From: a virus
Taxonomy: Duplodnaviria > Caudoviricetes
IMG/VR virus record: IMGVR_UViG_3300001687_000013
Span: 1-64,000 of that record
Reading direction: 5' to 3' (one strand)
Length of the DNA: 64,000 nucleotides
The translations under genes were made by a program, and so were the position numbers. This document shows, piece by piece, positions 1 to 64,000 of this stretch. Numbering within the stretch: position 1 is the stretch's first letter; each line of letters begins with the position of its first letter. The notes beneath the pieces are model-generated. The model was given only the letters and a program-made list of their open reading frames with translations. It did no database searches and was not told where the DNA came from.

Positions 1-20
1 CTCATAAGAAAGGATAAGGG

Positions 21-248
21 ATGAAAGAATCTCCTATAAGATCCCATAACAGTTATTGTCCATGTGATTGTAAATATTTTAGGGAGACTACATTTGATCA
101 CAAGTGTAGATATTATGAAGTAATGTTACAAGAGGGGCCTATTACCCATGCAACTCCCAGGTGCCACGATTGTAAGTGGACTGATCCTGTATGGGTTGAT
201 TGGTGGCATCCAGATAAGAGTAAGAGGAAGAAACATGAGACACTTTGA
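21..248 (+). CDS. Cys-rich hypothetical protein
   Basis: ORF with upstream AAGG; CPCDC...C...CHDC; overlaps next gene. Confidence 0.6.
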   Translation: MKESPIRSHNSYCPCDCKYFRETTFDHKCRYYEVMLQEGPITHATPRCHDCKWTDPVWVDWWHPDKSKRKKHETL

Positions 249-495
249 AAGACCTATATTTTTTGGTGGGCCAGGGGTTAAAGACCAGGTAAAAAAACTA
301 CATGATCAGGTTGATCATGTCCTTGATCTTATGAGTGGTATGCAGCAACCCCCACATTGTAGAAATGAACAAGAGGTTAAGGAAGAAGAAATGTTCAGAG
401 AAAAAATTAACAAAGAGATGTATGAGACTATTTGTAATATTGTTTTGGCAATGGGGTATTATATTTTTGATATGGATAGATATTATGACTCCTGA
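235..495 (+). CDS. hypothetical protein (start revised to MRHFERP)
   Basis: GAGG RBS before ATG at 235; overlaps neighbours. Confidence 0.55.
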   Translation: MRHFERPIFFGGPGVKDQVKKLHDQVDHVLDLMSGMQQPPHCRNEQEVKEEEMFREKINKEMYETICNIVLAMGYYIFDMDRYYDS

Positions 496-649
496 AGAAG
501 AGAGATTTGTTGAACTGTTCTCGGATCTTGTTAGCCTAAAGAACCTAAGAGCATATCATGAAAGTGTTGTTATAGAACTTAACAGACGGATTAATGAATT
601 ACAAAAAGAGTTTGACTCGATGAAATTGGATGATTCTTCCGATAAGTAA
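485..649 (+). CDS. small coiled-coil protein (start revised to MTPEEER)
   Basis: ATG at 485 overlaps the previous gene end; heptad-like sequence. Confidence 0.55.
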   Translation: MTPEEERFVELFSDLVSLKNLRAYHESVVIELNRRINELQKEFDSMKLDDSSDK

Positions 650-666
650 TTAAGGGGGAATAAATT

Positions 667-867
667 ATGAGCAGACTATATACAGAGGAAGAAATTGAAG
701 AGATCCGTAAAGAGTACCGTGAAAAACATGGGACTATCTACATAACCTGTGAAGTTTGTAAATTCTCATATGAACCCTGGGAATATTCCGAGTGTCCTAT
801 ATGTTATCGTAACACTTACGTTAAACTGTTGAAACGTAATAGAGTAAAGAGAAAAAGGGATGCATAG
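667..867 (+). CDS. zinc-ribbon protein
   Basis: AAGGGGG RBS; CEVC...CPIC. Confidence 0.65.
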   Translation: MSRLYTEEEIEEIRKEYREKHGTIYITCEVCKFSYEPWEYSECPICYRNTYVKLLKRNRVKRKRDA

Positions 868-889
868 AATCCTCTTCCATGCATCCCTT
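855..889. terminator. hairpin between convergent genes
   Basis: 11-bp inverted repeat AAGGGATGCAT / ATGCATCCCTT at the +/- junction. Confidence 0.6.
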
Positions 890-894
890 AATAT

Positions 895-1245
895 TTACTT
901 TATCCATTTAAACTCACCAAATTCATATTTGGCTTTTGTATCATTAGCATAATCTATAGCTAACTGATCCTTGTCTTTTTTACTGATGAATACTCTTACT
1001 CCAAATTCCTTTTCATACATCTTAATTCCAGCATCAATAATTCTCCCAAAGGCCCTTGCAGCTAACTTAGTTTCATAAGTACCTTTGTCTAATATTTTTA
1101 ATAGGTGTTTTACTGTTGGGATATAATATTCTTTATACCATTTCTGGGTATTATCCATATACATTTGAAGATTCTCAGGATCATTCATAATCTCTTCAGA
1201 GTCCATCTCTCCTATGAGTGTCAGAATATCTTTTGATTTACTCAT
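895..1245 (-). CDS. leader-bearing hypothetical protein
   Basis: revised start MSKSKDILTLIGE. Confidence 0.75.
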   Translation of the reverse strand: MSKSKDILTLIGEMDSEEIMNDPENLQMYMDNTQKWYKEYYIPTVKHLLKILDKGTYETKLAARAFGRIIDAGIKMYEKEFGVRVFISKKDKDQLAIDYANDTKAKYEFGEFKWIK

Positions 1246-2650
1246 TATCTTTTTTCTCCTCATCCTTAGGCTTAGTGCTCAAAACAAATTTTTTGCCTGG
1301 GTTTACCATAACCTTAGCTTTTTTCATAAAATATCTATTCAATAAAATAGGGGAGATCTTTGTTTCACGGTTAGTGAGAGTACATTTTATATTTGGATAC
1401 AAATCGTTATTAAATTCAATATCGAACTTTACAACTGGTCTCTCTTCCGTATGATCGTGAAATCCTCCAACTTCTGTATTCTGGATTTCTACCAGATCTC
1501 TTTTATATTTCTTACCCTTAAATGTCCAGGTAACAGTCTTTTTCTTTTCATCCATTGTGTATTCATCAGCATGAAGAGCACAATGATTACCATTGCCTGT
1601 ATCCAGCTTGGCAACAATGTCCCCGAACTCTTTTATGTGTATAGTCTCAAGATAACCACACTCCGTTGCTTTATATGTCCAGTTATTCTTATCACTAATA
1701 TAATCCAAGACCACTGAGACTATATCCTCTTTTGTAGCCTCTTCTATCCCCTCAGTCCCAGGGGAAGAATTTACTTCAATAACTCTGAGACCATCTTTTG
1801 TAGGAATAAAATCAACTCCTACCCATATTCCCCCCACTGCTTTAGCAGCTAACAAACAAGCCTCTTCCTCTTCCTTGGATAATTTATATTTCTTAACCTT
1901 TCCTCCCAGGGAGAAATTGGATCTAAAATCATCCTCTATAACATCACGTCTCATAGCTCCAATAACCTTGTCACCCAGGACGTGTGCCCTAACATCAAAA
2001 TCAGTTGGAACATACTCTTGAATTAAAAGCTCTGCTTCTTCATCAATTTTCCATATGACTTGAAGGATAGATGTGAGAGATTTCCTTGACTCAACAAAGA
2101 ATACTCCAATCCCATGAGACCCACTAAGCGTCTTTACAACAATAGGAAATTTGTCACCAATAATCCCCAAGGCATGATCAATACTTTTCTTATTTTGTAT
2201 AAGTGCAGTCTTTGGAGTGGATACTCCAATATCTGCCAACTTCAAAATAGTTCGATACTTATCTCCACATATTTCCATACAATCCCTATAATTGATACAG
2301 AAAAGTCCTGCTTTTTCAAGCTGGGAAATTAAGTCTAAAGTAGATCTAAATTTAGTTACAGACCCACGAACTAAAGCAACCGTTTCATGAGGATTAAACT
2401 CAAAATCTTTATTGTCTTCTGAACTGTGAATTATATATGAAACACTGTTTACCCTCTCAATAGTAGCATCATCAACAAATACTATATAGTTGGGGATCTT
2501 CCTTTTATCACAGGTCTCTTTAACTCTCCTGGCAGTAGTAAACAACTGATCCTTATTCTCTTCCGAACGACTTGTTATTATTAGGATTTTGAAGCCTTCT
2601 TTGGGGGCAGCTTCATAAAGCTTTTTTACAAATGAACTTGATTTATTCAT
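1238..2650 (-). CDS. rimK: RimK-family ATP-grasp ligase fused to C-terminal retropepsin-like (RimK-associated) protease; leader-bearing
   Basis: DKY, PKT, VVKTLSGSHGIGV, LIQEY, FRSNFSLGG, GVDFI, IEVNSSPG; C-terminal AKLDTGN...RPVV...LLNR; N-terminus MNKSSSFVKKLYEA. Confidence 0.9.
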   Translation of the reverse strand: MNKSSSFVKKLYEAAPKEGFKILIITSRSEENKDQLFTTARRVKETCDKRKIPNYIVFVDDATIERVNSVSYIIHSSEDNKDFEFNPHETVALVRGSVTKFRSTLDLISQLEKAGLFCINYRDCMEICGDKYRTILKLADIGVSTPKTALIQNKKSIDHALGIIGDKFPIVVKTLSGSHGIGVFFVESRKSLTSILQVIWKIDEEAELLIQEYVPTDFDVRAHVLGDKVIGAMRRDVIEDDFRSNFSLGGKVKKYKLSKEEEEACLLAAKAVGGIWVGVDFIPTKDGLRVIEVNSSPGTEGIEEATKEDIVSVVLDYISDKNNWTYKATECGYLETIHIKEFGDIVAKLDTGNGNHCALHADEYTMDEKKKTVTWTFKGKKYKRDLVEIQNTEVGGFHDHTEERPVVKFDIEFNNDLYPNIKCTLTNRETKISPILLNRYFMKKAKVMVNPGKKFVLSTKPKDEEKKDNE

Positions 2651-2655
2651 ATATC

Positions 2656-3153
2656 CTACTTCTTGAGAATTTTCAACACGAGTGACTTGTCATGTAAAAG
2701 CTTATTAACAATATATTGGGCCTTGGTTTTATCCATCCCATATTTAGCCATTACATACCGTTCCATCTCATCCACTTTTTTAGCATTCATAAGCTCCAAG
2801 AAATCTCTATCTTGAAGCAGTTCAGTAAATATAGGTTCTATAGGTTGTTGAATCCTTACAATCCCTACAGCCATTTTTGTAGGTTCTCCTAAATCATCCC
2901 TGGTGGTTACTCCTGTGTCCAGTCCTTCCTTCAATTCAAAGTCTGCTGAGAGAACAGGCATAGAGAAAACTTCATATCCACGATCCAGGGGTTTTACTTC
3001 CATACTTCTTCCAGAGGATCTAATGACTTCAAATCGATCCCCCTTAGCAATACGAACTTTTTTATCTGTACAATATGTAGAGACTCTGGCCCGAACAACA
3101 TCCCCAGGTTTGAACCCTTCGATTAATTTCAATGTGTAAGTTGATTTATTCAT
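2656..3153 (-). CDS. leader-bearing protein with SH3-like N-terminal domain
   Basis: MNKSTYTLKLIE then FKPGDVVRA...KGDRFEV. Confidence 0.75.
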   Translation of the reverse strand: MNKSTYTLKLIEGFKPGDVVRARVSTYCTDKKVRIAKGDRFEVIRSSGRSMEVKPLDRGYEVFSMPVLSADFELKEGLDTGVTTRDDLGEPTKMAVGIVRIQQPIEPIFTELLQDRDFLELMNAKKVDEMERYVMAKYGMDKTKAQYIVNKLLHDKSLVLKILKK

Positions 3154-3317
3154 TATTCAGGCTCCGTGTCATATCCGTGGCACTTTGGACAACGTACCTC
3201 ATAAGTATTCTTACTTAAATTCTTGGTGAACTTATGACCACATTCCATACATACCATTTTCACTTTTTCTTCGACAATATCCAGAAGCTCTAATATCTTC
3301 TTTGCAATACCTATCAT
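3153..3317 (-). CDS. leader-bearing zinc-ribbon protein (54 aa, not in ORF track)
   Basis: hand translation MIGIAKKILELLDIVEEKVKMVCMECGHKF...CPKCHGYDTEPE; GGAGG RBS; overlaps both neighbours. Confidence 0.75.
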   Translation of the reverse strand: MIGIAKKILELLDIVEEKVKMVCMECGHKFTKNLSKNTYEVRCPKCHGYDTEPE

Positions 3318-4525
3318 TTCATCATACCTCCTGTTGGGACTTCCCCTAACATATCTCTCGATGTGCTAACAACCTCTACTCTGGATAATTCTACCTGACC
3401 TTGGAAATCAGAACTTAGTGTTATTCCGTGGAGGTATTCAGTGTCATATCCATCTTTTGTGACCTTTGCTATAAAAGGCCCGTAATCCTTTGTAGGATTG
3501 GTGTCTAAGTTAAGTTTAAAATCTTCTGTATAAGACCCAGTATCATCAGGCCAGGTCTTTTGGCAATAGGATCTCTCTACCACCTGCTGAACTATGTTTC
3601 CATTGGAGTCAGTCATTACTGAAAATATTTGATCCCAATCAATATTAAATAGAGTAACAGTAGCATTTGGAATTGGGACTCCCCTACTATCTACTACCTT
3701 AAAATTAAATCTATGTTCACGTACAACCTTTGGGTTTCCAGTGACCCAGTATCGAAAGTTGACTTCCCAATTGTCAACATCAAAACCCTGACCCACATAA
3801 ATTGTTTTCTCGTCTGTACCACTGAAATGATCCTGAATATTTACCAGGGATTCATATTCTCTACAGTAGAGGTCTGTGACATGTTTCCCGTTCATCCACT
3901 CATCAGGTGTAATAGGCCAATAACCTACATTAAATATTTTGTCCCTTAATCCAATAGATTCAGGAACAAAAGATGAATAACCACGATAAATATTTTCAAG
4001 TGTATTGTTGTAATCACTTACCTCATTTCCACCCAGGAAATAACATCCATCTAATCGATTATTCCATAGACGACCCTTTGTACATGCAATTATACCAACT
4101 TGAGATCCTTTGTTTCTTATAGAACATCCATATAGATGTAATTCTCCATTGGTTTGATCATTCCACATGAGATAGGTTTGTGCTGCTTGTTGAAAGATAA
4201 AACCGACTCCACCAACACAATTATAGATATTCTCATTATTGGTATAACCAAATCTTAAGAATCCACTCTCAACTCTGATTATAAATCCACTACCACCAAT
4301 CATAGGATCAATTAAAGCTTGTTTGGTATCATCTACAACATAACTGTTTGTTATGATAACCCTACATTTCTGATAATACTGGAAGAGGTTTGCCCTAAGC
4401 ATAACATTCCACCCACCAGCTTGATCATATGTGTAAGTATCAGCGAAATAAAAATAAGGTGATCCGAATGTACCTTCCCCATCAATATATACTGTACTTG
4501 ATGGTTGATCATATGTTACTGACAT
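3314..4525 (-). CDS. putative virion protein, beta-helix-like region plus carboxypeptidase-regulatory-like beta-sandwich
   Basis: VVDSRGVPIPNATV...TDSNG...VTKDGY pattern; beta-rich N-terminal part. Confidence 0.6.
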   Translation of the reverse strand: MSVTYDQPSSTVYIDGEGTFGSPYFYFADTYTYDQAGGWNVMLRANLFQYYQKCRVIITNSYVVDDTKQALIDPMIGGSGFIIRVESGFLRFGYTNNENIYNCVGGVGFIFQQAAQTYLMWNDQTNGELHLYGCSIRNKGSQVGIIACTKGRLWNNRLDGCYFLGGNEVSDYNNTLENIYRGYSSFVPESIGLRDKIFNVGYWPITPDEWMNGKHVTDLYCREYESLVNIQDHFSGTDEKTIYVGQGFDVDNWEVNFRYWVTGNPKVVREHRFNFKVVDSRGVPIPNATVTLFNIDWDQIFSVMTDSNGNIVQQVVERSYCQKTWPDDTGSYTEDFKLNLDTNPTKDYGPFIAKVTKDGYDTEYLHGITLSSDFQGQVELSRVEVVSTSRDMLGEVPTGGMMK

Positions 4526-4526
4526 A

Positions 4527-4871
4527 TCATTCTCTCTTCTTCATATTCTTTATGAAGTCCATTACAGGTTTAGCTTCTATTGAGTCATAGACAAGCCTAT
4601 TGTCATAAAACTCATTAATTCCTTCTTGTTCCTTTAATTCTGATTCTTTTTCTTTTCGTGTAATACCTTCCCAATTTCTTGCATTTTTACAATAATAGTG
4701 GTGACAATCCCACTTGGGAGTATTTACACAAGCTTTAAAAAAAGCTCTTTTTTTCTCTTCTGGGAAATTGGGTGTTTCATCGAAGTGCCTGTCATTAACA
4801 CCCCAATAATTTTCCCGTAATCTATGATTATAGATCCTTTCAACATGATGTCTTCTAATGGCACGTTTCAT
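4527..4871 (-). CDS. basic hypothetical phage protein
   Basis: MKRAIRRHH...TPKWDCHHYYCKNAR. Confidence 0.65.
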   Translation of the reverse strand: MKRAIRRHHVERIYNHRLRENYWGVNDRHFDETPNFPEEKKRAFFKACVNTPKWDCHHYYCKNARNWEGITRKEKESELKEQEGINEFYDNRLVYDSIEAKPVMDFIKNMKKRE

Positions 4872-4980
4872 ATTTTTGCTCAATATCCAAACATTCTGTT
4901 CAAAATTTAAACAATAGTGTAAAAATCAGTTCGTTTAATTCTATAAACATCTCCATATTTATAATTTAATGTTGTTTTTG

Positions 4981-4997
4981 TTGGTATGCAATTTGCA
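4981..4997 (+). promoter_or_regulatory. sigma-54-type -24/-12 promoter
   Basis: TTGGTATGCAATTTGCA = TGG-N8-TTGC with exact spacing; followed by AAAGGAGG and an ATG. Confidence 0.6.
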
Positions 4998-5026
4998 TAT
5001 CTATAATAGTAAAGGAGGAAAACAAA

Positions 5027-5116
5027 ATGAACACCTTAATAATCATGATTGCAGCAGGGGGTATGATTTATGTTGCAAATTTATTAAGGTTCACACTGAT
5101 CCGAGTCCTTAGCTAA
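5027..5116 (+). CDS. 29-aa hydrophobic peptide
   Basis: AAAGGAGG RBS; MNTLIIMIAAGGMIYVANLLRFTLIRVLS. Confidence 0.6.
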   Translation: MNTLIIMIAAGGMIYVANLLRFTLIRVLS

Positions 5117-5122
5117 CTTAAT

Positions 5123-5185
5123 CTGGAAAATAGCCCTGGGTCTATGCTTTTAGAGTATAGTCTAATCTGGGCCTTCCAGGTTTTT
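5123..5185 (+). terminator. long hairpin with T-tract
   Basis: CTGGAA...GCCC...GGGC...TTCCAG followed by GTTTTT. Confidence 0.4.
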
Positions 5186-5243
5186 GAAAGTTGATTAAAA
5201 GGTTACAAATGACCGATAAGTAAGTATAAGGAGGATTACAAGT

Positions 5244-5315
5244 ATGATAATAACACCAAGAGTAATAATCTTAGTAATCTTACTTTTAATTGTATTACTT
5301 TTTCCTTTAGCATAA
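5244..5315 (+). CDS. 23-aa single-TM peptide
   Basis: AAGGAGG RBS; MIITPRVIILVILLLIVLLFPLA. Confidence 0.6.
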   Translation: MIITPRVIILVILLLIVLLFPLA

Positions 5316-5326
5316 AGGAGATAACC

Positions 5327-5539
5327 ATGATGATTTGCCCACTTACCCATAAAAAAGCAGTTTTAAAAAACTGTGTAAAAACTTGTCCAGGCCCTTGCCA
5401 AGAAATGAAAGAACTTTCCAAGAAGGAACAGGAAATGGAAAAAGCAGTTGTTGACTTAGCCACAAATATCCTTAGAGAGGAAGAGGAAGCCCGTAAGGTT
5501 CACAAACATGATGGAGGACTGGAAAGTTATGAAGACTAA
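5327..5539 (+). CDS. Cys-containing hypothetical protein
   Basis: AAGGAG RBS; CPL...C..TCPGPC. Confidence 0.65.
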   Translation: MMICPLTHKKAVLKNCVKTCPGPCQEMKELSKKEQEMEKAVVDLATNILREEEEARKVHKHDGGLESYED

Positions 5540-5756
5540 AAAAGCCTATAAAACTGTAATATTACCAGTGACCGTTCCTGACTCCGATTACTGTTGGAGG
5601 AAAGGTCAGATGGTATGTCCATATCTCGATACCTTCAAGAATCCTATTAAATGCAACTTAGGGTTTTGTGGTGTTCACTTTAATGAAAATGGTGTTATTC
5701 TTAAACCTGAAAGCTGTTTAAATCTAAAACCAGAAAGTAAACCGAAGAAAAATTAA
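5529..5756 (+). CDS. Cys-rich hypothetical protein
   Basis: overlaps previous gene; YCW...CPYL...C.LGF...KPESCL. Confidence 0.6.
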   Translation: MKTKKAYKTVILPVTVPDSDYCWRKGQMVCPYLDTFKNPIKCNLGFCGVHFNENGVILKPESCLNLKPESKPKKN

Positions 5757-5899
5757 CAAAATGTCGATAAGTATATATACGGGGGATAACAGAGAATGCA
5801 ACCCCCACCCATCGGCTAAGATCGGGCATGGTGAAATATCCACCCTGGCAAAGGCCGATATTAGAACATGCGTTGTGGGTGACACGATAAACCCTCATC

Positions 5900-5985
5900 A
5901 TCGGGCTTCGGGTCAAGTACCTCTTTTAGGGGTGTAGAGGGAAATGACCATATCCAGTTAATCACCCAATAGGATAAGCTCCGAT
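5900..5985 (+). ncRNA. structured RNA motif A, copy 1
   Basis: closing stem ATCGGGCTT/AAGCTCCGAT; AGTA-CCTCT..AGAGG-GAAA; loop GGGTG complementary to CACCC. Confidence 0.6.
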
Positions 5986-6290
5986 CCAATCCCTGGGGGG
6001 TTTGGAAGGTTCACCTGAAATCTTCCAGTTGTAGGTATCCTTAAACCTTCCGTTGGGGGCTACGTGAGTGCCCCTTTTATAAACCTTTAACTACCCGTTA
6101 AAGCTCAATCTCCTTGAATGGAGAAAGCCAGGGAGGAGGGGAAAACGATGTATTAATATGAAAATATTATAAATCATCGGATAGTTTTAATTTGCCAATT
6201 ATATTGCCTGGGAGTTTTTTCGTGGGTTTTTCTCCTTTGCAAAAAAACCTACATTGATTTTTCTCAGGCTTTTGAAAGTTACTTTATGGT

Positions 6291-6372
6291 AAGGGTCTGG
6301 TAAAGTACCTCTTCTAAGGGTGTAAGAGGGAAAGAAGTTCCGTACAGTTAATCACTCTATAGAGAGACCCTT
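6291..6372 (+). ncRNA. structured RNA motif A, copy 2
   Basis: closing stem AAGGGTCT/AGACCCTT; AGTA-CCTCTT..AAGAGG-GAAA; GGGTG/CACTC; CAGTTAATCAC shared with copy 1. Confidence 0.6.
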
Positions 6373-6420
6373 TTGGGTTGTGGGTGAGCCTTATGCCTTA
6401 ACTTAAAAACCCTCATTATA

Positions 6421-6552
6421 TGTAGTCATTTTTGTAGACAATATTAACTGGGTTCGATTCCCAGTGTCCCGAATGAGTATAACCTACTCAACCCTATTTG
6501 GGATAGGAGAGATGGTGTAATGGAAACACGGTCTACTTAAAAACGTGCCACA
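6421..6552 (+). ncRNA. circularly permuted tRNA-like RNA (YrlA-type Y RNA architecture)
   Basis: GTAGAC/GTCTAC stem encloses a T-arm (CTGGG TTCGATT CCCAG), a closed stem-loop, then a D-arm (GTGT AATGGAA ACAC). Confidence 0.65.
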
Positions 6553-6645
6553 CACGTTGCATGTCCTATCATTGGATAAAGGTTTGTAGATTTTCCTACT
6601 TAAAAATCCTACGTATTGAAAAAATGTTTTTCATAAATTAGAGTA

Positions 6646-6675
6646 AGGGGGAGAGTAACAAAAAATTCTCCCCCG
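6646..6675. terminator. GC-rich hairpin at convergent junction
   Basis: GGGGGAGA...TCTCCCCC. Confidence 0.45.
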
Positions 6676-6798
6676 ACCTCCAATCTTATAATTTCCTCTT
6701 CAGGAATACCCCCCAGAATAAGGCACTCGATTATCACACGACACTTACCCTTTGTAGAGCAACTTGTGTCTTAAAATGGACATGAGGGCCTTATTTGA

Positions 6799-7176
6799 TT
6801 ATCTTAAGAATCCGAACCCAATTATAGACTCTGGATCTATTGTAGGAAGATTCTTACTTGATAAAAAGTTATTTACCTGGTCAATTGTTGGGTTACTTAC
6901 CAATAGTTGTGAATATTCCCAAACAAATTTTTCCACAACCTCTTTGCCTCTTTCTTTATATTCTAAAGCTTTGGCAATTCCAGGATATTCACTGGCCCAA
7001 TATATATTTGTTAAAGCATTCTCAAAGTCATGCATTTTAAGTGCAGCTTGAGTAGCATCAAGACCTGTAAGAAGACCCACGATCCTGCCAGTCATATTTT
7101 CTATTTCTGCATCCAGCAATGTACCCTTTGGTAACACATAATCCAAAACCTCTAAAACTTGCTTTGCCTTGTTCAT
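6799..7176 (-). CDS. leader-bearing hypothetical protein
   Basis: MNKAKQVLEVLD. Confidence 0.8.
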   Translation of the reverse strand: MNKAKQVLEVLDYVLPKGTLLDAEIENMTGRIVGLLTGLDATQAALKMHDFENALTNIYWASEYPGIAKALEYKERGKEVVEKFVWEYSQLLVSNPTIDQVNNFLSSKNLPTIDPESIIGFGFLR

Positions 7177-7178
7177 AA

Positions 7179-7463
7179 TTAATCCAATCCTAAATTTTTA
7201 GCCTTATTTTTATCCCATACTACTTTTACTTTTGATCCTGCCCGTTTCATGGCCCAGGGAGATTTATCACCAAAAATCTTGTCATGTAGACTCATCCTGA
7301 TCTTATTGGCTTTATCAAAAGCATCTTTCACTTCTGGGGATACCCCACCAAAACTTAAACCATTTACAAAATCAAACCATTCAGCATAAATTTCAGCATC
7401 ATACTGACTGGGATATTTCTTTTGTTCATCTATTTCTTTTAACACTTCCTTAGCTGTCTTCAA
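7179..7463 (-). CDS. leader-bearing hypothetical protein
   Basis: (TTG) MKTAKEVLKEIDE. Confidence 0.8.
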   Translation of the reverse strand: MKTAKEVLKEIDEQKKYPSQYDAEIYAEWFDFVNGLSFGGVSPEVKDAFDKANKIRMSLHDKIFGDKSPWAMKRAGSKVKVVWDKNKAKNLGLD

Positions 7464-7714
7464 CCTTTTGCCTCCAACTCTTTTATTATTGAGTTTATTC
7501 TGTCAGTTGATATATTATTTCTTTGGAGAGTATTTTTGAATTTTTCCTTATCATGAAATATCTCCATATGACTACCTCTATATACTACGTAATATTTTTC
7601 CTTATCAATATATTTTCCTAAAGACTTTATACCACACCCATATATCTTTTCCAGTGGAATATGTGTTTGGTTCTGCTCAGATATTATGTCCAGTACGTCT
7701 CGTGCTTTAGTCAT
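7460..7714 (-). CDS. leader-bearing protein, paralog of 7714-7956
   Basis: MTKARDVLDIISE; GK...KEKYYV...DKEKF. Confidence 0.8.
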   Translation of the reverse strand: MTKARDVLDIISEQNQTHIPLEKIYGCGIKSLGKYIDKEKYYVVYRGSHMEIFHDKEKFKNTLQRNNISTDRINSIIKELEAKG

Positions 7715-7956
7715 TATCCTAAATCTTTCATTAATTTGGATACCATGTTTGCTGGTAGATTAACTTCATTCCTCAGGACGGATCTAAACTTTTCCTTATC
7801 CTTATATGTAGACTTTCCACCATTCTTGGCTATTACATAATACTCTTCTTTTCCTGCAACTTTACCAACTGCTTTAGCATCGGCACCAGGCCAAGACACA
7901 GGAAGTTCAGTTTTATTTGCTTCTATAAGACTGAGTATATCACTTGCCTTAACCAT
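7714..7956 (-). CDS. leader-bearing protein, paralog of 7460-7714
   Basis: MVKASDILSLIEA; GK...KEEYYV...DKEKF. Confidence 0.8.
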   Translation of the reverse strand: MVKASDILSLIEANKTELPVSWPGADAKAVGKVAGKEEYYVIAKNGGKSTYKDKEKFRSVLRNEVNLPANMVSKLMKDLG

Positions 7957-8186
7957 TATCTGTCACCTTTTTCAAAACCAATGCAATACTTTATGATCTG
8001 CTCTTCCAACTTCATAGCATCTTTAGCATTTGCACAATATAGATAACCAATATCTTTACCACCCTTGCTCTTTATGACAACATAATCTGCTTGTGGTTCA
8101 CTGGAACCCCTTATGGCAGTGACAATACCAAGTTTTACTGCTTCGTCTATTTCTAATAGCTCTTGTATTTTCTTTACCTTATTCAT
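7956..8186 (-). CDS. leader-bearing hypothetical protein
   Basis: MNKVKKIQELLE. Confidence 0.8.
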   Translation of the reverse strand: MNKVKKIQELLEIDEAVKLGIVTAIRGSSEPQADYVVIKSKGGKDIGYLYCANAKDAMKLEEQIIKYCIGFEKGDR

Positions 8187-8584
8187 TATGTCACCTTTCC
8201 AGCAAATCCATCACGGGCTTTTCCTTTATACCCCTTTTTCACGATGGTTTCCCCATTCCAATCGAAATCTTTACTGATAATATCATATAGGTTTCCAAAA
8301 TTCTTTTTTCTATCTATAATAGCATATGACTTAATCCCATAGAGATTACCATCAAGAGTATCATATATAAATTTACCTTCATCATAACCAACGTCAATAG
8401 TGACCATCTCTTTACCACGTTTATTCACATACACCTTATCAGCATTAATAAAAATCTTTTGTTTCCGTTGGACATCTTCTGTATAGGCCACAATTTTCTT
8501 TTGTAATTGAGAAGCAAATTTGTTACATAATACCAAGCTATCATCCTGTTCAAGGATATTCATTAATTCTTGTGCTTTACTCAT
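8186..8584 (-). CDS. leader-bearing protein, paralog of 8584-8964
   Basis: MSKAQELMNILE; GKFIYD..DG.LY.IK.Y..ID.KKNFG. Confidence 0.8.
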   Translation of the reverse strand: MSKAQELMNILEQDDSLVLCNKFASQLQKKIVAYTEDVQRKQKIFINADKVYVNKRGKEMVTIDVGYDEGKFIYDTLDGNLYGIKSYAIIDRKKNFGNLYDIISKDFDWNGETIVKKGYKGKARDGFAGKVT

Positions 8585-8964
8585 TATGCTATCCTTCCAG
8601 CATAACCATATTGGGTTCTGCCCTTCATACCTTTTGGCATAATTGAATAACCATCAAATTCAAAATCTTTTTTGACAATATCTTCTAATCTACCAAAATT
8701 TTTTTTCTTGTCAATAACTCCATATCCTTTGATAAAATATAGACAACCATCAATAGGATCATACATAAACTTTCCAGAACCACCAAGGTCTATTTTTATA
8801 TAAGATCTACCTGGTTTAACACTTACCTGACCTATTTTTATATTTGGATAAGTTTCTTTATAATACTTATCAACCTTAGTTTGGAGCATCTTAGCAAACT
8901 TTTGACATAAAGCTTCAGCTTCATTACCCTCAAAAATCTTTATAATTTTCTGTGATCTGTTCAT
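8584..8964 (-). CDS. leader-bearing protein, paralog of 8186-8584
   Basis: MNRSQKIIKIFE; GKFMYD..DG.LY.IK.Y..IDKKKNFG. Confidence 0.8.
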   Translation of the reverse strand: MNRSQKIIKIFEGNEAEALCQKFAKMLQTKVDKYYKETYPNIKIGQVSVKPGRSYIKIDLGGSGKFMYDPIDGCLYFIKGYGVIDKKKNFGRLEDIVKKDFEFDGYSIMPKGMKGRTQYGYAGRIA

Positions 8965-9353
8965 TAATCCTCCACTCCTGCATCCTTCTCCATCTTGGCA
9001 AGACGTGTATAATAGTCATCTATTTCTGCCAGATGATCAAGAGCAATCCTTTCAGCTATTAAAGGATTGGAAGTATGTTCCATTTCTACCTTTATACCCA
9101 TTTCTAATTGCTTAGAATCTACCTTATCCTTGGTGATCCCTTTTTCTTTGGCTCTTCCCTGTGCAAACATGTCAGAAATAACTTTATAAATCATCTCTTC
9201 AAATTTATGTTCATTAATCTTATTAGCCTCTGCAAAAGCATGAACTTCTTTATCAGGGGGATTTGGATTCTTCTTAAAGAACTCAATTATCTTAACTTCT
9301 ATATTGTTATCCTGCTCATCGAATTGAGCTAAGAATTGTTTTGCCTTACCCAT
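8964..9353 (-). CDS. leader-bearing DUF5661-like protein
   Basis: MGKAKQFLAQFDE; QLEMGIKVEMEHT...IALDHLAE..DYYTRL. Confidence 0.75.
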   Translation of the reverse strand: MGKAKQFLAQFDEQDNNIEVKIIEFFKKNPNPPDKEVHAFAEANKINEHKFEEMIYKVISDMFAQGRAKEKGITKDKVDSKQLEMGIKVEMEHTSNPLIAERIALDHLAEIDDYYTRLAKMEKDAGVED

Positions 9354-9575
9354 TTATCTTACCCCCAAATATCTTGCGAACACAGCTATTAAAGGATCAG
9401 AGGTTCGGGCTTCAGTCCAGTCTTTAAGAGTCCAACCTTTCTTAAGGGCATGTTGTACTCTATCTTCTAAATCTCTTACAAATTGTTGTTTTATATGTTT
9501 ATAAGTTTGAAGCTTTATAGCCTCAAAATTCTCAGGAGCTTTTTCTACTAATTTTAATACATCTTTTGCTTTCAT
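9354..9575 (-). CDS. leader-bearing hypothetical protein
   Basis: MKAKDVLKLVE. Confidence 0.8.
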   Translation of the reverse strand: MKAKDVLKLVEKAPENFEAIKLQTYKHIKQQFVRDLEDRVQHALKKGWTLKDWTEARTSDPLIAVFARYLGVR

Positions 9576-9577
9576 AT

Positions 9578-9916
9578 CTATTTCCTTACCTTAACAGTAG
9601 GTTTAGTCTGATACCTTTTTCCCTTTTTATAAAAATCAACAATAAGTTCACTATCAAATAACAGTGTTTCACCATTAGTCATTTGCAAGTAATATAGTCC
9701 TGGATTTTCAGATAACCAAATCTTATCACCATTTTTCAAAAGAGCATATGGGCCTTGGTATTGATCAAAAGGTTTTACTTTATTGAATATACCAGTCTTT
9801 TTAGCTACTTTCTCTAACTCCAACCTGGCTTCATACCACTCTCCACCTTTTTCTATATCATACTGACCCATTTCACCAGTTTCATTTATAAAATTTAGAA
9901 CATCTTTTGCTTTCAT
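9578..9916 (-). CDS. leader-bearing hypothetical protein
   Basis: MKAKDVLNFINE. Confidence 0.8.
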   Translation of the reverse strand: MKAKDVLNFINETGEMGQYDIEKGGEWYEARLELEKVAKKTGIFNKVKPFDQYQGPYALLKNGDKIWLSENPGLYYLQMTNGETLLFDSELIVDFYKKGKRYQTKPTVKVRK

Positions 9917-10257
9917 TATCTTTCAACCTCACTATAAACTTTTTTAGCCATTTTCACAGCTTCTTGTGGAGATTTAAAATAAGTAGACGATGGTACTCCT
10001 AATACTTTTCCATCTGTGGAGATCCAAGCATGTGACCTGTGTTTACGTGATAAATTCCATGTTCTAAGCATGTAACCTATATGTTTTCCTGTTTTATTTG
10101 ATATAGGATCAATTGACCAAGTAGTACCCTTATCATCCCTATAGTCATATCCATGTTTCCCAGCTTCAGCAGAAGTACCACCAGCATACATACTCCAATC
10201 ATTAAGACTGGGAATTCCACCTTCATTGATTATATTTAATATATCTCTTGCTTTCAT
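9916..10257 (-). CDS. leader-bearing hypothetical protein
   Basis: MKARDILNIINE. Confidence 0.8.
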   Translation of the reverse strand: MKARDILNIINEGGIPSLNDWSMYAGGTSAEAGKHGYDYRDDKGTTWSIDPISNKTGKHIGYMLRTWNLSRKHRSHAWISTDGKVLGVPSSTYFKSPQEAVKMAKKVYSEVER

Positions 10258-10526
10258 TATACATTGTATCCTGTAGGTACTAATTTTTTCAATCTATCTA
10301 CAATTTCTTGAAGACGGGGAATAACTATTATTAAAGCTTTCCCTATGTCCTCAGTACGTTCATCATTAAGTCTCTTTTTTACAACAGCCTCAACACCTAT
10401 CGGGGTACTAACTCCCTTACCTTGTAGGAATTTTACAACAATATCGTTTATTTCTTTTATGAGCTTGTCATAACTCGTGTGCTTTTCTTCACCCATTTGA
10501 AGAATATCTTTTGCTGTTATACTCAT
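10257..10526 (-). CDS. leader-bearing hypothetical protein
   Basis: MSITAKDILQMGE. Confidence 0.8.
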   Translation of the reverse strand: MSITAKDILQMGEEKHTSYDKLIKEINDIVVKFLQGKGVSTPIGVEAVVKKRLNDERTEDIGKALIIVIPRLQEIVDRLKKLVPTGYNV

Positions 10527-10849
10527 ATTTTCCTCTTCTTATCTATGAAATCCAGAAGGCCCCTCTTTATCCACTCAGGAAGTGCATTGACTTTCTCAAG
10601 TGCTTCCTCTGGTTTATAATTCCGTAAATCATCCAATGTTTCAATAGATCCAGTTTTTCTTAGTTCCTTATCTAAAGAATCATGTAAACCAGATCTCATA
10701 AATAATTCTGCTTTGTAATTATGATCATTGATTAGTTTACCAGAAAACTCATCAATCCACTGAACATAATTATCTGACCAACCCTCAACATTGAAAGTTT
10801 CTTTTTGTATTTCTTCTGTTATTTGTATGACTTCTTTAGCTGTTCTCAT
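10523..10849 (-). CDS. leader-bearing hypothetical protein
   Basis: MRTAKEVIQITEE. Confidence 0.8.
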   Translation of the reverse strand: MRTAKEVIQITEEIQKETFNVEGWSDNYVQWIDEFSGKLINDHNYKAELFMRSGLHDSLDKELRKTGSIETLDDLRNYKPEEALEKVNALPEWIKRGLLDFIDKKRKI

Positions 10850-11175
10850 AATTCTAACCTAAATTTGTAATTTGTCTTAGACCTAACAAAATTTTTTATC
10901 CTGGGTATTAATTCATCAGCCTGATCACTAAACTTGTGCTCTCTGACTAAAACAACACTCTTTGGAGAGTCTATTGTAAATATAACTTCAAGTTGTCCCC
11001 CATCATTCATATTAATCAGGAAAGACTCAACACCATAATCAACAATCTTAGCCCGTGTCATTATCTTTTTATCCAGACTTAAATTCTTTATAAGACCTTC
11101 CTTGAATCTGGATATTGTTAGGGGGAGAACCTTTCCCTGTTTCAACATCTCCAATAGTTTTTCTGCTTTGTTCAT
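10846..11175 (-). CDS. leader-bearing hypothetical protein
   Basis: MNKAEKLLEML. Confidence 0.75.
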   Translation of the reverse strand: MNKAEKLLEMLKQGKVLPLTISRFKEGLIKNLSLDKKIMTRAKIVDYGVESFLINMNDGGQLEVIFTIDSPKSVVLVREHKFSDQADELIPRIKNFVRSKTNYKFRLEL

Positions 11176-11177
11176 AA

Positions 11178-11474
11178 TCATACCTTTTTAATTGGGTATA
11201 CCCCTGTCAAATTAAAATCTATAATATCAACTTCTACTGTTACTCCATCTTTATTAAACTGAGGACAATCTTCTTCTCCTCCAACTTTTACCCATCCTTT
11301 TTTCTCAAAGTAACGTTTTACTGTGTAGAAGTCTTTTTTAACTACTGGGACTTTTCCGAAACCCATCTTTTGTACAGTCACAGGAATTTTCTCTTTTTGG
11401 AGCTTATTAATAACTTCTAACTCCCAATCTTTTAACTTCTCACATAGTTGTAATAGTTTTTCTGATTTATTCAT
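11178..11474 (-). CDS. leader-bearing hypothetical protein
   Basis: revised start MNKSEKLLQLCE (ATGA overlap). Confidence 0.8.
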   Translation of the reverse strand: MNKSEKLLQLCEKLKDWELEVINKLQKEKIPVTVQKMGFGKVPVVKKDFYTVKRYFEKKGWVKVGGEEDCPQFNKDGVTVEVDIIDFNLTGVYPIKKV

Positions 11475-11689
11475 TTTAATTTCCACACATTCAAATGACT
11501 TAAAATTTCTTTACCTTTAATGGCAGTATAATTTTTTAACCCCTCTACAGAGATGTGATCTAAAGCTTTTGTAAGTTTATCAAAAGGATTCTTTGAATCA
11601 ACTTCCTTTGTATCCAAATTAACCAAATAGTATTTAGATTTAACAAGTTTACCACTCAGTATCTTTAATGTTTTTGTAGCCTTATTCAT
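11471..11689 (-). CDS. leader-bearing hypothetical protein
   Basis: MNKATKTLKILS. Confidence 0.75.
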   Translation of the reverse strand: MNKATKTLKILSGKLVKSKYYLVNLDTKEVDSKNPFDKLTKALDHISVEGLKNYTAIKGKEILSHLNVWKLK

Positions 11690-12051
11690 TACCTTATACC
11701 CAAATCTTTTACGAATGTGTAATATGTTACATTAATATTACGTTCTTCACCACGTTTATACTGTATCTTCTTATTCCTAAACATATCAATAAGGAAATTG
11801 TCAACCTCATCAAAATCAGAATTAAACTCAATAGTGTATGATCTTTTCCCAGGTTTAATTTTATGGCCCTTAACTGGAACTATACTGAATTCTCTCTCAT
11901 CATCCCCATAATTTTTCTCATAGGTGCTCAGGATTATAGCACGTTCCATTTGTGGGGGATCTTCTATAAGTTGCCTTATAGATCTCTGATCTTCTGGGGA
12001 CAATTTAACCATTGCTTCCAGAATCCTTAATATTTCCTTTGATACAGTCAT
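11689..12051 (-). CDS. leader-bearing hypothetical protein
   Basis: MTVSKEILRILEA. Confidence 0.8.
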   Translation of the reverse strand: MTVSKEILRILEAMVKLSPEDQRSIRQLIEDPPQMERAIILSTYEKNYGDDEREFSIVPVKGHKIKPGKRSYTIEFNSDFDEVDNFLIDMFRNKKIQYKRGEERNINVTYYTFVKDLGIR

Positions 12052-12052
12052 T

Positions 12053-12349
12053 TTAAAAATACCTACTATAACTGGCAGAATCGAACATACCCTTTGGGAT
12101 CATACTCTTCATAGCTCTGAGAATCATATCATCAGATTTTACAGAACTCGTGGAGGTGATAACTATCTTTCCATTTTCCCATTTGGCTACGGTCTCACGA
12201 CCCATCCCCAATTTTTCCAGGGTTTTACCATCTGTCTCTAAAAGTTTTCCTTCCAGTGCTTTCTTATCTGAAAAAGCATCAATAACCTTCTTATCTATAG
12301 GTTTTAAAGCTTCTCCCATTAATTGTAATATATCTTGTGCCTTACTCAT
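12053..12349 (-). CDS. leader-bearing hypothetical protein
   Basis: MSKAQDILQLMGEA. Confidence 0.8.
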   Translation of the reverse strand: MSKAQDILQLMGEALKPIDKKVIDAFSDKKALEGKLLETDGKTLEKLGMGRETVAKWENGKIVITSTSSVKSDDMILRAMKSMIPKGMFDSASYSRYF

Positions 12350-12350
12350 A

Positions 12351-12605
12351 TTATTTACCTATTACTGACTTATTCTTTAGAGAAAGTTGTAACTCATTAG
12401 CAGATACCTCATGTGAATAAGCATATTTATCTTTATTTACAAGAATAAGACTATTTTTCTTATCAGGATTTACTATAACAACATATCTACCCTCTGGTAC
12501 TGCTTCTTCTTTTGTCCAGGAGTATAAAGACCCAGCAGTTACTACAATTATTTCCTTTGGAGGAAAAGCTTCCATTAAATTTAAAATATCTTGTGCTGTT
12601 TTCAT
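12351..12605 (-). CDS. leader-bearing hypothetical protein
   Basis: MKTAQDILNLMEA. Confidence 0.8.
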   Translation of the reverse strand: MKTAQDILNLMEAFPPKEIIVVTAGSLYSWTKEEAVPEGRYVVIVNPDKKNSLILVNKDKYAYSHEVSANELQLSLKNKSVIGK

Positions 12606-12608
12606 GTT

Positions 12609-13058
12609 TTATCCCTTAAAGCTTCTAACTTTTGTAACTATATTGAAATCATAGATAGACTTTTCAGTTCCATCCTCTAACTCAACATCTAAAACATCCA
12701 GTGTTCCTTCATTTGGAGCATCGTCTATCAATCTCACTATTTCAGTAGTTTTTATCCAATTAGCTGCTGGATAGTTCTTCTGGATTCCAGGGCCAGTTCG
12801 TATAACCTTAATGAAACTACCAGCTTTGATCATCTCTGACATCTTGCTTTCTGCTATAACAATCTGTCCATCCTTGACCCACTTATCAAGCAGAGCTTTC
12901 CTGGAAGGATTCTTGCTCAATTCTTTCTCGATGACCTTTTTAGCTTCATCCTCATCTTTTGCTATGACAGTTGTAACTATCTGACCACTTTTAAATGTAG
13001 CCTTAAACTTTTTATTACCTTGTTCAAATAAACTTAAAATATCTTTCGCTGTTGTCAT
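12609..13058 (-). CDS. leader-bearing two-domain protein
   Basis: MTTAKDILSLFE; second SH3-like domain after IAE..MSE. Confidence 0.8.
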   Translation of the reverse strand: MTTAKDILSLFEQGNKKFKATFKSGQIVTTVIAKDEDEAKKVIEKELSKNPSRKALLDKWVKDGQIVIAESKMSEMIKAGSFIKVIRTGPGIQKNYPAANWIKTTEIVRLIDDAPNEGTLDVLDVELEDGTEKSIYDFNIVTKVRSFKG

Positions 13059-13258
13059 TATTTACTCCCAGGTTTTGTAGCAAAATGAAATTTTCTCTCA
13101 TCAAATTCTGGTGTATCTTTGCTAAACATGTTTGCAAAAGCATCAACTAATTTCTTATCAGCACCATTATCTTTTAAAAGTTTAGCTATTGCTACATAAT
13201 GTTTTGCTGTAAACATACGTGCTTCAGTTAATTCTAATAAATCGTTTGCTTTACCCAT
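13058..13258 (-). CDS. leader-bearing hypothetical protein
   Basis: MGKANDLLELTEA; FTAKHY.AIA...D.P.FD..KF. Confidence 0.8.
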   Translation of the reverse strand: MGKANDLLELTEARMFTAKHYVAIAKLLKDNGADKKLVDAFANMFSKDTPEFDERKFHFATKPGSK

Positions 13259-13557
13259 TATCCTATCATCACGATCTCAAGGTCTCCCTTGTAATAGGTT
13301 GTAATCTTATCTGTAATCTTCTTGGCAAATTCTTTGTTACCTTTGATAACATCACAGAGAAGTTTATTAGGATCTTGTAACTCCATCCCTATTTCTACTT
13401 CTTCGTCCACACTCTTGTAAACTATTACTATAGAATTTTCTTTTTGCTCTTTGAGGAGATCAATGTAGATCTCTCCTGATTGTGTAGGAACTTTTGCAAT
13501 CTTAGGCAAAGTTTTATCTTCCCCCACCAACCTTAATAATTGGTCTATTTTTCTCAT
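13258..13557 (-). CDS. leader-bearing hypothetical protein
   Basis: MRKIDQLLRLVGE. Confidence 0.75.
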   Translation of the reverse strand: MRKIDQLLRLVGEDKTLPKIAKVPTQSGEIYIDLLKEQKENSIVIVYKSVDEEVEIGMELQDPNKLLCDVIKGNKEFAKKITDKITTYYKGDLEIVMIG

Positions 13558-14312
13558 AATCGTTTTCCTTCTTTAGCTTTCTTAATATATCCTGTTATAT
13601 CTCTATGTAGATATTTTTCAGCCCATTTCCAATCTATATCCAGGATAATATTATCATTGTACCCTGCTTCTATATAGACATCAATAGTAAGATATGCTCT
13701 ACTTCCAATAACCCCTTTTAAAAGTTTAGGAAATGGTGTCCTTATCCCTAAAGATTTATATGCTTCTTTATGTAATAAAGTAGCGTCAAAAATATAAACC
13801 CTCTTTTCAGTGTTATCAGCTAAAAATCGTAATAAAGGAGTTCCATACATCATATACTTACTTGAAGATAATAATCCAGCTATTTCTGATGGAGAAGGAT
13901 TCAAAAAGATTTCACAATCCTTTCCAACTCTTGTTAAATATTCTTCCTCTATTCCAGGTTTATGTTCACCTTGTTTAAAGCTTCCAACTCTACTGATATC
14001 ATCATAGGCATAAGCTTCTATTCTATTATTATCCCATATGACTTTAGTAGGAAATCTAAATTTTCTAATAAACTGTTTAATTTCAGCAAAAGTTTTCTGA
14101 TCAAGGTTTTTGGTAGTAATATTAGTCTCCCTTAAACTTGGAGTCCCTGAACATATATCATATCTAATGAAACCATCAGTAATTTTGTAAGGAAATACTT
14201 CAGTATGATACTTACCTGGATTAAGTCTGGTATCTTGACCAGTCTTATAGTTGTACCATCCTCTTATAAATTCTATTTCCTCAATCAACTGTAGTAATTT
14301 TTTAGCCTTCAT
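13554..14312 (-). CDS. leader-bearing two-domain protein
   Basis: MKAKKLLQLIEE; second domain EIFLNPSPSE...LRF...H. Confidence 0.8.
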   Translation of the reverse strand: MKAKKLLQLIEEIEFIRGWYNYKTGQDTRLNPGKYHTEVFPYKITDGFIRYDICSGTPSLRETNITTKNLDQKTFAEIKQFIRKFRFPTKVIWDNNRIEAYAYDDISRVGSFKQGEHKPGIEEEYLTRVGKDCEIFLNPSPSEIAGLLSSSKYMMYGTPLLRFLADNTEKRVYIFDATLLHKEAYKSLGIRTPFPKLLKGVIGSRAYLTIDVYIEAGYNDNIILDIDWKWAEKYLHRDITGYIKKAKEGKRL

Positions 14313-14319
14313 AACTTAA

Positions 14320-15042
14320 TCATCCATAAGGATTTGACATATCTTGACGTTTCCAGTCATGTACCTCTAAAGCTCTCATTGTATTTACATAAAGTTTATA
14401 CAAATTAAAGAATTCTTCACCCTCTTTTACGTCTTTCACTTGGTACAGACTCATATTATCATAGAAATAGTAATTATCATTATAAGAAACCATTGTCTCA
14501 AATTTACCTAAACGTTTTACTATCTTTAGTTTAATCCCTGCATCTCCCTGAAAGGTGCCTTTCATTTTGGCCTTCCTTGAATCCAGAGTATCTCTTATAC
14601 TGTGAACAAGGCTTGTAGCTTGTTTAGCATCTTCTTTACCAGTTATCTTAAATTGTGGTAGTTTGGGAAGAGTCTTAGGATTTACAATTTCCTGCTTCTC
14701 TGGTTGTTGACCATACAATTGACAATTAAGATAATCACCACGATCAGCGTACACACTCCCAAAATATTTCTGCATCTCTTTAGCCAGTTTGTCTAAATTG
14801 GGGATCTTGTTCCCATTAGTTTGAACTACCAGGATATTCCCATAAGACCCACCTATAGAAAAAGTAAATTCTTTGTCTTCAGAATCTATACTAACAGGTC
14901 TACCACTAAACCTCTTATTTTTAGGAAACTTAATCTTAGTAATCTTAATAACTGTTTGGTATAATTCCTTCATAACATTAGCAGGAATAGCCTCAGCACT
15001 TTTCTGTTCCAATATATTTAATATATATCCTGACTTTTTCAT
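14320..15042 (-). CDS. leader-bearing hypothetical protein
   Basis: MKKSGYILNILE. Confidence 0.8.
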   Translation of the reverse strand: MKKSGYILNILEQKSAEAIPANVMKELYQTVIKITKIKFPKNKRFSGRPVSIDSEDKEFTFSIGGSYGNILVVQTNGNKIPNLDKLAKEMQKYFGSVYADRGDYLNCQLYGQQPEKQEIVNPKTLPKLPQFKITGKEDAKQATSLVHSIRDTLDSRKAKMKGTFQGDAGIKLKIVKRLGKFETMVSYNDNYYFYDNMSLYQVKDVKEGEEFFNLYKLYVNTMRALEVHDWKRQDMSNPYG

Positions 15043-15317
15043 TTTCCTAATTTCTTCTTGAAATCTGCTTCTGTATCTAAGGAGTTCTTATCTACAGACA
15101 TTCTATTTCCTTTTTCATCCTCAATAAATACAAACTTCTTCATAGGATCAAAATCTTTTTTAGTGACTTTTACCTTTGCTCCTATTTCAATGTCTTTTCC
15201 ATTAATAACTCTACCCATAAATCTATCTAAAAGAATAGGGTTATATATGTATGTTCCCCCCACCTTAGGATTTTTTACTGCTTCCATTATTCCGAGTAAT
15301 TCTTTTACTTTGTTCAT
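15039..15317 (-). CDS. leader-bearing SH3-like protein
   Basis: MNKVKELLGIMEA; PKVGGTY...GAKVKV...IEDEKG...V..NSL. Confidence 0.8.
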   Translation of the reverse strand: MNKVKELLGIMEAVKNPKVGGTYIYNPILLDRFMGRVINGKDIEIGAKVKVTKKDFDPMKKFVFIEDEKGNRMSVDKNSLDTEADFKKKLGK

Positions 15318-15319
15318 AA

Positions 15320-15637
15320 TTAAACTCCATAGGTAGTGTTCATATCTATAAGGACTATATCATTTATAACTATACGATCCTTATCAGAAAAAAACTTTTT
15401 TATCTTATCAATATTTTTTACTATTAACTTATGTAAATGGTCTACATATTTGTGTGTAAGTTCCCTATTATAAGGCTCCAAATTTAGATATAATACTCTT
15501 GGATCAGTACCTAACATTGAATCTTTGCTTGGCTTAACAATGAAGATATTTTCAAAATCTTTACCTTTAATATATTTAGAGAGTTTTTCACTACTTGAAG
15601 CTTCTATTAATTTTATAATTTCTTTAGCTTTGTTCAT
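15320..15637 (-). CDS. leader-bearing hypothetical protein
   Basis: MNKAKEIIKLIEA. Confidence 0.8.
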   Translation of the reverse strand: MNKAKEIIKLIEASSSEKLSKYIKGKDFENIFIVKPSKDSMLGTDPRVLYLNLEPYNRELTHKYVDHLHKLIVKNIDKIKKFFSDKDRIVINDIVLIDMNTTYGV

Positions 15638-15640
15638 ATC

Positions 15641-15895
15641 TTACTCCAAGGAAACCTTATGGACTGTCATAACATTCCCAAACTTGTCCATTATATTAGC
15701 CAATAAATTCTTACTATCAAAATCAACGTTAAGAACTACCACTTCAGTCCCAGGTTTGATTCTTTTTCCCTTCTTAACGATGGGAAAATTTTTATCCATC
15801 ATATTCTCTTCTGGATTGAATTTATATTTATCCCCTATCTTTATATTTGGATAGGAGGAGGACTCTATAAGTTCCTTTAATATTCTACTCTTCAT
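15641..15895 (-). CDS. leader-bearing SH3-like protein
   Basis: MKSRILKELIES; IKIGDKY...GTEVVV...IMDKFG...V...SL. Confidence 0.8.
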   Translation of the reverse strand: MKSRILKELIESSSYPNIKIGDKYKFNPEENMMDKNFPIVKKGKRIKPGTEVVVLNVDFDSKNLLANIMDKFGNVMTVHKVSLE

Positions 15896-16242
15896 GCTGC
15901 TTTTTTCCTCCCACGTTTATCTGACTTGTAAGCATCAAAAACTGTAACATATATTTTTCCACTCATCTTACTTACAGCATGTTTATGACCTAATCTCCCA
16001 GCTATTTTCTTGATAACCTCATGAACTCCTTTTTCTGATATATTGGGATCGATGACAAATATAAGGTCTTCTTTCTCATTAGTTTTTACTATAATCTTAT
16101 TTTTTGGAGCTTCAAATGAGTGAAGTAATATAGTAGTTGGTTTCCCATCCTGAATAGCTTTTGATAACAATTGTATATCTCGTGAATTAAGATCACCATA
16201 AGCCATTTCTGAGATCAGGTCTAATATATCTTTAGCTTTCAT
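15892..16242 (-). CDS. leader-bearing hypothetical protein
   Basis: MKAKDILDLISE. Confidence 0.8.
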   Translation of the reverse strand: MKAKDILDLISEMAYGDLNSRDIQLLSKAIQDGKPTTILLHSFEAPKNKIIVKTNEKEDLIFVIDPNISEKGVHEVIKKIAGRLGHKHAVSKMSGKIYVTVFDAYKSDKRGRKKAA

Positions 16243-16700
16243 TAAACATTCCTTTCCTCTTTTGGAAAGAGATCATTTGTTTCATCTGAGTTAAAAGCAT
16301 CAAATACATGACAAACAATTCGTGCTTTACCATCTTTTATTTCAAAGTACATTTCATCATATACCAAGAAACCATTAGAATGTTTTGATTGAACTACAAT
16401 CTTAGCTATGGTTTTGGTAATAAACAAAAGTTCCAGCATTTCTGCATCATATCGTGTACCTAATTGGACATATCCTTCAACAAAATTTCCCCAGGACTCA
16501 AATGGTATAAGTTCTAAGTCAATATATTTCTGAGCTTCAGGGAAATTTAATTCACCCAAGGCATTATAATATTGTATGAAAGTATCTCTAACTAATATAG
16601 TGTTTTGTTTTATAGTGCTCTTATCAGCGTAACTTGTCCCCACCATTCCACACATCATTAATACAATCAATAAAACAATAAATGCTTTCCTGTAACTCAT
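16242..16700 (-). CDS. secreted protein with Sec signal peptide, NTF2-like pattern
   Basis: MSYRK + hydrophobic core + SYA cleavage site; no leader. Confidence 0.7.
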   Translation of the reverse strand: MSYRKAFIVLLIVLMMCGMVGTSYADKSTIKQNTILVRDTFIQYYNALGELNFPEAQKYIDLELIPFESWGNFVEGYVQLGTRYDAEMLELLFITKTIAKIVVQSKHSNGFLVYDEMYFEIKDGKARIVCHVFDAFNSDETNDLFPKEERNV

Positions 16701-16709
16701 CCCAATACC

Positions 16710-17264
16710 CTATCTTTCGTCTATAACTTTTAAGACCTTAAAATTTTTATCCTTCTTCATTGCATTTGCCCTACCCATATCAGCGTCTATAAGCAATGCA
16801 TCTTTATACTTCTCATATTCTCCCATACCAACACTACCATAATATTCTGCTTTACGCCATAGTTCCCCTGATTTAACATTAGGATCTGCTGGTATAGCAA
16901 CTATTCTTACACGTTTAAAATCATTAAGGTTGACTGTTTTACCTCTCTTTCCAGCAAGTAAAAGTTCAATATTCTTAACTTGTTTTGGTCTAACGTTCTT
17001 GTATAGTTTTATGAAAGTTTTACAACCTCTTACTATAAGATCTGTTCCAATATTTCTGGAAATCATTTGTTCCTTAACATAAGGATATCTATAAAAGAAT
17101 ATTCTCCTATCATCAACCTTTGTAATAATAATGTGATCAGGAGAAGAAGAAGCTCCCATATAATATTCCGTATTGGGTTGTAACAAGATATTAGTTTGGA
17201 GGGGTTCAAGGCCCCCACCACCTATACTATATATTTGCTCTAAAAGTTTCTTTGCATTTGTCAT
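16710..17264 (-). CDS. leader-bearing hypothetical protein
   Basis: MTNAKKLLEQI. Confidence 0.75.
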   Translation of the reverse strand: MTNAKKLLEQIYSIGGGGLEPLQTNILLQPNTEYYMGASSSPDHIIITKVDDRRIFFYRYPYVKEQMISRNIGTDLIVRGCKTFIKLYKNVRPKQVKNIELLLAGKRGKTVNLNDFKRVRIVAIPADPNVKSGELWRKAEYYGSVGMGEYEKYKDALLIDADMGRANAMKKDKNFKVLKVIDER

Positions 17265-17266
17265 AT

Positions 17267-18112
17267 TTATTTTTTCCCCACTTCAAAATCTCCTCCGATC
17301 CTGTTCCCATAATCTTTTATGAGTTTGGCAGAGGGTTTACCATATACTGGTTTTAAAATTACATGTCTTTTTGCATCATGTGTATCATAACCTATCAATT
17401 GAGTTATCGATAGTATTTTATTTGCTCCACGATAATTAACTGGTTCATTGATTCTAATATTTCCTACCAAACCAACATCCTGTCTTCCAGCATAATTTAT
17501 TGCCTTAATCAATTCCTCTTTTGCTTTTCTAAGTTCTGGAATTTCCTTGTTGGGATCAGTATCATATTCAGCTACATTTGCTATCGTGGCCCAGGCAAAA
17601 TCTATAATATATTTTTTCATCTTTTGCTTTTTTTGAACTGACATAACTCTATGTTTCCTTGACCAGTCATTAAGTTTATCAGTCCAACTATTAGCTATAG
17701 AATCTATCATTTGAGTTTCATCAACTTTATTGTCAAGCAATTCTTTTGCAAACCAGGAGTTCATACTGACATGATAAGCACGACAAATTTCATTATATAT
17801 GTTTGGTAATTCATCTTCATCCATGAGACCTGTCCGAGTCTCAACTTGAACTTCAATTATGATCCGATCTCCCCCAAACTTATTTCTGGTATTTCCAGCA
17901 GCAGATAGAGCAGTCATAAAATCCACTGTAAAATATGTTCCAGGATAAGAAGCAAGTACCCCTGTATCAGAATCCCAAGTTTTCTTTTTAGGATCTGGAA
18001 CTAATCCTTTCTTCAAGATCTCCCTCAAAAAAGTTGTGGTTGTCCCATGATAAAAAACTTCTTTAGCTTCACAAATTAATTGTAATACGTGTTGTGATTT
18101 ATTAAGGCTCAT
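17267..18112 (-). CDS. leader-bearing ADP-ribosyltransferase-fold protein (H-Y type)
   Basis: LNKSQHVLQLICEA; FYHGT...IL..GL.P...GTYFT.DF..A. Confidence 0.65.
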   Translation of the reverse strand: MSLNKSQHVLQLICEAKEVFYHGTTTTFLREILKKGLVPDPKKKTWDSDTGVLASYPGTYFTVDFMTALSAAGNTRNKFGGDRIIIEVQVETRTGLMDEDELPNIYNEICRAYHVSMNSWFAKELLDNKVDETQMIDSIANSWTDKLNDWSRKHRVMSVQKKQKMKKYIIDFAWATIANVAEYDTDPNKEIPELRKAKEELIKAINYAGRQDVGLVGNIRINEPVNYRGANKILSITQLIGYDTHDAKRHVILKPVYGKPSAKLIKDYGNRIGGDFEVGKK

Positions 18113-18422
18113 AAACAAACTCCGTATATCCTTTTCCCCCAGATGATCCCACTACTCTTAAATGTTCTGGTGGAACTACTATAGAGGCTAATTTATATTT
18201 ATCAGTCCTCATATGTATTTCAGCAAATTCCTTATCGGCACTAACAAAATCACCAGATTTTATAGTCCCTTTTAAACTTGCTCTCCATATCTTTATCTTC
18301 TTAGGTAATTTTGAAGTACCAAAATAATATTGGGCCACCCCAGGTGTCTCTTTATATTGGTCAGTCAATTTCTGAAGATTAGACTCAGAAAGGAGGAACA
18401 AAACTTGTTGTGATTTAGTCAT
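18102..18422 (-). CDS. leader-bearing ADP-ribosyltransferase-like protein (R-S-E type)
   Basis: MTKSQQVLFLLSE; IWRA...GDFVS...FA..H...EFVY. Confidence 0.55.
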   Translation of the reverse strand: MTKSQQVLFLLSESNLQKLTDQYKETPGVAQYYFGTSKLPKKIKIWRASLKGTIKSGDFVSADKEFAEIHMRTDKYKLASIVVPPEHLRVVGSSGGKGYTEFVYEP

Positions 18423-18906
18423 GCTTCACCACCTTTTTGATCCTTATATTTTTAGGATCATACACCACAATATTAGTGGCAGTGTTCCTATACTGCATCC
18501 GTGGGGTAGCATGTTCCATTCCCACATAACCTAATTTTTTTAAAATGTCAGGCATTCTACCTGGAAACTTTCTTTCCAGAGCATAATAAAGCTCTATATT
18601 CATGACCTCATCATCACCTTTTTTAAATCGATCAGAATAATAAGTGGTGCCTAAAACTTTTTCAAACTTTTTAATGGTACTTAGGTCAGCCGTCTTGAGT
18701 TCCAAGATACTACCTTTTACCTCTATCTCATATAAAACTTTTCCCCAGGTCAATGCATCTTCAGGGAGAGTTGACAAATAGATTCCTTTTCCAAATGCAG
18801 AACCTCCTTTAGCACCTTCTAAAGTGATTTTATCATGTTCATGCTTTGCAGCGTGATAATATATCTTAGATTCAAACAAGTTTAAAATTTTTCTGGATCT
18901 ATTCAT
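18415..18906 (-). CDS. leader-bearing ADP-ribosyltransferase-like protein (ART-PolyVal-like)
   Basis: MNRSRKILNLFES; YYH...FGKGIYLST...A..WG...LGYVG...IVVYDPKNI. Confidence 0.7.
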   Translation of the reverse strand: MNRSRKILNLFESKIYYHAAKHEHDKITLEGAKGGSAFGKGIYLSTLPEDALTWGKVLYEIEVKGSILELKTADLSTIKKFEKVLGTTYYSDRFKKGDDEVMNIELYYALERKFPGRMPDILKKLGYVGMEHATPRMQYRNTATNIVVYDPKNIRIKKVVKHD

Positions 18907-18950
18907 TGTGGTCTTTCAATACTTGGTCATTTTTGTTGTCTAAGTGTCTA

Positions 18951-19023
18951 AGCTGGGAGGGAGAATCGAACTCCCGACCGATTGATTACAGGTCAATTGC
19001 TCTACCGTCTAAGCTACCCCAGC
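18951..19023 (-). tRNA. tRNA-Thr(UGU), C33 variant, no encoded CCA
   Basis: GCTGGGG TA GCTT..GAGC A ATTGA CCTGTAA TCAAT .. GGGAG TTCGATT CTCCC TCCCAGC T. Confidence 0.85.
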
Positions 19024-19031
19024 AATTCAAG

Positions 19032-19104
19032 TCAGGGTGGTAGGACTTGAACCTACGACTTCTTGAATCCAAATCAAGCACTCTACCAACTGAGCTACAC
19101 CCTG
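19032..19104 (-). tRNA. tRNA-Pro(UGG), A37 variant
   Basis: CAGGGTG TA GCTC..GAGT G CTTGA TTTGGAT TCAAG .. GTAGG TTCAAGT CCTAC CACCCTG A. Confidence 0.9.
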
Positions 19105-19105
19105 A

Positions 19106-19639
19106 TCATATTTCTAATTTATAGGTGTACCCACCAAAATTTCTTATAAACTCTTTTCCTGCTTTATTATCTTTGAATAGATAATAGCAATCTATGTTTG
19201 GGATCTGATCTTTGCTATCTGGCATAACCCAATATGATCCCGTTTTTATCCAGGGGAAATATACACCAACTCCCCATTGTTTTTTGTAGGCTTTTCCCCA
19301 GGGGGAATATTCCGTTTTTACGAGTCCAACATTTTTCTTTCCGAAACTGAAAATGAGTGGCTTCGTAATATTTTTCAAATCTGGAATTTCCTGAGGAGTT
19401 CCCTTTGGAAAATATTTGTCTAATGTTGGGAGAAGTTTTTTGATTTCTTGTTCTGGATCTTTTACCCGATCCAAATTTAATCTTAGAACGACTCCATCTT
19501 TTCTTGCAATTGTGAGGTTAAGTGTATTCAAAATATCGTGATATCCATCCACTGCCACAACATACTGACCTTGCTTATAAGTATCACCATATTCTACCTC
19601 ATTTTCTAATAGACTTAATATTTTCCTTGATTTATTCAT
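19106..19639 (-). CDS. leader-bearing hypothetical protein
   Basis: MNKSRKILSLLE. Confidence 0.8.
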   Translation of the reverse strand: MNKSRKILSLLENEVEYGDTYKQGQYVVAVDGYHDILNTLNLTIARKDGVVLRLNLDRVKDPEQEIKKLLPTLDKYFPKGTPQEIPDLKNITKPLIFSFGKKNVGLVKTEYSPWGKAYKKQWGVGVYFPWIKTGSYWVMPDSKDQIPNIDCYYLFKDNKAGKEFIRNFGGYTYKLEI

Positions 19640-19862
19640 TTTACTGATATGCCTTAATTATATTATAATTTTGATATCATTTCTTCAAAAATGCATTTTC
19701 AAAAACCCAATTTTAGGCAATAAAACATAATTTTTGCCGAAAATTTATATATGACAATTTTTGTCACCACTTAGAATGGACGAGTCAAAATACATCCATA
19801 TGATCACATTCATAAATTAGAAAGTGCCTTAAAAAAGCATTTCTGGGCCTCAGAGAACGTTT

Positions 19863-20168
19863 TTATGATGTTTTCCCAATTTTTAACATCATATTTTTGA
19901 TCTCTTTAAGCATTTTTCCCATTTTTGAGTCTGTATCAACATACTCAAAATAGAACCTTAAAATCTTATATGGAATACCTAAATATATCTTAATTGGAGT
20001 CTCAAAACATCCTTCACAATTCCAGCATTCATGAACCCAAATATCTCCTTCATTATATTCAAAACCATCTTCAGTATCATACGTCCATTGTGCAGGAGCA
20101 TGTATCCAATTCCAGCAAACCCATATTGATCCACAATAAGGACATCTTCTTAAAGGTATTAATTTCAT
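19863..20168 (-). CDS. zinc-ribbon protein
   Basis: GAGGAGG RBS; CPYCGS...HECWNCE. Confidence 0.7.
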   Translation of the reverse strand: MKLIPLRRCPYCGSIWVCWNWIHAPAQWTYDTEDGFEYNEGDIWVHECWNCEGCFETPIKIYLGIPYKILRFYFEYVDTDSKMGKMLKEIKNMMLKIGKTS

Positions 20169-20370
20169 ATTTACCTCCTCATAGTTATACGTAAGGTTAT
20201 CTTACTCTACGTATAACTCCTCTTCTAATTCTCGTAAATCCTCAATTGTTTGTTCTATAAGATTCTTTTCAGATACAGCCCAAACTTGTATTGTTCCATT
20301 CCTTAAATTCACAATGCACTCTTCAAGGAGTCCTATTGCATTGTTTACTGCAATCTGATCCATTGTCATA

Positions 20371-20583
20371 TTATGCGAATCCCTTCATGAGTATCTCTGG
20401 GGCAGGGCCTCCACGAGCTTTATAAATTGCAAGAGTGAGGTCATCAACTTTACCAGTTCCCCCACAAGTAGAACACACATAAATTTCATAAACTACAGGC
20501 CCATCTTCACAATATACATGCAAAGGATGTCCACTTGGTATCTTAAATTCCTTTTGACCCTTACATTCTGGACAAATATTCAT
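20371..20583 (-). CDS. DnaJ-type CXXCXGXG zinc-finger protein
   Basis: CPECKGQK...CSTCGGTG. Confidence 0.7.
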   Translation of the reverse strand: MNICPECKGQKEFKIPSGHPLHVYCEDGPVVYEIYVCSTCGGTGKVDDLTLAIYKARGGPAPEILMKGFA

Positions 20584-20591
20584 AGTCTCTC

Positions 20592-20969
20592 CTATGTCAT
20601 ATAAGTTACGATCTCATACTTACCACTATTAGGCATCTTATAGTAAGACAATGCCAATCTCGTATTTGAATAAACGTTTGGGTATCGTCCCTGCTCATCC
20701 ATCATACTGAGATCCGCTACATCAAAATAAACCTGTTCGGTTTTATCTCGTCCACCAACTAAGAAACCTGACCATTCTGTTTGATCTTCCTGAACAGCAA
20801 CCACACCATATTTTCTAAGAATAGCAAATATCTGAGTAAGTGGAATACTGTCAAAGTAGATCTGCTTACTAATCTTTCCGAGTTCTTTATTCATCTTACT
20901 CCTGGTGCCTGGGTTTAATCTGGGAGACTTAGCTTCCACCAGACCTAAAACTTTTCGTGATTTATTCAT
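20592..20969 (-). CDS. leader-bearing hypothetical protein
   Basis: MNKSRKVLGLVEA. Confidence 0.8.
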   Translation of the reverse strand: MNKSRKVLGLVEAKSPRLNPGTRSKMNKELGKISKQIYFDSIPLTQIFAILRKYGVVAVQEDQTEWSGFLVGGRDKTEQVYFDVADLSMMDEQGRYPNVYSNTRLALSYYKMPNSGKYEIVTYMT

Positions 20970-21156
20970 CATAATATTCTCTTAGTTTGGATACCAACTT
21001 CTCTTCTTCTTTCCGTCTTTGATATAATCTATTATTCCTGCAATATGGACAACTCCCATGATTTTTACAGGTAGGATCAACAGACCGTGAATCACTATTC
21101 TTATAACGTCTTCTACAATCTTTACGGTTAGGGTAATAATTGTAAAATCCCATCAT
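20962..21156 (-). CDS. small basic Cys/His phage protein
   Basis: SVDPTCKNHGSCPYCRNNR. Confidence 0.7.
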   Translation of the reverse strand: MMGFYNYYPNRKDCRRRYKNSDSRSVDPTCKNHGSCPYCRNNRLYQRRKEEEKLVSKLREYYDE

Positions 21157-21161
21157 ATCTC

Positions 21162-21494
21162 CTATTTTTTATAATATATTTCAACAGAATCATCTTTGTA
21201 AGAGCTTGAATCTGCTTTCCATCGTGTAAAAAATTCTTTAGGTTTATTCTCTTTAACCCATCTTTTAACTGATGCCATAGTAGCTTTTCCTTTAGCATCT
21301 ACATAAGCTGTCTTAGCTCCACTTTTCCAGTCCTTAATTTTTTTCCAATCATCCATCTGTCTTCCAAATGGCTGTTTGTAAAATTCATTTGAATCTAATG
21401 TTTCTATATTAACAACATAATTAAACCCTTCTACTGTTCCAAAAGAAGGTTTATTAACTTCCATTAAATCTAATATATCAGTTGCTTTTATCAT
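21162..21494 (-). CDS. leader-bearing hypothetical protein
   Basis: revised start MIKATDILDLME. Confidence 0.8.
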   Translation of the reverse strand: MIKATDILDLMEVNKPSFGTVEGFNYVVNIETLDSNEFYKQPFGRQMDDWKKIKDWKSGAKTAYVDAKGKATMASVKRWVKENKPKEFFTRWKADSSSYKDDSVEIYYKK

Positions 21495-21495
21495 A

Positions 21496-22449
21496 TCACC
21501 CACCATGTTTTGAAAAAAACCGTTTCTTCATGTCATCAAACCGTTTTGCATCGACATGAATTACAGTATATATTTTTTTAAGTTTTTTGATAATGTCTTC
21601 AAGTTCAAGATAACTCTTAACATTATCTTCTATATAGATTAGAGGAAGTTTCTCACCTTTACGGTATTTATCAATATATTCTTGTGAAGGTCTATTATAT
21701 TGCAAAGCAAATATACGTGATCCTCTTGGTATCTTCAGAGTATCACCATGTACTATCCACTCTTCCTCCATACCATATACTTGACCAACTTTTTTGAGAC
21801 CAGCAGTAATCAGTTTTATCCAATCCTTCTCAGTGAGATGATCCCTTATATACTTCATCTCATAAGCCCCAGACTTCCATTCACTCTGTTCGGCTTTCTC
21901 AATCATTTTAGGAAGGACTCGTATTACCCATTTAGCTGCATCTTTAACAGAATTCAATTTGATCTGATCTTCTGGATGATCCCCATAATGATATTCAAGA
22001 TCTTGATAAAAAGCAATACGTTGAGCTTGATAAAAGACATCACCATATGATTCCTTACTTGCAGCATGAGCATACTCAAACAGATTCCGTATAACACCTC
22101 TGGTGTAGTTCTTCTTTTGCCAAATCCTGTGGAGTAATCTCATATTATCTGCCATTAAAGCTTCTGGATTATCATAAGGTATTTGTTCCAAGACACCTTT
22201 ATTTGCTGCCAAGAGTTTCTTAGCATCCATAACTAACATAGCATCCCTGGCAACACCTAACCAATCAATAATGACTCTTTTACTGGCACTAATACCTTGA
22301 ACACCTCTTAAATAGCCTTTCAGAAGTTCAGCAACAGTATTTGGGTGTTGAGGATTACCACGAAGATCAAAAGCTACACGGAAATGTTTTGGGATATCAC
22401 CCATATTGATAGCTTCTGTCAATTCAATTATGTCAACAGCTTTTTTCAT
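21496..22449 (-). CDS. leader-bearing protein, possible ART-like
   Basis: revised start MKKAVDIIELTEA; HFR...GISAS...EEEWIV. Confidence 0.7.
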   Translation of the reverse strand: MKKAVDIIELTEAINMGDIPKHFRVAFDLRGNPQHPNTVAELLKGYLRGVQGISASKRVIIDWLGVARDAMLVMDAKKLLAANKGVLEQIPYDNPEALMADNMRLLHRIWQKKNYTRGVIRNLFEYAHAASKESYGDVFYQAQRIAFYQDLEYHYGDHPEDQIKLNSVKDAAKWVIRVLPKMIEKAEQSEWKSGAYEMKYIRDHLTEKDWIKLITAGLKKVGQVYGMEEEWIVHGDTLKIPRGSRIFALQYNRPSQEYIDKYRKGEKLPLIYIEDNVKSYLELEDIIKKLKKIYTVIHVDAKRFDDMKKRFFSKHGG

Positions 22450-22450
22450 C

Positions 22451-23035
22451 TTATACCTGTAAAAATTGTACAATACTTTTGTAAAGATCATTAACAGATC
22501 GTATTAACTTCTGATCCTTATATAAATTATTCTTAACTCCATAAGCAGAAGTATTCTTTAAAGCTGCTTCAGCAAATGAAATTATAGTCTCATAAATCTT
22601 TTTGGTTAAGGTATCTATTTCTTCTTTCCCTTTAACCTGAGAGAGTAATTTTTTAGTCTCCTTCTTAAGGAGAGCAGATCCTTTTATAATTTGAGAAATA
22701 CTATCATCCTTATACTTTGAATCCAGGAAATGTCTTTCATCAGTATATACTGGACTTGAATATTCCTTTAAAACATATCGGGTAATTCCTATCTCTTCTT
22801 CTATATGACCTGATTCAAATTGTATACTCTTCTCAAGACCATACTGAGGTATACGGACTCTTATTCTATACAATGACCCCAGAATACACCTTAAAGATTC
22901 TATAGCTCTATGAAGACCTACTTCATACTCCGTATTATTCCTATAATAAGTAGAAACCTCTGAAAGACCACCATACTCATTTGAGGAAACCATATAACTT
23001 TTTATGAGTGTATTCAATTCTTTTGCTGTAGCCAT
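22451..23035 (-). CDS. leader-bearing helical protein, paralog of 24614-25204
   Basis: MATAKELNTLI; NTEYEVGLHRAIESLRCILGSL...GVKNNLYKD. Confidence 0.8.
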   Translation of the reverse strand: MATAKELNTLIKSYMVSSNEYGGLSEVSTYYRNNTEYEVGLHRAIESLRCILGSLYRIRVRIPQYGLEKSIQFESGHIEEEIGITRYVLKEYSSPVYTDERHFLDSKYKDDSISQIIKGSALLKKETKKLLSQVKGKEEIDTLTKKIYETIISFAEAALKNTSAYGVKNNLYKDQKLIRSVNDLYKSIVQFLQV

Positions 23036-23316
23036 TATTTTCCATCCAATAATTTCTTAGCTTCCATGAGAAGAGATTTTACCCTCTCCACATCAAAAGG
23101 CTTTTCCTCTTCTTGTTCTTCTTCCGAGATTTCAATCCTATGAATATAATCAGATCCATCTCCATCAAACCAAAAAACTTCTGGTTCATCATCTGGATCT
23201 ACAATTATTCTAAAAGAATGTCCAAAATCCCCAGTCTCTTCTATATGTCTAAGGAGTTTTTCTAATCGATTTTCATCATCTTTACAAATTATTTTAATCG
23301 TTTTGTAATTACTCAT
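23035..23316 (-). CDS. hypothetical protein
   Basis: GHSF.I.VDPD...FDGDGSD motif; no leader. Confidence 0.7.
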   Translation of the reverse strand: MSNYKTIKIICKDDENRLEKLLRHIEETGDFGHSFRIIVDPDDEPEVFWFDGDGSDYIHRIEISEEEQEEEKPFDVERVKSLLMEAKKLLDGK

Positions 23317-23326
23317 ATGTCTTCCC

Positions 23327-23590
23327 TTACTTTATTTTCTCTAAGTTCATGATATTGACTTTATCAGGTACATCTGGATTTCCCCAATCTATAGTTGCTA
23401 TGAGGATTGCGTCTGGCCCTCTCCCTAATGGTTCAAGTTTTTTTACAATACCTCTTGCATGTGGTATTGCCCCTGTATATTCTCCTGTACTTCTCAAGAA
23501 TTTAACAGTATACCTAACTTTGTCACCAACTTTTATATCGGGCATCTTTGATTCCTGGATTAAGTCTAATACTTCTTGTGATTTGCTCAT
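23327..23590 (-). CDS. leader-bearing SH3-like protein
   Basis: MSKSQEVLDLIQE; KVGDKVRYT..FLR...W...NLE. Confidence 0.8.
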   Translation of the reverse strand: MSKSQEVLDLIQESKMPDIKVGDKVRYTVKFLRSTGEYTGAIPHARGIVKKLEPLGRGPDAILIATIDWGNPDVPDKVNIMNLEKIK

Positions 23591-23599
23591 ATTATTTCC

Positions 23600-24232
23600 T
23601 TAACTTACATATTCAGCAAAATTCATAGCTGCTTCCTTAGCCTGATCCATATTCCTTATGGTTACAGATCCACCTTTTACAAATGGGGTATCTTCAGTCA
23701 TCCCCCCATATTCCTTCTCATTAAACAGCTTGTCCCCAGTTGTAAAGACACATATAGCCCTGTGTGACCATCCTGCCCATCCAGTTTTTCCTTTATGAAT
23801 TCCCTGTGGGACATTTTCACAGAATCCAATAGAACATACTGAATGACTTTTCTTAGACTTCATAATCTTTGTCATTCCATATTTTTCAACCAGGAGTTTT
23901 GCCATTTTAGGCTCCCCTATATAACCATTGTCCTCTTTTGAGTAAGCAACAGTCATTTCCAGGGGTTTATCTTTAGGCCCACCAAAATATGTTTGATCCC
24001 ACAATTCCTTGCGAACTTCATAAACTCCATGATCTTTTACATCTAAGACTTTTACAACATCTATCTTTTCAAATATCAGTTTAACAGCTTCATAAATATC
24101 ATACTGCATTTCGGATATATTGAAGATCATATTTTTATGATCTATAAGGTTTTGTATTTCCCTCATAAGAAGGGAGGCATATTCCTGGTCTATGGACTCT
24201 GATAGATTTATTAATTCGTTAGCTGTTCTCAT
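23600..24232 (-). CDS. leader-bearing hypothetical protein
   Basis: revised start MRTANELINLSE; CSIGF...WAGWSHRA..F..GD. Confidence 0.8.
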   Translation of the reverse strand: MRTANELINLSESIDQEYASLLMREIQNLIDHKNMIFNISEMQYDIYEAVKLIFEKIDVVKVLDVKDHGVYEVRKELWDQTYFGGPKDKPLEMTVAYSKEDNGYIGEPKMAKLLVEKYGMTKIMKSKKSHSVCSIGFCENVPQGIHKGKTGWAGWSHRAICVFTTGDKLFNEKEYGGMTEDTPFVKGGSVTIRNMDQAKEAAMNFAEYVS

Positions 24233-24243
24233 GACTTCCTCAA

Positions 24244-24603
24244 TTATTTTCTCTTTCCAAATAGTCTTACAGCCCAATACATCACTACCTGTCTCCAAAT
24301 TTTAGTTTTACAAACTATCATAGCTTCTTTCATAATCTTGTCAGCTATTTTACGTTCAATGTTTGTTTCTCTATAAAGATAATCATGTATAACAACTGCT
24401 TTAGAGTATCTCCCCCATCTGGGGATTATTGCCCAAAGTATTCTTGGGACACTGGCTCCATCTGTAATAAATCCAACTGGGACATTTATTTCATGACCCC
24501 AAGGCAACCCTATATCGGTTATATATTGAAAAGGTTGTTTAACCTCCCAATCATATCCGTTATCTAATGGTGAAATAACTAATTTCTTAGTGAATTCAGC
24601 CAT
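24244..24603 (-). CDS. DUF1353-family protein
   Basis: VPVGFITDGASVPR..W...AVVIHDYLY...RK.AD...AVRLFG. Confidence 0.85.
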   Translation of the reverse strand: MAEFTKKLVISPLDNGYDWEVKQPFQYITDIGLPWGHEINVPVGFITDGASVPRILWAIIPRWGRYSKAVVIHDYLYRETNIERKIADKIMKEAMIVCKTKIWRQVVMYWAVRLFGKRK

Positions 24604-24613
24604 TTTTCCTTCC

Positions 24614-25204
24614 CTATCCTAACAATTTTAGGATACTCTTATCTAAAGCACTAACAGCCCTGTTTAACTGTGAGTCCTTATATAAATTATTTTTTACTCC
24701 ATCCTTTCCCGTTGCTTTGATTGCAGCATCGGAAAAAACAATCATTGTATCAAAAACCTCTTTTGCAAGAGAATACAACTCTTCAAATCCTGGATTACTT
24801 TTCATCTTGTTCTTCAAACCATTAGCAATTTTCTTTAACTTCTCTGATCCAGCTATCAAACTCTCAAGACTCTTCTCTTTATAGGGAGACCTGAAATGCC
24901 ATTCATCAGTATATAGTGGTTTTGAATATTCTGCCAAGACTTTTTTTACAATCCCTATCTCTTCACGGATATGAGATTTCTCAGTTAAGAGAGCAGTTTC
25001 CAGACTGTCACCATGATTTATAATATTGACCTCAACTTTACAGAGAGATCCTAATATACATCGTAATGAATCTACGGCTCTCTGGATTCCAATCTCATAT
25101 TCTGTATTGGCTCCATAAAAATTTATAACATCTGGAAGACCACCATACATACCAATGTACTCTTTTGCTTCAAGAAGTCTTTTTACTATATTTGATTTTC
25201 TCAT
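24614..25204 (-). CDS. leader-bearing helical protein, paralog of 22451-23035
   Basis: revised start MRKSNIVKRLLEA; NTEYEIGIQRAVDSLRCILGSL. Confidence 0.8.
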   Translation of the reverse strand: MRKSNIVKRLLEAKEYIGMYGGLPDVINFYGANTEYEIGIQRAVDSLRCILGSLCKVEVNIINHGDSLETALLTEKSHIREEIGIVKKVLAEYSKPLYTDEWHFRSPYKEKSLESLIAGSEKLKKIANGLKNKMKSNPGFEELYSLAKEVFDTMIVFSDAAIKATGKDGVKNNLYKDSQLNRAVSALDKSILKLLG

Positions 25205-25548
25205 CAATAATCCCAATCGTGGTCATAAAATTTTATAACCTTACTGTACCCAATTATGTGATGTTCAGTTCTTTTACTTATAAAAGAATATTTATTACTT
25301 CCAATATAGAACCCGTGAGAATGTCTATGAGTAATTTCATAACCAAGTTCTTTAGCCAACTCTGTAGCATAATCACGTAAAATTTTAGCAAAGTCCAAAT
25401 TGAACCCTATTATATATATGTTAGCATCCTCATTGAAGTCTGAAGTCTGAATAGCCTCAATAAGCATATCCCAGGTTTTACCAGACCCAATACCATCTTT
25501 ATTACCATAATTCTTGTGTAATCTATCAAGATCTATATTTAACCCCAT
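25204..25548 (-). CDS. small P-loop-containing protein
   Basis: GIGSGKT; ends FYDH. Confidence 0.55.
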   Translation of the reverse strand: MGLNIDLDRLHKNYGNKDGIGSGKTWDMLIEAIQTSDFNEDANIYIIGFNLDFAKILRDYATELAKELGYEITHRHSHGFYIGSNKYSFISKRTEHHIIGYSKVIKFYDHDWDY

Positions 25549-25841
25549 ACGATCCCTGTACCTCCACAAGATCTACATGTTTCAGGTTGTGGGACATCTG
25601 TAGTATAGGTGTATGAATCATATTCAATATTATAAAACCCAGCAGGTACAAGACCTTTTCCTCCACAAACTGGACAAATATGTGGTCTTCTTTCACAATG
25701 AGTGTTGCATCCATATATTACTTCATATTCCTGATTTCCCTCTTCACCAGTAACCTTGATAGTACAATCAGGATATAGTATTTCTGTTTTCCAGTCAGTA
25801 TAGACATAACCAACATAGTTTTGATTATTTATATCTTGCAT
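25539..25841 (-). CDS. CXXCXGXG zinc-finger protein
   Basis: CPVCGGKG...CRSCGGTG. Confidence 0.7.
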   Translation of the reverse strand: MQDINNQNYVGYVYTDWKTEILYPDCTIKVTGEEGNQEYEVIYGCNTHCERRPHICPVCGGKGLVPAGFYNIEYDSYTYTTDVPQPETCRSCGGTGIVWG

Positions 25842-25853
25842 AATCTTATTCCT

Positions 25854-26120
25854 CTAATCCATATAAGTTTTAGATTGTAACTCCAAATTTGAAGCAGCTA
25901 TGAGAGCAGGATTCTTGGTAAACCCAGCAGCTAATTTATCCCATTTAACAGTAACAAAAGGTATCTTAGGATCGATTTTTGTAATCACACCTTTCATATC
26001 AGCAATAGCTTTTTCATACCCAGCCATTCTCAAAAACTCAGGAGTATATCGTACCTTATCACCAACTTTAAAATAGGATTTTTTCTCTAATAACTTTTTC
26101 AATTCCCCAGATTTGGTCAT
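25854..26120 (-). CDS. leader-bearing SH3-like protein
   Basis: MTKSGELKKLLE; FKVGDKVRYTPEFLR...VKWD...SNLE. Confidence 0.8.
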   Translation of the reverse strand: MTKSGELKKLLEKKSYFKVGDKVRYTPEFLRMAGYEKAIADMKGVITKIDPKIPFVTVKWDKLAAGFTKNPALIAASNLELQSKTYMD

Positions 26121-26455
26121 TTCTTACATTTCTTTTTCTTATAAGTTTCTAATTGTTCATAGAAACCAAAGATCTTTCTCAGTCTTATATTCTCAGGAAG
26201 ACCTTCAGGCATCTTAAAACCAGGCTTGTCAGGATCACCATAATAAAAGTATACCGTCTCTGCATCCAAACCCAGAGCTTTTATCTTCTTATCGATATTA
26301 CTTTTGATTTGTTTAGCCATTGGTACATTAGCTACTCTGGCCTTAATATAATCGTGAACCCAACTTTTAAGACCTTTTTCCAATTCTTTCTTAGTCTTCT
26401 CAACGTCACCTGTTGCAGACTCAAAAAGGTTAATTATATCGGTTGCTTTTACCAT
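26117..26455 (-). CDS. leader-bearing hypothetical protein
   Basis: revised start MVKATDIINLFES with GGAG RBS. Confidence 0.8.
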   Translation of the reverse strand: MVKATDIINLFESATGDVEKTKKELEKGLKSWVHDYIKARVANVPMAKQIKSNIDKKIKALGLDAETVYFYYGDPDKPGFKMPEGLPENIRLRKIFGFYEQLETYKKKKCKK

Positions 26456-26569
26456 AAAATTTCTCTCCAAACTTACGACATGTTTACGACATATCTTACG
26501 ACATAGTAAATTGCATGGAACACCACAATGTTCCAAGATCTCCTTCTCCACATGGGAGACGAGTCTAAA

Positions 26570-26611
26570 GTTACCCTACAAAATGTTAAAATCAAAAAAT
26601 TGTAGGGTAAC
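26570..26611. repeat. 12-bp inverted repeat / hairpin
   Basis: GTTACCCTACAA ... TTGTAGGGTAAC directly after the stop of 26611-27150. Confidence 0.6.
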
Positions 26612-27150
26612 TATATCCATTCAAAATCAAGTGTATACATAAAACTTGATGCTAAATCACCAGCATCATCATTGCCTTTTTCCCAGGCACTAATAAGTTT
26701 CTTTATAATCCCATAGAGTTCCTTAGAGTCAAAATATCCTGAAGTAGGTATTTTTACTTTGTTAGCTGTAGAAGCATCAGAACCCTTAAGTGTATATTCG
26801 TAATCATCACCCTTCATGACTTTCTGAAACTGTTTATCAAAAGCTTTAAAATCAGGAAGTTGACCATAAGTCATACTTGTCATACTCTCTTTAAACAAAT
26901 TAAGTTGTTTTACAGGCTCTATACGTTCCGTTCTAACAAGTGTCTTAGTTCCGTCATTCCATTCTACTGTGACTGTATCAACAGTATATCCAGTTTCTAT
27001 TTTCCTAACTTTACCTACTGCTTTAGATCTTTCTTTTCTTATTGATGGATTACTTTGACCTATAAATTCCTTTGTGAATCTTACAGTGTCCCCAACTTTA
27101 GGAATATATTTACCTTCTATGAGATTAGTTAATTGTTTTGCTTTACTCAT
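26611..27150 (-). CDS. leader-bearing two-domain protein (SH3-like plus helical)
   Basis: MSKAKQLTNLIEG; PKVGDTVRFT; second domain after LFKE. Confidence 0.8.
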   Translation of the reverse strand: MSKAKQLTNLIEGKYIPKVGDTVRFTKEFIGQSNPSIRKERSKAVGKVRKIETGYTVDTVTVEWNDGTKTLVRTERIEPVKQLNLFKESMTSMTYGQLPDFKAFDKQFQKVMKGDDYEYTLKGSDASTANKVKIPTSGYFDSKELYGIIKKLISAWEKGNDDAGDLASSFMYTLDFEWI

Positions 27151-27410
27151 AATTTGAGATCCTTTTGTATTCGATCAAATATCCAATCAAGAGGAACTCC
27201 CGACCGTCCCTTAGCAACTCCTGTAGGCATTTCCCCAGAGTTAAGGTAAAAATCATAAAGCTTACCCTCTAATTCACTACCTTCTATCTCTAACTCACCA
27301 GCTACCCAGTCCTTCAAGGTTTTTATATCTTTGGCACTTAGAAGTTTTTTTAACTGATCACCAAGACTCTTACCTTCTACAAGTTTAAGGACATCTTTAG
27401 CTGTTATCAT
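27147..27410 (-). CDS. leader-bearing hypothetical protein
   Basis: MITAKDVLKLVEG; LYDFY...GEMP.GVAK.R.G.P..WI. Confidence 0.8.
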   Translation of the reverse strand: MITAKDVLKLVEGKSLGDQLKKLLSAKDIKTLKDWVAGELEIEGSELEGKLYDFYLNSGEMPTGVAKGRSGVPLDWIFDRIQKDLKL

Positions 27411-27637
27411 GCTTTTTCTCCCATACCTAATCCACCAGATTTCTTAGGTTTCATATAATAATCGAGAGTCATTGCATCAACAGCCTCATTTTCCTCTAAA
27501 CTCTTCTTACAAGCCTTGACTAAACTATCAAAAGTATAATCTTTATAATAACGATAATATTGTTTAGCTACCCTGGCAGCTTCTTGATCAGTAACTTTCA
27601 TTTCTAAGAGCTTCTTTAACTCAGTAGCTTTAGACAT
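27407..27637 (-). CDS. leader-bearing hypothetical protein
   Basis: MSKATELKKLLE. Confidence 0.8.
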   Translation of the reverse strand: MSKATELKKLLEMKVTDQEAARVAKQYYRYYKDYTFDSLVKACKKSLEENEAVDAMTLDYYMKPKKSGGLGMGEKA

Positions 27638-27640
27638 AAT

Positions 27641-27850
27641 TTAATCCATTTTCTTTCTGGCTTTAATAAGCTGTTCCATCTTCTTCTGAAGAGCTTCCAC
27701 CTTCTCATCTAAAGCTTCTTTGGCTTTCTTATCAATAAGGCTATAGATATCTTCACTGATATCCTTAATATCCTTTGCTAAGGTTTGAGTAATCTCTGCC
27801 CATTGTTCCTTAGTGGTGTACTCTGATAATATTCTTTTTGCTGTGTTCAT
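27641..27850 (-). CDS. leader-bearing coiled-coil protein
   Basis: MNTAKRILSE. Confidence 0.75.
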   Translation of the reverse strand: MNTAKRILSEYTTKEQWAEITQTLAKDIKDISEDIYSLIDKKAKEALDEKVEALQKKMEQLIKARKKMD

Positions 27851-27866
27851 TAATATAATTCTCCTG

Positions 27867-28120
27867 TTAAGGGTTTAGTAGCATGTTTGCTAAATCTTCC
27901 ATTTCCTTCACAGCATCTTTAAGAGCTTTAGATGCATTATCAAGATCAGAGGCCATATTATATTTGCTGAACTTGGAAAAGCCTTATATGATTTCTGAAC
28001 CTTATCAGTTATACTCTTCAGAGTATCATAGACACTTTTCCACTTCTTTGCAAGCCCAGTGTTTTGTTCAGATAACTTCACAAACTCACTGAACTCAATT
28101 AAATTTTTAGCTTGAGACAT
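27867..28120 (-). pseudogene. leader-bearing coiled-coil gene with apparent 1-nt deletion
   Basis: adding one A near 27964 gives FPSSAKYNMASDLDNASKALKDAVKEMEDLANMLLNP*, matching P.SAK[YH] in 28515-28745 and 28742-28972. Confidence 0.6.
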
Positions 28121-28146
28121 TATTTAAAGCTTGAGACATTATTTAA
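28109..28146. repeat. 19-bp perfect tandem duplication
   Basis: AGCTTGAGACATTATTTAA x2, covering a stop codon and the first leader codons. Confidence 0.9.
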
Positions 28147-28502
28147 CCCTCTTGTTTTGTATTGTCCTGGAACTTCCATCCGAACTTTCTGGCAAACTCA
28201 GCCAATTTTGAAATCATGTCTGGTAGATTTTCAGGGGCTTTACCCTCTACTGATACTTGTAATGTAACGATAGCATCATCCCATAGTTTGTTTAAGACCA
28301 AACTTCCATCTGGGTATGAAATTGTCATAGTTTCAGTATTTTCAGTTGTACTCTTCTTGATCTGATCAGGTTTAAGATCAAACATGTTTCTTACGAACTG
28401 TTGCATAAAATTACCAAACATGTCAGAGGTCTTCTCAGGAGCATCATCCTCATGAATTCCTATACCTAATAGTTTGATTAATTCGTTAGCTTTTGTTGAC
28501 AT
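28143..28502 (-). CDS. leader-bearing hypothetical protein
   Basis: MSTKANELIKLLG. Confidence 0.75.
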   Translation of the reverse strand: MSTKANELIKLLGIGIHEDDAPEKTSDMFGNFMQQFVRNMFDLKPDQIKKSTTENTETMTISYPDGSLVLNKLWDDAIVTLQVSVEGKAPENLPDMISKLAEFARKFGWKFQDNTKQEG

Positions 28503-28514
28503 ATCAAATTTCTC

Positions 28515-28745
28515 CTATTTCATATTAAAAATTTTCTTATACTCATGGATCTTCTTCTCATGTTTCTTGAGTATAATTGTGTGTTTAGCACTCTCTGGAA
28601 ATGACTGCATAAGTTTCATTAATTCATCTGACATCTTAATTAAATCTTCTATAACGATTTTTGCGTGTTTAAGATCAGACAATTGTTCCGAAACCTCCTC
28701 AGGTTTACCTTCATGTATTTTCTTGAGCTTAGTTAAAATTTTCAT
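28515..28745 (-). CDS. helical protein, paralog of 28742-28972
   Basis: LSDLKHAK..I..LIKMSDEL...PESAKH. Confidence 0.75.
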   Translation of the reverse strand: MKILTKLKKIHEGKPEEVSEQLSDLKHAKIVIEDLIKMSDELMKLMQSFPESAKHTIILKKHEKKIHEYKKIFNMK

Positions 28746-28972
28746 TTTAACTCGTTCTTAAATACTGTCTTCATCTTTTTGATAGTATCACTATAATTTT
28801 TTAGTGTTTTATCATATTTAGCACTCTCTGGCATTGTACCTAAAATCTCCAATAATTCATCACACATTTTGATTAAAGTAATTATTGAAAATTTAGCATT
28901 TTTTAAATCACCCAGAGTAATACTTTCTTCCAGTTTCCTAAATTTTCTTAGTAATCCAAATTCTATTTCCAT
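28742..28972 (-). CDS. helical protein, paralog of 28515-28745
   Basis: LGDLKNAK..I..LIKMCDEL...PESAKY. Confidence 0.75.
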   Translation of the reverse strand: MEIEFGLLRKFRKLEESITLGDLKNAKFSIITLIKMCDELLEILGTMPESAKYDKTLKNYSDTIKKMKTVFKNELK

Positions 28973-28975
28973 AAT

Positions 28976-29692
28976 TTATGCCTTCTGTTTGTTTCCTAAA
29001 GCATTGCCATAACTTCTACCAACCTTTATTAACGTTTTTACATCCACAGGAACTACTAAAGTTTTCATTCCAACACCAGGATTAGCAAGCATGGCTTGTC
29101 CATATCGGTGATGACCATCTAATATATAACCATCAGAAGAACTTATTACAGTAGCTTCTGTTACAGAAGAACCAGTAATTGGTAAACCAAATTTAATAAT
29201 ATTACCAACAAGTTTTTCTAACCAAATCTGTGATTGACTTGGTAGAAGTTTATTTGCTGCTTCCCTTGTTATGATTGCTTTGATTTTATCATCTGTTGGA
29301 TGATTATCTTTAAAACCAAGTACAATCCATTCGTCAGCAGCCTTCTTATTTTTCTCTAATCCTTTTGGTGTAAATAATTTACCTTTGGCATATGGAGCAA
29401 AAATATCAACTTGACCTTTACCCAGGTCATCCTTAAACTTAGGAAAATCTTTGGGTTCTATTACAGGCATTTCCTTTCTTGGAATATCTATTGCTTTCTT
29501 ACAAGCCTTTTGAAGCTCTATATAATTCTTATCAAAGTTGGGTATCTCTTTATTAAGATCCTTCCCAGCCTTTTCAAACTCTGCTTCAGCATAGGCCCTG
29601 GCTTTTGTCAGTGGGAGAGTAGCAATATTTAATTTAAAACCTCCTTCAGAGACAGCTTCTATGAGTTCCAAGATATTTATTGCCTTGACCAT
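28976..29692 (-). CDS. leader-bearing ParB/Srx-fold protein
   Basis: MVKAINILELIEA; PR.EMPVI...L.PSQSQI...SSDGYILDGHHRY. Confidence 0.75.
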   Translation of the reverse strand: MVKAINILELIEAVSEGGFKLNIATLPLTKARAYAEAEFEKAGKDLNKEIPNFDKNYIELQKACKKAIDIPRKEMPVIEPKDFPKFKDDLGKGQVDIFAPYAKGKLFTPKGLEKNKKAADEWIVLGFKDNHPTDDKIKAIITREAANKLLPSQSQIWLEKLVGNIIKFGLPITGSSVTEATVISSSDGYILDGHHRYGQAMLANPGVGMKTLVVPVDVKTLIKVGRSYGNALGNKQKA

Positions 29693-29704
29693 TATCTCTC
29701 CTCC

Positions 29705-29965
29705 TTATGGTTTAGGATAAGTCCATATCTCTGTACCATCCTTGAAAGTTACAAGTGCTGACCATTTTCCAAAATCGGTACTCCATTGCCACCCATGTAT
29801 CTTTTTGGGCTTTTCATATCCATAGTCCTTTTGGAATAACTTAGCATCGGGGATCTTCCCCCATACTTGTCTCATCCTATCATCTGAACCTACAGGATAC
29901 CCATCTTTTCCTCTTTGATAAAGCTTTTCCTCAAAAATGTTTAATATTTTTTGAGCTTTATTCAT
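29705..29965 (-). CDS. leader-bearing hypothetical protein
   Basis: revised start MNKAQKILNIFEE. Confidence 0.8.
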   Translation of the reverse strand: MNKAQKILNIFEEKLYQRGKDGYPVGSDDRMRQVWGKIPDAKLFQKDYGYEKPKKIHGWQWSTDFGKWSALVTFKDGTEIWTYPKP

Positions 29966-30157
29966 TATTTTCTCCTCTATCATGGATCTAAATCCATTAT
30001 ATCTGGATCTTTGTCATCTTCATCGGCAGGATCTTTTACTTTTGGATCAGGCTTACCTTTGGTATCTATACCTTTGGTTGATGGGACTCGTCCCAAAAGA
30101 CCTTTACTCCTCATTTTACCTAATAAATCAAAAGCGTTCATTACTACTCCAATCTTA

Positions 30158-30231
30158 CGGTTGGGAGGGGATTTGAACCCCCATCTTCTGCCTTGACAGG
30201 GCAGTGTCCTGACCGATTAGACGACCCAACC
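30158..30231 (-). tRNA. tRNA-Asp(GUC), no encoded CCA
   Basis: GGTTGGG TC GTCT..GGAC A CTGCC CTGTCAA GGCAG .. GGGGG TTCAAAT CCCCT CCCAACC G. Confidence 0.9.
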
Positions 30232-30257
30232 TTAATTCGTCAAATCAGTATCTTTGT

Positions 30258-30566
30258 TTATGGAATTAATAATTCCCTGATAGCATTCTTGGCATTAAGC
30301 CCAGTATATTCTTTACCTTTTACAATGGCCCCTACTATAGATTTATTATGAATCTCAATAATACGAATATGATATAATTCACCACTCTTCCTACTGTTAT
30401 CCTTATAAATTCTCTTTGCAGTAAACAGACCACCTTCTACAGACCCAGAAACTCTATCAAGCGGATCTCTTTTTCTGTATAGTAGTTCTCTTGTACCATC
30501 ATATTCAACAATCTCATATTTCTCAAGAATCTCGTGTATTGTATTCAGTATATTAAGACTTTTCAT
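30258..30566 (-). CDS. hypothetical protein with leader-like start
   Basis: revised start MKSLNILNTIHE. Confidence 0.7.
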   Translation of the reverse strand: MKSLNILNTIHEILEKYEIVEYDGTRELLYRKRDPLDRVSGSVEGGLFTAKRIYKDNSRKSGELYHIRIIEIHNKSIVGAIVKGKEYTGLNAKNAIRELLIP

Positions 30567-30942
30567 TTTCCTTATCTCGTATAAAAGGCCAAAGTACATT
30601 TTCCATTCGTCTGACATTCTCATGTATCATAGTGTCTACGAACTCTAATGAATAAAACTTAAGAAGATATTCCCTTATCTGAAACAATGATAGTTCATAA
30701 ACTTCGTGAAAAGCAGTTTTATCAATTTCCTCAATAGCAGTTAATTCAGATTTCAGCCATGCGATATTATAATTGATCGAAGCAAGTCTACCCCATTCAT
30801 GGATATAATAAGACCCTCTATTATCATCATCATCTACTCCAAGAACAGTAAACTCCCAGCCTAAAAGACCCAGAGTTTTTTGATAGTGATATACTCTCTC
30901 AGTATAATAATCCACACGTTTCAAAAAGAGGTCATTTTTCAT
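30553..30942 (-). CDS. zincin-like (HExxE) protein
   Basis: LGL..W...A.I...AFHEVYEL. Confidence 0.6.
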   Translation of the reverse strand: MKNDLFLKRVDYYTERVYHYQKTLGLLGWEFTVLGVDDDDNRGSYYIHEWGRLASINYNIAWLKSELTAIEEIDKTAFHEVYELSLFQIREYLLKFYSLEFVDTMIHENVRRMENVLWPFIRDKENEKS

Positions 30943-30953
30943 TTTTCACCTCT

Positions 30954-30998
30954 AATTTATAGTTTATCATCAGTTTAATTGAGGATAAACTATAAATT
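30954..30998. repeat. intergenic palindrome with 15-bp perfect arms
   Basis: AATTTATAGTTTATC ... GATAAACTATAAATT. Confidence 0.8.
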
Positions 30999-31182
30999 TA
31001 ATATCTTTTCAACATATTCTGTATATTAAAAAGCATCTCTATACAATCACCAAAATCTTTCCATCTTTGATCTTCTTTAGCTTCCCCATTTTTCAATAGT
31101 TCATCCCTATGCTGTATAAGATCCTCAGTCAAATTGGCTATTTCTTTTTTTATTTCACCAATAGGTCTCATAATAAACCTTC

Positions 31183-31425
31183 TTATTTGTAATCGTCAGG
31201 ATTCATCTTTGATGTAAAATCATCCAGTGCTTTCATAAATTTATTACTCCTGGGATCTTCACTTAAAGCAACACCCTTAAGTAACTGAACAGCTTTCATT
31301 TGCTCTTCATTAGACCCACCCCAGGAAGTCTTAATTAATTCAGCAATAATTTTGCTAACATCCACTTTTTCTGTCTTTTCGTCTTGTTCACCAAATCTTT
31401 GAACAAACTCTGTAGCTTTACTCAT
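31183..31425 (-). CDS. leader-bearing hypothetical protein
   Basis: MSKATEFVQRFGE. Confidence 0.8.
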   Translation of the reverse strand: MSKATEFVQRFGEQDEKTEKVDVSKIIAELIKTSWGGSNEEQMKAVQLLKGVALSEDPRSNKFMKALDDFTSKMNPDDYK

Positions 31426-31428
31426 CTT

Positions 31429-31740
31429 TTATAAAACCTCCACTAATCCAGCGTAACCTTTTCGCTCATTGTAATTCATAACAAATGTTTTTCTACTAAA
31501 TTTCATAGTAACAGTGGTATCTGAAGTCCCCCAAGGTTTATAATTTACAATGTTATCATTGTCAGGAGAATCATACTGATATAAGTAATCAAACATCTCT
31601 TGTTCATCAGAATCAAAAAAACCACTTAGACCTTTTCCACCAGTACCTTTGAAATCATTAAAATCTTGAGAATCTTGTAGAAAGATTATTTCTCTATATT
31701 TAGCTTCAAATAAGTTTAAAACTTCACTTGCTGTTTTCAT
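31429..31740 (-). CDS. leader-bearing hypothetical protein
   Basis: MKTASEVLNLFEA. Confidence 0.8.
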   Translation of the reverse strand: MKTASEVLNLFEAKYREIIFLQDSQDFNDFKGTGGKGLSGFFDSDEQEMFDYLYQYDSPDNDNIVNYKPWGTSDTTVTMKFSRKTFVMNYNERKGYAGLVEVL

Positions 31741-31988
31741 TATTTTCCTCTATACTTCTTATAAAATGCCTCAAACTTATTTTGATTCTTGTTAAGTAAT
31801 TCCGCAATAAAGTTAGTCAGAGCATCCAATTCTACTGGATATAAAGCTCTTTCCTTATAATCTCTATGAAGATTAACAAGAGGTTTTCCATCCTTAGTAA
31901 CTATTTGTCCAGATACAACCTTTACAGGAAAAATATTATTACTAAGTTCTTGCTCAAACATTTTAGAAAACTCTTTTGCTTTACTCAT
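31740..31988 (-). CDS. leader-bearing hypothetical protein
   Basis: MSKAKEFSKMFE. Confidence 0.8.
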   Translation of the reverse strand: MSKAKEFSKMFEQELSNNIFPVKVVSGQIVTKDGKPLVNLHRDYKERALYPVELDALTNFIAELLNKNQNKFEAFYKKYRGK

Positions 31989-32230
31989 TATTTCTCTTCC
32001 TTACCGTTACCATTTCCACCTATTTTTGCTGGCATATCACCCATACCAATATTGAGAATATGGATTAGTCTCTGAGCTTTGTTCAAATCTTCAGCATCAG
32101 GAACAACCGTTAGCTCTGCACCACAATTTGGGCAGTTTACAGGATACTTACCTGGATATACAGGTAATGTAGTCCCACATTCTATACATACCCTTGAAAT
32201 TGGGAGTTTTTGTTCATTTATTTTACTCAT
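31988..32230 (-). CDS. zinc-ribbon protein
   Basis: CIECG...CPNCG; internal leader-like LNKAQRLIHIL. Confidence 0.75.
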   Translation of the reverse strand: MSKINEQKLPISRVCIECGTTLPVYPGKYPVNCPNCGAELTVVPDAEDLNKAQRLIHILNIGMGDMPAKIGGNGNGKEEK

Positions 32231-32244
32231 GTTAAAAATTCCTC

Positions 32245-32604
32245 CTAACCCTTAAACAATAAATAGGGACTTTCACCCTCTTGATCGAACTTTATAAAAT
32301 TCTTGTTCTTTTCAATATCTTTTATTTGACTTCGTTCCAGACCTACTCCACTATGATGAGCATACAACTCTGGATTTGTCACCTTATATACATCTTGACC
32401 TGATCCTTCATAATTATGGAGCAGATAAATCTGTAGATGATCCCTCTTCCACCCTAACTTTTTCAATGTATGCTGAATATCACTTGGTAGGTCTATAAAC
32501 TTTATATACTTCATACTCTCATCTACTAAAGTTCTTGCCTTCTTAAGATCCCTCATCCCTTTAGTACCATCTAAGAGATCTATAAACTTCTGTGCTTTAC
32601 TCAT
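32245..32604 (-). CDS. leader-bearing hypothetical protein
   Basis: MSKAQKFIDLLD; IKFIDLPSDIQ resembles 32774-33058. Confidence 0.8.
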   Translation of the reverse strand: MSKAQKFIDLLDGTKGMRDLKKARTLVDESMKYIKFIDLPSDIQHTLKKLGWKRDHLQIYLLHNYEGSGQDVYKVTNPELYAHHSGVGLERSQIKDIEKNKNFIKFDQEGESPYLLFKG

Positions 32605-32773
32605 TAACACTCTACTCCATCTTCTTCTCTATCAATATAAAATTCACAGTTTTCTTCATCTTCAAGAACTTCAAGGCCCAGGTTCCTACATAGACTTTTT
32701 AAGATCCCTTTAGGGACAATATAATAACCCCTATCCCAAAGATCTCTTATGTCAGACAATTCCACATTTTCCC

Positions 32774-33058
32774 CTATTTCCTGATCTCTATTACAAGCAC
32801 TGGTTCAGTACCCAGAGTATCAACCCGTATTTCATACAATTTAGGAAATCTGGCTAACTTTTCTAACCTATCCTTCTTAATAGCTGCAAAAGAGGAATAT
32901 ATCATATAAAAGCCAGAACCAGACCAGATCCTATCTATGATACTTTTGTACATCCCAGAAGAGTCAAGTATTTTCTGTACATCTGGTGGAAGTTGCTCAA
33001 ATGTAATCTTCTCTCCTCTAATCTGTTCTTCAAGCTCTATAATTTGTCTTGATAACAT
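32774..33058 (-). CDS. hypothetical protein with leader-like start
   Basis: MLSRQIIELEE; ITFEQLPPDVQ. Confidence 0.75.
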   Translation of the reverse strand: MLSRQIIELEEQIRGEKITFEQLPPDVQKILDSSGMYKSIIDRIWSGSGFYMIYSSFAAIKKDRLEKLARFPKLYEIRVDTLGTEPVLVIEIRK

Positions 33059-33060
33059 TT

Positions 33061-33270
33061 TTACCTTCCTGGTATCTGACCTTCATAACGGCAGGTCATT
33101 GGTCTCCCACATTGAGGGCACATAACCTCATTACAAGGAGTCCCTAAAGGTTTATGTTCTGTTGTAGGCTGACCCAAACCATCAGAGCAAAAAGGACATA
33201 TACATACCTCATCCCCTGGTGATTGTGGAAGAGCATTTAATAATTCTAAAATATCTTTAGCTTTTTTCAT
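33061..33270 (-). CDS. leader-bearing zinc-finger protein
   Basis: revised start MKKAKDILELLN; CICPFC...H..G.PC...CPQCG.PM. Confidence 0.75.
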   Translation of the reverse strand: MKKAKDILELLNALPQSPGDEVCICPFCSDGLGQPTTEHKPLGTPCNEVMCPQCGRPMTCRYEGQIPGR

Positions 33271-33272
33271 AT

Positions 33273-33677
33273 TTACATCCTTTGTATTACCCATTCCATT
33301 GTAATATCACCTGTAGCATTGGCTCCATCATTATTAACAAAATACAAGTAGATTTGTTTAGCTGCTACATCATCATAATTAGCGAATAAAATATCTACTA
33401 TCTCATTACATACTAAGTTTATTCCTGTCTTAGCAAATAAAGTATATATTGAATTTCCTGCTGTAGGATCAATCCCAGTTTTATCCAATACATAGATATC
33501 GTAATCTGTTGATGCACAAACTATCCGTATAGATTCTACACGACCGTTGTATACAGGTAAAGGAATGGTAATTTCTTCTTCTGAAGTTACAGCTATACTA
33601 TCAGCAACATATAATGTTGACTGATAACTGTAAGCAGTATTAAAAACTTTTGCACTTACTTGTGTAGCGACTGACAT
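33273..33677 (-). CDS. beta-sandwich virion-type protein
   Basis: GAGGT RBS; small-residue, beta-strand-rich. Confidence 0.6.
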   Translation of the reverse strand: MSVATQVSAKVFNTAYSYQSTLYVADSIAVTSEEEITIPLPVYNGRVESIRIVCASTDYDIYVLDKTGIDPTAGNSIYTLFAKTGINLVCNEIVDILFANYDDVAAKQIYLYFVNNDGANATGDITMEWVIQRM

Positions 33678-33689
33678 TAATTACCTCTC

Positions 33690-34028
33690 CTAACACATTT
33701 GTTTCTTTTTACAAATATTCAACATTCTATTAAAATGTGGTTTACTCCTCTTAAGTCTCTCTTTATCTTTAATTGAAGCCTCTTTGTATAACCGTTGTTT
33801 TCTAAACCAAGCTAAAACTACATTCATTTCTTTCTTAAACTCAAAAGTGACATAATAACCCTTACCCCCTCTGAAATGACCACTGAATTCCCAACCACCT
33901 TGAGCATACTCACATATAGCTTTTAATTTAGCTACTTCATACTCTTGTTCATCCATTCCATCAATACCTTTAGGATAAACAACATGTTTACAAACAGTAA
34001 CTTTTTTAAATGGATTTAATTTTTTCAT
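33690..34028 (-). CDS. hypothetical protein
   Basis: GGAG RBS; ORF track. Confidence 0.65.
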   Translation of the reverse strand: MKKLNPFKKVTVCKHVVYPKGIDGMDEQEYEVAKLKAICEYAQGGWEFSGHFRGGKGYYVTFEFKKEMNVVLAWFRKQRLYKEASIKDKERLKRSKPHFNRMLNICKKKQMC

Positions 34029-34051
34029 ATACTTAATCTCCCATATATTTA

Positions 34052-34600
34052 TTATCCAAACAACTTACTTAAGAGACCTTTTTCTTTCTCTTCTCGTGTT
34101 TGTTTTAACTTATTTCGACCCCATGCAGTTACACCCATAACAGCACCAGGAATAGTAAATAGTAAGAATATATTAAAAACAAATTGTGGCATTGTGTTCA
34201 TAACAGCAGGATTATTCATCTTAACTGCCATTTTGAATGTGTCAATTAACACTACAATAACATATCCAAAACATCCACAGGACATAAAAGCCCATGCTGG
34301 TCTCCATGCCTTCTGATACCATTTATCAGCTTTTGTGTCATATTCTATCATTGTCTTGGCTACAACACCCATTTGCTCAGTATCAATCTTCCGCATATCT
34401 TTTTCGTATTCTTGAGTAGCCTTCATAACTTCTAATTGAGTTTCAGGGGGGAGTTCTTTACCCTTAAGTTCTCCCATAGCATCTTCTAAGACACTTACTG
34501 CATTCTCTACTTTATTCTTTTTGCTTCCAAACAGGCCCTTTATTTTAGAAATTGATTTGAATAATTTAATTCCTCCGAATATTAGACTAATTGGTTCCAT
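34052..34600 (-). CDS. holin-like protein (3TM/GTA-holin type)
   Basis: KWYQKAWRPAW motif followed by two hydrophobic helices and GR..K. Confidence 0.7.
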   Translation of the reverse strand: MEPISLIFGGIKLFKSISKIKGLFGSKKNKVENAVSVLEDAMGELKGKELPPETQLEVMKATQEYEKDMRKIDTEQMGVVAKTMIEYDTKADKWYQKAWRPAWAFMSCGCFGYVIVVLIDTFKMAVKMNNPAVMNTMPQFVFNIFLLFTIPGAVMGVTAWGRNKLKQTREEKEKGLLSKLFG

Positions 34601-34853
34601 AACTATCTCCATTTACATAAATTCTTGTTTCTTTCTTAGCAGTATCATTGACCATATTTACCAGGTCAATATAATACTCTGTAGACAGAAACTCTCTCTC
34701 TTCCTCTTTATAAGGCCCAGTTTGTTTTCTATCTTCAATTCCCCTTACAATTGTATTTGCTGCTTTCATCAAGATATCTTTTGTTTCCTCATCATAATCA
34801 TCGTCAGGAATAGGCCCATTTATTTCATTAATTAATTGTTTAGCTTTAGTCAT
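34587..34853 (-). CDS. leader-bearing acidic protein
   Basis: MTKAKQLINE. Confidence 0.75.
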   Translation of the reverse strand: MTKAKQLINEINGPIPDDDYDEETKDILMKAANTIVRGIEDRKQTGPYKEEEREFLSTEYYIDLVNMVNDTAKKETRIYVNGDSYGTN

Positions 34854-35155
34854 ATTTTAGCTATCCTCCTGGCTATATTAATCATTCTCATAGCTTGAGT
34901 CTGATCCATATTAGTAGCAATTGCCAAAATAGATAATGCTGTACTGATATTTAACCGTGTATCCATATCTTCAGCAACAGCATAGTTGGAAGCCAGTTGT
35001 ATAGTGGTAGTTACGAGTAACCTACTTAATCCACTATTATTAGCCTCTTCTATTTGTTCAGGATCTTCTATTCTATTCTTTTCAGCATCTTCCAAAGCAG
35101 AAAGAGCTATATCTTTAGCTTCTTCCATTGAAATTTTATTATCCTGATCTGACAT
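34850..35155 (-). CDS. hypothetical helical protein
   Basis: AAGGT RBS; ORF track. Confidence 0.7.
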   Translation of the reverse strand: MSDQDNKISMEEAKDIALSALEDAEKNRIEDPEQIEEANNSGLSRLLVTTTIQLASNYAVAEDMDTRLNISTALSILAIATNMDQTQAMRMINIARRIAKI

Positions 35156-35167
35156 AATGTACCTTTC

Positions 35168-35407
35168 TTACTTTACAACTTTGTGGGGAAATTTATCTTC
35201 CTCATAACTCACTTTTACTGTTGACCCATCAATAGCTTCCAGTTCTAATTCAATCTTTCCACCCTTCTTGGTCATCTTGATCACTTCTACAACACTTCCC
35301 TTTGGGATATCCTCAACATCAAATGCCAATTTTATCTGAGCACCTTTTCTTAAAGCTGCTTCAACCATGTTGTAGTAAAGTTCTGAAAATTCTTTAGCTT
35401 TACTCAT
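35168..35407 (-). CDS. leader-bearing SH3-like protein
   Basis: MSKAKEFSELYYNMVEA; LRKGAQIKL..D...IPKGSVVEV. Confidence 0.8.
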   Translation of the reverse strand: MSKAKEFSELYYNMVEAALRKGAQIKLAFDVEDIPKGSVVEVIKMTKKGGKIELELEAIDGSTVKVSYEEDKFPHKVVK

Positions 35408-35593
35408 CTAAACCTTCCTTCTTCTCAATCATTTTGGTCGTCTTATCCGTTACCAGTTTTTGAGTATCACCATCTAACTTCCTAAATTCATCTATTAGGG
35501 TCAAGACCTTGTAGATTCTTGACCCCAATGATTCCATTTGATTCATAGGCTTCCTCTATATAATAATGGCCTATATATAATATTTTGTCCCAA

Positions 35594-35923
35594 TTATTTT
35601 TCCAAATTATAATTCTCAGCAGAATCTATAATTTTGAACAATTCAGCATATATTCTTTGAAAAAATGGTTTAAAAGCTTGAAGTGTTCTTTTTACAAAAT
35701 CATAGTCATCATTTTCAAGAAGAATTATATTTTCATCATTAATTTCTTTTACAATGAAACGTCCATCTAAAAGATCATCAGCTTTTACAGCATCTTTATA
35801 GCTACCATATTGGGCTTGATTTAAAGCAATCTTGATCAAATCAGAAGTATAAAAATCTTTCTTATCTGAATTTGGAGTTTCCCTAAAATTTTCTATAATG
35901 ACTTTCTCCTTCAAAATTTTCAT
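35594..35923 (-). CDS. hypothetical protein, possible fibre chaperone
   Basis: ILLENDDYDFVK pattern; follows fibre genes. Confidence 0.6.
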   Translation of the reverse strand: MKILKEKVIIENFRETPNSDKKDFYTSDLIKIALNQAQYGSYKDAVKADDLLDGRFIVKEINDENIILLENDDYDFVKRTLQAFKPFFQRIYAELFKIIDSAENYNLEK

Positions 35924-35936
35924 TATCTTTCTCCTA

Positions 35937-36176
35937 TTAAATTATCTTATTAATAAAAAGTAGCAGATCATTTGAAGCATATCCAGAATCAATAACTTTA
36001 TTGGCTCTTACTAACTTTGTGTCTGAATCTGCTATTCCAGTAGCAGTCTTCAAAGTATTAATATCTTCCTGAGAAGTATCAGGATGATTAGTTATACTTA
36101 AAATACTATAAACAGAAGCTTCAGAAACACCAAGTTCTGTAGATATACTATTTAAAATTGTTTTTAAACTTACCAT
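35937..36176 (-). CDS. hypothetical protein
   Basis: ORF track; in operon. Confidence 0.6.
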   Translation of the reverse strand: MVSLKTILNSISTELGVSEASVYSILSITNHPDTSQEDINTLKTATGIADSDTKLVRANKVIDSGYASNDLLLFINKII

Positions 36177-36185
36177 AATAATCCC

Positions 36186-37313
36186 TTAAACTATAGAAGT
36201 TATTCTACCATCTATTACTGTAACAGTCTTTCCATCATTGGTAGTAAATGTTCCACTAACTCCCTCTTTCATAATGATAGTTCCAGGATACTTAAAAGTA
36301 TTTCCAAAAGAAGAACTATCATCTACCATAATAATAGCATCACCTAAATTTACTATCCCAAAATCAACTTTATTAACTCCATCAGTACAAGAATTAATTT
36401 TTATTCGTGATCCAGCACCAACAACTCCAAAAGAACTATATGATCCATTATCTTCAAATTTTATTGACTGTAATACTACTTGTGAACAACCAAAAGCAGT
36501 AACACACATAGACCAATCACCTTTTGATTGCAGTGTAACATCTGTTATCCATATAGTTCCACTATTTAAAGTTAAATTGAATATTTCATATTCTTCTACA
36601 CCCACAATTACAACATCATCTTGATCATAAGTAGAAGAAGATATATTTATATCAACATTACTAAAACCAGATAATCTAATAGTATTTGTCAAAGTGTAAG
36701 TTCCTGGTTTACAATAAATATAAACTGATACCCATGAATCTGCTATCCTGGGTAATATAGATAATGCATGTTGGATAGTTTTAAATGGTTCTGTTTCAGT
36801 ACCAGGATTTTCATCACTACCACTTGTGTCATCTATCCAATAATTTATTTCCGTATAAGATCCAGTAGGAGTAATCCTCTCTGGTTTATGATCATCTAAA
36901 TATTCTTGACTATACTTATCAAGATTAGTAATATCATTTTCTATATGGGTATGTGGTAAAACAGGTTGAGTGCTCCAACTATTGTTAGTATAAAAATATA
37001 ATATGTCTTCAGATTCTACATAAGTTACCATACCTTCATCAGGAGATGTGGTATACCACTCACTACCAGACCATTCAATTATACAATTCTCATAGTTACC
37101 TGACCCAGTAAATAAATACCTATTCCCCACACTTGGACTACCTGGAAGAGTAGAAATTACTTCTTTCACACTTTCTTGCCAATCACAAACATAACTTTTA
37201 AATAATTGACTCTTTTTAATGAGACAATTTATCTCATCAGTAATTTGTTGATTAATATCTCCTACCCATCTAATAGTCCTACCAGTATTAATTATATATG
37301 AATTATTAGACAT
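36186..37313 (-). CDS. fibre/spike protein: DUF2793-like domain, HTH..I..L repeat, pectin-lyase-like beta-helix, gp5-like trimer tail
   Basis: PGSPSVGNRY...PDEGM; GSDENPGT..EPFKTIQHA; TFTTNDGKTVTVIDGRITSI. Confidence 0.7.
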   Translation of the reverse strand: MSNNSYIINTGRTIRWVGDINQQITDEINCLIKKSQLFKSYVCDWQESVKEVISTLPGSPSVGNRYLFTGSGNYENCIIEWSGSEWYTTSPDEGMVTYVESEDILYFYTNNSWSTQPVLPHTHIENDITNLDKYSQEYLDDHKPERITPTGSYTEINYWIDDTSGSDENPGTETEPFKTIQHALSILPRIADSWVSVYIYCKPGTYTLTNTIRLSGFSNVDINISSSTYDQDDVVIVGVEEYEIFNLTLNSGTIWITDVTLQSKGDWSMCVTAFGCSQVVLQSIKFEDNGSYSSFGVVGAGSRIKINSCTDGVNKVDFGIVNLGDAIIMVDDSSSFGNTFKYPGTIIMKEGVSGTFTTNDGKTVTVIDGRITSIV

Positions 37314-37317
37314 TTAC

Positions 37318-39192
37318 TTAACTCCAAACTGTTCCAGCAGAATGATCATGTACTATTGTATAAGTAGTTGTTCCCCCTGCTGTAGAAGCTACCAATACGT
37401 CACCATCATCACCTAATCCTGTACCATCTGACATCCAAGTTATAGCTAATCCTTCAGGTGGTTTCTCAGGATCGGTTGATCTTTCCAACAATCCTAATAC
37501 ATTATCAACAGTAAACAATTTATCTTTTAGATTTACCATTGGTGAACCATTTATGATAATATTCATTTCGTCAGTATCATGATCATAATCAAATCCAGCA
37601 ACATCTTCGTCATCAGTATCACCAAAATACAACCTGGTATTTCCAGCAGTGCTACCCATAATTGTAATCTGGGCGTTAGCTGCTCCAATAAAACAAGCTA
37701 CTGTTGCTCCAAGTAATGTTGGAGGAGTTACAGCACTTGCTACTCTAACATCAAGAGGTACTATAGCATTATAGTTAGCTGTAGGACTTACAGCTAATCC
37801 ACCTGATGTAAGTCTGGTTCTTGCTACACCACCAACTGCTTGTTCCATATAATTAGAGGTATGATTAAAAGCCAACCATGCAGCACCTTGAGCATCAGTA
37901 TCACTAAAGAAAATATACCCAGTATGTGTATTAGCAGAGACAATAGAGATAGCAGCATTATCAGGCCCAACAAATATAGCTGCATTATAAGCGGATAATG
38001 CAGGAGGAGTTATTGGACTTGCTGTCCTCACATCTAATGGGGTAACTGCTACATCATCTATACCCATATCTGGTTGTACCCTAAAACCTGTAGGTGTTAA
38101 AGCTGCTTTTTCTGTACCACCTACACCAACAACCATTTTGTTGATATTAGCACCAGGCCAAATCCAAGCCACATCTTGATATGTATCTCCACGACTTGCA
38201 CCACCTAAACCTATCTCAAATGCGTGACTTGCATCATTCAAAAACTGAATACCTGAATAGGCCAATTCACCAGTGCTTGTATTATGAATTCTGGCTACAT
38301 AACCACTATTATGATCTTTGTAAAGTAATAGTGGAAGACCAGACCAAGTACCAGCCCAATCACTCCCTATTGTTAAACCATGTTTGTCTTCAGTAAAATT
38401 GAATGTAAAACATCTATTTCCAGCATTATCTTCAATAATCAGTTTGTATGGTTCTGACCCATCTGGCCCAGGATCAGCTTGTAATTTTACATCAACTCGT
38501 CTATCTTCAGCATGAGAATTAGTTGTATCCCATACTGACCCTTTAAACTGAAGTTCATAAGAACCGTATGTATCAGGTATACCTGTAGCAGTACCAGTTT
38601 TATTAAATAAAACATCCCCACCAAGAGTCCCACCTGTTAAAAGCAAATATCTTCCATCATGATTATGTGCTGTATCTGATTTTCCAGATAGAAGTGTATC
38701 CATCTCACTTTCAGTGTAATACCTATCGTCATGATTATGAACTGAATTAGCTTTTCCACTTAATAAACTATCAACTTCAGATTGAGAATATTTATCCAGA
38801 TCTGTAATTTGATTTTCTGTGTGAGTATGAGCTACTACTGGTTGAACAATCCAATCTATCCCATTATAGTAGTATGGTACATCCTCATCTTCAACAAAGG
38901 CTGTCATTCCTTCATCGGGAGCAGTATAAATCCATTCATCACCATCATATTCTATGAGATAGTTTTCATGTACTCCTGCCCCAGTAAATATGTACCTATC
39001 ACCACTTTCAGGACTTAAAGGTATAGTGCCCACTACACTTTTGACACTTTCCTGCCAGTCTCCACCAATACCACCAGTAAAGAACATGGCCTTTCGTCTA
39101 AGATATGCAAGTTCATCTAAGATACTCTGGGTAGCTTCCCCAGTCCATCTTATAGTCTTTCCTGAACTTGTAATATATGAATTATCTGACAT
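37318..39192 (-). CDS. tail fibre protein with DUF2793-like domain and HNHDDRYY repeats
   Basis: PESGDRY...PDEGM; HNHDDRYYTESE; HNHDGRY. Confidence 0.75.
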   Translation of the reverse strand: MSDNSYITSSGKTIRWTGEATQSILDELAYLRRKAMFFTGGIGGDWQESVKSVVGTIPLSPESGDRYIFTGAGVHENYLIEYDGDEWIYTAPDEGMTAFVEDEDVPYYYNGIDWIVQPVVAHTHTENQITDLDKYSQSEVDSLLSGKANSVHNHDDRYYTESEMDTLLSGKSDTAHNHDGRYLLLTGGTLGGDVLFNKTGTATGIPDTYGSYELQFKGSVWDTTNSHAEDRRVDVKLQADPGPDGSEPYKLIIEDNAGNRCFTFNFTEDKHGLTIGSDWAGTWSGLPLLLYKDHNSGYVARIHNTSTGELAYSGIQFLNDASHAFEIGLGGASRGDTYQDVAWIWPGANINKMVVGVGGTEKAALTPTGFRVQPDMGIDDVAVTPLDVRTASPITPPALSAYNAAIFVGPDNAAISIVSANTHTGYIFFSDTDAQGAAWLAFNHTSNYMEQAVGGVARTRLTSGGLAVSPTANYNAIVPLDVRVASAVTPPTLLGATVACFIGAANAQITIMGSTAGNTRLYFGDTDDEDVAGFDYDHDTDEMNIIINGSPMVNLKDKLFTVDNVLGLLERSTDPEKPPEGLAITWMSDGTGLGDDGDVLVASTAGGTTTYTIVHDHSAGTVWS

Positions 39193-39204
39193 TACCTTTT
39201 TTCC

Positions 39205-39552
39205 TTATATTGTTACATTTAAATCTTTGTCTTGTTCTGTTATGGTAGTATCATTTTCATAACTTATAACAACTGTATCTACATCATTCTTCATCCTGGT
39301 TTTTCTGGCAACACCATCTATCTCTTCATCCAAATAACCTTCTACATAGGCTTTTATTTCGGCAGAAGTTTGGTTAGGCCAGTTAGTAAATTCTGAAGAG
39401 GGGGCAAACCAATCTAAAAATGTAGATTTCTTTAATTCTTCGGTAGTATCATCGACTTTATCAAGAACAACACCTATAACTAAACCTACAACAACCCCAT
39501 CTTCTAATCTCTTTTCAGTTTTAACAACTTTATAATTATAATTATATCCCAT
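39205..39552 (-). CDS. hypothetical fibre-associated protein
   Basis: lies between two fibre genes. Confidence 0.55.
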   Translation of the reverse strand: MGYNYNYKVVKTEKRLEDGVVVGLVIGVVLDKVDDTTEELKKSTFLDWFAPSSEFTNWPNQTSAEIKAYVEGYLDEEIDGVARKTRMKNDVDTVVISYENDTTITEQDKDLNVTI

Positions 39553-39560
39553 AAATTTTC

Positions 39561-41954
39561 CTATTCTGAAGCAGTTGGAGCATTATAGAATGGTACATAA
39601 TAATATCCACTGGTAATTTGTTGAGCACCTGCTATCAAATCATTAATATATATTTTAAACCATCCTACTAAATCTCCTGGTACATCATAGTACACTGGAT
39701 TTACAAAACTATATGAATTATCAAGAGAATAACTATATCCTTTTAAATGTAAAAAGGCTGCATCTCCATCCATTTGACGTATACATACTGCATCTCCACC
39801 TGAGTTTGATGGTTGTTTAACATCAAGAATATATTCTGGTACACCTGCTCTAATCCCAACCATACCTAATGCCATAGTTAAACAGTCAGTGTTATATACC
39901 CCTAAAGCAAGTAGTCCTGCACCACCATCAACATACATATAACCATAGTTACTTCCTGTCTGAAGTCTAATTAATGCTTGATTACTATCTGTAGAATAAA
40001 TTCTAAAACCAGTATCTCCTGTTTTCTGTATATCAAAATTATATCCAGGAGAACTTGTACCAATACCAATATATTGTGAACTCCCTTCAACAAATAGTGC
40101 ATTATTATCACCAATAAGAACGTCAATATCTTGACCTGCTTCTGATGCAAGGTTTAGAATATTTTGAGTCGTTTCATGGGCATCAATCATCACACGAGTT
40201 CCAGCATACAGTGTCCATCTGTCCTCTCTAAAATACATACCTGTATTAGGATCACCGAGATGCATTACATATGCAGGAACCCAAATTGTAGGTTCAGAAT
40301 TGGTTACATTATCAAATTGAATCATCTCAGTATCATCATTAGCATAAAGACTTAAGGAATATGGTTCACTACCTTCTTCACCAGATCCAGCATTTAGTGT
40401 CCAGTACATCTCTCTATCTTCAGCTTGAGTATTTGTTGTATCCCATACTGAAGCTCTATATCTAAGTTCATAAGATGAATATTGAGTATCTACTGTTGCT
40501 GTACCTGTCTTTTGAACTAATATACCATCTGTATTAAATCTTAAAATTTCAGCTATATCATTTGTTCCATCACTGACTTTAAAAGAAATAGCTGTTGGAA
40601 CATATGTACTTGGAGATCCATCTACTATAAAATCTATAAGACCAGCATTGACAAAATCACTACCAGTATAACCTTGGATAAGTATACCACCTAAAGTATC
40701 ACCATCAGTTATAGTGGCTTTAGATAGGATAGCCCCTCTACCTCTACGTATTTTATAATAAGAACCCTGAACACCATCATTAAAAGATTCTAAATCAACA
40801 TTACCATCATTACTAAATACTGTAAAAACATCCTCTTCAGTAATATGATCGACAGAACCTACAACTACTGTAGCATGTGTTTGTCTTCCGACTCTCAAGA
40901 CATCTATAGAATCATAAGCAAATACAATTCCACCAGAATCATTGATATCAATAAAAGTAGTAGAATCCCCATATTTATACATCCTTCCACCATGAAAGGT
41001 ATTAGATGTAAAAGTAGTAGGCCCATAAAAAATAGAAGTTTTTGTACTTCCTGATAATTGATATCCTTTAGCCCCTTCAGTAAAAAATTCAAACTTATTA
41101 GCAGTAAGTTGTATATATGTATCAGGATCACCAGAATGGTAAATGTTATCTGCTATATATGCTGATCCTCTGACCTCTAATGACCCAGAAATTAATGCAT
41201 CTGTAGTACCTGTTAAGGAATTTTCACTGGATGTTGACCCTAAATGTAATCCAACTTCTGGGTTATCATTTGCAAGTCCCCATCTACCTGCTAAAGTTAC
41301 TCGTGATCTCTCTCCACCACCAGTATATAAAAGTAGTGCATCAACAGCATGATCATAAATCCAAGCTCCACGGGCTTCCTGACCAGAATCACCAAAATAT
41401 AATCCACCCCTCTTGGCATCATCAGAAATTATAACCATTCCATTATTTTTACCAGATTCACCAACTATAACAAAATGTGTTGTAGCTGAAAGTGCTGGAA
41501 AACTTACTGGGGTATTAGGGTCAATAATAAATAAACGTTTATTAAGAAAATCCATCCTTAATTGTTCATTTGAACCATTATCATAAATTGACAAATAATA
41601 AGGTTCTGAAGCATTTGCTCCTGATCCAGCATTCAATTTTATTTTAGCTGTTCTATCTTCATTTTGGGATAAAGTTTCGTCCCAAACAGAGGAAATAAAT
41701 CTTAACTCATAACTTGGATATTGAGTCCCAGCATCAGCAGTCCCAGATTTATTAAGAGTGAGATTATCACTACCAAGAGTAATTGCAGTTCTCCACTCAA
41801 GTCTACTGTCAGAATTATTCCACCCAAGGATAGCACCATCAGAGGGATCATTAAAAATTGACATTTTGGCTTCAGTTATAGCACCATCAGCTATATCGAC
41901 AGTATTTATGTCAGAATTTTTAATTTGTGTTCCTTTTATTTCAGTTCTTGGCAT
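39561..41954 (-). CDS. tail fibre-like beta-strand repeat protein
   Basis: IADGAITEAK; IGIGTSSP-type repeats; H.GDP.T repeats. Confidence 0.75.
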   Translation of the reverse strand: MPRTEIKGTQIKNSDINTVDIADGAITEAKMSIFNDPSDGAILGWNNSDSRLEWRTAITLGSDNLTLNKSGTADAGTQYPSYELRFISSVWDETLSQNEDRTAKIKLNAGSGANASEPYYLSIYDNGSNEQLRMDFLNKRLFIIDPNTPVSFPALSATTHFVIVGESGKNNGMVIISDDAKRGGLYFGDSGQEARGAWIYDHAVDALLLYTGGGERSRVTLAGRWGLANDNPEVGLHLGSTSSENSLTGTTDALISGSLEVRGSAYIADNIYHSGDPDTYIQLTANKFEFFTEGAKGYQLSGSTKTSIFYGPTTFTSNTFHGGRMYKYGDSTTFIDINDSGGIVFAYDSIDVLRVGRQTHATVVVGSVDHITEEDVFTVFSNDGNVDLESFNDGVQGSYYKIRRGRGAILSKATITDGDTLGGILIQGYTGSDFVNAGLIDFIVDGSPSTYVPTAISFKVSDGTNDIAEILRFNTDGILVQKTGTATVDTQYSSYELRYRASVWDTTNTQAEDREMYWTLNAGSGEEGSEPYSLSLYANDDTEMIQFDNVTNSEPTIWVPAYVMHLGDPNTGMYFREDRWTLYAGTRVMIDAHETTQNILNLASEAGQDIDVLIGDNNALFVEGSSQYIGIGTSSPGYNFDIQKTGDTGFRIYSTDSNQALIRLQTGSNYGYMYVDGGAGLLALGVYNTDCLTMALGMVGIRAGVPEYILDVKQPSNSGGDAVCIRQMDGDAAFLHLKGYSYSLDNSYSFVNPVYYDVPGDLVGWFKIYINDLIAGAQQITSGYYYVPFYNAPTASE

Positions 41955-41958
41955 TTGT

Positions 41959-43401
41959 TTAATCCGTTGCTAAATAGCATATTTGTAATATATCATCAGA
42001 GCTTGGAGTATCATTAAATGTAATGTTTTTACCAGATATAGTATAATCATTACTTGCTCCATCTCTTAGTAACATTCCGTTTTTATAAACCCTAACAGTC
42101 CCAGTATCGGGAGTATATGTTAAAGCAAATACTGTAGTTGATCCATCAGGAGATAATATTTCTGAAGTAACTCTTCTATATAATTTCCCATATCCAGACA
42201 ATCCCCTAAGTATAAATCTCTCAGGTGCTCTAATCTGTCTATCATCTATCTTAGTTCCTGTTGAACCTAAGATTTGTGTCCCACTATATAAATTTGAGGG
42301 ATCTGACATTTCCTGCCATACGTAAAGCATAGATGGTGGAGTTGAAGAATCACACACTATACCTTGTGGATATCTTTGATCGACTGCTTCATCTGTAAGA
42401 ACTTCAGTATCTCCCCATTCACCTACAAAAGGAGGTGAATCATTAGTAGCTTCCCAAACTTTCTGACAGATCTGGTACTTATCAGTATTTGTTCCATAAC
42501 CAAGACCAGCCCATAATAATACATACATATAAGTAGCATTTGCTGTATAATGAACTCTGGGCCATAATTGATCTACACTCTCATCAGTAATTTTAGTCTC
42601 TCCACTCCAACTAACTCCATTATGCCTATTTACATATATCTGATAAATCCCACTATACTTTTGATTCCAAGATACCCAAATATCTCCAACAGCAGATCTA
42701 AGAATAGCAGGAGTTTTTGCTGATGAATCAATACTACTTAGTGAAACAGGACTACTCCAAGATCCATTTGTAACATTTACATAAGCAAATCGTACTTCTC
42801 TGGTATTAGTAGGATCAGCAGCAGTATATCTTCTATATGCTACCATAATATATGGATGACTATAAGCAGCATCCATATATTGATACCTATAGGCTGTACT
42901 CTCTTCATTAAAGGTACTACCTAATTGTGACCAACCTGATCCTTGATCTCTATATAGCTTAGTTTCATTCTGAGTACCACTCCATGAACTCTTAATAGTA
43001 TAACGTTCACTCTCATCCTGTTTTCCAAAATAAAAACAATCATAATTATTACCAGAATTGATAACTTCTTCATCCTGCCAACCAGTACCATCTGCATCGT
43101 ACCAGTACGTACTCCAAACGATAGATGAAGATATTGCTTTACAGCCTAAGTACATATTACTCACAGCATTAGTATACATAGTTGGAGTATACCAAGTATG
43201 ATAACCGTCATTTAATCTAAAGGTCTCACTCCAACTTGTAAATGGTGATGTACTTTGGTATAAATAGGGTCTCCATGTAGGGGACGTTTCTCTATCATCC
43301 ATATTAAAAGCTACGTAATAAACCCCACCAGCACGACCCAGAGAGTAATGAGGAAGACCTGTATGTAAATTGGTTGATATTAAGTTTCTTGTGATAGTCA
43401 T
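41959..43401 (-). CDS. beta-propeller protein with C-terminal fibre adaptor domain
   Basis: W-terminated blade repeats; DGSTTVFALTYTP...VYKNG...NDYTISG..ITF. Confidence 0.7.
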   Translation of the reverse strand: MTITRNLISTNLHTGLPHYSLGRAGGVYYVAFNMDDRETSPTWRPYLYQSTSPFTSWSETFRLNDGYHTWYTPTMYTNAVSNMYLGCKAISSSIVWSTYWYDADGTGWQDEEVINSGNNYDCFYFGKQDESERYTIKSSWSGTQNETKLYRDQGSGWSQLGSTFNEESTAYRYQYMDAAYSHPYIMVAYRRYTAADPTNTREVRFAYVNVTNGSWSSPVSLSSIDSSAKTPAILRSAVGDIWVSWNQKYSGIYQIYVNRHNGVSWSGETKITDESVDQLWPRVHYTANATYMYVLLWAGLGYGTNTDKYQICQKVWEATNDSPPFVGEWGDTEVLTDEAVDQRYPQGIVCDSSTPPSMLYVWQEMSDPSNLYSGTQILGSTGTKIDDRQIRAPERFILRGLSGYGKLYRRVTSEILSPDGSTTVFALTYTPDTGTVRVYKNGMLLRDGASNDYTISGKNITFNDTPSSDDILQICYLATD

Positions 43402-43448
43402 AGTATCTCCTTAATGGTATTTTTAGTTAAAGCCATTTTTTTCCTCTC

Positions 43449-43841
43449 TTATAAAAAGACTCTTTGTCTGTCAGCATCACCAAAATAATCTTTAGCCCAT
43501 CTTAGGATAATATCTAAACTATAATAGTTACTTTTGCTAATTGTATTAGCAAATGCCCTAATCATGTCTGGATCTAAATTTACAGGATCAATTTGATTAT
43601 CTTGTAAAAATTGATCCCAGAGCAATGTTATTTTTTGATTATCATAACCTGGATTACTAAATGAAGGCATTACAAACTTACTTGCTGGATTGATAGTTTT
43701 AGTAACATTATTCATTGTATCAACATTAGTAACTCCACCATTATTAAATGCTACATTATCACCATCTACTTCAATTGTAATAGTAACTTTTTGTTCATCC
43801 AGTCTTTCTAACTGTTTCAATAAATTTTTAGCTTTTGTCAT
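43449..43841 (-). CDS. leader-bearing hypothetical protein within structural module
   Basis: MTKAKNLLKQLERLDE. Confidence 0.75.
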   Translation of the reverse strand: MTKAKNLLKQLERLDEQKVTITIEVDGDNVAFNNGGVTNVDTMNNVTKTINPASKFVMPSFSNPGYDNQKITLLWDQFLQDNQIDPVNLDPDMIRAFANTISKSNYYSLDIILRWAKDYFGDADRQRVFL

Positions 43842-43852
43842 TACCAATGCCT

Positions 43853-44053
43853 TTATTTAGGTAAAAGTTCTATTGTTAAGATATCTCCACTGATATCATA
43901 AGTTATATCTTTAATCTGGTAAGCTTGTCCCTCAGAAGTAACACTACCAGATGATTCCATAATTAACTTTAACATTTCAATTAAATAAGGTACTAATGCA
44001 CTTTCTTTTAAAATAACCCTGTCATTTTTATTATCAATAAAATGTATTTTCAT
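43853..44053 (-). CDS. hypothetical protein
   Basis: GGAG RBS; ORF track. Confidence 0.65.
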   Translation of the reverse strand: MKIHFIDNKNDRVILKESALVPYLIEMLKLIMESSGSVTSEGQAYQIKDITYDISGDILTIELLPK

Positions 44054-44062
44054 GATCTCTCC

Positions 44063-44698
44063 TTAATAGTAATAACAAAACCCAAAGTGTCTTGTATAAG
44101 AACTTGTAGGAGTTGATTTATGATTATATACAATTGTTAAACTGTAGCCTACAGGTAAAAATGAAGCCCCAGAAGTCAACATGGCATATCTTTGGACTTC
44201 TGCATTGTAGACAGGCCAATCATCAATAATATATCTCCTTATATATATAGGAGAATAAGCTGTCTTACTTTCATTCAGGTTTTCCCATAGAGTTATTTTA
44301 TTAGTTTCAGTATCTATTAACTTAATACCATAATCAAAAGATTCAGTACCTATTTTTAATCTATAATTCTTTACACAATATAAAATTGCTGTAGGATCTA
44401 TATAAATATCAGGTTGTTCAGAATTAGCGTCTTGAGTAATAATTCCAATAATTCCATCATTAGGAGGAGTTATAAAAAAATCAACAGTATCACCATACTC
44501 CCAATATTGATCACCTTCTGGTATCATAGCTTCTGCTCCTACTGGGGCAATATTCCAAGGATAACTCTTAGTAAAAATAGTGGGGTTTTCACCTTCTATA
44601 ACCTCTAAATCCCATCCTTCATACATAGCTTTTGGATCAGTGAGATTCAATGTATCTTCAAGTTTTACACTTGATATATAAGTAATACCTGGCTCCAT
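44063..44698 (-). CDS. hypothetical virion-type protein
   Basis: beta-rich; TAATG-coupled. Confidence 0.65.
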   Translation of the reverse strand: MEPGITYISSVKLEDTLNLTDPKAMYEGWDLEVIEGENPTIFTKSYPWNIAPVGAEAMIPEGDQYWEYGDTVDFFITPPNDGIIGIITQDANSEQPDIYIDPTAILYCVKNYRLKIGTESFDYGIKLIDTETNKITLWENLNESKTAYSPIYIRRYIIDDWPVYNAEVQRYAMLTSGASFLPVGYSLTIVYNHKSTPTSSYTRHFGFCYYY

Positions 44699-45087
44699 TA
44701 TTCACTCCCTACTACTCTTTCAGTAACCAAAAGTCTTCCACCAGCAATGTTCTCTGTGCTAAATTCTTTTTTTAATTTCTTACGTATAGATCCATCTATA
44801 TTATAGATGATTTTAGTTTCTGATAATAATCGATTACCAGACCATTCAAATGAACTTTCTCCGACTTTCTGAGTAAAAGTACCATCAACTTCCCTACGTT
44901 TATACCACTCCTGCTTAGTAGTTTTAGAACCGTCTGTGGTTTCTACTAAGAACAGAGAATTACCGACCATCTGCAAGTATCTAACAATTTCATTAATCTT
45001 TCTGACAAGTGCATAAAATCCACCTTTATCGAAACACACCTCTGAAAGATTTAACTCAAGTATATCTATAAAATCTAATCTTGTCAT
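44698..45087 (-). CDS. hypothetical protein
   Basis: ORF track; in operon. Confidence 0.65.
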   Translation of the reverse strand: MTRLDFIDILELNLSEVCFDKGGFYALVRKINEIVRYLQMVGNSLFLVETTDGSKTTKQEWYKRREVDGTFTQKVGESSFEWSGNRLLSETKIIYNIDGSIRKKLKKEFSTENIAGGRLLVTERVVGSE

Positions 45088-45096
45088 GATTCAACC

Positions 45097-46797
45097 TTAT
45101 TTAGGTATGATTAACCTTATATATTCATTACGCTTATCCAATCTAATTGTACTCATATATGAATTAAGCCCATCAACTTCACTTCTGATTTGTACCTTCA
45201 CATTACGAGTACCAGGATCGACAACTACTGTACCCTCAAATGTATTCCAAGAAGAGTTTGGTTGAGTTATTAATACTTTCTCAATATCATCAATCAGTAT
45301 TCTTGCATATGTTATATTATATGGACTACTTTTAAGTCGAATTTGATAACTCATTATACATATTTCATAAGTTGATACAGTTGCTTTAGTAAATGAATAA
45401 TTCTCATTTACTAAGGTAAACCATTCATCACTATAAGTTTCATAATTGGATGCTGCTCCGAGAGATACCCAACCATATTTTCTACCAACCGAGTCAGTAT
45501 TTACCCAATTTAATGTGAAAGCTGAATTGTCAAAACAATCTACTTGTGCATTAGCTCTTATAAGAGCTAATTCATCCTGTGATTCGTAACTAATAATTAG
45601 ATCACTATTATTAAAAACTGAATATGCAACTCTACTATCAGCATCAGGATCACGACCTATCCACATAGAAAATTGTTCAATAGATCCATTGGAGCATGAG
45701 GCTACACCTATGCTTTTTTCAGGCCCATAAGTCCAGGTATTAGTAGCTGACTTGTCAGGTGAATCCATTATTAATGCTACAGTATCATAACCAGTAGAAA
45801 TTACTTGCTGACCTGAAGCATCAGGTTGGGTTAGTATACCTGATGTTGCACTAACTCCTTTTATAGCTAAATAAGATATATAAAGATTAGTATTTCCAGC
45901 AGTTCTATGTAAAGTAAATCCATCACTATCAAGTGAAGTTAAAGTATAAGAAGTATCAGGATAACTTTTATTCTGAGCTAAAGCTAAACAATTCTCAGTA
46001 GTATATCCTGTGTACTCATCTTCATGAGAAGTGGTATGTTGATTCACAGGAGTTACTGCTACACCATAAATATGCCCACCGTAATTATAATCACCAAAAC
46101 CTTGTGATTGTCCTAATAACATTATCATATCTGGTCTAAATCCTACGTCAGTAATCGATGGACTTGGACTTGTGAGAGTGGCTGATCCTATTTTAATATC
46201 TGTAATACTCGTACCTCCTAATACCAGATAACCTACCATTCTACCATTTCCAGAAGTTGTCCAGTTAATTGTGAATCCGTCACTATTAAAAGATACTATA
46301 GAAGCTTCAGCAATTAAAGACCCCACATTATCTATTAACGAGATACAAGCAGTTGTAATTAATTTGTTACGAGTAGCTGGTTCTACACTTTTCCATGCAG
46401 TAGCAGCAGCAGCTTGATTTACACCATCTGTCCATCCTTTCGAGAAATAGCCATCTACTGAATATCCGGTTGAGGTTTGGTCAACCATCCATAACATTAA
46501 AACTTGAGGCTGAAAAGTTAATCCATTAATTGATTGATTTCCGGTTCCTGATCGTGCAACGAATGTACCAGTTTTAGATTTTAGCTGATATGTAGATCCT
46601 ATGTCAAGAAGATTAGTCCATTCAGTACCTATCGGAGTTTCTAAATCAGGTGTTGATAGACCTTGACCTAAATTCTTATTTCTCCAAGTCTGATCTGATT
46701 CCTGATAAGTTAGGATTTGACCATCTTCAGGAGTTGTTATATTAATATCAGGATGAGTTTCGTCTCCTAAATTATGATTCTTCTCATGAGATGCCAT
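45097..46797 (-). CDS. fibre-like protein with tandem beta repeats
   Basis: DINITTPEDGQILTY...W.N; three repeats of G.F...QSI.G..F.P...DGFT..W. Confidence 0.7.
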   Translation of the reverse strand: MASHEKNHNLGDETHPDINITTPEDGQILTYQESDQTWRNKNLGQGLSTPDLETPIGTEWTNLLDIGSTYQLKSKTGTFVARSGTGNQSINGLTFQPQVLMLWMVDQTSTGYSVDGYFSKGWTDGVNQAAAATAWKSVEPATRNKLITTACISLIDNVGSLIAEASIVSFNSDGFTINWTTSGNGRMVGYLVLGGTSITDIKIGSATLTSPSPSITDVGFRPDMIMLLGQSQGFGDYNYGGHIYGVAVTPVNQHTTSHEDEYTGYTTENCLALAQNKSYPDTSYTLTSLDSDGFTLHRTAGNTNLYISYLAIKGVSATSGILTQPDASGQQVISTGYDTVALIMDSPDKSATNTWTYGPEKSIGVASCSNGSIEQFSMWIGRDPDADSRVAYSVFNNSDLIISYESQDELALIRANAQVDCFDNSAFTLNWVNTDSVGRKYGWVSLGAASNYETYSDEWFTLVNENYSFTKATVSTYEICIMSYQIRLKSSPYNITYARILIDDIEKVLITQPNSSWNTFEGTVVVDPGTRNVKVQIRSEVDGLNSYMSTIRLDKRNEYIRLIIPK

Positions 46798-46809
46798 AAT
46801 AAATTCCTA

Positions 46810-47733
46810 TTAAGTTACTACACCTAATTCTACTGCAAAGTTCTTAAGTCCACCATTTACATTAGACTTAACCATTAGATATAGTTTATCTTTTGTTTGT
46901 GCTTTACCATATGCCCAATCACCATCAGTTGTCAATGTAGCAAAATCACCAACAACAGGTTTATCACCAGCTAAATTGATATCAGCTTTCTTGTGTTGCA
47001 TTCTGGTGTGTTCTGCCTGAGTCATGTGATATCTTTCAGCAGCACTACCACCCTGCAATCCTGCTAAATCATTGTGAGGAATAGCACTACCAGAGCTTAC
47101 CCAACCAGGTACAGAAGCATCATAAATAAACTGTAAATTTTCCTGATAAGCTCCCTCTCCAACTACAGTTGCTTGATCACCATCATTAGGAGATGAAAAA
47201 GTCCAGCCTGTCCCTGTTACATATTGAGCAATCTCATTTTCATGACCATTAAAAATACCACCAGCACTTGAGGCAGTTACAATAACTCGTGAACCATTGG
47301 GTATAGCACCACCAGAATTAGCAACAATCACTACCCAGGAGGTACTTACATATTGAATAATATCATTATTATTATAACCTCCACCCCAATTATTTACTAC
47401 ATAAGCATCCCCTTCTGAAGGGGTTAGAGGAGGAGCACCACTTTGATCTGCATCAGTAATCATACCTTTTAATTTAACAGGTGCCCTATGACCTGCTACT
47501 AATCCATCTACATATCCTTTAGAGGTAGCCTTATCTGACCCACCAGGAGTAGAAGGAACACTAATACCTCCACTGGCATCCCTCTGTACAATACTATTTG
47601 CAATAGCAGAAGAACTAAAAGATTTTTCTACTACTGCATCACCCTGACTACCGATCAAAGTATCATTAGTACCAGGAGAGTGATCATCGGAACTATTTAA
47701 ACCATGTTGTTTAAGATGTCCATCAGTTGCCAT
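46810..47733 (-). CDS. fibre-like protein with DUF2793-like repeats
   Basis: ANSIVQRD; KATSKGYVD; PSEGDAY; HNDLAGLQGG..ERYH. Confidence 0.7.
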   Translation of the reverse strand: MATDGHLKQHGLNSSDDHSPGTNDTLIGSQGDAVVEKSFSSSAIANSIVQRDASGGISVPSTPGGSDKATSKGYVDGLVAGHRAPVKLKGMITDADQSGAPPLTPSEGDAYVVNNWGGGYNNNDIIQYVSTSWVVIVANSGGAIPNGSRVIVTASSAGGIFNGHENEIAQYVTGTGWTFSSPNDGDQATVVGEGAYQENLQFIYDASVPGWVSSGSAIPHNDLAGLQGGSAAERYHMTQAEHTRMQHKKADINLAGDKPVVGDFATLTTDGDWAYGKAQTKDKLYLMVKSNVNGGLKNFAVELGVVT

Positions 47734-47745
47734 AAATTACCTTCC

Positions 47746-48531
47746 TTACTTCAACTTACCAAGTTCTACACCTCTTGTATCAGTGCCAGAAACTTGATAT
47801 ATCAATTGTATTCTATCTTTACTTGGTTTCACCCATATTGCCATAAACTCATCATCATTCAATGTAGGAACTAATTCTTGAACATAAACTTTAATTCTCA
47901 GTTCCCCTAATATAGTTGTATGACCCCAAGGATCTACCGATAACTTTCCATTTCTTAAAGCTTCGTCATAATTTCTTTCATGACGTTTAGCGACTGCATC
48001 AACAATATCTGATGCTGATGCTTGATTACCTTCTCCATCATCTATAGATTCAGATTTATCTACGATTCCATCATCATCTGTATCATATACAGACTTCAAC
48101 ATAACGTCTGGTGGAACTGGTGGAACAGAGACTACCCAGTCTGATCCATTATAGTGATATTTGTTACCTTTAGCAGTAACCCAGGTATCCATTCCAACCT
48201 CTGGGGGAGTAACCAACCAAGTTCCAATTGGATCTTGACCTTTTGGATATTCAACATAATCATACATAATTATATGATTATGGAATTCCCCAGTACCAGT
48301 GTAAATATATCGTGATCCAGGTTCAGGATCAGGAGGTAGAGTATCTATCATATCATTAACAGTCTCCTGTCTGTCTCCACCTATCCCAATTCCAAACACA
48401 TAATCAACTAATAAATTAGAATTTTCATAGTCTATTTGTGCTTGAATCTCAGGAGGAATTGGAGCATTAGGATAAGGTTCATCCCACCTAATGGTTTTTC
48501 CCCTTCTACTTATATATGTTCTTTCACCCAT
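47746..48531 (-). CDS. fibre-associated protein with DUF2793-like domain
   Basis: GKTIRW; PEPGSRYI; MLKSVYDTDDDGIVD. Confidence 0.7.
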   Translation of the reverse strand: MGERTYISRRGKTIRWDEPYPNAPIPPEIQAQIDYENSNLLVDYVFGIGIGGDRQETVNDMIDTLPPDPEPGSRYIYTGTGEFHNHIIMYDYVEYPKGQDPIGTWLVTPPEVGMDTWVTAKGNKYHYNGSDWVVSVPPVPPDVMLKSVYDTDDDGIVDKSESIDDGEGNQASASDIVDAVAKRHERNYDEALRNGKLSVDPWGHTTILGELRIKVYVQELVPTLNDDEFMAIWVKPSKDRIQLIYQVSGTDTRGVELGKLK

Positions 48532-48582
48532 AATACCCTACCATATAGAATATATCCTATAATTGTTATAGGTTTTATCCTA

Positions 48583-48945
48583 TTATAAATTAGCAGCTTT
48601 TCTTATCCTCATAGATTTCTTTCGTTTGGCTAATATCTGTGACATTTTACCTTTCATCTTCATCATTCTACGTTTAGCCTTAATAGACATTTGACGTAAT
48701 TTAGAAGAAGGTATTTTTACACAGGAAGCTCCTTTAAGACTATATCCAGGAGGACACTTTTTCTTTTTAATTCTCTTTCCTTTGAGAATTCTTATAACCC
48801 ATTTTGGAGCAACCTCATCTATATTATCCAAATCCACTCCATTATAAGCCTCTTCTACAGAGTTGAAAACTTCGTCTCCTTCCTCTATATCTTCAAAACC
48901 TAATTCATTTATTAAATTAAGTATCTCTTTAACTATTTTACTCAT
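48583..48945 (-). CDS. prohead core protein, T4 gp68-like; leader-bearing
   Basis: MSKIVKEILNLINE; acidic stretch to IDE; very basic C-terminus KKKKCPPGY...ILAKRKKSMRIRKAANL. Confidence 0.55.
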   Translation of the reverse strand: MSKIVKEILNLINELGFEDIEEGDEVFNSVEEAYNGVDLDNIDEVAPKWVIRILKGKRIKKKKCPPGYSLKGASCVKIPSSKLRQMSIKAKRRMMKMKGKMSQILAKRKKSMRIRKAANL

Positions 48946-49142
48946 TAATCTTGATCTCTCTTTTTCCATTTAATATATTTTGCAAAATAGGCACAGGCAC
49001 AAAACCCAACAAACGATCCTAAATTAATCAAAAATCCCGATGGATTATCACAATGATATACTAATTTCTCTACCAACCCAGCCAGCATTAAAGAGGCAGC
49101 AAAACCTTCCACAACAAGAGCAACATAATAGTGTTTGTTCAT
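48945..49142 (-). CDS. small 2-TM membrane protein
   Basis: two hydrophobic segments and a basic tail. Confidence 0.6.
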   Translation of the reverse strand: MNKHYYVALVVEGFAASLMLAGLVEKLVYHCDNPSGFLINLGSFVGFCACAYFAKYIKWKKRDQD

Positions 49143-49168
49143 CTACTTCCAGCCTTTCCCTTCTATCT

Positions 49169-49414
49169 TTATTCCTTGAATTGTTTCATTTTTATTTCTA
49201 CCCACTTAGAACTGCCTTTGAGTAGTCTGAATGCTTTGCCAATGATTTCTCGTGGTACTCTACCAACACTCCCACCATCTTTCTTTTCAGCATCTAAATT
49301 AGGAAACTTGCTGTAATATAAATACTTTTTAGCAAAAACATATTCATCTAATTGGTCTAATATCATAGACCCACATTTTGTTTCAAGTTTTAATGTATAT
49401 CCTTTACTTTCCAT
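49169..49414 (-). CDS. hypothetical protein
   Basis: overlaps upstream gene; start revised to MESKG. Confidence 0.55.
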   Translation of the reverse strand: MESKGYTLKLETKCGSMILDQLDEYVFAKKYLYYSKFPNLDAEKKDGGSVGRVPREIIGKAFRLLKGSSKWVEIKMKQFKE

Positions 49415-49982
49415 GAATTTCACCTAATAACTTGTTCAGTTTCTTTAATTTGTTAAGTTTACTACTATTGACTTGATTTGATAATTCACCAGCTATAATA
49501 TTTTCAATCATAACTTTTACTACATTGTGAATTTGATCTTCCTTAAGACTATTCACCTCAGATAAAATTGTAGTTACTTTACTATCAATTGGCTTAATTT
49601 CAGCATTATTTATAAGATTTATAAGAGAATTAGCTTTTGTTGACTCTATAAGATTTTTTATATTCCAACAATTATTCTCTTTATCCCATACAAATTCACA
49701 AGTCTTACCAACATCATCAATAACTTCTTCCATTATTTTACGGGAAGTATATACCCCATTATTATCCATTGTAAGGAGTGAGTCATTAAATTTACTACCT
49801 GGATGATTAATAAGGAATTGTTTCCAATTATTCCAGGAAATATATACAAGATCTTTCTCTTCCCGTCTCGTATTTAATGCCTCATCTATCTTTTCTATTA
49901 TTTTATCACGTTCAGTCTTAAAACCTTTTTCCCTTAGTAAATCCCCTAAATTTGTACCTATACTATCACATTGAATTGTCAT
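49404..49982 (-). CDS. hypothetical protein
   Basis: start revised to MTIQ with GGAG RBS; internal leader-like STKANSLINLIN. Confidence 0.65.
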   Translation of the reverse strand: MTIQCDSIGTNLGDLLREKGFKTERDKIIEKIDEALNTRREEKDLVYISWNNWKQFLINHPGSKFNDSLLTMDNNGVYTSRKIMEEVIDDVGKTCEFVWDKENNCWNIKNLIESTKANSLINLINNAEIKPIDSKVTTILSEVNSLKEDQIHNVVKVMIENIIAGELSNQVNSSKLNKLKKLNKLLGEIHGK

Positions 49983-50349
49983 TATAACTCTCCAATTTCT
50001 CAAACCCCTCAGATTTCATTAAAGTAACATAATCTGTTCCATCTGACAAGAGAAGAGCAGCATTAAATCTACCATATATATCTGGTTTATTCTTTTTTAC
50101 AGATTTCATATAGATTTCTTTACTCTCCAATAACTCTTTTGCCCTATTAGTTGCAGCTTCACCATGAATTTTTTCAGCTTCACATTTTGGTCTCCAAGTT
50201 TCAGGAGCATCATAGTTATAGATCCTAAACCTAATAGGATGCTCTTCATTACCCCAGTATTGACCAAACCCCATATCAACTATTAAATCAACTGTGTCAG
50301 CGTCTACAACACGAACTACTTTTACTTTATAAATATATGGATCAATCAT
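49966..50349 (-). CDS. thermonuclease (SNase-family) protein
   Basis: VVRVVDADTVDL..DMGF...RFR...DAPE...DIYGR. Confidence 0.85.
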   Translation of the reverse strand: MIDPYIYKVKVVRVVDADTVDLIVDMGFGQYWGNEEHPIRFRIYNYDAPETWRPKCEAEKIHGEAATNRAKELLESKEIYMKSVKKNKPDIYGRFNAALLLSDGTDYVTLMKSEGFEKLESYNDNSM

Positions 50350-50351
50350 AC

Positions 50352-50948
50352 TTATGTCCTCAATAATTTTGGATCTAAAACATACTCATTGAGTAAATGT
50401 TCTATTTCCTCATCTACTTTTACTTGAAATTCAGCTTGAGCAACTATTAAACTATAATTAGTCAATTCTTCATCCAGAGTATATATTAAAATATTTACTG
50501 CCCCCAAATGAACAATCCTCTTTCTAATCATTTTTAACTGGGCCATTCTAAAAGAAGCTTGAGCTTTATCTTTTATAGCCTCAGCAGTTTTAGCTCTTGC
50601 TGTTTGTCTAAGAGTTTCTATAAAATTTATATGTATAAGAGGAGAAAGGTCTGCTTGTTTAAGCAAAGACTTAAACCAATTTTTTAAAAGTTGCATTGCA
50701 ACTTCTTTTATTATTTGCTCAGGATTATTTGTACATCCTGTTTCATCATATCTTTTTCTATGTTCTTCATTACTTAAGATAGTGTAAGCTTCATTAATTT
50801 GCTTAAATATCTCTTCAAATTCCTTACCTGCTACATCTGGGTGATATTTTTTACACAGATCCCTGTATGCATGTTTTATCTGATCTTGATCAGCATCTTT
50901 AGGGACTCCTAAAATTTCATAAAATGATCTGTTATTAAATTGTGTCAT
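50352..50948 (-). CDS. J-domain (DnaJ-like) protein
   Basis: YEILGV..DA...IK.AYR.L.KKYHPD...F..INEAY.ILS...R..YD. Confidence 0.9.
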
Positions 50949-51011
50949 AAAACCACCATAATTAAAAGAGGAGGATATGGTTATATAGGCCATATCCCCC
51001 TCTATATTATC

Positions 51012-51320
51012 TTAGTCTGTAGCCAGATAATCTACTTGTATAATATCTGTAGATTCAGGAGCAACAGCAAATGTAATCTGTTTTCCAGAGACACTATAAT
51101 CATCACTGGCCCCCTGCTTCTGTAACAACCCATTTTGAAACAACTGTATGGTTGTTGTTATAGGAGTGTAGGTTAGATTAAAAGCAGTTGTGCTTCCATC
51201 ACCAGTAATTCCTTCAGCAAAAACTTGCCTATAGGCTGTAGCTTTGCCGTCACTATCACCCATCAGAATCCAACCTTCAGCAAGTCGAATCTGACCGTCT
51301 CTAATCCTGGTGATTCCCAT
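51012..51320 (-). CDS. stand-alone fibre adaptor domain protein
   Basis: TRIRDGQI; GDGSTTAFNLTYTP...NGLLQ..G..DDY..SG..ITF..AP. Confidence 0.7.
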   Translation of the reverse strand: MGITRIRDGQIRLAEGWILMGDSDGKATAYRQVFAEGITGDGSTTAFNLTYTPITTTIQLFQNGLLQKQGASDDYSVSGKQITFAVAPESTDIIQVDYLATD

Positions 51321-51336
51321 CTATATCAACTCCTTA

Positions 51337-53235
51337 TTAATCTGAAGCCAAATAAGAGATAAGAATTACATCATTAGTTTCAGGAGCTACTGAAAATGTA
51401 AAAGTCTTAACAGCTAATGTGTAGTCATTTCCCCCACCTTCATTCTGAAGAATACCATTAAGATATACTTCTTCAGAACCAGAGATTGGAGTATAGTCTA
51501 CGGTAAAAGCTGTTGTACTATTATCAGGTGCTTCATTTGGAGCTTCCCTGACAACCCATCTCTTAACGGCACCAGTGCCAGCATTCAATGTAATAGTAAA
51601 TGTTTGTCCATCTATTGCTACATCAGAACTATCAATTGTACAACCATCAATTGTACCACTATCGATATCTACTTTAGAAATATTTACTTCACCTGTTCCG
51701 TCAGGAGTCAAATTAATGTCCCCATCAGTATCGGTAGAAATAATACTATTTCCATTGATATTAATATTATCAATTTGAGCTTCTGTTACAGCAGAGTTTG
51801 TACCCAATGTAACAGCATCAATTTCGCCACCACCAATATCTACTGAAGACATTACAACATCACCAGTTCCCTTAGGAGTAATAGTGATAGAAATATTATC
51901 ATCAGTACCATCGGCTGACAATGTTGTACCAACAAGTGTTACACCAGCAGCAGCAACATTGGTGTCAAAAGTAGTTCCAAGAACTGTACCAGCAGTTACT
52001 TGATTAAATGTTACATCTGCATCAGTTGTTACATCCTGATTGATTGCACCAGAAGTACCTTCAACAGAAAGAGCAGCATTAGCATCTGTACCTATAGATA
52101 ATTTAAGATCCCTTTGAGTACCATTTAGGTTTTCTACTTCAAAGTTAGAATTATCCATAACAATAGCAGTTGCGTTATCTTCAGCAGTAATTGTTACATT
52201 AGCACCATCACCAATAGATAATGCTTCATTTAGTGTTAGGACACGATCTGCACCACCAAGGGCAACTGTCATATCATCACCTGAAGCATCAGTCAATTTT
52301 ACAACTTCACTACTTGATAAAGATGAAATTGCAACTTTACCATAAGTAGCACTGTCAGGAACATCATCTAAGTCAACTTGATTAGCACCTGCTCCCCAGT
52401 CTATATGTGTATCATTGATACCATCAGTATTAACATAAATGGTAGTATCGTCAGCACCAATACTTGTACTTGTTCCAACATTGATAGTATTACCATCTTT
52501 TGTCAAACCTGTACCAGCATTAACCTGTCCTGCACCTGTAAACTGTGTCCATGTACCTGTTGGAACTGTTCCATCAAATACATACCCACCATTCTCATAA
52601 TAACTACCTTCAGCACAAATAATAAGTGCTGAACCATCAGTAGCTTCACCTGTATCTGCACCTGTAAGTGTAGTACCATCAAAATCTACAATCTTACCAT
52701 TATCGGTATTATCTGTATATGGTGCAATTAGAGGAGTACCAGTATCAGGTGCCAAAACTGCCCTTGTACCATCTGCAACCTTGTCAGCTACACCTTCTAC
52801 AATTATAACCCACTCTGAACCATCATCTTCAACTACATCACCAATTGTTACATCTACAGTACCACGAGTCAACTGACCTGCTTCTGTACATACATAAGCA
52901 TCACCAGCAACAGCACCTAACCCATTAAGTGTATCTATATCAGCATTTCCTACAAGGTGTAATACACATGCAGGTGATCTCCACTTCAAACCTGTGATAG
53001 CTGAATCGACATAATTTTTATTTGCAAGTGAGTTAGCTGTACTTGGAACTGCACTTGAGGTAATCTCATAAGTACCACCAAGATCCCAATTTCCTGAAAG
53101 TTCCTGAGTACCATCAGCTTTAAGAACAGTATCAGCAAGTTTTGTTAAGGCAATCCCAGCAGAAGCATTAATTTCTGTATTCGTAATAGTACCAGCAATA
53201 ATCTGCTTATTACCACGAATTTTTGTATTAGCCAT
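51337..53235 (-). CDS. tail fibre-like protein
   Basis: ANKNYVD; WTQFTGAG...AGTGLTKDGN; I.ITP.GTG repeats; C-terminal adaptor domain. Confidence 0.8.
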   Translation of the reverse strand: MANTKIRGNKQIIAGTITNTEINASAGIALTKLADTVLKADGTQELSGNWDLGGTYEITSSAVPSTANSLANKNYVDSAITGLKWRSPACVLHLVGNADIDTLNGLGAVAGDAYVCTEAGQLTRGTVDVTIGDVVEDDGSEWVIIVEGVADKVADGTRAVLAPDTGTPLIAPYTDNTDNGKIVDFDGTTLTGADTGEATDGSALIICAEGSYYENGGYVFDGTVPTGTWTQFTGAGQVNAGTGLTKDGNTINVGTSTSIGADDTTIYVNTDGINDTHIDWGAGANQVDLDDVPDSATYGKVAISSLSSSEVVKLTDASGDDMTVALGGADRVLTLNEALSIGDGANVTITAEDNATAIVMDNSNFEVENLNGTQRDLKLSIGTDANAALSVEGTSGAINQDVTTDADVTFNQVTAGTVLGTTFDTNVAAAGVTLVGTTLSADGTDDNISITITPKGTGDVVMSSVDIGGGEIDAVTLGTNSAVTEAQIDNININGNSIISTDTDGDINLTPDGTGEVNISKVDIDSGTIDGCTIDSSDVAIDGQTFTITLNAGTGAVKRWVVREAPNEAPDNSTTAFTVDYTPISGSEEVYLNGILQNEGGGNDYTLAVKTFTFSVAPETNDVILISYLASD

Positions 53236-53245
53236 ATTTTAATTC

Positions 53246-53437
53246 CTATTTTAATCTTTTTAGAGATAGCACTGCTTGATCATGCTTATAGCAATCACTA
53301 TTAATATAGTCTATCTCCCACTCTCTCAACTCTTTCTCCGTCTCTATAATAAAAACTCCACCATGTTTCTCGACCACAGCACATCCCATAATATACATAT
53401 ATGCTGCAAGACCCAGACTCGTAACCTCTAACCTCAT
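53246..53437 (-). CDS. small DUF5659-like protein
   Basis: T.LGLAAY...G...F; D...LK.LK. Confidence 0.55.
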   Translation of the reverse strand: MRLEVTSLGLAAYMYIMGCAVVEKHGGVFIIETEKELREWEIDYINSDCYKHDQAVLSLKRLK

Positions 53438-53451
53438 CTAAATCTCCCACC

Positions 53452-56400
53452 TTATACTGGTTCCACTGTAAAACCAGTTTTAGTAACACTAAGATTAAAA
53501 TTGATGAATTCAATATATCTTATTGGTTTTATAAATAGCCATACTACCAATTCATGATTATCAATAGCCGAAGCAGGATTATTAGTATTATCACAAATAA
53601 CCTTATATTCGTAAATCCCTTTTCTTGCCTTGATATTCTCTAACTTAGCTTCAAGTAAAGTTTGAAGAGTCCGTCTTGAAGTTTCATCATTTACTTCAAA
53701 CGTGAAATTTTCCAAATCTTCAGCCAAATTAGCAGCTATATAAATATTGAGTAATCTTACGTTCAATCTATCTAAAGAAGATGGTTTATTTAATAAACTC
53801 TTATAACTCCAAATATAAAGGCCCTGACCTTTTACAAATCGTATAGGGTTTATTCCAGCATCTACTAAAAGATCCATTTCTCCCGATTTAAATCTTTTAC
53901 TCAAATCAGAAGCTTCTATTTTTCCTCTTCTTTTTCCAGCAGCAGGAAACCAAATATCATAATTTGCATTGGTAGAAAAAATAGCAGATGCTACAAAACC
54001 ATCTGGGGATGTATAAATATATCTATCATTATATTTGTCATAAATCTTTATATGTGGACTAAAAAGACCACCATAAGAAGTGTTGACATTTAGTTCCTGT
54101 CTTCTGTAATCAACCAACTCATTTACAGCATCAGACGAAACTTCCCTGTTATATGGAGTGGATATTATCGGGACACAATCTTTCCTTGATTGACATAATT
54201 CAATCAGATTACTCTGAAAAGATGGAGTTACCCAACCACCATCCAAAAATAGGGTAATAGGTATATCATCCCTGTTCATAAATTTACTTAGAGCATGTAT
54301 CATATGCCCATCTCTAACAGGATAACCGTCTGAACCACGTCCTAAATTTAATTTAGTGACTTGTTCTTTAGGATATCCAGTTGAGAATTTATTATTATAT
54401 CCTCTGATATAATTTGATTTTTCTAAAACTACTTCAAGGTATAAATTTTGTCCATCTTTAGATCGTTTACCTTCATCTTTTGAACAAGTCCATTGTTCAA
54501 CAGGCTTAGTTTCAGAATTCTTATAAACTTCTATCAGAAAAGTATCCGATTCTTTAGCCCTTTTATAAAAAGGATCTATTTGATGAATACCTATACCTGA
54601 ATCAATCAAGTCTATAGCTGTTCCAGCTATAGCCTCTTCTTTGGTTTTCGCCAACTTTATAGTATTCTCATCAACATTTATTATATAATAGACACGTTCC
54701 TCTGTAAGAGGGTGTGGTAAAGTATCAGTAGAAGTCAAAACAACCTCTATACCAGTTGACCAATACTGGTTTACTGACAACTCATCTGTTGTATGGTCAG
54801 CTATAAAATATTCTCTGTCATAATATTTAAATAATTGTATAGAAATATCATTATTCCAACTACCAGGATTACTCCCAACTATGACTATACTTTGGTCATT
54901 GGTAGAGAATTCATAGTCATCAATATTTCTCAAAGCTAAACTTATAATTTCATTATTTTGTGCTGTATTTTCTTTGCCTAACACACATCCCCCATAACGA
55001 GCACTGTTAGGCACACGTAAAACCCATAACTTACTGTCTTTTTGTTGTAAATATGTTAAAGCTGAAAAATAAGCTAAACTATAGTTAATCTCTACTCTAT
55101 CATTAGGACTGAATATTCTTAAAAATTCAGCCACAGATGTACATAAATAAGGTTTATCAATAGGCCCTTTTCCTCCCCCAGTTTCAGGAATTAAAATGGC
55201 CCCATAAACACCTTGCCACGATCCTGAATATGAAGACCCAGTATCAAATTTTGGAAGAGGCCCTACTGAATCTTCAGGGGGTTCAACCTCCATTACCCAA
55301 ATACATGAAGACTCTGGGGTTAATAATATAGTCTCATCCCCAATATAAGGATAAACTTGAGGAGGAGTATAACCTTGATAATATAAATCCCAGGTTGTAT
55401 GTTCTTCCCTGAGAAATACTGAGTGTGATCCTGTTGTTCCATAAATAAAATCCAAAGGATATTTATCAACAGCTTTTGAATATACCCCATGAGGATCACC
55501 CCATGATAATCCATCATATTCAATACCCTCAAATACCCTGTCAGGTACTTCACCAGTATTATAAACTATTGCCAATTTGTCATCTGGCCCTGCTCCACCA
55601 ACAAAACCCCCAACATCATAATTATTATCTGTTATATTAGTGGGAGATCCCCATGATCCCCCACTTTTTCTATTCTCTATAATTTGCCGTTTAGAAGGAT
55701 AAGTACCATAACCAGTCTGTAACCAAGAAACTATTAAATTACCTGAAGTATCTTTCTCAAAGAAATGAGGAGCTTCTTTATTATCATAGATATTATTATC
55801 TATACTTACAGGAGTATTCCAACTCTCTGTTATAGTATTAAAAATTGCATATTTAATTTTTTTATCAGAAGTACCAATAATTCTTTCTTCATAAATAACA
55901 TGGATTTCGGAACCTATTAGAATACTTTTAAACTCATTATTCTGATATCCAAGAGGAGCAGCAAGTTCCCAGGTTATATTAGTTGTCCAATCAGTGGGCC
56001 AATCACCTGTACCTGTCCTTTTGAATATAATAAGTCTTCTATCAGCTTCATGTTCATATTTTATAATACATAGAACATAAACTTGATCATCAGATTCCCG
56101 TATGTGAGCTTTAGGCCATAATACATAATCAAAAGCTCCCTTATAAACAGTCTGAGTAGTCCCAAAGGAATGTGTAGAGGGATTATATGGTCTATAAAAG
56201 AGCTTACTTATAATCCCACCCCATGTTTTAGCATGATCTACAATATGTATTGTATCATTCCAGGGAGTGTGTGTCAAAGAACCAGCATAATAATATCCCC
56301 AGTGAACACCTTGGTTATTCCATGTTGCTCCATTGTCACTTGAATAGGACAAATGAACATTATACTCATTAGGGGGAGGCCCCATTGTATATACAACATA

Positions 56401-56487
56401 AAGTTCTCCTGAATTTGACCTACAAACTTTTGATTGACGAATATATGTTGTACCAATATTCAAATTTTGATATATTTCAATTGACAT
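53452..56487 (-). CDS. tail sheath protein with N-terminal beta-propeller
   Basis: LWVLRV; PGSWNNDI; RKDC; SPDGFVA; WFPAAGKRRG; GINPI; LDRLNVRLL; FEVND; VICD.TNN; IKP..IEFI. Confidence 0.85.
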   Translation of the reverse strand: MSIEIYQNLNIGTTYIRQSKVCRSNSGELYVVYTMGPPPNEYNVHLSYSSDNGATWNNQGVHWGYYYAGSLTHTPWNDTIHIVDHAKTWGGIISKLFYRPYNPSTHSFGTTQTVYKGAFDYVLWPKAHIRESDDQVYVLCIIKYEHEADRRLIIFKRTGTGDWPTDWTTNITWELAAPLGYQNNEFKSILIGSEIHVIYEERIIGTSDKKIKYAIFNTITESWNTPVSIDNNIYDNKEAPHFFEKDTSGNLIVSWLQTGYGTYPSKRQIIENRKSGGSWGSPTNITDNNYDVGGFVGGAGPDDKLAIVYNTGEVPDRVFEGIEYDGLSWGDPHGVYSKAVDKYPLDFIYGTTGSHSVFLREEHTTWDLYYQGYTPPQVYPYIGDETILLTPESSCIWVMEVEPPEDSVGPLPKFDTGSSYSGSWQGVYGAILIPETGGGKGPIDKPYLCTSVAEFLRIFSPNDRVEINYSLAYFSALTYLQQKDSKLWVLRVPNSARYGGCVLGKENTAQNNEIISLALRNIDDYEFSTNDQSIVIVGSNPGSWNNDISIQLFKYYDREYFIADHTTDELSVNQYWSTGIEVVLTSTDTLPHPLTEERVYYIINVDENTIKLAKTKEEAIAGTAIDLIDSGIGIHQIDPFYKRAKESDTFLIEVYKNSETKPVEQWTCSKDEGKRSKDGQNLYLEVVLEKSNYIRGYNNKFSTGYPKEQVTKLNLGRGSDGYPVRDGHMIHALSKFMNRDDIPITLFLDGGWVTPSFQSNLIELCQSRKDCVPIISTPYNREVSSDAVNELVDYRRQELNVNTSYGGLFSPHIKIYDKYNDRYIYTSPDGFVASAIFSTNANYDIWFPAAGKRRGKIEASDLSKRFKSGEMDLLVDAGINPIRFVKGQGLYIWSYKSLLNKPSSLDRLNVRLLNIYIAANLAEDLENFTFEVNDETSRRTLQTLLEAKLENIKARKGIYEYKVICDNTNNPASAIDNHELVVWLFIKPIRYIEFINFNLSVTKTGFTVEPV

Positions 56488-57344
56488 TATTCAATAGTTT
56501 CCTCTATTTTAACACCTAAAACCCCAAAAATAACAGGAGTTATTTTTTCCCTTTTATGGATCATAAAATAATCCCCTATAATTTCTGGTGTAATAATAGA
56601 ATCACCAGAATAGGTATATATAATAACTGTTCCAGAACCTTGATAAATACCTATATTGCTTGTTCCTGCCCCAATACAAGGAGAGCTACTCTTAAGTCTA
56701 AAATCATTATTAAGAACATCTTCAAATACTGGGTCAAGTTCTATACTACCAATACCAGGAATTCCTGAAAAATTTGTAGTACATCCATATGCACAATTAT
56801 GATGATTAACTCCATCTGTAACAATACCTATATGACATTCAAGTGCTATACAATCGTAAACCTCAATTCCTGGCCCTGATCTAAATCCTGCATATGTACT
56901 TGTTAATTTATAGGCTACACAATTCTTAAAAACTATGTTATTACAAGAAACATCAGTAACCTGACCACTTGATCCTTCTTTTAGTAATATATTCTGGAAA
57001 TTAATATCATGGACTGAAGCTGTAGTCCTAATCAGATAAGCTATTGACATATTCTTCCAAGTTGTAAAATTACCTGACCCATTACAGACTATCGAAATTA
57101 CCTCTACTGAATTAATCCCATCAAATATAGTATTAATATCCATATCAGGATAACCAGTAATGATAGTTTCTTCATCAAAATTTGGTGGTGACACTTGTTC
57201 ACTATACACCCCTGGCCCTACCTCTATAGTATCCCCACTTGAAATATTATCAACAGCATATTGGATAGTCAACCACGAATCTTCCCAGGAAGTTCCACCA
57301 TTTCCATTATCTCCTGATTTTGATACATAGTACGTACTTGCCAA
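56487..57344 (-). CDS. pectin-lyase-like beta-helix protein
   Basis: YYVSKSG.N..G.SW...TIQYA...GDTI.V.PG.Y.E; DP.F...DFRL..SSPCI.AG. Confidence 0.8.
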   Translation of the reverse strand: MASTYYVSKSGDNGNGGTSWEDSWLTIQYAVDNISSGDTIEVGPGVYSEQVSPPNFDEETIITGYPDMDINTIFDGINSVEVISIVCNGSGNFTTWKNMSIAYLIRTTASVHDINFQNILLKEGSSGQVTDVSCNNIVFKNCVAYKLTSTYAGFRSGPGIEVYDCIALECHIGIVTDGVNHHNCAYGCTTNFSGIPGIGSIELDPVFEDVLNNDFRLKSSSPCIGAGTSNIGIYQGSGTVIIYTYSGDSIITPEIIGDYFMIHKREKITPVIFGVLGVKIEETIE

Positions 57345-57357
57345 TTTTATCTCCCGT

Positions 57358-57762
57358 TTATGCTACCTGTATATTAGCAGTTATTTTTATTTGATCTGTA
57401 TCCTGTACGTCATAAGGCCCATCACTAAATTGTTCAACGTATAATAACTGTCCAGCAGTTCCACTTGCTACATTACAAATGAAATAACCATAACAGTTTC
57501 CCCATGCTCCACCAGAAGCTTCAAAAGTCTGTTGAGCATAACCAGCAGCATCAGCTACTATTGTCCAACTCCCACGAGTAAGAGCTATTCTTGCATAACC
57601 AAAACTTGAGGGTTCAGTCAAATCTGTAAGATCAGCATCTTCTGGTGGTTCTGAAGTTGGAGCAGTATAAATACCCAAATAAAGTGTTGTATCAAAACTT
57701 GTACTTCCAAATAATTGATTAAGGATTCTATTTTCACCCTCATCGACTAATTTTCCTGCCAT
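57358..57762 (-). CDS. conserved phage tail/structural protein
   Basis: LYLGIYT...E.S..GYAR...W...F.A.G..WG. Confidence 0.7.
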   Translation of the reverse strand: MAGKLVDEGENRILNQLFGSTSFDTTLYLGIYTAPTSEPPEDADLTDLTEPSSFGYARIALTRGSWTIVADAAGYAQQTFEASGGAWGNCYGYFICNVASGTAGQLLYVEQFSDGPYDVQDTDQIKITANIQVA

Positions 57763-57775
57763 TTAAAAAATCTCC

Positions 57776-58207
57776 TTAAAATGTGATAGTTATTGCATCC
57801 AACTCTTCTTTAGTAGTTACTGCATTAATTTGAGTTTCATAAGTATTAGATTGTGTTCTAATATTTTGTCTCTCATCAAGCAGGGCCAGATATTCTGTTT
57901 CAGACATATCTGGCTCTAAACTTGCATCTATTTGATCTCTATATTTTATAACTTTCCAATCAGTGTCACTTAACTTCTGGAAAGCCAGATCTTTTATCTC
58001 TAAAATTTTCCTGGATTTAAATTCAGATAGACCATATTGATTAACAATACTTTCTTCATTTCCATTATTTAAAGCATCTATGATGATATCAGCCTCTTCA
58101 TCTGTTACCTCAATAAGAGGTAAAGTAGGAGTAATAGTATCTTCTGCATGAATAAGACCAATGTGTAAAACCTTTTTAGTATTAATATCTATACTTAAAT
58201 ATTTCAT
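57776..58207 (-). CDS. tail fibre assembly chaperone-like protein
   Basis: LSDTDWKV...RQ.IR; follows large fibre gene. Confidence 0.65.
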   Translation of the reverse strand: MKYLSIDINTKKVLHIGLIHAEDTITPTLPLIEVTDEEADIIIDALNNGNEESIVNQYGLSEFKSRKILEIKDLAFQKLSDTDWKVIKYRDQIDASLEPDMSETEYLALLDERQNIRTQSNTYETQINAVTTKEELDAITITF

Positions 58208-58215
58208 ATTATCTC

Positions 58216-61200
58216 CTAAACTACAGTCACAAGATATGGAGGTGTAATAAATGTAATATTATAGTAGTAACCTGTATCTTTTTCTCTACCAAGTATTCTA
58301 AAATATTGAACATCTGCTCTCCAATCATGATTTGGATTATTAGCATAAAGCTGCAATAAATCACCATCTTGCCATCCAGATACATCCTCCGTAAATGCAA
58401 CATAACCTGAACTAACATGAACTACTCTTTCAGTTCCCACAGGTTCTCCATTTCTATATATATTACAATAAGCAAAATCACCCGTTGACCTTAGTTGATA
58501 ATAAATTCTTAGTGTTGCCCCTGATCCTCCTGGTACACGATTAAGAAGTAATTCTTTATATAATCTTGGAATTGTCACTGGATAAAAGAATTTGTTAGCA
58601 TCACTTGACATTACTATATAAGAAGTCCCTATATCATCTTGATAATCAAGATACTCAGGATAACACATTTCCCAAGGTGGAAGTTCACCAGAAATAGCTT
58701 CTTCATTTATCTTTTCAGTATAATCAATAGTTTCATTTCTACCAACTTCATGCCAAACATTATCTTTTCTACGAAAACGAACTGAAGCACCAGGATCTAA
58801 ATCAATATCCCTTCTATCATGAAGTCTCAATTCATCATTATCATATTCTATAGTAACTTCTGGGCCATATCTGAAACTCCATATATCAGAATCATCAATA
58901 CCACCAGACATACCTGCATATAGTTTACCTTCAAACTCTTCCATAGACCTTACATTATTATAACCAGTTGTCCAAGAGTTGTAAATTCCACTACCTGCTA
59001 TTTTTGTCCAACTTATACCATCAAATTCCCAGATATCATCGTCAACACCAGCATATAATTTACCATTATAAACTTTAAGACTGTCTACATCATTCCCACT
59101 TGACCATGATCCTCTAATACCATCTCCACCTACTTGTTCCCACTTTATATCACCAGTAGATGTACAAGATAGCATCCAAACTTTTGCTGGTACTCTAAGT
59201 CCAACAAATAATCTGTCATTATAGACTTCTAAACATCGAGCATCTTCATAACCTGCTCCCCAGGAGTCATAAACACCATCTCCACCTACTTTACTCCAAG
59301 TTCCTGATCCTTTATAACTCATCCAAACTTCAGCTTGATCAGTAGCTCCACCTACAGCAGCAAACAAATTACGTCTATATTCTTTAAGTGCCCAAACATC
59401 ATCATGAGTAGTTCCAAAATCATGAACTAATGACCAAGTTGTTGTAGCACAACTATATTTCCAAATTTGAGCATGAGCAGCACTGGCTGGGCCACCTATA
59501 GCTGCAAATAAACTATGTCTTTGACCATAAGTCCTTGGAGACCATGCACCAGTAAATTGTTCTAAAGCTATTTGTACAAGATCTCTAACTTCAAAACTTG
59601 TATTAACCCAAGAACTATTGACTCCATCTCCACCTATTTTAGTCCAGTTACCAATAGTACCAGTATACATATATACATCATCGTCAACACCAGCATATAA
59701 TTTTGATGTTGAATCATCACTATATTCAGCTAAAGCTCCAATAGTAGTATTTCCAGACCAAGCACCAGTATCACTAATATCTGTCCAAGTAGAACCATTC
59801 CATTGATAAACTTTTGCATTACCACCAGCTAATCCACTTGTACCAGCATAAAGAAATGTACTATATTTATATAATGACTCTACAGTTACATAACCCCAAT
59901 CACCTATCATATTCCAATCAGGATCTTGGAGTGATTGTACAGTCAACTCACTTCCATTAGTAAGTACCGTACTTGGAATATCATCTATAATTTGATCAGA
60001 AGAAACATATAAAAGACCTGCATCTGGATTATCCGTTTCAGAATATTCAGCTTGATTCTTAACATTAGCAGGTTGAGCTAAAGTTTTTAAATATGCAATA
60101 TCTGAGGCATTATTTATTTCAACCCAAGTATTATCAATATTTCTTAATATAAGTGTTTTACCAGCTTGTAAAAGCATAGGAGAAACTGAACCTTCAGATA
60201 ATTCTATATTTCCAGTTGTAGAAATATTAACAGGCTCATAGGCATAAATACAAAGAATATCTCCATATTCCTGAGGTTCAGAAGTAGTATATCCAATAAT
60301 ATTATTTAATGTGTGAAGTGTTGTGTCATATATTTCTACACAACCCACTCTTCTGTTATCCAATACCAATGATGGATATTGACCTTCAAGTTCACCACCA
60401 GTAGCAATAGGCTCTAATGTCCAACTTGTTCCATTATAGATTGCAAGATAAGAATCAGCAGTGCTTTGTCTATAATAGAGTATCCTTGGAAGATAATTAT
60501 CAGTAACAGCAATTGAAGTACCCATACCAACATTACCAGTATCCACAGTGGTACTAACCCAACTTCCAGTTTTGTTGGTAGAATAATTTAAAGCTTGATC
60601 AGTGTCTAAATGACAACTTATATATGCTTTTCCAGTGTCATCTCGTGCTAAAGAAACAAATCTTACTGACTGAGCAGTAGGATTAGCATCTTCTACAGTC
60701 CAACTTACAACTCTATAAGCATATTTCAATCCAGTAGTATCACTGGCATATGCAACCATTTCCCCAGATCCACCAGGATAATTTAGTTGCAATTTAACAT
60801 ATTTACCACTATTTGAAGCATCTATTGTTTGAAAATTCCAAACATATGAACTATCATGATAAACATATTTTAACTCATCTTTTGAATAAGCTATATGAGC
60901 TTTGTGATCAGAGCTTAATTTAAGATCAATGTAGAGAATAGAATCTGTATGAGTATCAACAATTTCATTTACCCATTTTCCACTTCTATTATTAGCATAT
61001 TTCAAATTATGCTTAGATCCATAAGCTATGTGAATAAAACCTTCTTCATCAAAGTCCATACCATGAGTATTTGAATCTACATCAACAGCATCTACCTGTT
61101 CTATCTTCCAAACACCTCTAAATGTTTCACCATATTTATAATAGTCATTTCTATTAGTAGCATAATATAAATAATTAGCACCATCAATAGTTTTTTCATA

Positions 61201-62265
61201 AGTAACATGAATATATCCAGCGTCATCCATTAAAGCACAGATGTCACCAGCTATATTATCATCAACAGTCCTTTCAGAATAATAACTAACTCCAAATCTT
61301 TCTATATAGATAAGATCATTTAGAGTACCATTAAAAAAGAACATGTGTTCATTTTCACGTCTTACAGAGATCTTACTGTTATAAACAGTAGTTTCCCTTT
61401 TAGTAAGATCAGAACATGCCACAGCAGCAATAGCTGTTTTTAAGTCAGTGTAACTTTTACTACCAGCTATAGCTTCAGCAATATCATTTTCTATACCAGA
61501 AGTTGCTGTCTTAAAATAAGCTTTTTCTCTTAAATCAATAATATTGTATGTATAAACAGTATTATCACTTAAAGGTCTAAGAATCTTACATATAGGTAAA
61601 GCCACTACTTCACCAGTAGCATCATCAAAATCATTAACAGTACCTTGATAATACCATACTTTTCTATCATCATCCCAGGAAAAAGTATTTACTGAAGGAG
61701 ATCCTTGTTTACCTTGTACAGTAGCGTTAGCCATGTCCTCTTCGTCTTCAATATACCGAGTTCGGTATCTTACTTGAAGACGGTTTGTCATTTCATCAGC
61801 TTTTGAGGGATCTATAACATCACTTGCATATTCACCAGCATTGTAATAATCAACATTACCATACTTGTGAACAATTGAAGGAGGCCCATCAACTACTTCG
61901 ACCCACACTTCCACAAATACCAAGTCATATCTGGGATCACCCACTGTAGGAGCAGCACCTAAAGTTATAGTGTTATCTACATCAAATGAACCGTCCCATG
62001 TACTCAGAAGACCATTAGCTAAAAATTCACTTGCTCCCATTCTAAATTGATTATCAGTCAGTGGAGAAGTAAAACTACCAAGTACAGTCCAACCATTGGT
62101 ATAGAATCTATTAACTGTATCAAGAAGTCTTGATATCTGAATATTCTGCATCAAATTAACATCTTGATCCAAGACTAATTTACCATAACCAATAGGATTT
62201 CCATAGTAGTTTCTATCCTCTGTAGGTAGTCCAAATGGTTGTCCATTTCTTGAATAATCTATCAT
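58216..62265 (-). CDS. large baseplate/fibre protein with multiple beta-propellers
   Basis: N-terminal GK.VLD.D.N..Q and R.DLVF.EVW; H(I/V).Y...L.YA...W blades; LYAG...W..(I/V)GG.G blades. Confidence 0.75.
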   Translation of the reverse strand: MIDYSRNGQPFGLPTEDRNYYGNPIGYGKLVLDQDVNLMQNIQISRLLDTVNRFYTNGWTVLGSFTSPLTDNQFRMGASEFLANGLLSTWDGSFDVDNTITLGAAPTVGDPRYDLVFVEVWVEVVDGPPSIVHKYGNVDYYNAGEYASDVIDPSKADEMTNRLQVRYRTRYIEDEEDMANATVQGKQGSPSVNTFSWDDDRKVWYYQGTVNDFDDATGEVVALPICKILRPLSDNTVYTYNIIDLREKAYFKTATSGIENDIAEAIAGSKSYTDLKTAIAAVACSDLTKRETTVYNSKISVRRENEHMFFFNGTLNDLIYIERFGVSYYSERTVDDNIAGDICALMDDAGYIHVTYEKTIDGANYLYYATNRNDYYKYGETFRGVWKIEQVDAVDVDSNTHGMDFDEEGFIHIAYGSKHNLKYANNRSGKWVNEIVDTHTDSILYIDLKLSSDHKAHIAYSKDELKYVYHDSSYVWNFQTIDASNSGKYVKLQLNYPGGSGEMVAYASDTTGLKYAYRVVSWTVEDANPTAQSVRFVSLARDDTGKAYISCHLDTDQALNYSTNKTGSWVSTTVDTGNVGMGTSIAVTDNYLPRILYYRQSTADSYLAIYNGTSWTLEPIATGGELEGQYPSLVLDNRRVGCVEIYDTTLHTLNNIIGYTTSEPQEYGDILCIYAYEPVNISTTGNIELSEGSVSPMLLQAGKTLILRNIDNTWVEINNASDIAYLKTLAQPANVKNQAEYSETDNPDAGLLYVSSDQIIDDIPSTVLTNGSELTVQSLQDPDWNMIGDWGYVTVESLYKYSTFLYAGTSGLAGGNAKVYQWNGSTWTDISDTGAWSGNTTIGALAEYSDDSTSKLYAGVDDDVYMYTGTIGNWTKIGGDGVNSSWVNTSFEVRDLVQIALEQFTGAWSPRTYGQRHSLFAAIGGPASAAHAQIWKYSCATTTWSLVHDFGTTHDDVWALKEYRRNLFAAVGGATDQAEVWMSYKGSGTWSKVGGDGVYDSWGAGYEDARCLEVYNDRLFVGLRVPAKVWMLSCTSTGDIKWEQVGGDGIRGSWSSGNDVDSLKVYNGKLYAGVDDDIWEFDGISWTKIAGSGIYNSWTTGYNNVRSMEEFEGKLYAGMSGGIDDSDIWSFRYGPEVTIEYDNDELRLHDRRDIDLDPGASVRFRRKDNVWHEVGRNETIDYTEKINEEAISGELPPWEMCYPEYLDYQDDIGTSYIVMSSDANKFFYPVTIPRLYKELLLNRVPGGSGATLRIYYQLRSTGDFAYCNIYRNGEPVGTERVVHVSSGYVAFTEDVSGWQDGDLLQLYANNPNHDWRADVQYFRILGREKDTGYYYNITFITPPYLVTVV

Positions 62266-62274
62266 AATTACCTC

Positions 62275-63297
62275 TTATAATGTTAATCTCAATTTTCTGG
62301 TTAATACCATATCAGCAGGAGGTACAACATTCAAACTGATTAATGAGTGTGCTTTATGATTAACCATAATCCCCGTATTTGGGGAACTTGTAGCAGATCC
62401 ACCAACTAAAGTAAATTCTCTTAAATAAGCAGAAACGTCTGTTCCGAATACTGCTTCTATTTCTAATCGATTTGTAATATCAGTTACAATATTTGAATTT
62501 CTATCAATAAAATTTATTGTAACAGGTTTTCTTGTGTCACCTGAAACTGTTGTTTCAGAATATAATTGTTGAAAAGCCCAACCTTGTTGAGTTACATTAA
62601 AAGCCCCTGCTCCCCAACCTGTATCTCCATCTTCTGCATCGGTAACTGGCCCATCTTCTACACAGGTAACAGTCATTACAGCAGCTACAGACCCAGCATT
62701 ATAGTCAGACTTAAGGTCTAACTGTGTAGCTGTAGCAGAAGCTACATCATCAGCACTATCACCAGTTGTTATAGCAACTTCTATAGCTGTTCTTCCAGAT
62801 GGAGCAGGTGAAGGCCCAGTGCCCCCACCACTCACATTATACCAAACATAATATGAATCGGTAGGACTATCAATCAACCAATATTTATTATTAAGACTTC
62901 CAGCCACATCAGCTTGACAAGTTATTTGTGTAATTTCTGGTGCCCCTCTAACTGGTAGATTCTCATCTAAAGATTTTTGTGCTCTCTGAGAGGGTGTCAT
63001 ACCATCCCATGAAGAGGTTTGAGGAGTTCCAACCCATTCTCCTTGTCCTATTGCCCAGTAAAGAATACCACTATCATAACTTGTATGTTCTTTAAGCATA
63101 CATGCCACAAGTCGTCCAAAGTCCATAACTATTCTGTTATGACCAGTAATAATAGTCCTCTTTCCAGAAGCAGTATAATAGATTTCATCTATTAATTCCC
63201 CAGTAACCAATCTACCATTACCTTCTTCATATAAATATGTCAAATCACATAAATCATATGATTGTGTTCTATTAACTAATCTTGTTATTTCTCTCAT
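62275..63297 (-). CDS. baseplate/tail-fibre attachment protein with inserted domain
   Basis: HN.I...YWAIG.G; LREF.LVGG...G.M.N...LTR.LRLTL. Confidence 0.65.
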   Translation of the reverse strand: MREITRLVNRTQSYDLCDLTYLYEEGNGRLVTGELIDEIYYTASGKRTIITGHNRIVMDFGRLVACMLKEHTSYDSGILYWAIGQGEWVGTPQTSSWDGMTPSQRAQKSLDENLPVRGAPEITQITCQADVAGSLNNKYWLIDSPTDSYYVWYNVSGGGTGPSPAPSGRTAIEVAITTGDSADDVASATATQLDLKSDYNAGSVAAVMTVTCVEDGPVTDAEDGDTGWGAGAFNVTQQGWAFQQLYSETTVSGDTRKPVTINFIDRNSNIVTDITNRLEIEAVFGTDVSAYLREFTLVGGSATSSPNTGIMVNHKAHSLISLNVVPPADMVLTRKLRLTL

Positions 63298-63340
63298 TCT
63301 TATCTCCCAATATTCTTATAAATTGAATAATTAAATATAT

Positions 63341-64000
63341 TTATGGTGTAATAGTATCTTCCCAAGTATCCCAAGGTTGAATTAATCCAGCAGTACGAAA
63401 TGGATAAGCAGCATCTATAGAAAGAACATGGGCATCATTAGTGCTACATTCATCACAATTTGTTATACAACCAGGAGCAAAAACCTGATCCTCTATAATA
63501 TATGTCTGATCCCCTGTTTGATTAAAATCTTCCCTTAAACAATATTCTTCCCAAACAGCACTTCCATCACCAACTGACCCAGAATCAGGCCAAATAGGTT
63601 CAGTTCCACCACTGATTCCCCCAGTGGTACAAATAAAAGCATGTCCGTTATCATTATCATCTGTAGGAATTAAAAAATCTCCTTCAGCATAAAGTGTAGT
63701 TGATTCCCATGTGTGATACCAAATTGTACTATAATCTGGACTATCAACTACTAACTCATCAAGATATTCATCCCATAGAGACTTCCCATATTCCATCCAG
63801 GTTATTGTATTATCTAAAACAATGTCTTCTGAGTCAGTAGGCCATACAGGTTCTACTAATCCACTTTTACCACTGGTTAAACACAAATAACCATGACTAT
63901 TTTCATTTGGATAAGATGGTAAAATTACATCTCCTAAGGCATATTCTGTATCAGGTTGCCAATTAGGATACCAATCTTCAGCCCAAATTGTTGTCCAATT
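63341..64000 (-). CDS. C-terminal part of a baseplate-type protein with CBM5/12-like repeats (5' end outside window)
   Basis: frame open to window edge; two repeats W...T.Y..GD...P...H...C.T.G.SG..EP.WP. Confidence 0.7.
   Translation of the reverse strand, partial: NWTTIWAEDWYPNWQPDTEYALGDVILPSYPNENSHGYLCLTSGKSGLVEPVWPTDSEDIVLDNTITWMEYGKSLWDEYLDELVVDSPDYSTIWYHTWESTTLYAEGDFLIPTDDNDNGHAFICTTGGISGGTEPIWPDSGSVGDGSAVWEEYCLREDFNQTGDQTYIIEDQVFAPGCITNCDECSTNDAHVLSIDAAYPFRTAGLIQPWDTWEDTITP

Follow-up and report, generated by a model that had tools for sequence, protein, structure and literature searches.

We analyzed a window of 64,000 nucleotides from the 98-kb contig of a large, uncultured myovirus, which has a gp23-like capsid and a gp21-type protease and whose relatives are phiLo, YerA41, and RP13. 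Between positions 895 and 35407, 57 of the 87 genes encode proteins with a common N-terminal leader of 12 residues (consensus M-x-K-[AS]-x-x-[ILV]-L-x-[LI]-[ILF]-E). A start was called tagged when it scored at least 6 on a 12-column profile, scored leave-one-out; 56 of these genes were detected by the profile and ORF 3153-3317 (13.8) was added afterwards. Seven further genes (1238, 13258, 22451, 27641, 27908, 29980, and 30258, designated by their first coordinate) have borderline leaders and bring the total to 64, in agreement with the 60 to 65 ORFs counted approximately in the original prediction. The tag had been confined to this region; most tagged genes do lie there, but the leader also occurs at 43449, at 48583, and on eight genes past position 64000, and the whole contig contains 67 tagged genes (66+1).

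All the genes described in this region are on the minus strand, as are the tagged genes 43449 and 48583. The first (895 to 1245) encodes a tagged protein of 116 aa with unassigned function (leader score, 21.3) and is followed by a RimK-family ATP-grasp ligase fused to a Zn-protease-like domain (1238 to 2650; Pfam RimK, E 6.5e-42; Zn_protease, E 6.9e-9), with a degenerate, Glu-ending leader of borderline score (1.8). The segment from 2656 to 3317 consists of two tagged genes, 2656-3153 (15.8) and 3153-3317, the latter a small Zn-ribbon protein according to Zn-ribbon-like PHROG matches. From 6799 to 16242, the claimed series of 28 tagged genes in a row was recovered in full, with scores of 5.7 to 27.2 in 28/28. 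These genes abut one another and encode proteins of 66 to 252 aa; among them are a DUF5661 protein (8964-9353; Pfam, E 1e-15) and the paralog pairs 7460/7714, 8186/8584, and 15039/15641. An untagged signal-peptide protein with a hydrophobic segment (16242 to 16700; score, 0.4) interrupts the array, which resumes with five tagged genes from 16710 to 19639 (16710, 17267, 18102, 18415, and 19106), tRNA-Thr and tRNA-Pro being located between the last two. The products of 17267 and 18415 are ADP-ribosyltransferase-like, with a Y-H strand 4 to 5 residues past the leader Glu; 17267 resembles a PARP/DarT-like cluster (Atlas: feature, 0.91; TM, 0.50/0.60), and 18415 has a weak DUF3990 match (E 3.5e-4), its single-sequence fold being of too low confidence to inform this (pLDDT, 42).

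Farther along, the segment from 20592 to 23590 contains the tagged genes 20592, 21162, 21496, and 23327 (scores of 15 to 19) and the borderline 22451, which scores 3.8 and whose ortholog in the relative L036 scores 10.6. The tagged protein encoded at 23600 to 24232 (12.2) ends in a domain of the type I Thoeris inhibitor Tad6, which is encoded by 23603-24025. Nine tagged genes (24614, 25854, 26117, 26611, 27147, 27407, 28143, 28976, and 29705; scores of 13.8 to 26.5) and the borderline 27641 and 27908 lie between 24614 and 29965, 28976 being ParB/Srx-like (Atlas ParBc_2 cluster, 0.95). From 31183 to 35407, tagged genes (31183, 31429, 31740, 32245, 32774, 33061, 34587, and 35168; scores of 7.9 to 22.6) are mixed with untagged ones. 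Gene 43449 to 43841 (16.9) is located within the tail-fibre region, and 48583 to 48945 encodes a tagged, basic-tailed protein that resembles a prohead core or scaffolding component (phrog_3503 head scaffolding protein, E 1.5e-7) and may be gp68-like. Many homologs of 48583 have the same leader type, and one is encoded two genes from an S77 protease.

Profile scoring of the N-termini of the ORFs in the genome, as had been proposed, was clean against its null, with none of 413 internal Met positions scoring 6 or more. Of the 162 genes called by a motif-blind program, 62 have tagged starts. In addition, 59 of the 66 tagged starts fall at -12 to +15 nt relative to the upstream stop codon, so the starts were not chosen to fit the motif. 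Column information is 1.1 to 3.0 bits between Lys-1 and Glu+1, both included, and falls to 0.15 to 0.41 bits beyond Glu+1 (background, 0.25). The predicted loss of similarity past the Glu therefore stands, but the Glu itself is less strict than had been described: it occupies the canonical column in 43/66 leaders and that column or the next in 57/66, and is absent there in 9. Likewise, the passengers are mostly unrelated, with the exception of six small paralog groups that include 14 of the 66 tagged proteins, and the claim that a folded domain starts directly after the Glu holds in part and not generally, since about 55 extra residues separate the leader from the Tad6 domain in 23600-24232.

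Proteins expected to stay out of the head lack the leader, as had been stated: 16242, the DUF1353-like 24244, the J-domain protein 50352, and all 33 tail, baseplate, and head-shell genes score below 6. The scaffold, protease, and capsid, which had been named for a check of the motif, have no leader either, a point against head targeting. Within head proteins, sequences like the C-terminal half of the leader were not clearly enriched, no late-promoter motif common to the arrays was evident upstream of them, and no membrane segment was found in any tagged protein.

Relatives among viral contigs were found by an alignment-based capsid search; a single-protein capsid search of viral contigs gave no match. 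In a 237-kb, 95%-complete relative (G001), 59/186 genes of the late arm are tagged, compared with 2/188 of the other genes (p 4e-18). It is thus all but missing from replication and early proteins, contrary to the equal frequency that would have spoken against the prediction. RP13 leaders match the profile of this phage with scores up to 20, and the cultured relatives with the tag are YerA41, RP13, and Carin-5. The repertoire differs between relatives, 8 of the 31 tagged genes of L036 having no counterpart here. Several tagged genes are located among head genes and are kept there in distant relatives; in the thermophile relatives phiLo, L008, and L010 to L013, no tagged genes were seen near the head genes in the part of each genome covered. 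A nonexhaustive literature search gave no account of the leader or of mass tagging in the YerA41/phiLo/RP13 family.

YerA41, the capsid of which is 36% identical to that of this phage, allowed us to examine particle association by reanalysis of published mass spectrometry (Table S2 of PMC7354516); its main text yielded no reference to an N-terminal leader or to leader cleavage. A blind k-mer ranking of YerA41 N-termini gave KFEA as the top 4-mer, and the cognate leader was defined as [LMV]-x-x-K-F-E within the first 30 residues, a pattern fixed after the GenBank "structural" labels had been seen. Proteins with this leader were particle-associated in 7/7 cases versus 56/194 others (p 2e-4), on a particle list (63/201) that includes topoisomerases and a reductase and possibly contaminants. 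The difference persisted when the comparison was limited to proteins of ≤200 aa (6/6 versus 17/116; p 2.5e-5) or to late proteins of small size (5/5 versus 6/24; p 0.004). The seven tagged virion proteins are g059, g066, g205, g206, and g208 to g210; five of their genes are in one operon, and g059 and g066 are middle-expressed. Since YerA41 leaders score low on our profile (-13 to 5.9), their homology with those of this phage is based on the common spacing and on two orthologs, those of genes 1238 (g066, 34% identity) and 23600. The two members of the same family nevertheless differ in that YerA41 has only seven tagged proteins and its leaders end in K-F-E. These data establish particle association in YerA41, in line with the predicted presence of leader proteins in virions, but a particle-associated protein need not lie inside the head.

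We then compared the leader end with the likely sites of the prohead protease. The protease of this phage (87197-87871 of the contig; phrog_207, E 9e-25) aligns with T4 gp21 and has its His, Ser, and Asp all in place (S77 type). The capsid is only a remote relative of T4 gp23 (E about 1e-4), and the hydrophobic-x-E-[ASDE]-D site at the end of its propeptide is kept in 16/16 aligned relatives. At P3, the residue two before the Glu, L or I is present in 7/12 sites of the scaffold, core, and capsid propeptide here versus 31/156 in the background (p 0.006), and in 39/43 leaders. Of the x-x-E-[SAG] sites in the YerA41 scaffold, 9/11 have K as the P3 residue, versus 12/323 in the background (p 1e-10), as in the K-F-E leader ending. 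The leader P3 thus tracks the scaffold sites of each phage, K in YerA41 and L/I here, and the leader end seems to fit the specificity that sequence suggests for each phage's own protease. Against this, the change of P3 residue counts as one event in evolution, common to YerA41 and Carin-5, and an L-x-E site is still present in the capsid propeptide of YerA41 despite the K-F-E leader.

The capsid-targeting sequence (CTS) of T4 is a precedent for head targeting by an N-terminal peptide (PMC9958956, PMC9026906). Like the CTS of IPI, IPII, IPIII, and Alt, which is removed by gp21, the leader is a short N-terminal peptide with an [LI]-x-E end, found on unrelated, small, mostly basic proteins in a genome that also encodes a gp23-like capsid and a gp21-like protease. 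Further likenesses are the predicted anti-defence and ART-type cargo and the proximity of tRNA genes to cargo genes: tRNA genes lie between cargo genes here, and in T4, ipI adjoins the tRNA cluster. The leader differs in sequence and in hydrophobic register, in length (12 residues versus 10), in its phage family, and in the number of tagged genes per genome (about 65 to 70 versus 3 to 4), the far larger repertoire that had been anticipated. T4 ipII, ipIII, and ipI score -6.9, -2.8, and -11.7 on the profile (-9.5 when Glu-anchored), so identity with the T4 CTS sequence was rejected and the tag is distinct, as proposed. The leader probably works like the T4 CTS in spite of its different sequence. 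The giant phages SPN3US and phiKZ also process many head proteins after Glu with a gp21-homologous protease, and their propeptides are thought to target proteins into the prohead (PMC5694885). Unlike the leader, these are mostly 20 to >100 residues long without a common consensus, and similar short N-termini occur between paralogs only.

We consider it likely that the leader is a prohead-targeting propeptide that loads its passengers into the head and is cut off by the prohead protease. Head targeting with removal by this protease is well supported by inference from four lines of evidence: virion detection in YerA41, P3 covariation, late-arm restriction, and the intact gp21-type protease. Late in infection, an amphipathic helix of 11 to 13 residues, with the A/S, I/L/V, L, L/I, and I/L/F columns as its hydrophobic face, would bind the assembling scaffold core and carry the passenger into the prohead. 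The gp21-type protease would then cut after the Glu of [LI]-x-E, as in the capsid propeptide and scaffold, and free the passenger. Passengers would be of two sorts, parts of the core or head and soluble effectors of small size (Tad6, ART-like, RimK-like ligase, and ParB-like proteins); the latter are probably delivered with the DNA, which is the weakest step. Acquisition of the tag through recombination or duplication would make the repertoire turn over fast.

The leader is conserved at the protein level, and this bears on a very improbable reading in which the common start is a nucleotide-level feature (a translation-initiation element or a recombination cassette) with the peptide as a by-product. 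Genes do abut tightly, and the Ser of the second motif column is encoded by TCA in 15/18 cases (expected, about 32%), a bias that suggests a shared ancestry for the leader DNA. However, identical-residue leader pairs share their codon in 52% of cases versus 49% expected from untagged N-termini, so conservation is not stronger at synonymous positions than in the protein. Between orthologs, leaders are 50% identical versus 57% for the bodies, with 45 to 77% identity in hydrophobic columns versus 14 to 32% in exposed ones, and the hydrophobic moment is 0.46 versus 0.30 for shuffled leaders. A DNA-level element was rejected on these grounds of codon sharing, column-wise conservation, and amphipathicity. 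The same amphipathic, Lys-rich helix, with 1 Pro in 528 positions, could be a membrane anchor, a degron, or a docking helix for a host or phage compartment other than the head, and nine leaders have no Glu. The YerA41 particles, the late-arm restriction, and the P3 covariation make this very improbable, and, since an Asp at the T4 cleavage position stops processing yet permits targeting (PMC9026906), Glu-less leaders are compatible with prohead targeting too.

The RimK-like ligase/protease gene within the array might suggest that the leader serves for recognition by a phage-encoded modifying enzyme and not for packaging; the RimK/Zn-protease fusion or a radical-SAM protein, for example, could act as such a RiPP-like maturase. 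Yet in G001, which bears about 65 tags, RimK had no match and radical SAM none above the cutoff, the RimK protein has a leader of its own, and the leader P3 follows scaffold sites. As tags are not tied to one modifying enzyme, this explanation was rejected and we give it hardly any credence. A better but still unlikely alternative is that the leader marks structural filler or core proteins, degraded or retained in the head, with few or no injected effectors. The core-like 48583, the tagged genes kept among head genes, the mostly basic cargo (74%), and the degradation of T4 gp67, gp68, and gp22 (PMC9958956) all fit it. Against it, the Tad6, ART-PolyVal, SprT-like, RimK, and ParB-like domains work in the host cytoplasm, and the quick turnover of the array seen with L036 fits host conflict, not architecture.

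Prohead targeting thus remains our preferred reading, and its cargo was predicted to be injected in mass and probably to consist of anti-defence and host-takeover effectors. This is only partly sustained: Tad6 and a few ART-like and RimK enzymes agree with it, but 48583 is core-like and about 85% of the tagged proteins have no annotation in Pfam, PHROG, or NCBIfam. Annotated cargo comprises the Tad6 domain, ADP-ribosyltransferase-like, RimK, SprT-like, ART-PolyVal, and ParB-like proteins, and the gp68-like core protein. Tad6 copurifies with ThsB and blocks it (PMC13728456). The 23600-24232 protein, a predicted Thoeris inhibitor, belongs to the Tad6 family by the curated cutoff (PF25188, 100.8 bits, cutoff 27; E 4.2e-30; profile positions 8 to 145 of 145), and no solved structure matched it. 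It differs from the family in having a leader and a spacer before the domain: Tad6 homologs are mostly untagged and carry the tag in this phage, L036, G001, YerA41, and RP13. The literature searched contained no description of virion delivery of Tad6.

We tentatively propose, as a possibility that we hold with less than even confidence, that large myoviruses of the YerA41/phiLo/RP13 group use a portable 12-residue tag of their own, tuned to the protease of each phage, to preload up to about 70 proteins per virion. Most of these would be anti-defence and host-takeover effectors yet to be discovered, and would enter the host together with the DNA. Existing YerA41 virion spectra and the cultured tag-bearing relatives make the key prediction directly testable, and Tad6, recovered in five genomes, serves as a positive control for the tag rule. 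If the proposal is true, a sequence rule would pick virion-delivered effectors from thousands of hypothetical proteins; the tag by itself would predict new anti-defence proteins and could package foreign proteins, as a second packaging tag beside that of T4. The internal-protein trick of T4, a three-gene curiosity, would then become, in another phage family, a genome-scale cargo system that involves about a third of the late genes.

The shared N-terminal leader is a real feature of this phage. Using a profile scored leave-one-out, we found it on 66 of 169 contig genes, 56 of them in 895-35407, and at none of 413 internal Met positions serving as controls. With seven borderline genes and a further tagged ORF of 54 amino acids (aa) at 3153-3317 counted, 895-35407 holds 64 leaders, which bears out the original prediction that about 60 proteins begin alike; all 28 consecutive genes in 6799-16242 are also tagged, as claimed. 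A motif-blind gene caller returned 62 tagged starts, and 59/66 tagged starts lie at or next to the stop codon of the preceding gene. The leaders follow the consensus M-x-K-[AS]-x-[DEKQ]-[ILV]-L-x-[LI]-[ILF]-E-[EAG], with column information at background from two residues past the Glu and a predicted propeptide of 12 residues in 37/43 cases. The leader is amphipathic (hydrophobic moment, 0.46 versus 0.30 for shuffled sequences) and nearly devoid of proline; nine leaders lack Glu at both the canonical and the next column. Directly downstream of the 28-gene array lies about 1 kb with no called gene (5756-6799), where the only Rfam match was a 17-nt T-arm-like tmRNA fragment (6448-6464; E = 0.024).

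Conservation residing in the DNA rather than the peptide had been named as evidence against the proposal, and it was not what we found. Leader pairs with an identical residue use the same codon in 52% of cases, versus 49% expected from untagged N termini. In 22 ortholog pairs with the close relative L036, leaders are 50% identical versus 57% for the protein bodies, with pattern columns retained at 45 to 77% and exposed columns drifting (14 to 32%). Because codon sharing is near expectation and pattern columns are kept while exposed ones drift, these comparisons indicate that selection acts on the peptide pattern. Where the second column has Ser, its codon is nearly always TCA, which differs from the Ala codon GCA by a single base; this suggests a common origin of the leaders in one ancestral sequence that recombination has since distributed.

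The same leader occurs in the relatives L009, L016, L040, L043, and L046 and in Ralstonia phage RP13. Replication genes are not on this contig, and for that comparison we used G001, a 237-kb relative (95% complete) whose capsid is 28% identical to the contig's. There, 59/186 genes of the structural arm versus 2/188 elsewhere are tagged (p = 4e-18), so the motif is not equally common on replication genes, an outcome that would have counted against the original prediction. Only four of the contig's tagged proteins have a detectable G001 homolog; the tag is thus far more conserved than its cargo. In L036 the array is syntenic, yet 8/31 of its tagged genes are missing from this contig. No tagged genes were found near the head genes of thermophile relatives. 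In cultured RP13 (L059, 1672-13813; L060, 4896-5815), leaders fit the contig phage's profile with scores up to 20.3, including one on the Tad6 homolog ORF131. A head-region gene at 82401-82967 of the full contig (L002, 4384-4947) begins with a leader-like sequence and encodes the zinc motif C-x-C...C-x-C-K-H; it is conserved in L007, L018, and L040, and its counterpart in G001 is located outside the late arm and lacks a leader.

The 98-kb IMG/VR contig, whose first 64 kb make up the window, is an estimated 44% complete and carries nearly all its genes on the minus strand. Outside the window it encodes a tail sheath, a terminase, a gp23-type major capsid protein (84849-86297), a scaffold (86345-87007), and a head maturation protease (87197-87871; phrog_207, E = 9e-25) that retains the catalytic residues His, Ser, and Asp in an alignment to T4 gp21. 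Among cultured phages, the capsid is closest to that of Thermus phiLo (41% identity), followed by Yersinia YerA41 and Cobetia Carin-5 (36%), Rhizobium RHph_TM30 (32%), and RP13 (29%); T4 gp23 is only distantly related (E about 1e-4). A second tail-sheath paralog (53452-56487, minus strand; phrog_23, E = 4e-68 over residues 438 to 1007), 22 kb from the main sheath gene, has a long unrelated N-terminal region before its sheath part. In the closest relative, L007, a 265-aa ORF splits the major capsid gene (8320-11008), an arrangement that suggests a homing endonuclease within an intron, and the terminase contains an intein with LAGLIDADG.

The predicted capsid propeptide is about 70 residues long and ends at a conserved hydrophobic-x-E site, resembling T4 gp23, from which 65 residues are removed (PMC9958956). 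At P3, two residues before the Glu, sites in the contig's scaffold, core, and capsid propeptide have L/I in 7/12 cases (background, 31/156), as do 39/43 contig leaders, with G001 and RP13 in agreement. In YerA41, whose leader ends in K-F-E, x-x-E-[SAG] scaffold sites have Lys at P3 in 9/11 cases (background, 12/323), and Carin-5 shows the same trend. The leader P3 thus seems to follow each phage's scaffold, a correspondence that is only suggestive since it reflects a single evolutionary switch and not statistical co-evolution.

YerA41 has a published virion proteome (63/201 proteins; PMC7354516, Table S2), whose rows we assigned to GenBank genes according to their order and length. KFEA was the top-ranked N-terminal 4-mer in a label-blind k-mer ranking. 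Proteins with the pattern [LMV]-x-x-K-F-E within the first 30 residues, fixed after the GenBank labels had been seen, were particle associated in 7/7 cases versus 56/194 for the others (p = 2e-4); five of these genes share a single operon, and the virion preparation may include contaminants. The ratio was 6/6 versus 17/116 among proteins of up to 200 aa and 5/5 versus 6/24 among small late proteins. The mature parts of the seven are unrelated save for one weak pair, and two are orthologous to tagged contig genes, the RimK-like ligase (1238) and the Tad6-like protein (23600).

Cargo proteins of the contig are small (median length, 110 aa) and mostly basic; they have no membrane segments, and about 85% are unannotated. 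They are largely unrelated, with paralogy limited to six groups (14 proteins). The gene at 23600-24232 encodes a complete domain (E = 4e-30) of Tad6, which blocks the Thoeris sensor ThsB (PMC13728456). In most of 38 Tad6 homologs the domain is at the very start; copies with this family's leader occur in the contig phage, L036, G001, YerA41, and RP13. In L035, an unrelated 254-kb jumbo phage, Tad6 carries a different, more T4-like Glu-ended leader (1080-15834), also found on an ART-PolyVal-like protein, a polyA/CCA polymerase, and neighbors. The tagged G001 Tad6 gene (C1, 70904-71372; L019, L020) spans two reading frames (profile positions 6 to 77 and 76 to 145), by frameshift or sequencing error. 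Other cargo includes a ParB-like protein (28976), ART-like proteins (17267 and 18415), and, in G001, ART-PolyVal and SprT-like domains; the ART-type cargo recalls T4 Alt. Part of the tagged set probably belongs to the core, as 48583 matches a head scaffolding family and many homologs of 48583 share the leader. Genes for tRNA-Thr and tRNA-Pro (18951-19104) and tRNA-Asp (30158-30231), all on the minus strand, lie among the tagged genes.

A leader could instead be a recognition sequence for a maturase, but this is unlikely because G001 yielded no RimK match and nothing above cut-off for radical SAM. We consider it likely that the leader helix docks its passenger onto the assembling core, that the protease would cleave after the Glu, and that part of the cargo may enter the host along with the DNA. 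The leader would thereby work like the capsid-targeting sequence of T4 internal proteins, although it is another sequence (profile scores of -3 to -12 for IPII, IPIII, and IPI) in a different phage family. In T4, targeting and processing rely on different residues of this sequence, and an Asp in the cleavage position stops processing but leaves targeting intact (PMC9026906); by analogy, such a separation would account for the Glu-less leaders here. We found no literature description of this phage's leader. Our analysis contributes an example from another phage family, virion data for the cultured relative YerA41, the match at P3 between leader and scaffold, and the presence of Tad6, a validated anti-defense family, among the cargo.

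Follow-up and report, generated by a model that had tools for sequence, protein, structure and literature searches.

Two paralogous copies of a candidate structured RNA, placed beside a recurrent phage hairpin, in a non-coding island of a T4-related myovirus

Two same-sense copies of an element of about 85 nt (copies A and B), lying 388-390 nt apart, were distinguished on the + strand of a non-coding island of approximately 1 kb in the genome of a large myovirus related to T4. The pair is a real structured-RNA candidate, unclassifiable so far, whose closing stem (P1) has good internal support; within the collections searched it is an orphan pair. Each copy is placed directly beside a short hairpin (X), which recurs in unrelated phage contigs. 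In the explanation that we favor, and to which we give about an even chance, A and B would be paralogues of an undescribed, tRNA-sized structured RNA that is excised from a precursor of the + strand and acts in trans.

The DNA analysed (64,000 nt, hereafter the window) covers the first 64 kb of an IMG/VR contig that is 98 kb long (linear class; CheckV completeness 44%). The phage carries nearly all of its genes on the − strand and encodes a tail sheath protein, whose closest cultured relatives (43% identity) are those of Rhizobium phages (about 207 kb, T4-related), while the closest relatives in IMG/VR share 42-47% identity. Three tRNA genes were identified in the window with ARAGORN and Rfam, none of them inside the island. 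The island is bordered on the left by two small + strand ORFs, ending at position 5756, and on the right by the 3' end of a long train of − strand genes, the last of which occupies positions 6799-7176 (−). Its GC content rises to 0.45-0.48, compared with about 0.33 nearby, and the GC skew is slightly positive. The features of the island (Table 1) are arranged on the + strand in the order X1-A, terminator, B-X2 and a tRNA-like unit. The last of these has an acceptor-like stem that is closed and an outer stem that is long and interrupted; its T-arm precedes a D-like arm, and ARAGORN called it neither a tRNA nor a tmRNA. A strong hairpin with G5/C5 runs (approximately 6643-6675), situated about 125 nt beyond the stop codon of the last − strand gene, may terminate the − strand operon short of copies A and B. 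No + strand gene follows copy A or copy B, and no transposase, replication-initiator or partition genes were found near the island. Genes for Ro/TROVE and RtcB proteins were absent from the 98-kb contig, which represents 44% of the genome.

Table 1. Positions of the two copies, their structural parts and the neighboring features of the island (numbering of the window; R1, covariance model built from copy A alone; R2, two-sequence model built from A and B; R3, model of hairpin X).
Feature	Position	Strand	Details
Non-coding, GC-enriched island (about 1 kb)	5757-6764	+	Without credible ORFs; contains copies A and B, X1 and X2, and the terminator
X1	5872-5897	+	11-nt and 8-nt halves, 7-nt loop; 31.2 bits with R3; ends 2 nt before copy A
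Copy A (86 nt)	5900-5985	+	121 bits with R1; 106 bits with R2
Copy A, P1 5' strand	5900-5908	+	Pairs with 5976-5985; 9 bp, bulged U at 5980
Copy A, long arm	5911-5949	+	P1a, 5911-5915/5945-5949; P2, 5920-5924/5936-5940
Copy A, internal loop	5916-5919; 5941-5944	+	AGUA opposite GAAA, between P1a and P2
Copy A, arm loop (11 nt)	5925-5935	+	GGGUG at 5930-5934
Copy A, conserved 3' block	5955-5972	+	CACCC at 5963-5967 (proposed partner of GGGUG); AUAG at 5969-5972
Copy A, P1 3' strand	5976-5985	+	Pairs with 5900-5908
Intrinsic-terminator-like hairpin with U run	6056-6078	+	−10.5 kcal/mol; 70 nt 3' of copy A
Copy B (82 nt)	6291-6372	+	36.8 bits, E 1.9e-8, with the copy-A-only model; 95 bits with R2
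Copy B, P1 5' strand	6291-6298	+	Pairs with 6365-6372; 8 bp, perfect
Copy B, long arm	6299-6341	+	Weak P1a, 6299-6303/6337-6341; P2, 6308-6313/6324-6329
Copy B, internal loop	6304-6307; 6330-6333	+	AGUA; GAAA
Copy B, arm loop	6314-6323	+	GGGUG at 6318-6322
Copy B, conserved 3' block	6345-6362	+	CACUC at 6353-6357; pairing with GGGUG kept via one G-U
X2	6377-6415	+	20-nt loop; 35.1 bits with R3; starts 4 nt after copy B
tRNA-like unit	6421-6552	+	Consensus T-arm at 6448-6464 (+ strand T-loop; partial tmRNA/tRNA T-arm match)

The presence of two copies on the + strand had been proposed beforehand from the sequence, and the covariance models confirmed it. R1 retrieved copy B and nothing further in the window or the 98-kb contig, and R2 revealed no third copy, even when applied with filters off across the island; moreover, a pattern joining the three 5' blocks has exactly two matches in 64 kb and none in 100 shuffles. 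The cores of A and B share 50 of 61 positions (82%). Conservation, as would be expected of a functional RNA, is unevenly distributed between (i) the block comprising AGUA, P2, the loop and GAAA (27/29 identical), (ii) the 3' block (16/18), (iii) the junction between these two conserved blocks (3/8) and (iv) the strands of the closing stem (5/8 and 5/10); the closing stem is less conserved than the loops and junctions. The 40-nt outer flanks share about 50% identity, which is the random level. No reading frame is common to A and B: the blocks fall in different frames interrupted by stop codons, and the lengths of the indels are not divisible by three.

Several other candidates were considered for this region and rejected. 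A third, degenerate copy at 5811-5859 was matched in quality by 10% of shuffles and recognized by no model; a coding duplicate was dismissed because of the differing frames and the stops inside them; and a tmRNA or two-piece tmRNA was discarded, given that no tag-like frame is present and ARAGORN was negative.

In the proposed fold, P1, which would be free to vary in sequence, encloses a long arm composed of a lower helix (P1a), the AGUA/GAAA internal loop, an invariant helix of 5-6 bp (P2) and a loop of 10-11 nt; the invariant 3' segment that follows the arm may form either a weak third helix or a pairing with the loop (GGGUG/CAC(C/U)C). The two closing stems had been described in the sequence-only reading as different in sequence and yet paired in both copies, and this description proved correct. 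The energies of the P1 duplexes are −10.8 (A) and −12.1 kcal/mol (B), and pairing of such strength is reached by 0.13% (A) and 0.06% (B) of the equally spaced pairs of 12-13 nt segments in this genome. When the P1 strands were aligned inside-out by eye, four positions were compensatory (U-A/C-G, C-G/U-A, C-G/A-U and U-A/A-U) and none was broken. The model-based alignment likewise contains four pairs in which both partners differ (P1, three; P1a, one), and 93% of its cells pair, vs. 39-52% after displacement of the 3' partners by 1-3 columns. This covariation comprises four pairs in two sequences of one genome. P2 is invariant, and therefore variation neither supports nor contradicts it. As aligned, P1a of copy B retains three of its five pairs, and the MFE z-scores of the copies are ordinary (−1.2 and −1.7).

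Two further elements of the fold, both suggested earlier from the sequence, stood in part. The pairing of GGGUG with CACCC or CACUC does exist in the respective copies, the G-U pair being kept in copy B, but it is matched by 7-10% of shuffled 3' tails and is not significant alone; its sole variation is a one-sided change. A GGGUG:CAC(C/U)C pseudoknot is plausible. Inside the conserved 3' block, a third helix is possible (C-G, A.A, G.U and U-A; weak in copy B), and if it is formed, the pseudoknot would become a loop-loop contact of a three-way junction. As for the loop-E motif (AGUA/GAA), its sequence fits copy A, where it lies between two helices, whereas in copy B the 3' side of the internal loop is an 8-nt segment (GAAAGAAG) and the lower helix is weak. 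AGUA/GAAA is compatible, by sequence, with the bulged-G/loop-E consensus, which is suggestive. The + strand is favored because the G-U pair in the loop pairing of copy B and the AGUA/GAA motif make sense only there; the + strand T-loop of the T-arm at 6448-6464, the terminator-like hairpin and the elevated GC content of the island also count for this strand.

Rfam 15 was searched at gathering thresholds with the window, at E ≤ 10 with the island and, using the laxest filters, at E ≤ 10 with each copy. No family was assigned to copy A or B at gathering thresholds and no relevant one at E ≤ 10; a detectable relationship to tRNA, rRNA fragments, glutamine riboswitches, pRNA, Y RNAs or small ribozymes is thereby excluded. 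That such searches do work is shown by the models of the pistol ribozyme, GOLLD and tmRNA, which matched other loci. Neither copy was matched by models of the hammerhead, twister, twister-sister, pistol, hatchet or HDV-like ribozymes, the Y RNA (YrlA) model found no match in the island, and no tRNA cloverleaf was recognized in copy A or B by ARAGORN or by the Rfam tRNA model. The proposal of an undescribed structured RNA, made from the sequence, is supported by the compensatory changes in P1, the conservation of loops and junctions, the lack of a common reading frame and the lack of an Rfam family.

Homologues of the element were sought in several collections. Four exact-pattern scans of IMG/VR yielded no true homologue: two of them gave 0 matches, five matches of a third pattern were chance occurrences in other sequence, and 31 matches of another pattern belonged mostly to one family consisting of a promoter and a gene start, none of them being accepted by R2. 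The exact-pattern scan of the JGI metagenomes gave 0 matches, while five matches found among 185,579 species genomes were forced by the pattern, scored 12-18 bits and were devoid of the 5' half. In blastn comparisons with 50,697 cultured phage records, nothing was found for the island, and the core produced only chance words of 19-37 nt. Neither R1 nor R2 detected the element in the five top-ranking sheath relatives, three of which are complete genomes, and R2 found no A/B-like unit in the 45 loci bearing hairpin X (see below). A neighboring gene encodes a 403-aa protein whose relatives (43-56% identity) come from Logan and ENA data only, none being present in the JGI and IMG/VR scans; the 82-aa upstream ORF is an orphan for which no relatives were found.

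The two halves of hairpin X occur together only at X1 and X2 in the 98 kb. A scan of IMG/VR for both exact halves, separated by a free spacer of 4-34 nt, identified X in 45 unrelated contigs (L128-L172), with a total of 47 sites, one or two per contig, and 41 distinct inner segments. Conservation extends beyond the imposed pattern: a G precedes the motif, GA is followed by a C, and AACCC has GG in front of it. The halves could form a stem of seven positions (six Watson-Crick pairs and U.U) that closes a loop of variable length. The 47 sites were picked by exact halves, and the model R3 finds three weaker sites with the same stem sequence. A covarying upper stem was rejected, as most of the inner segments form no stem. 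X is covered by no Rfam family in the window or at the other X sites, X was not found by blastn in cultured phages or E. coli genomes, and searches of the literature for its strings brought up only primers and unrelated text. The assignment of X to a domain of drum RNA was rejected: the match, which spans the 3' half of copy B together with X2, is at chance level (16.6 bits vs. a threshold of 43), and the other X sites have no Rfam match. Drum and similar families resemble A and B in being compact conserved folds located outside 5' UTRs, followed by a terminator and with a function that is not known; they differ in being widespread, whereas A/B has two members.

In the 45 X-bearing loci, all 118 of the 118 tRNAs predicted by ARAGORN are encoded on the same strand as X. 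In 8-10 contigs, a distance of 1-8 nt separates X, on one side or the other, from a tRNA end; elsewhere, X precedes the ribosome-binding site of unrelated genes by 10-40 nt. Given the gaps of 2 nt between X1 and A and of 4 nt between B and X2, copies A and B hold the slots that tRNAs take beside X elsewhere; in addition, X2 is located about 20-30 nt 5' of the tRNA-like unit. X, a hairpin widespread among phages and apparently undescribed in Rfam, marks clusters of tRNAs and small RNAs as well as gene starts. It may act as a leader or processing signal; alternatively, it may be a mobile single-strand hairpin.

Some of the X-bearing contigs carry further RNA features. In nine GC-rich contigs (L134, L145, L147, L151, L152, L159, L164, L166 and L172), a second hairpin is present about 30 nt upstream of X; its stem varies between contigs, its loop is conserved (GGCGGA or GGCGCA) and it has no Rfam match. 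This arrangement hints at a longer RNA, with two hairpins and about 70 nt, in this GC-rich subgroup. Known RNAs were also identified, namely a GOLLD RNA (L155, 13068-13477; 210 bits) within a cluster of 21 tRNAs, a phage tmRNA (L154, 11740-12088; 113 bits) within a cluster of 39 tRNAs, and a pistol ribozyme (L130, 2652-2712; 57 bits).

The position of each copy 2-4 nt from X, i.e., where tRNAs are found in other phages, points to excision of the tRNA type. The units would probably be released as discrete RNAs of tRNA size from a longer transcript of the + strand; judging from their placement, P1 would act as an acceptor-like stem, and the likely enzymes are those with which the host processes tRNA ends. 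Placement beside X is the only tRNA-like trait of A and B. Counting against tRNA-like units are the negative results of ARAGORN and the Rfam tRNA model and the fact that a CCA (5986-5988) follows P1 directly in copy A only, copy B being devoid of it. Cis regulation is unlikely because no + strand gene follows either copy. The same absence, together with the invariant sequences of the P2 helix and the loops, suggests that the RNAs would most likely act in trans as specific binding partners, probably of a protein rather than a metabolite.

A close parallel in arrangement is provided by rnaC and rnaD of T4 (species 1 and 2 RNAs), which are likewise two adjacent, small, non-tRNA RNAs of a T4-type myovirus. 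They are arranged in line with tRNA genes of the same strand; rnaD, which terminates in CCA, begins 1 nt past tRNA-Arg, and rnaC has a T-arm. They differ in length (119 and 139 nt vs. about 85 nt for A/B), and A and B, unlike rnaC and rnaD, are located at least 13 kb from the tRNA genes of their own phage. R2 applied with filters off gave no match to rnaC/rnaD (L127, 2409-2672). A free-sequence closing helix and two arms with complementary loops are also found in the phi29 pRNA and the purine riboswitch, and the GGGUG and CAC(C/U)C loops could pair intramolecularly or link A with B. In A/B, however, copy B has a weak third helix, neither family matches, and the myovirus analysed here has no phi29-type packaging system.

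To our knowledge, the RNAs of the non-coding islands of large phages are mostly unexplained (rnaC/rnaD of T4 after 50 years, GOLLD and ROOL). The A/B pair is a clean, small case, with a compact fold, internal evidence that selection acts on the structure, and no relatives known, and its placement ties it to processing of the tRNA type and to X, present in at least 45 unrelated phage contigs. The link to X raises the value of the pair somewhat. If A and B are discrete, stable RNAs, they would offer a handle on the role of RNAs associated with phage tRNA clusters, and X would become a usable marker for finding such RNA genes. A bolder proposal, which we put forward as speculation with the odds clearly against it, is that A and B found a new class of phage RNAs occupying tRNA slots (catalytic, ligand-binding or loop-joining) and matured by the tRNA-processing machinery, with X as a hitherto undescribed signal, for punctuation or as a leader, in clusters of phage tRNAs and small RNAs.

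Each of the rival readings fits fewer observations than that of paralogous, trans-acting RNAs. In the first, which we judge unlikely, the units are cis-acting sensors or attenuators that bind a ligand or factor, set read-through at structures further downstream (in the case of A, at the terminator at 6056-6078) and steer antisense transcription into the converging − strand operon, with X as a competing partner. The closing stem, conserved junctions and loop-E-like internal loop do give the units an aptamer-like architecture, and a terminator-like hairpin indeed follows copy A, but too far from P1 for an expression platform of the usual kind; no terminator lies behind copy B, and a + strand gene is missing after both. 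The GGGUGA and CCCUC segments of X can pair with UCAC(C/U)C and GAGGG of the units (−9.6 to −13.4 kcal/mol); nevertheless, X lies on opposite sides of A and B, and short complementarities are cheap in an island rich in G and C runs. The invariance of the P2 sequence would also be unusual in an aptamer helix. A precedent is the glutamine-I riboswitch (glnA RNA), a small closed fold that joins an AGUA/GAA E-loop, with the internal loop GAAGUAA/UGAAGC, to a long-range pairing (PMC5393176; PMC6698751), as A and B may do. Its conserved nucleotides are different, A and B are not matched by its Rfam model at E ≤ 10, and, unlike this 5' UTR riboswitch, they precede no gene of nitrogen metabolism, nor any other gene.

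A role at the level of DNA is similarly improbable. In this reading, A and B are protein-binding repeats (of an origin, partition or packaging site), or X1 and X2 are the single-stranded DNA hairpin ends of a small mobile element carrying both copies. The same-sense repeats flank an AT-rich stretch (approximately 6150-6215), the arms of P2 form an inverted repeat of invariant sequence, and X, a hairpin of conserved sequence that contains a T-T mismatch and varies in its loop, is found once or twice per contig in unrelated phages, as a mobile hairpin might be. Binding to double-stranded DNA would not, however, select for P1 arms that lie about 67 nt apart and are divergent in sequence yet complementary; the G-U pair of copy B is an A-C mismatch on the opposite strand, and the genes expected for a transposase, a replication initiator or a partition system are missing from the vicinity.

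The view that A and B are a decaying local duplication without function carries about the same low probability. It agrees with the finding of only two copies, in one genome and with no relatives, but neutral drift would not keep a core that is 82-93% identical with P1 half changed yet fully paired, and the outer flanks have already reached random-level identity while the core has been retained.

Still less probable is a self-cleaving ribozyme or processing signal, in which equivalent cuts in the two copies would release an RNA of about 390 nt or separate neighboring RNAs. The compact fold, the invariant junction nucleotides, the possible pseudoknot and the occurrence of two same-sense copies 388-390 nt apart would all suit such an activity, and small ribozymes are common in phage contigs, as illustrated by the pistol ribozyme of L130. 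Against this stand the lack of a match to the Rfam ribozyme families at E ≤ 10, the absence of any feature marking a cleavage site, and the tRNA-like slots beside X, which point to processing by protein enzymes.

Finally, the suggestion that the units are decoys for toxins attacking the sarcin-ricin loop of 23S rRNA was not upheld and is very improbable: AGUA opposite GAA(A) beside a C-G/G-C helix corresponds by sequence to the bulged-G motif of that loop, and the local string resembles the rRNA around AGUAC...GAGG, but the GAGA tetraloop, which in rRNA is closed by C-G directly above the motif, is replaced in A and B by a helix of 5-6 bp and a loop of 10-11 nt, the LSU and 5S rRNA models gave no match at E ≤ 10, and the bulged-G motif is a common building block, occurring, e.g., in the glutamine-I riboswitch (PMC5393176).

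Several other features of the window were recorded. No further non-coding repeat family was found in it, its main direct-repeat families being formed by the N-terminal leader of − strand genes: the ORF at 6799-7176 (−) bears the leader common to neighboring genes, and dozens of small − strand genes between approximately 7000 and 35000 carry a similar leader of 12-16 codons. The non-coding island contains two strong Shine-Dalgarno-like runs (6136-6156 and 6504-6519), each followed by ATG, one codon and TAA; the second of these start-stop mini-ORFs falls within the tRNA-like unit. At 1238-2650 (−), a 470-aa protein is encoded, which combines a RimK-type ATP-grasp domain (E 6.5e-42) with a C-terminal Zn_protease-like domain (PF05618, E 6.9e-9).

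Follow-up and report, generated by a model that had tools for sequence, protein, structure and literature searches.

Why would a phage genome hold the two elbow-forming arms of a tRNA in inverted order, with the amino-acid end closed by a loop? The question is raised by an element of about 115 bases (6429-6543, + strand) that reads T-arm, acceptor-like stem, D-arm, and that an initial annotation had described as a circularly permuted tRNA mimic, with a decoy, a Y RNA, or, less probably, a permuted tRNA-Leu gene as candidate identities. The element lies in a 64,000-nucleotide stretch of DNA, hereafter called the window, which covers the initial 64 kb of a 98,020-bp IMG/VR record with a CheckV completeness of ∼44%. 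The phage is a large, uncultured, T4-like myovirus whose kinship to cultured phages is only distant. Genes for gp23, gp6, gp25, and a prohead protease were identified, as was one for a tail sheath that is 43% identical to the sheath of Rhizobium phages.

A permuted element with intact elbow arms

The T-arm, the closed stem in acceptor position, and the D-arm were all confirmed on the + strand where the initial annotation had placed them, and their coordinates are collected in Table 1 with those of the surrounding features. The sealed stem, UGUCCCG(AA) / (UU)UGGGAUA, comprises 7 to 11 bp and directly abuts the T stem. At the base of the element, the two outer strands are complementary over six Watson-Crick pairs, made with 6531-6536, and five A-U pairs, made with 6539-6543. 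The nucleotides that form the tRNA elbow are all present (U8, A14, G18G19, A21, G53, U54U55C56, A58, and C61), with A14 at 6519, G18 G19 at 6522-6523, and A21 at 6525 as landmarks of the D loop. The Levitt partner at position 48 (6447) is an A that faces A15 (6520), so that no Levitt pair forms.

The 7-nt segment GGAGAGA looks like a relic tRNA acceptor 5' strand, and a 5' half similar to the GGAGAGA-UG segment was found in the phage tRNA-Gln of L008. Either 7 nt have been inserted here ahead of U8, or the segment forms the 5' strand of a lengthened D hairpin. Its canonical acceptor pairing with TGTCCCG, described as poor from the outset, is indeed limited to 4 of 7 positions. The likeness of the 3' side to a Leu(UAA) anticodon arm did not hold, since CTTAAAA is part of ACTTAAAAA, which is repeated locally (6401-6409, 6535-6543, and 6598-6606, all +; three copies in 206 nt, five in the whole 64 kb) and is thus not evidence of a Leu anticodon loop. 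ACTTAAAAA could be a processing or pairing signal, and the extra copies of ACUUAAAAA are alternative partners for UUUUUGUAG (6429-6437).

Table 1. Coordinates of the permuted element and of features in its + strand surroundings
Feature	Positions	Strand	Remarks
Sigma-54-type -24/-12 consensus TGGTATG-CAAT-TTGCA	4982-4997	+	Heads the + strand unit; putative link to the mimic
Two hydrophobic micro-ORFs with AGGAGG ribosome-binding sites	5028-5117, 5245-5316	+	Downstream of the sigma-54-type consensus
Second copy of the upstream hairpin	5872-5898	+	Same hairpin as 6377-6416
Hairpin UG-U-GGGU / ACCC-U-CA	6377-6416	+	3' end ∼12 nt upstream of the mimic
Long-range helix, 5' strand AUAUGUAG	6418-6425	+	Pairs with 6609-6616, probability ∼0.75
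Outer stem, 5' strand TTTTT-GTAGAC	6429-6439	+	UAGAC = tRNA positions 39-43 (6435-6439)
Variable-region analogue AAUAUUAA, 8 nt	6440-6447	+	Final base A, versus a pyrimidine conserved in YrlA
T-arm CTGGG/TTCGATT/CCCAG, fully canonical	6448-6464	+	Stem 6448-6452/6460-6464; U54 U55 C56 G57 A58 = 6453-6457
Acceptor-like stem, 3' strand TGTCCCG	6465-6471	+	tRNA positions 66-72; A73 = 6472
Inner hairpin UGAGUA/UACUCA	6474-6490	+	Inside the sealed acceptor-like stem-loop 6465-6505
Acceptor-like stem, 5' strand TGGGATA	6499-6505	+	Pairs with TGTCCCG
Spacer GGAGAGATG = GGAGAGA + UG	6506-6514	+	U8 G9 = 6513-6514
D-arm GTGT/AATGGAA/ACAC	6515-6529	+	D stem 10-13/22-25 = 6515-6518/6526-6529
G26-like base	6530	+	One base between D stem and outer stem
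Outer stem, 3' strand GTCTAC-TT-AAAAA	6531-6543	+	27-31 = 6531-6535; carries one ACUUAAAAA copy
Long-range helix, 3' strand CUACGUAU	6609-6616	+	Would close a ∼200-nt domain around the mimic

The arms derive from tRNAs and their closures are improbable by chance

A scan for canonical T-arms (a 5-bp stem closing a TTCRANN loop, with G53/C61 required) returned four in the 98-kb record, namely, the three real tRNAs of the phage and this element. A D-arm and a T-arm identical to those of the element co-occur in ordinary tRNAs of phages, with several identities represented, among them a tRNA-Arg (L165) that carries both, indicating that the arms of the element are tRNA derived and are not look-alikes. 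The two halves are not copies of this phage's own tRNAs.

Chance was assessed by keeping the T and D arms fixed and shuffling the remaining bases. An outer stem of at least six Watson-Crick pairs in the tRNA-like register was obtained in 1.7% of the shuffles (p=0.017), an acceptor-like stem with 7 bp or more directly adjoining the T stem in 0.9% (p=0.009), and both closures jointly in 0.011% (p=1.1e-4). The T-arm, the D-arm, and the anticodon-type stem, some 44 nt in all, carry no flaw, in contrast to the ancestral acceptor pairing, which is gone and has been superseded by a new closure of 9 to 11 bp. Such selective preservation would argue against uniform neutral decay and would favor a selected RNA, as far as an argument from one sequence goes.

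Competing folds share the same three hairpins

The T, closed-stem, and D hairpins are robust across all fold models, with pair probabilities above 0.98 when folded in the 6370-6700 context (0.99 for the T-arm, 0.99 for the acceptor-like stem, and 0.997 for the D-arm), and the folding energy of this region is better than that of all 100 shuffles (z=-3.8). The outer stem drawn by the initial annotation stands as complementarity but not as predicted fold. The minimum-free-energy fold omits it, and its 3' strand pairs with GAGAGAU (6507-6513), which lengthens the D hairpin by a competing extension of 7 bp, GAGAGAU (6507-6513) / GUCU-CUU (6531-6538), that is itself expected by chance in 1.3% of cases (p=0.013). 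In the 6370-6700 ensemble, the D extension reaches a probability of 0.8 to 1.0, versus ∼0.001 for the outer stem. In energy, the four-way junction trails the minimum-free-energy fold by 3.3 kcal/mol for the element alone (-30.4 versus -33.7 kcal/mol) and by 8 kcal/mol in the 6370-6700 context (-84.3 versus -92.3 kcal/mol). The long-range 8-bp helix 6418-6425/6609-6616 fits either fold model and is statistically undistinctive alone.

In either modeled topology, the closed stem is predicted to stack on the T stem and a helix to stack on the D stem. Since the T and D loops are free to dock in both, the reading of the element as an elbow mimic survives, while a strict YrlA-like junction is uncertain.

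A + strand island in a - strand genome arm

Nearly all genes of the phage are coded on the - strand, and the + strand unit that holds the element is the exception in this genome arm; the GC skew inverts over 4950-6600. The sigma-54-type consensus has 2 matches in the window versus 0.11 expected. After it, the unit holds two Cys-rich ORFs in addition to the micro-ORFs, whose ribosome-binding sites are strong. The stretch from ∼5760 to 6700, inside which the mimic is located, has no genes, a higher GC content, and repeated structured motifs.

The hairpin present twice in this stretch, GTTGTGGGTGA-loop-AAACCCTCA with a conserved U-U mismatch, was also found in 11 other IMG/VR phage contigs (L127-L137), and a mimic follows it in 0 of these 11. 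In several of them, the hairpin is followed by a TTGAC-type promoter, and most have a gene start after that. In the window, the copy at 6327-6417 was weakly matched by drum RNA of Rfam (16.6 bits, for a gathering score of 43). Farther downstream, an 8-bp G/C hairpin, GGGGGAGA/UCUCCCCC, followed by GACCUCCA (6647-6682), gave a weak match to RtT RNA (22.6 bits, E=0.057); possibly, it terminates transcription bidirectionally, lying between the + unit and the - strand gene 6799-7176.

The - strand genes of the arm include a clear Pfam match to Tad6, a type I Thoeris inhibitor (23603-24025, inside ORF 23600-24298; 100.8 bits), and this anti-Thoeris homolog shows that the arm carries counter-defense genes. 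Another, at 1238-2650 (-), is a RimK-type ATP-grasp (Pfam RimK, 143.7 bits) fused to a putative Zn-protease domain (Zn_protease, 36.2 bits).

Known RNA families and Ro60

ARAGORN, run on both strands for tRNA and for tmRNA, permuted tmRNA included, and Rfam at gathering thresholds returned only the three real tRNAs, which lie elsewhere and on the strand opposite to that of the element. An ordinary tRNA gene or pseudogene was rejected, given that neither ARAGORN nor Rfam RF00005 finds a cloverleaf. A two-piece tmRNA was rejected as well: an encoded CCA, a G3-U70 pair, and a tag reading frame are lacking, and ARAGORN and the Rfam gathering thresholds are silent. At E<=10, the sole Rfam match in 6200-6800 was a local one of the tmRNA model on the T-arm (9.7 bits). 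The motif ACAGCAA does not occur in 5700-6800, and Rfam gave no partial tRNA signal in 4880-6800 besides the element. A group I intron or an intron-exon arrangement in permuted form (Rfam matched no intron, and the splice-site logic was unsuitable), an attP site or integration scar (halves in the wrong order, no integrase seen), and a GOLLD or ROOL RNA (no Rfam match) were likewise discarded.

The order of the arms agrees with the description of YrlA (Y RNA-like A; Rfam RF02553) by Chen et al. 2014 (PMC4201824), as had been proposed from the sequence. Membership in the Y RNAs, proposed at the same time, was not borne out. The YrlA covariance model (gathering score, 69 bits) has no match at E<=10 in 6200-6800 (601 nt) and none in the window at its gathering threshold, and yet it responds to a control mimic, L041 4235-4303, with 25.5 bits. 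The Ro60/Rsr contact motif GNCGAAN0-1G is absent from both strands of 5700-6800, and position 48 is an A. In line with the initial remark that the window holds no Ro60 gene, a search of the entire 98-kb record (∼44% complete) with TROVE (PF05731) gave no match at E<=10. The neighboring ORFs have no Pfam match to TROVE, VWA, or DUF7873; in the 59 ORFs that reach 120 aa or more and lie outside the structural gene block, no TROVE, VWA, DUF7873, RNA ligase, or CCA-adding enzyme was detected by Pfam. No candidate partner protein was found near the element.

Relatives and other permuted mimics

No ortholog of the element was retrieved by blastn from the phages collection, by exact and degenerate patterns from IMG/VR, or from the JGI metagenomes. 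The single match among the GTDB genomes, L138, was discarded as a chance match. A covariance model built from the element as a single sequence had no match in the four nearest tail-sheath relatives, searched whole. As for the locus, relatives of a neighboring 403-aa protein, at 56% identity, came from Logan/ENA only, an upstream 82-aa ORF is an orphan for which no relatives were found, and neither profile-based searches via the neighboring proteins (IMG/VR and JGI) nor tblastn (phages collection) recovered the locus.

The IMG/VR pattern scan produced 45 matches, mostly tandem tRNAs, whose T-then-D order makes them the main false positive, along with two independent permuted mimics, L031 and L041. 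The L031 mimic (6296-6417, -) consists of a T-arm, a closed stem, UG, a D-arm, and a 5-bp outer stem, with no Y-RNA handle. Its neighbors on either side are tRNA-Ala and tRNA-His, members of a 25-tRNA array; the phage contig that holds the array measures 139 kb, and HNH endonuclease genes lie close by. The mimic has no YrlA match and no relatives among cultured phages. The L041 mimic (4234-4304, +) lies directly upstream of a gene for a 492-aa protein (4370-5848, +) that has no TROVE match and carries a weak VWA domain at its C terminus. This protein is possibly a divergent Ro60-like partner, and it has no homolog in our 98-kb record. A further type, seen in L008 (∼5239-5349, -) and also in L027 and L044, is a T-arm flanked by the complementary segments CGGGGTC/GGCCCCG with no D or anticodon arm; in L008, this minihelix-like tRNA fragment is located ∼45 nt upstream of the phage tRNA-Gln.

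Discussion

We tentatively favor the view that the element is a tRNA-derived, Ro60-independent RNA that displays the tRNA elbow and might serve as a decoy or scaffold for tRNA-binding factors. It probably arose when the halves of an ordinary phage tRNA gene were rotated, and it is probably transcribed within a + strand small-RNA island (∼5760-6700), downstream of the sigma-54-type promoter and the micro-ORFs. Such an RNA would have kept both elbow arms, the T loop docking on the D loop in a putative L-shaped fold, while an aminoacylatable acceptor end would have been replaced by the loop-closed helix stacked on the T stem, with no anticodon loop. Since the tRNA elbow is presented without either functional end, the most likely role would be the binding of a factor that recognizes tRNA shape; modification enzymes, RNase P, or a tRNA-targeting nuclease are candidates, which the RNA would engage as a stable decoy or scaffold, acting without Ro60. 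Counting against this view are the failure to find an ortholog in the collections searched, the energetic cost of the four-way junction, the 7 nt inserted ahead of U8, the A at position 48, the lack of a candidate partner among the nearby proteins, and the 1.4 kb, hairpins included, between the promoter consensus and the element.

The predicted folds suggest another arrangement, in which the hairpins are modules of a larger structured RNA and radiate from a multiloop closed by 6418-6434/6601-6616, and in which the anticodon-like outer stem would never form, or would form only as an alternative conformer via a repeated ACUUAAAAA partner. We regard this as unlikely. The minimum-free-energy and ensemble folds favor it, the D extension that it contains is improbable by chance, and the three ACUUAAAAA copies offer UUUUUGUAG a choice of partners, whereas the outer stem lies in exact tRNA register, one base past the D stem, with its six Watson-Crick pairs, the energy models ignore the tertiary contacts that stabilize tRNA-like folds, and the long-range helix is not distinctive. 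The same T and D loops would be displayed, so that this arrangement differs from the elbow-displaying RNA that we favor in topology and not in kind. Non-functional debris of rearranged or tandem tRNA genes, with one gene's 3' half left beside the 5' half of its neighbor as a tRNA cluster decayed, seems to us rather unlikely. Both closures being improbable by chance argues against it, as does the perfection of the T, D, and outer stems next to an acceptor pairing that was lost and replaced. Moreover, the missing tRNA halves leave no trace upstream or downstream, no other partial tRNA matches occur in 4880-6800, and the halves do not derive from the phage's own tRNAs. Still, tandem tRNAs yield the same T-then-D order, GGAGAGA resembles an unused relic acceptor strand, and the element has no relatives, while the real tRNAs of the phage are elsewhere and on the other strand.

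That the element is a true YrlA-type Y RNA, served by a Ro60/Rsr protein from the missing part of the phage genome or from the host, we consider quite improbable. The T, closed-stem, D topology is shared, YrlA is known from phages, and the incompleteness of the record (CheckV, ∼44%) means that a Ro60 gene could lie outside it. These points have to be set against a covariance model that is silent here yet registers the L041 control, the missing GNCGAA(N)G, an outer stem of just 11 bp that is A/U-rich and has no Ro-binding helix, the lack of a TROVE match in 98 kb and of VWA in the 59 scanned ORFs, and the location of published YrlA genes within 4 kb of Ro60 on the same strand. We give hardly any credence to a permuted or two-piece tRNA gene, whose transcript would be cut by RNase P at 6498/6499, trimmed at its 3' end, given CCA, and perhaps ligated into a chargeable tRNA of Leu-UAA type. 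Although tRNA positions 39-73, followed by 1-38, each have a single counterpart in the element, the base at the discriminator position is A, and the closed stem has the at least 7 bp that go with cleavage by RNase P and the adding of CCA in Mycobacterium smegmatis YrlA, GGAGAGA/UGUCCCG pairs at 4 of 7 positions only, and if UGGGAUA served as the 5' strand instead, 7 nt would be inserted in front of U8. The pairing of the ends, 6 bp plus a 2-nt bulge plus five A-U pairs, is not a bulge-helix-bulge junction; CUUAAAA belongs to the thrice-repeated ACUUAAAAA motif and its bases are paired or bulged in the outer stem, so that there is no real anticodon loop; no RNA ligase or CCA enzyme was seen among the scanned ORFs; and ARAGORN, its permuted tmRNA search included, finds nothing. 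The permuted tRNA-Leu gene of the initial annotation therefore fails on its acceptor pairing, its junction, and its repeated "anticodon loop."

A more specific form of the decoy model can be drawn by analogy. In Salmonella, YrlA belongs to rsr-yrlBA-rtcBA, an operon under sigma-54/RtcR control that damaged tRNAs induce, and its tRNA-like domain was proposed to inhibit an anticodon nuclease competitively (Hughes et al., PMC7790460). A sigma-54 consensus heading the + strand unit makes a similar logic conceivable, in which a sigma-54-driven, Ro60-independent elbow decoy would absorb a host tRNA-targeting nuclease or another reader of tRNA shape. Under a promoter of this type, as in the RtcR-controlled operon, the decoy would switch on when defense nucleases cut tRNAs, and having no anticodon loop and no free 3' end, it would not be consumed. 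We hold this scenario to be improbable, a weak point being that the promoter consensus is 1.4 kb upstream of the element with hairpins in between.

In the literature that we found, tRNA mimics of the YrlA topology are described only as Ro60 partners. If the reading that we favor is true, a phage copy without the Ro60 handle would indicate that a sealed tRNA shape is useful by itself, which bears on how phages handle the host enzymes and defenses that read or cut tRNAs. The element is minimal and could serve to test the anticodon-nuclease inhibition suggested for YrlA (PMC7790460). A single orphan copy makes a case built on anatomy alone, to which we attach moderate weight.

Comparison with known systems

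Permuted tRNA genes are known in Cyanidioschyzon merolae and some archaea, where the 3' half comes first, the 5' half follows, and the gene is broken beside the anticodon loop. In our element, too, the 3' half precedes the 5' half and the break falls at that place; unlike in those genes, its acceptor strands are unpaired and it has no bulge-helix-bulge junction. The splicing endonuclease that matures permuted tRNA genes is not known from bacteria or phages. With two-piece tmRNA, the element shares the order T-arm, acceptor 3' strand, intervening segment, acceptor 5' strand, but it differs in lacking the encoded CCA, the G3-U70 pair, and the tag reading frame. The L031 mimic is another phage-borne RNA of the same architecture with no Y-RNA handle; it is part of a tRNA array, whereas our element lies outside tRNA arrays and on the strand opposite to the phage's tRNAs, and the two share sequence only in the T and D loops.

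YrlA is the system that invites the closest comparison (Chen et al. 2014, PMC4201824; Wang et al. 2018, bioRxiv 10.1101/312249). YrlA RNAs run stem, variable region, T, closed acceptor-like stem, D, stem; they occur in phages as well as in bacteria, their published genes lie at most 4 kb from Ro60 on the same strand, and GNCGAAN0-1G is the Ro60/Rsr contact near the 5' end (PMC4201824). Of note, tandem tRNAs were already flagged as false positives in the YrlA search of Chen et al. (PMC4201824). In M. smegmatis, YrlA is cleaved by RNase P and CCA tailed in vivo, the determinant being a closed stem of at least 7 bp (PMC4201824). Our element likewise has a closed acceptor-like stem of at least 7 bp, predicted to stack on the T stem; unlike in M. 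smegmatis YrlA, its helix extends beyond 7 bp, so that the leader would be base paired. Unlike the YrlA consensus and crystal structure, in which a dinucleotide joins the closed stem to the D stem, the element has the UG with the 7 nt GGAGAGA intervening between the closed stem and U8. It also departs from YrlA in having A and not a pyrimidine at position 48, a base stem that is short (11 bp), A/U-rich, and devoid of a Ro-binding helix, no covariance-model match, no GNCGAA(N)G, and no Ro60 gene within 4 kb or in the 98-kb record. As in YrlA, there is neither a free CCA end nor an anticodon loop, the arms follow each other in the same circular order, and the T and D loops, both canonical, are able to form an elbow. 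The element is thus the YrlA topology minus the Ro60 features.
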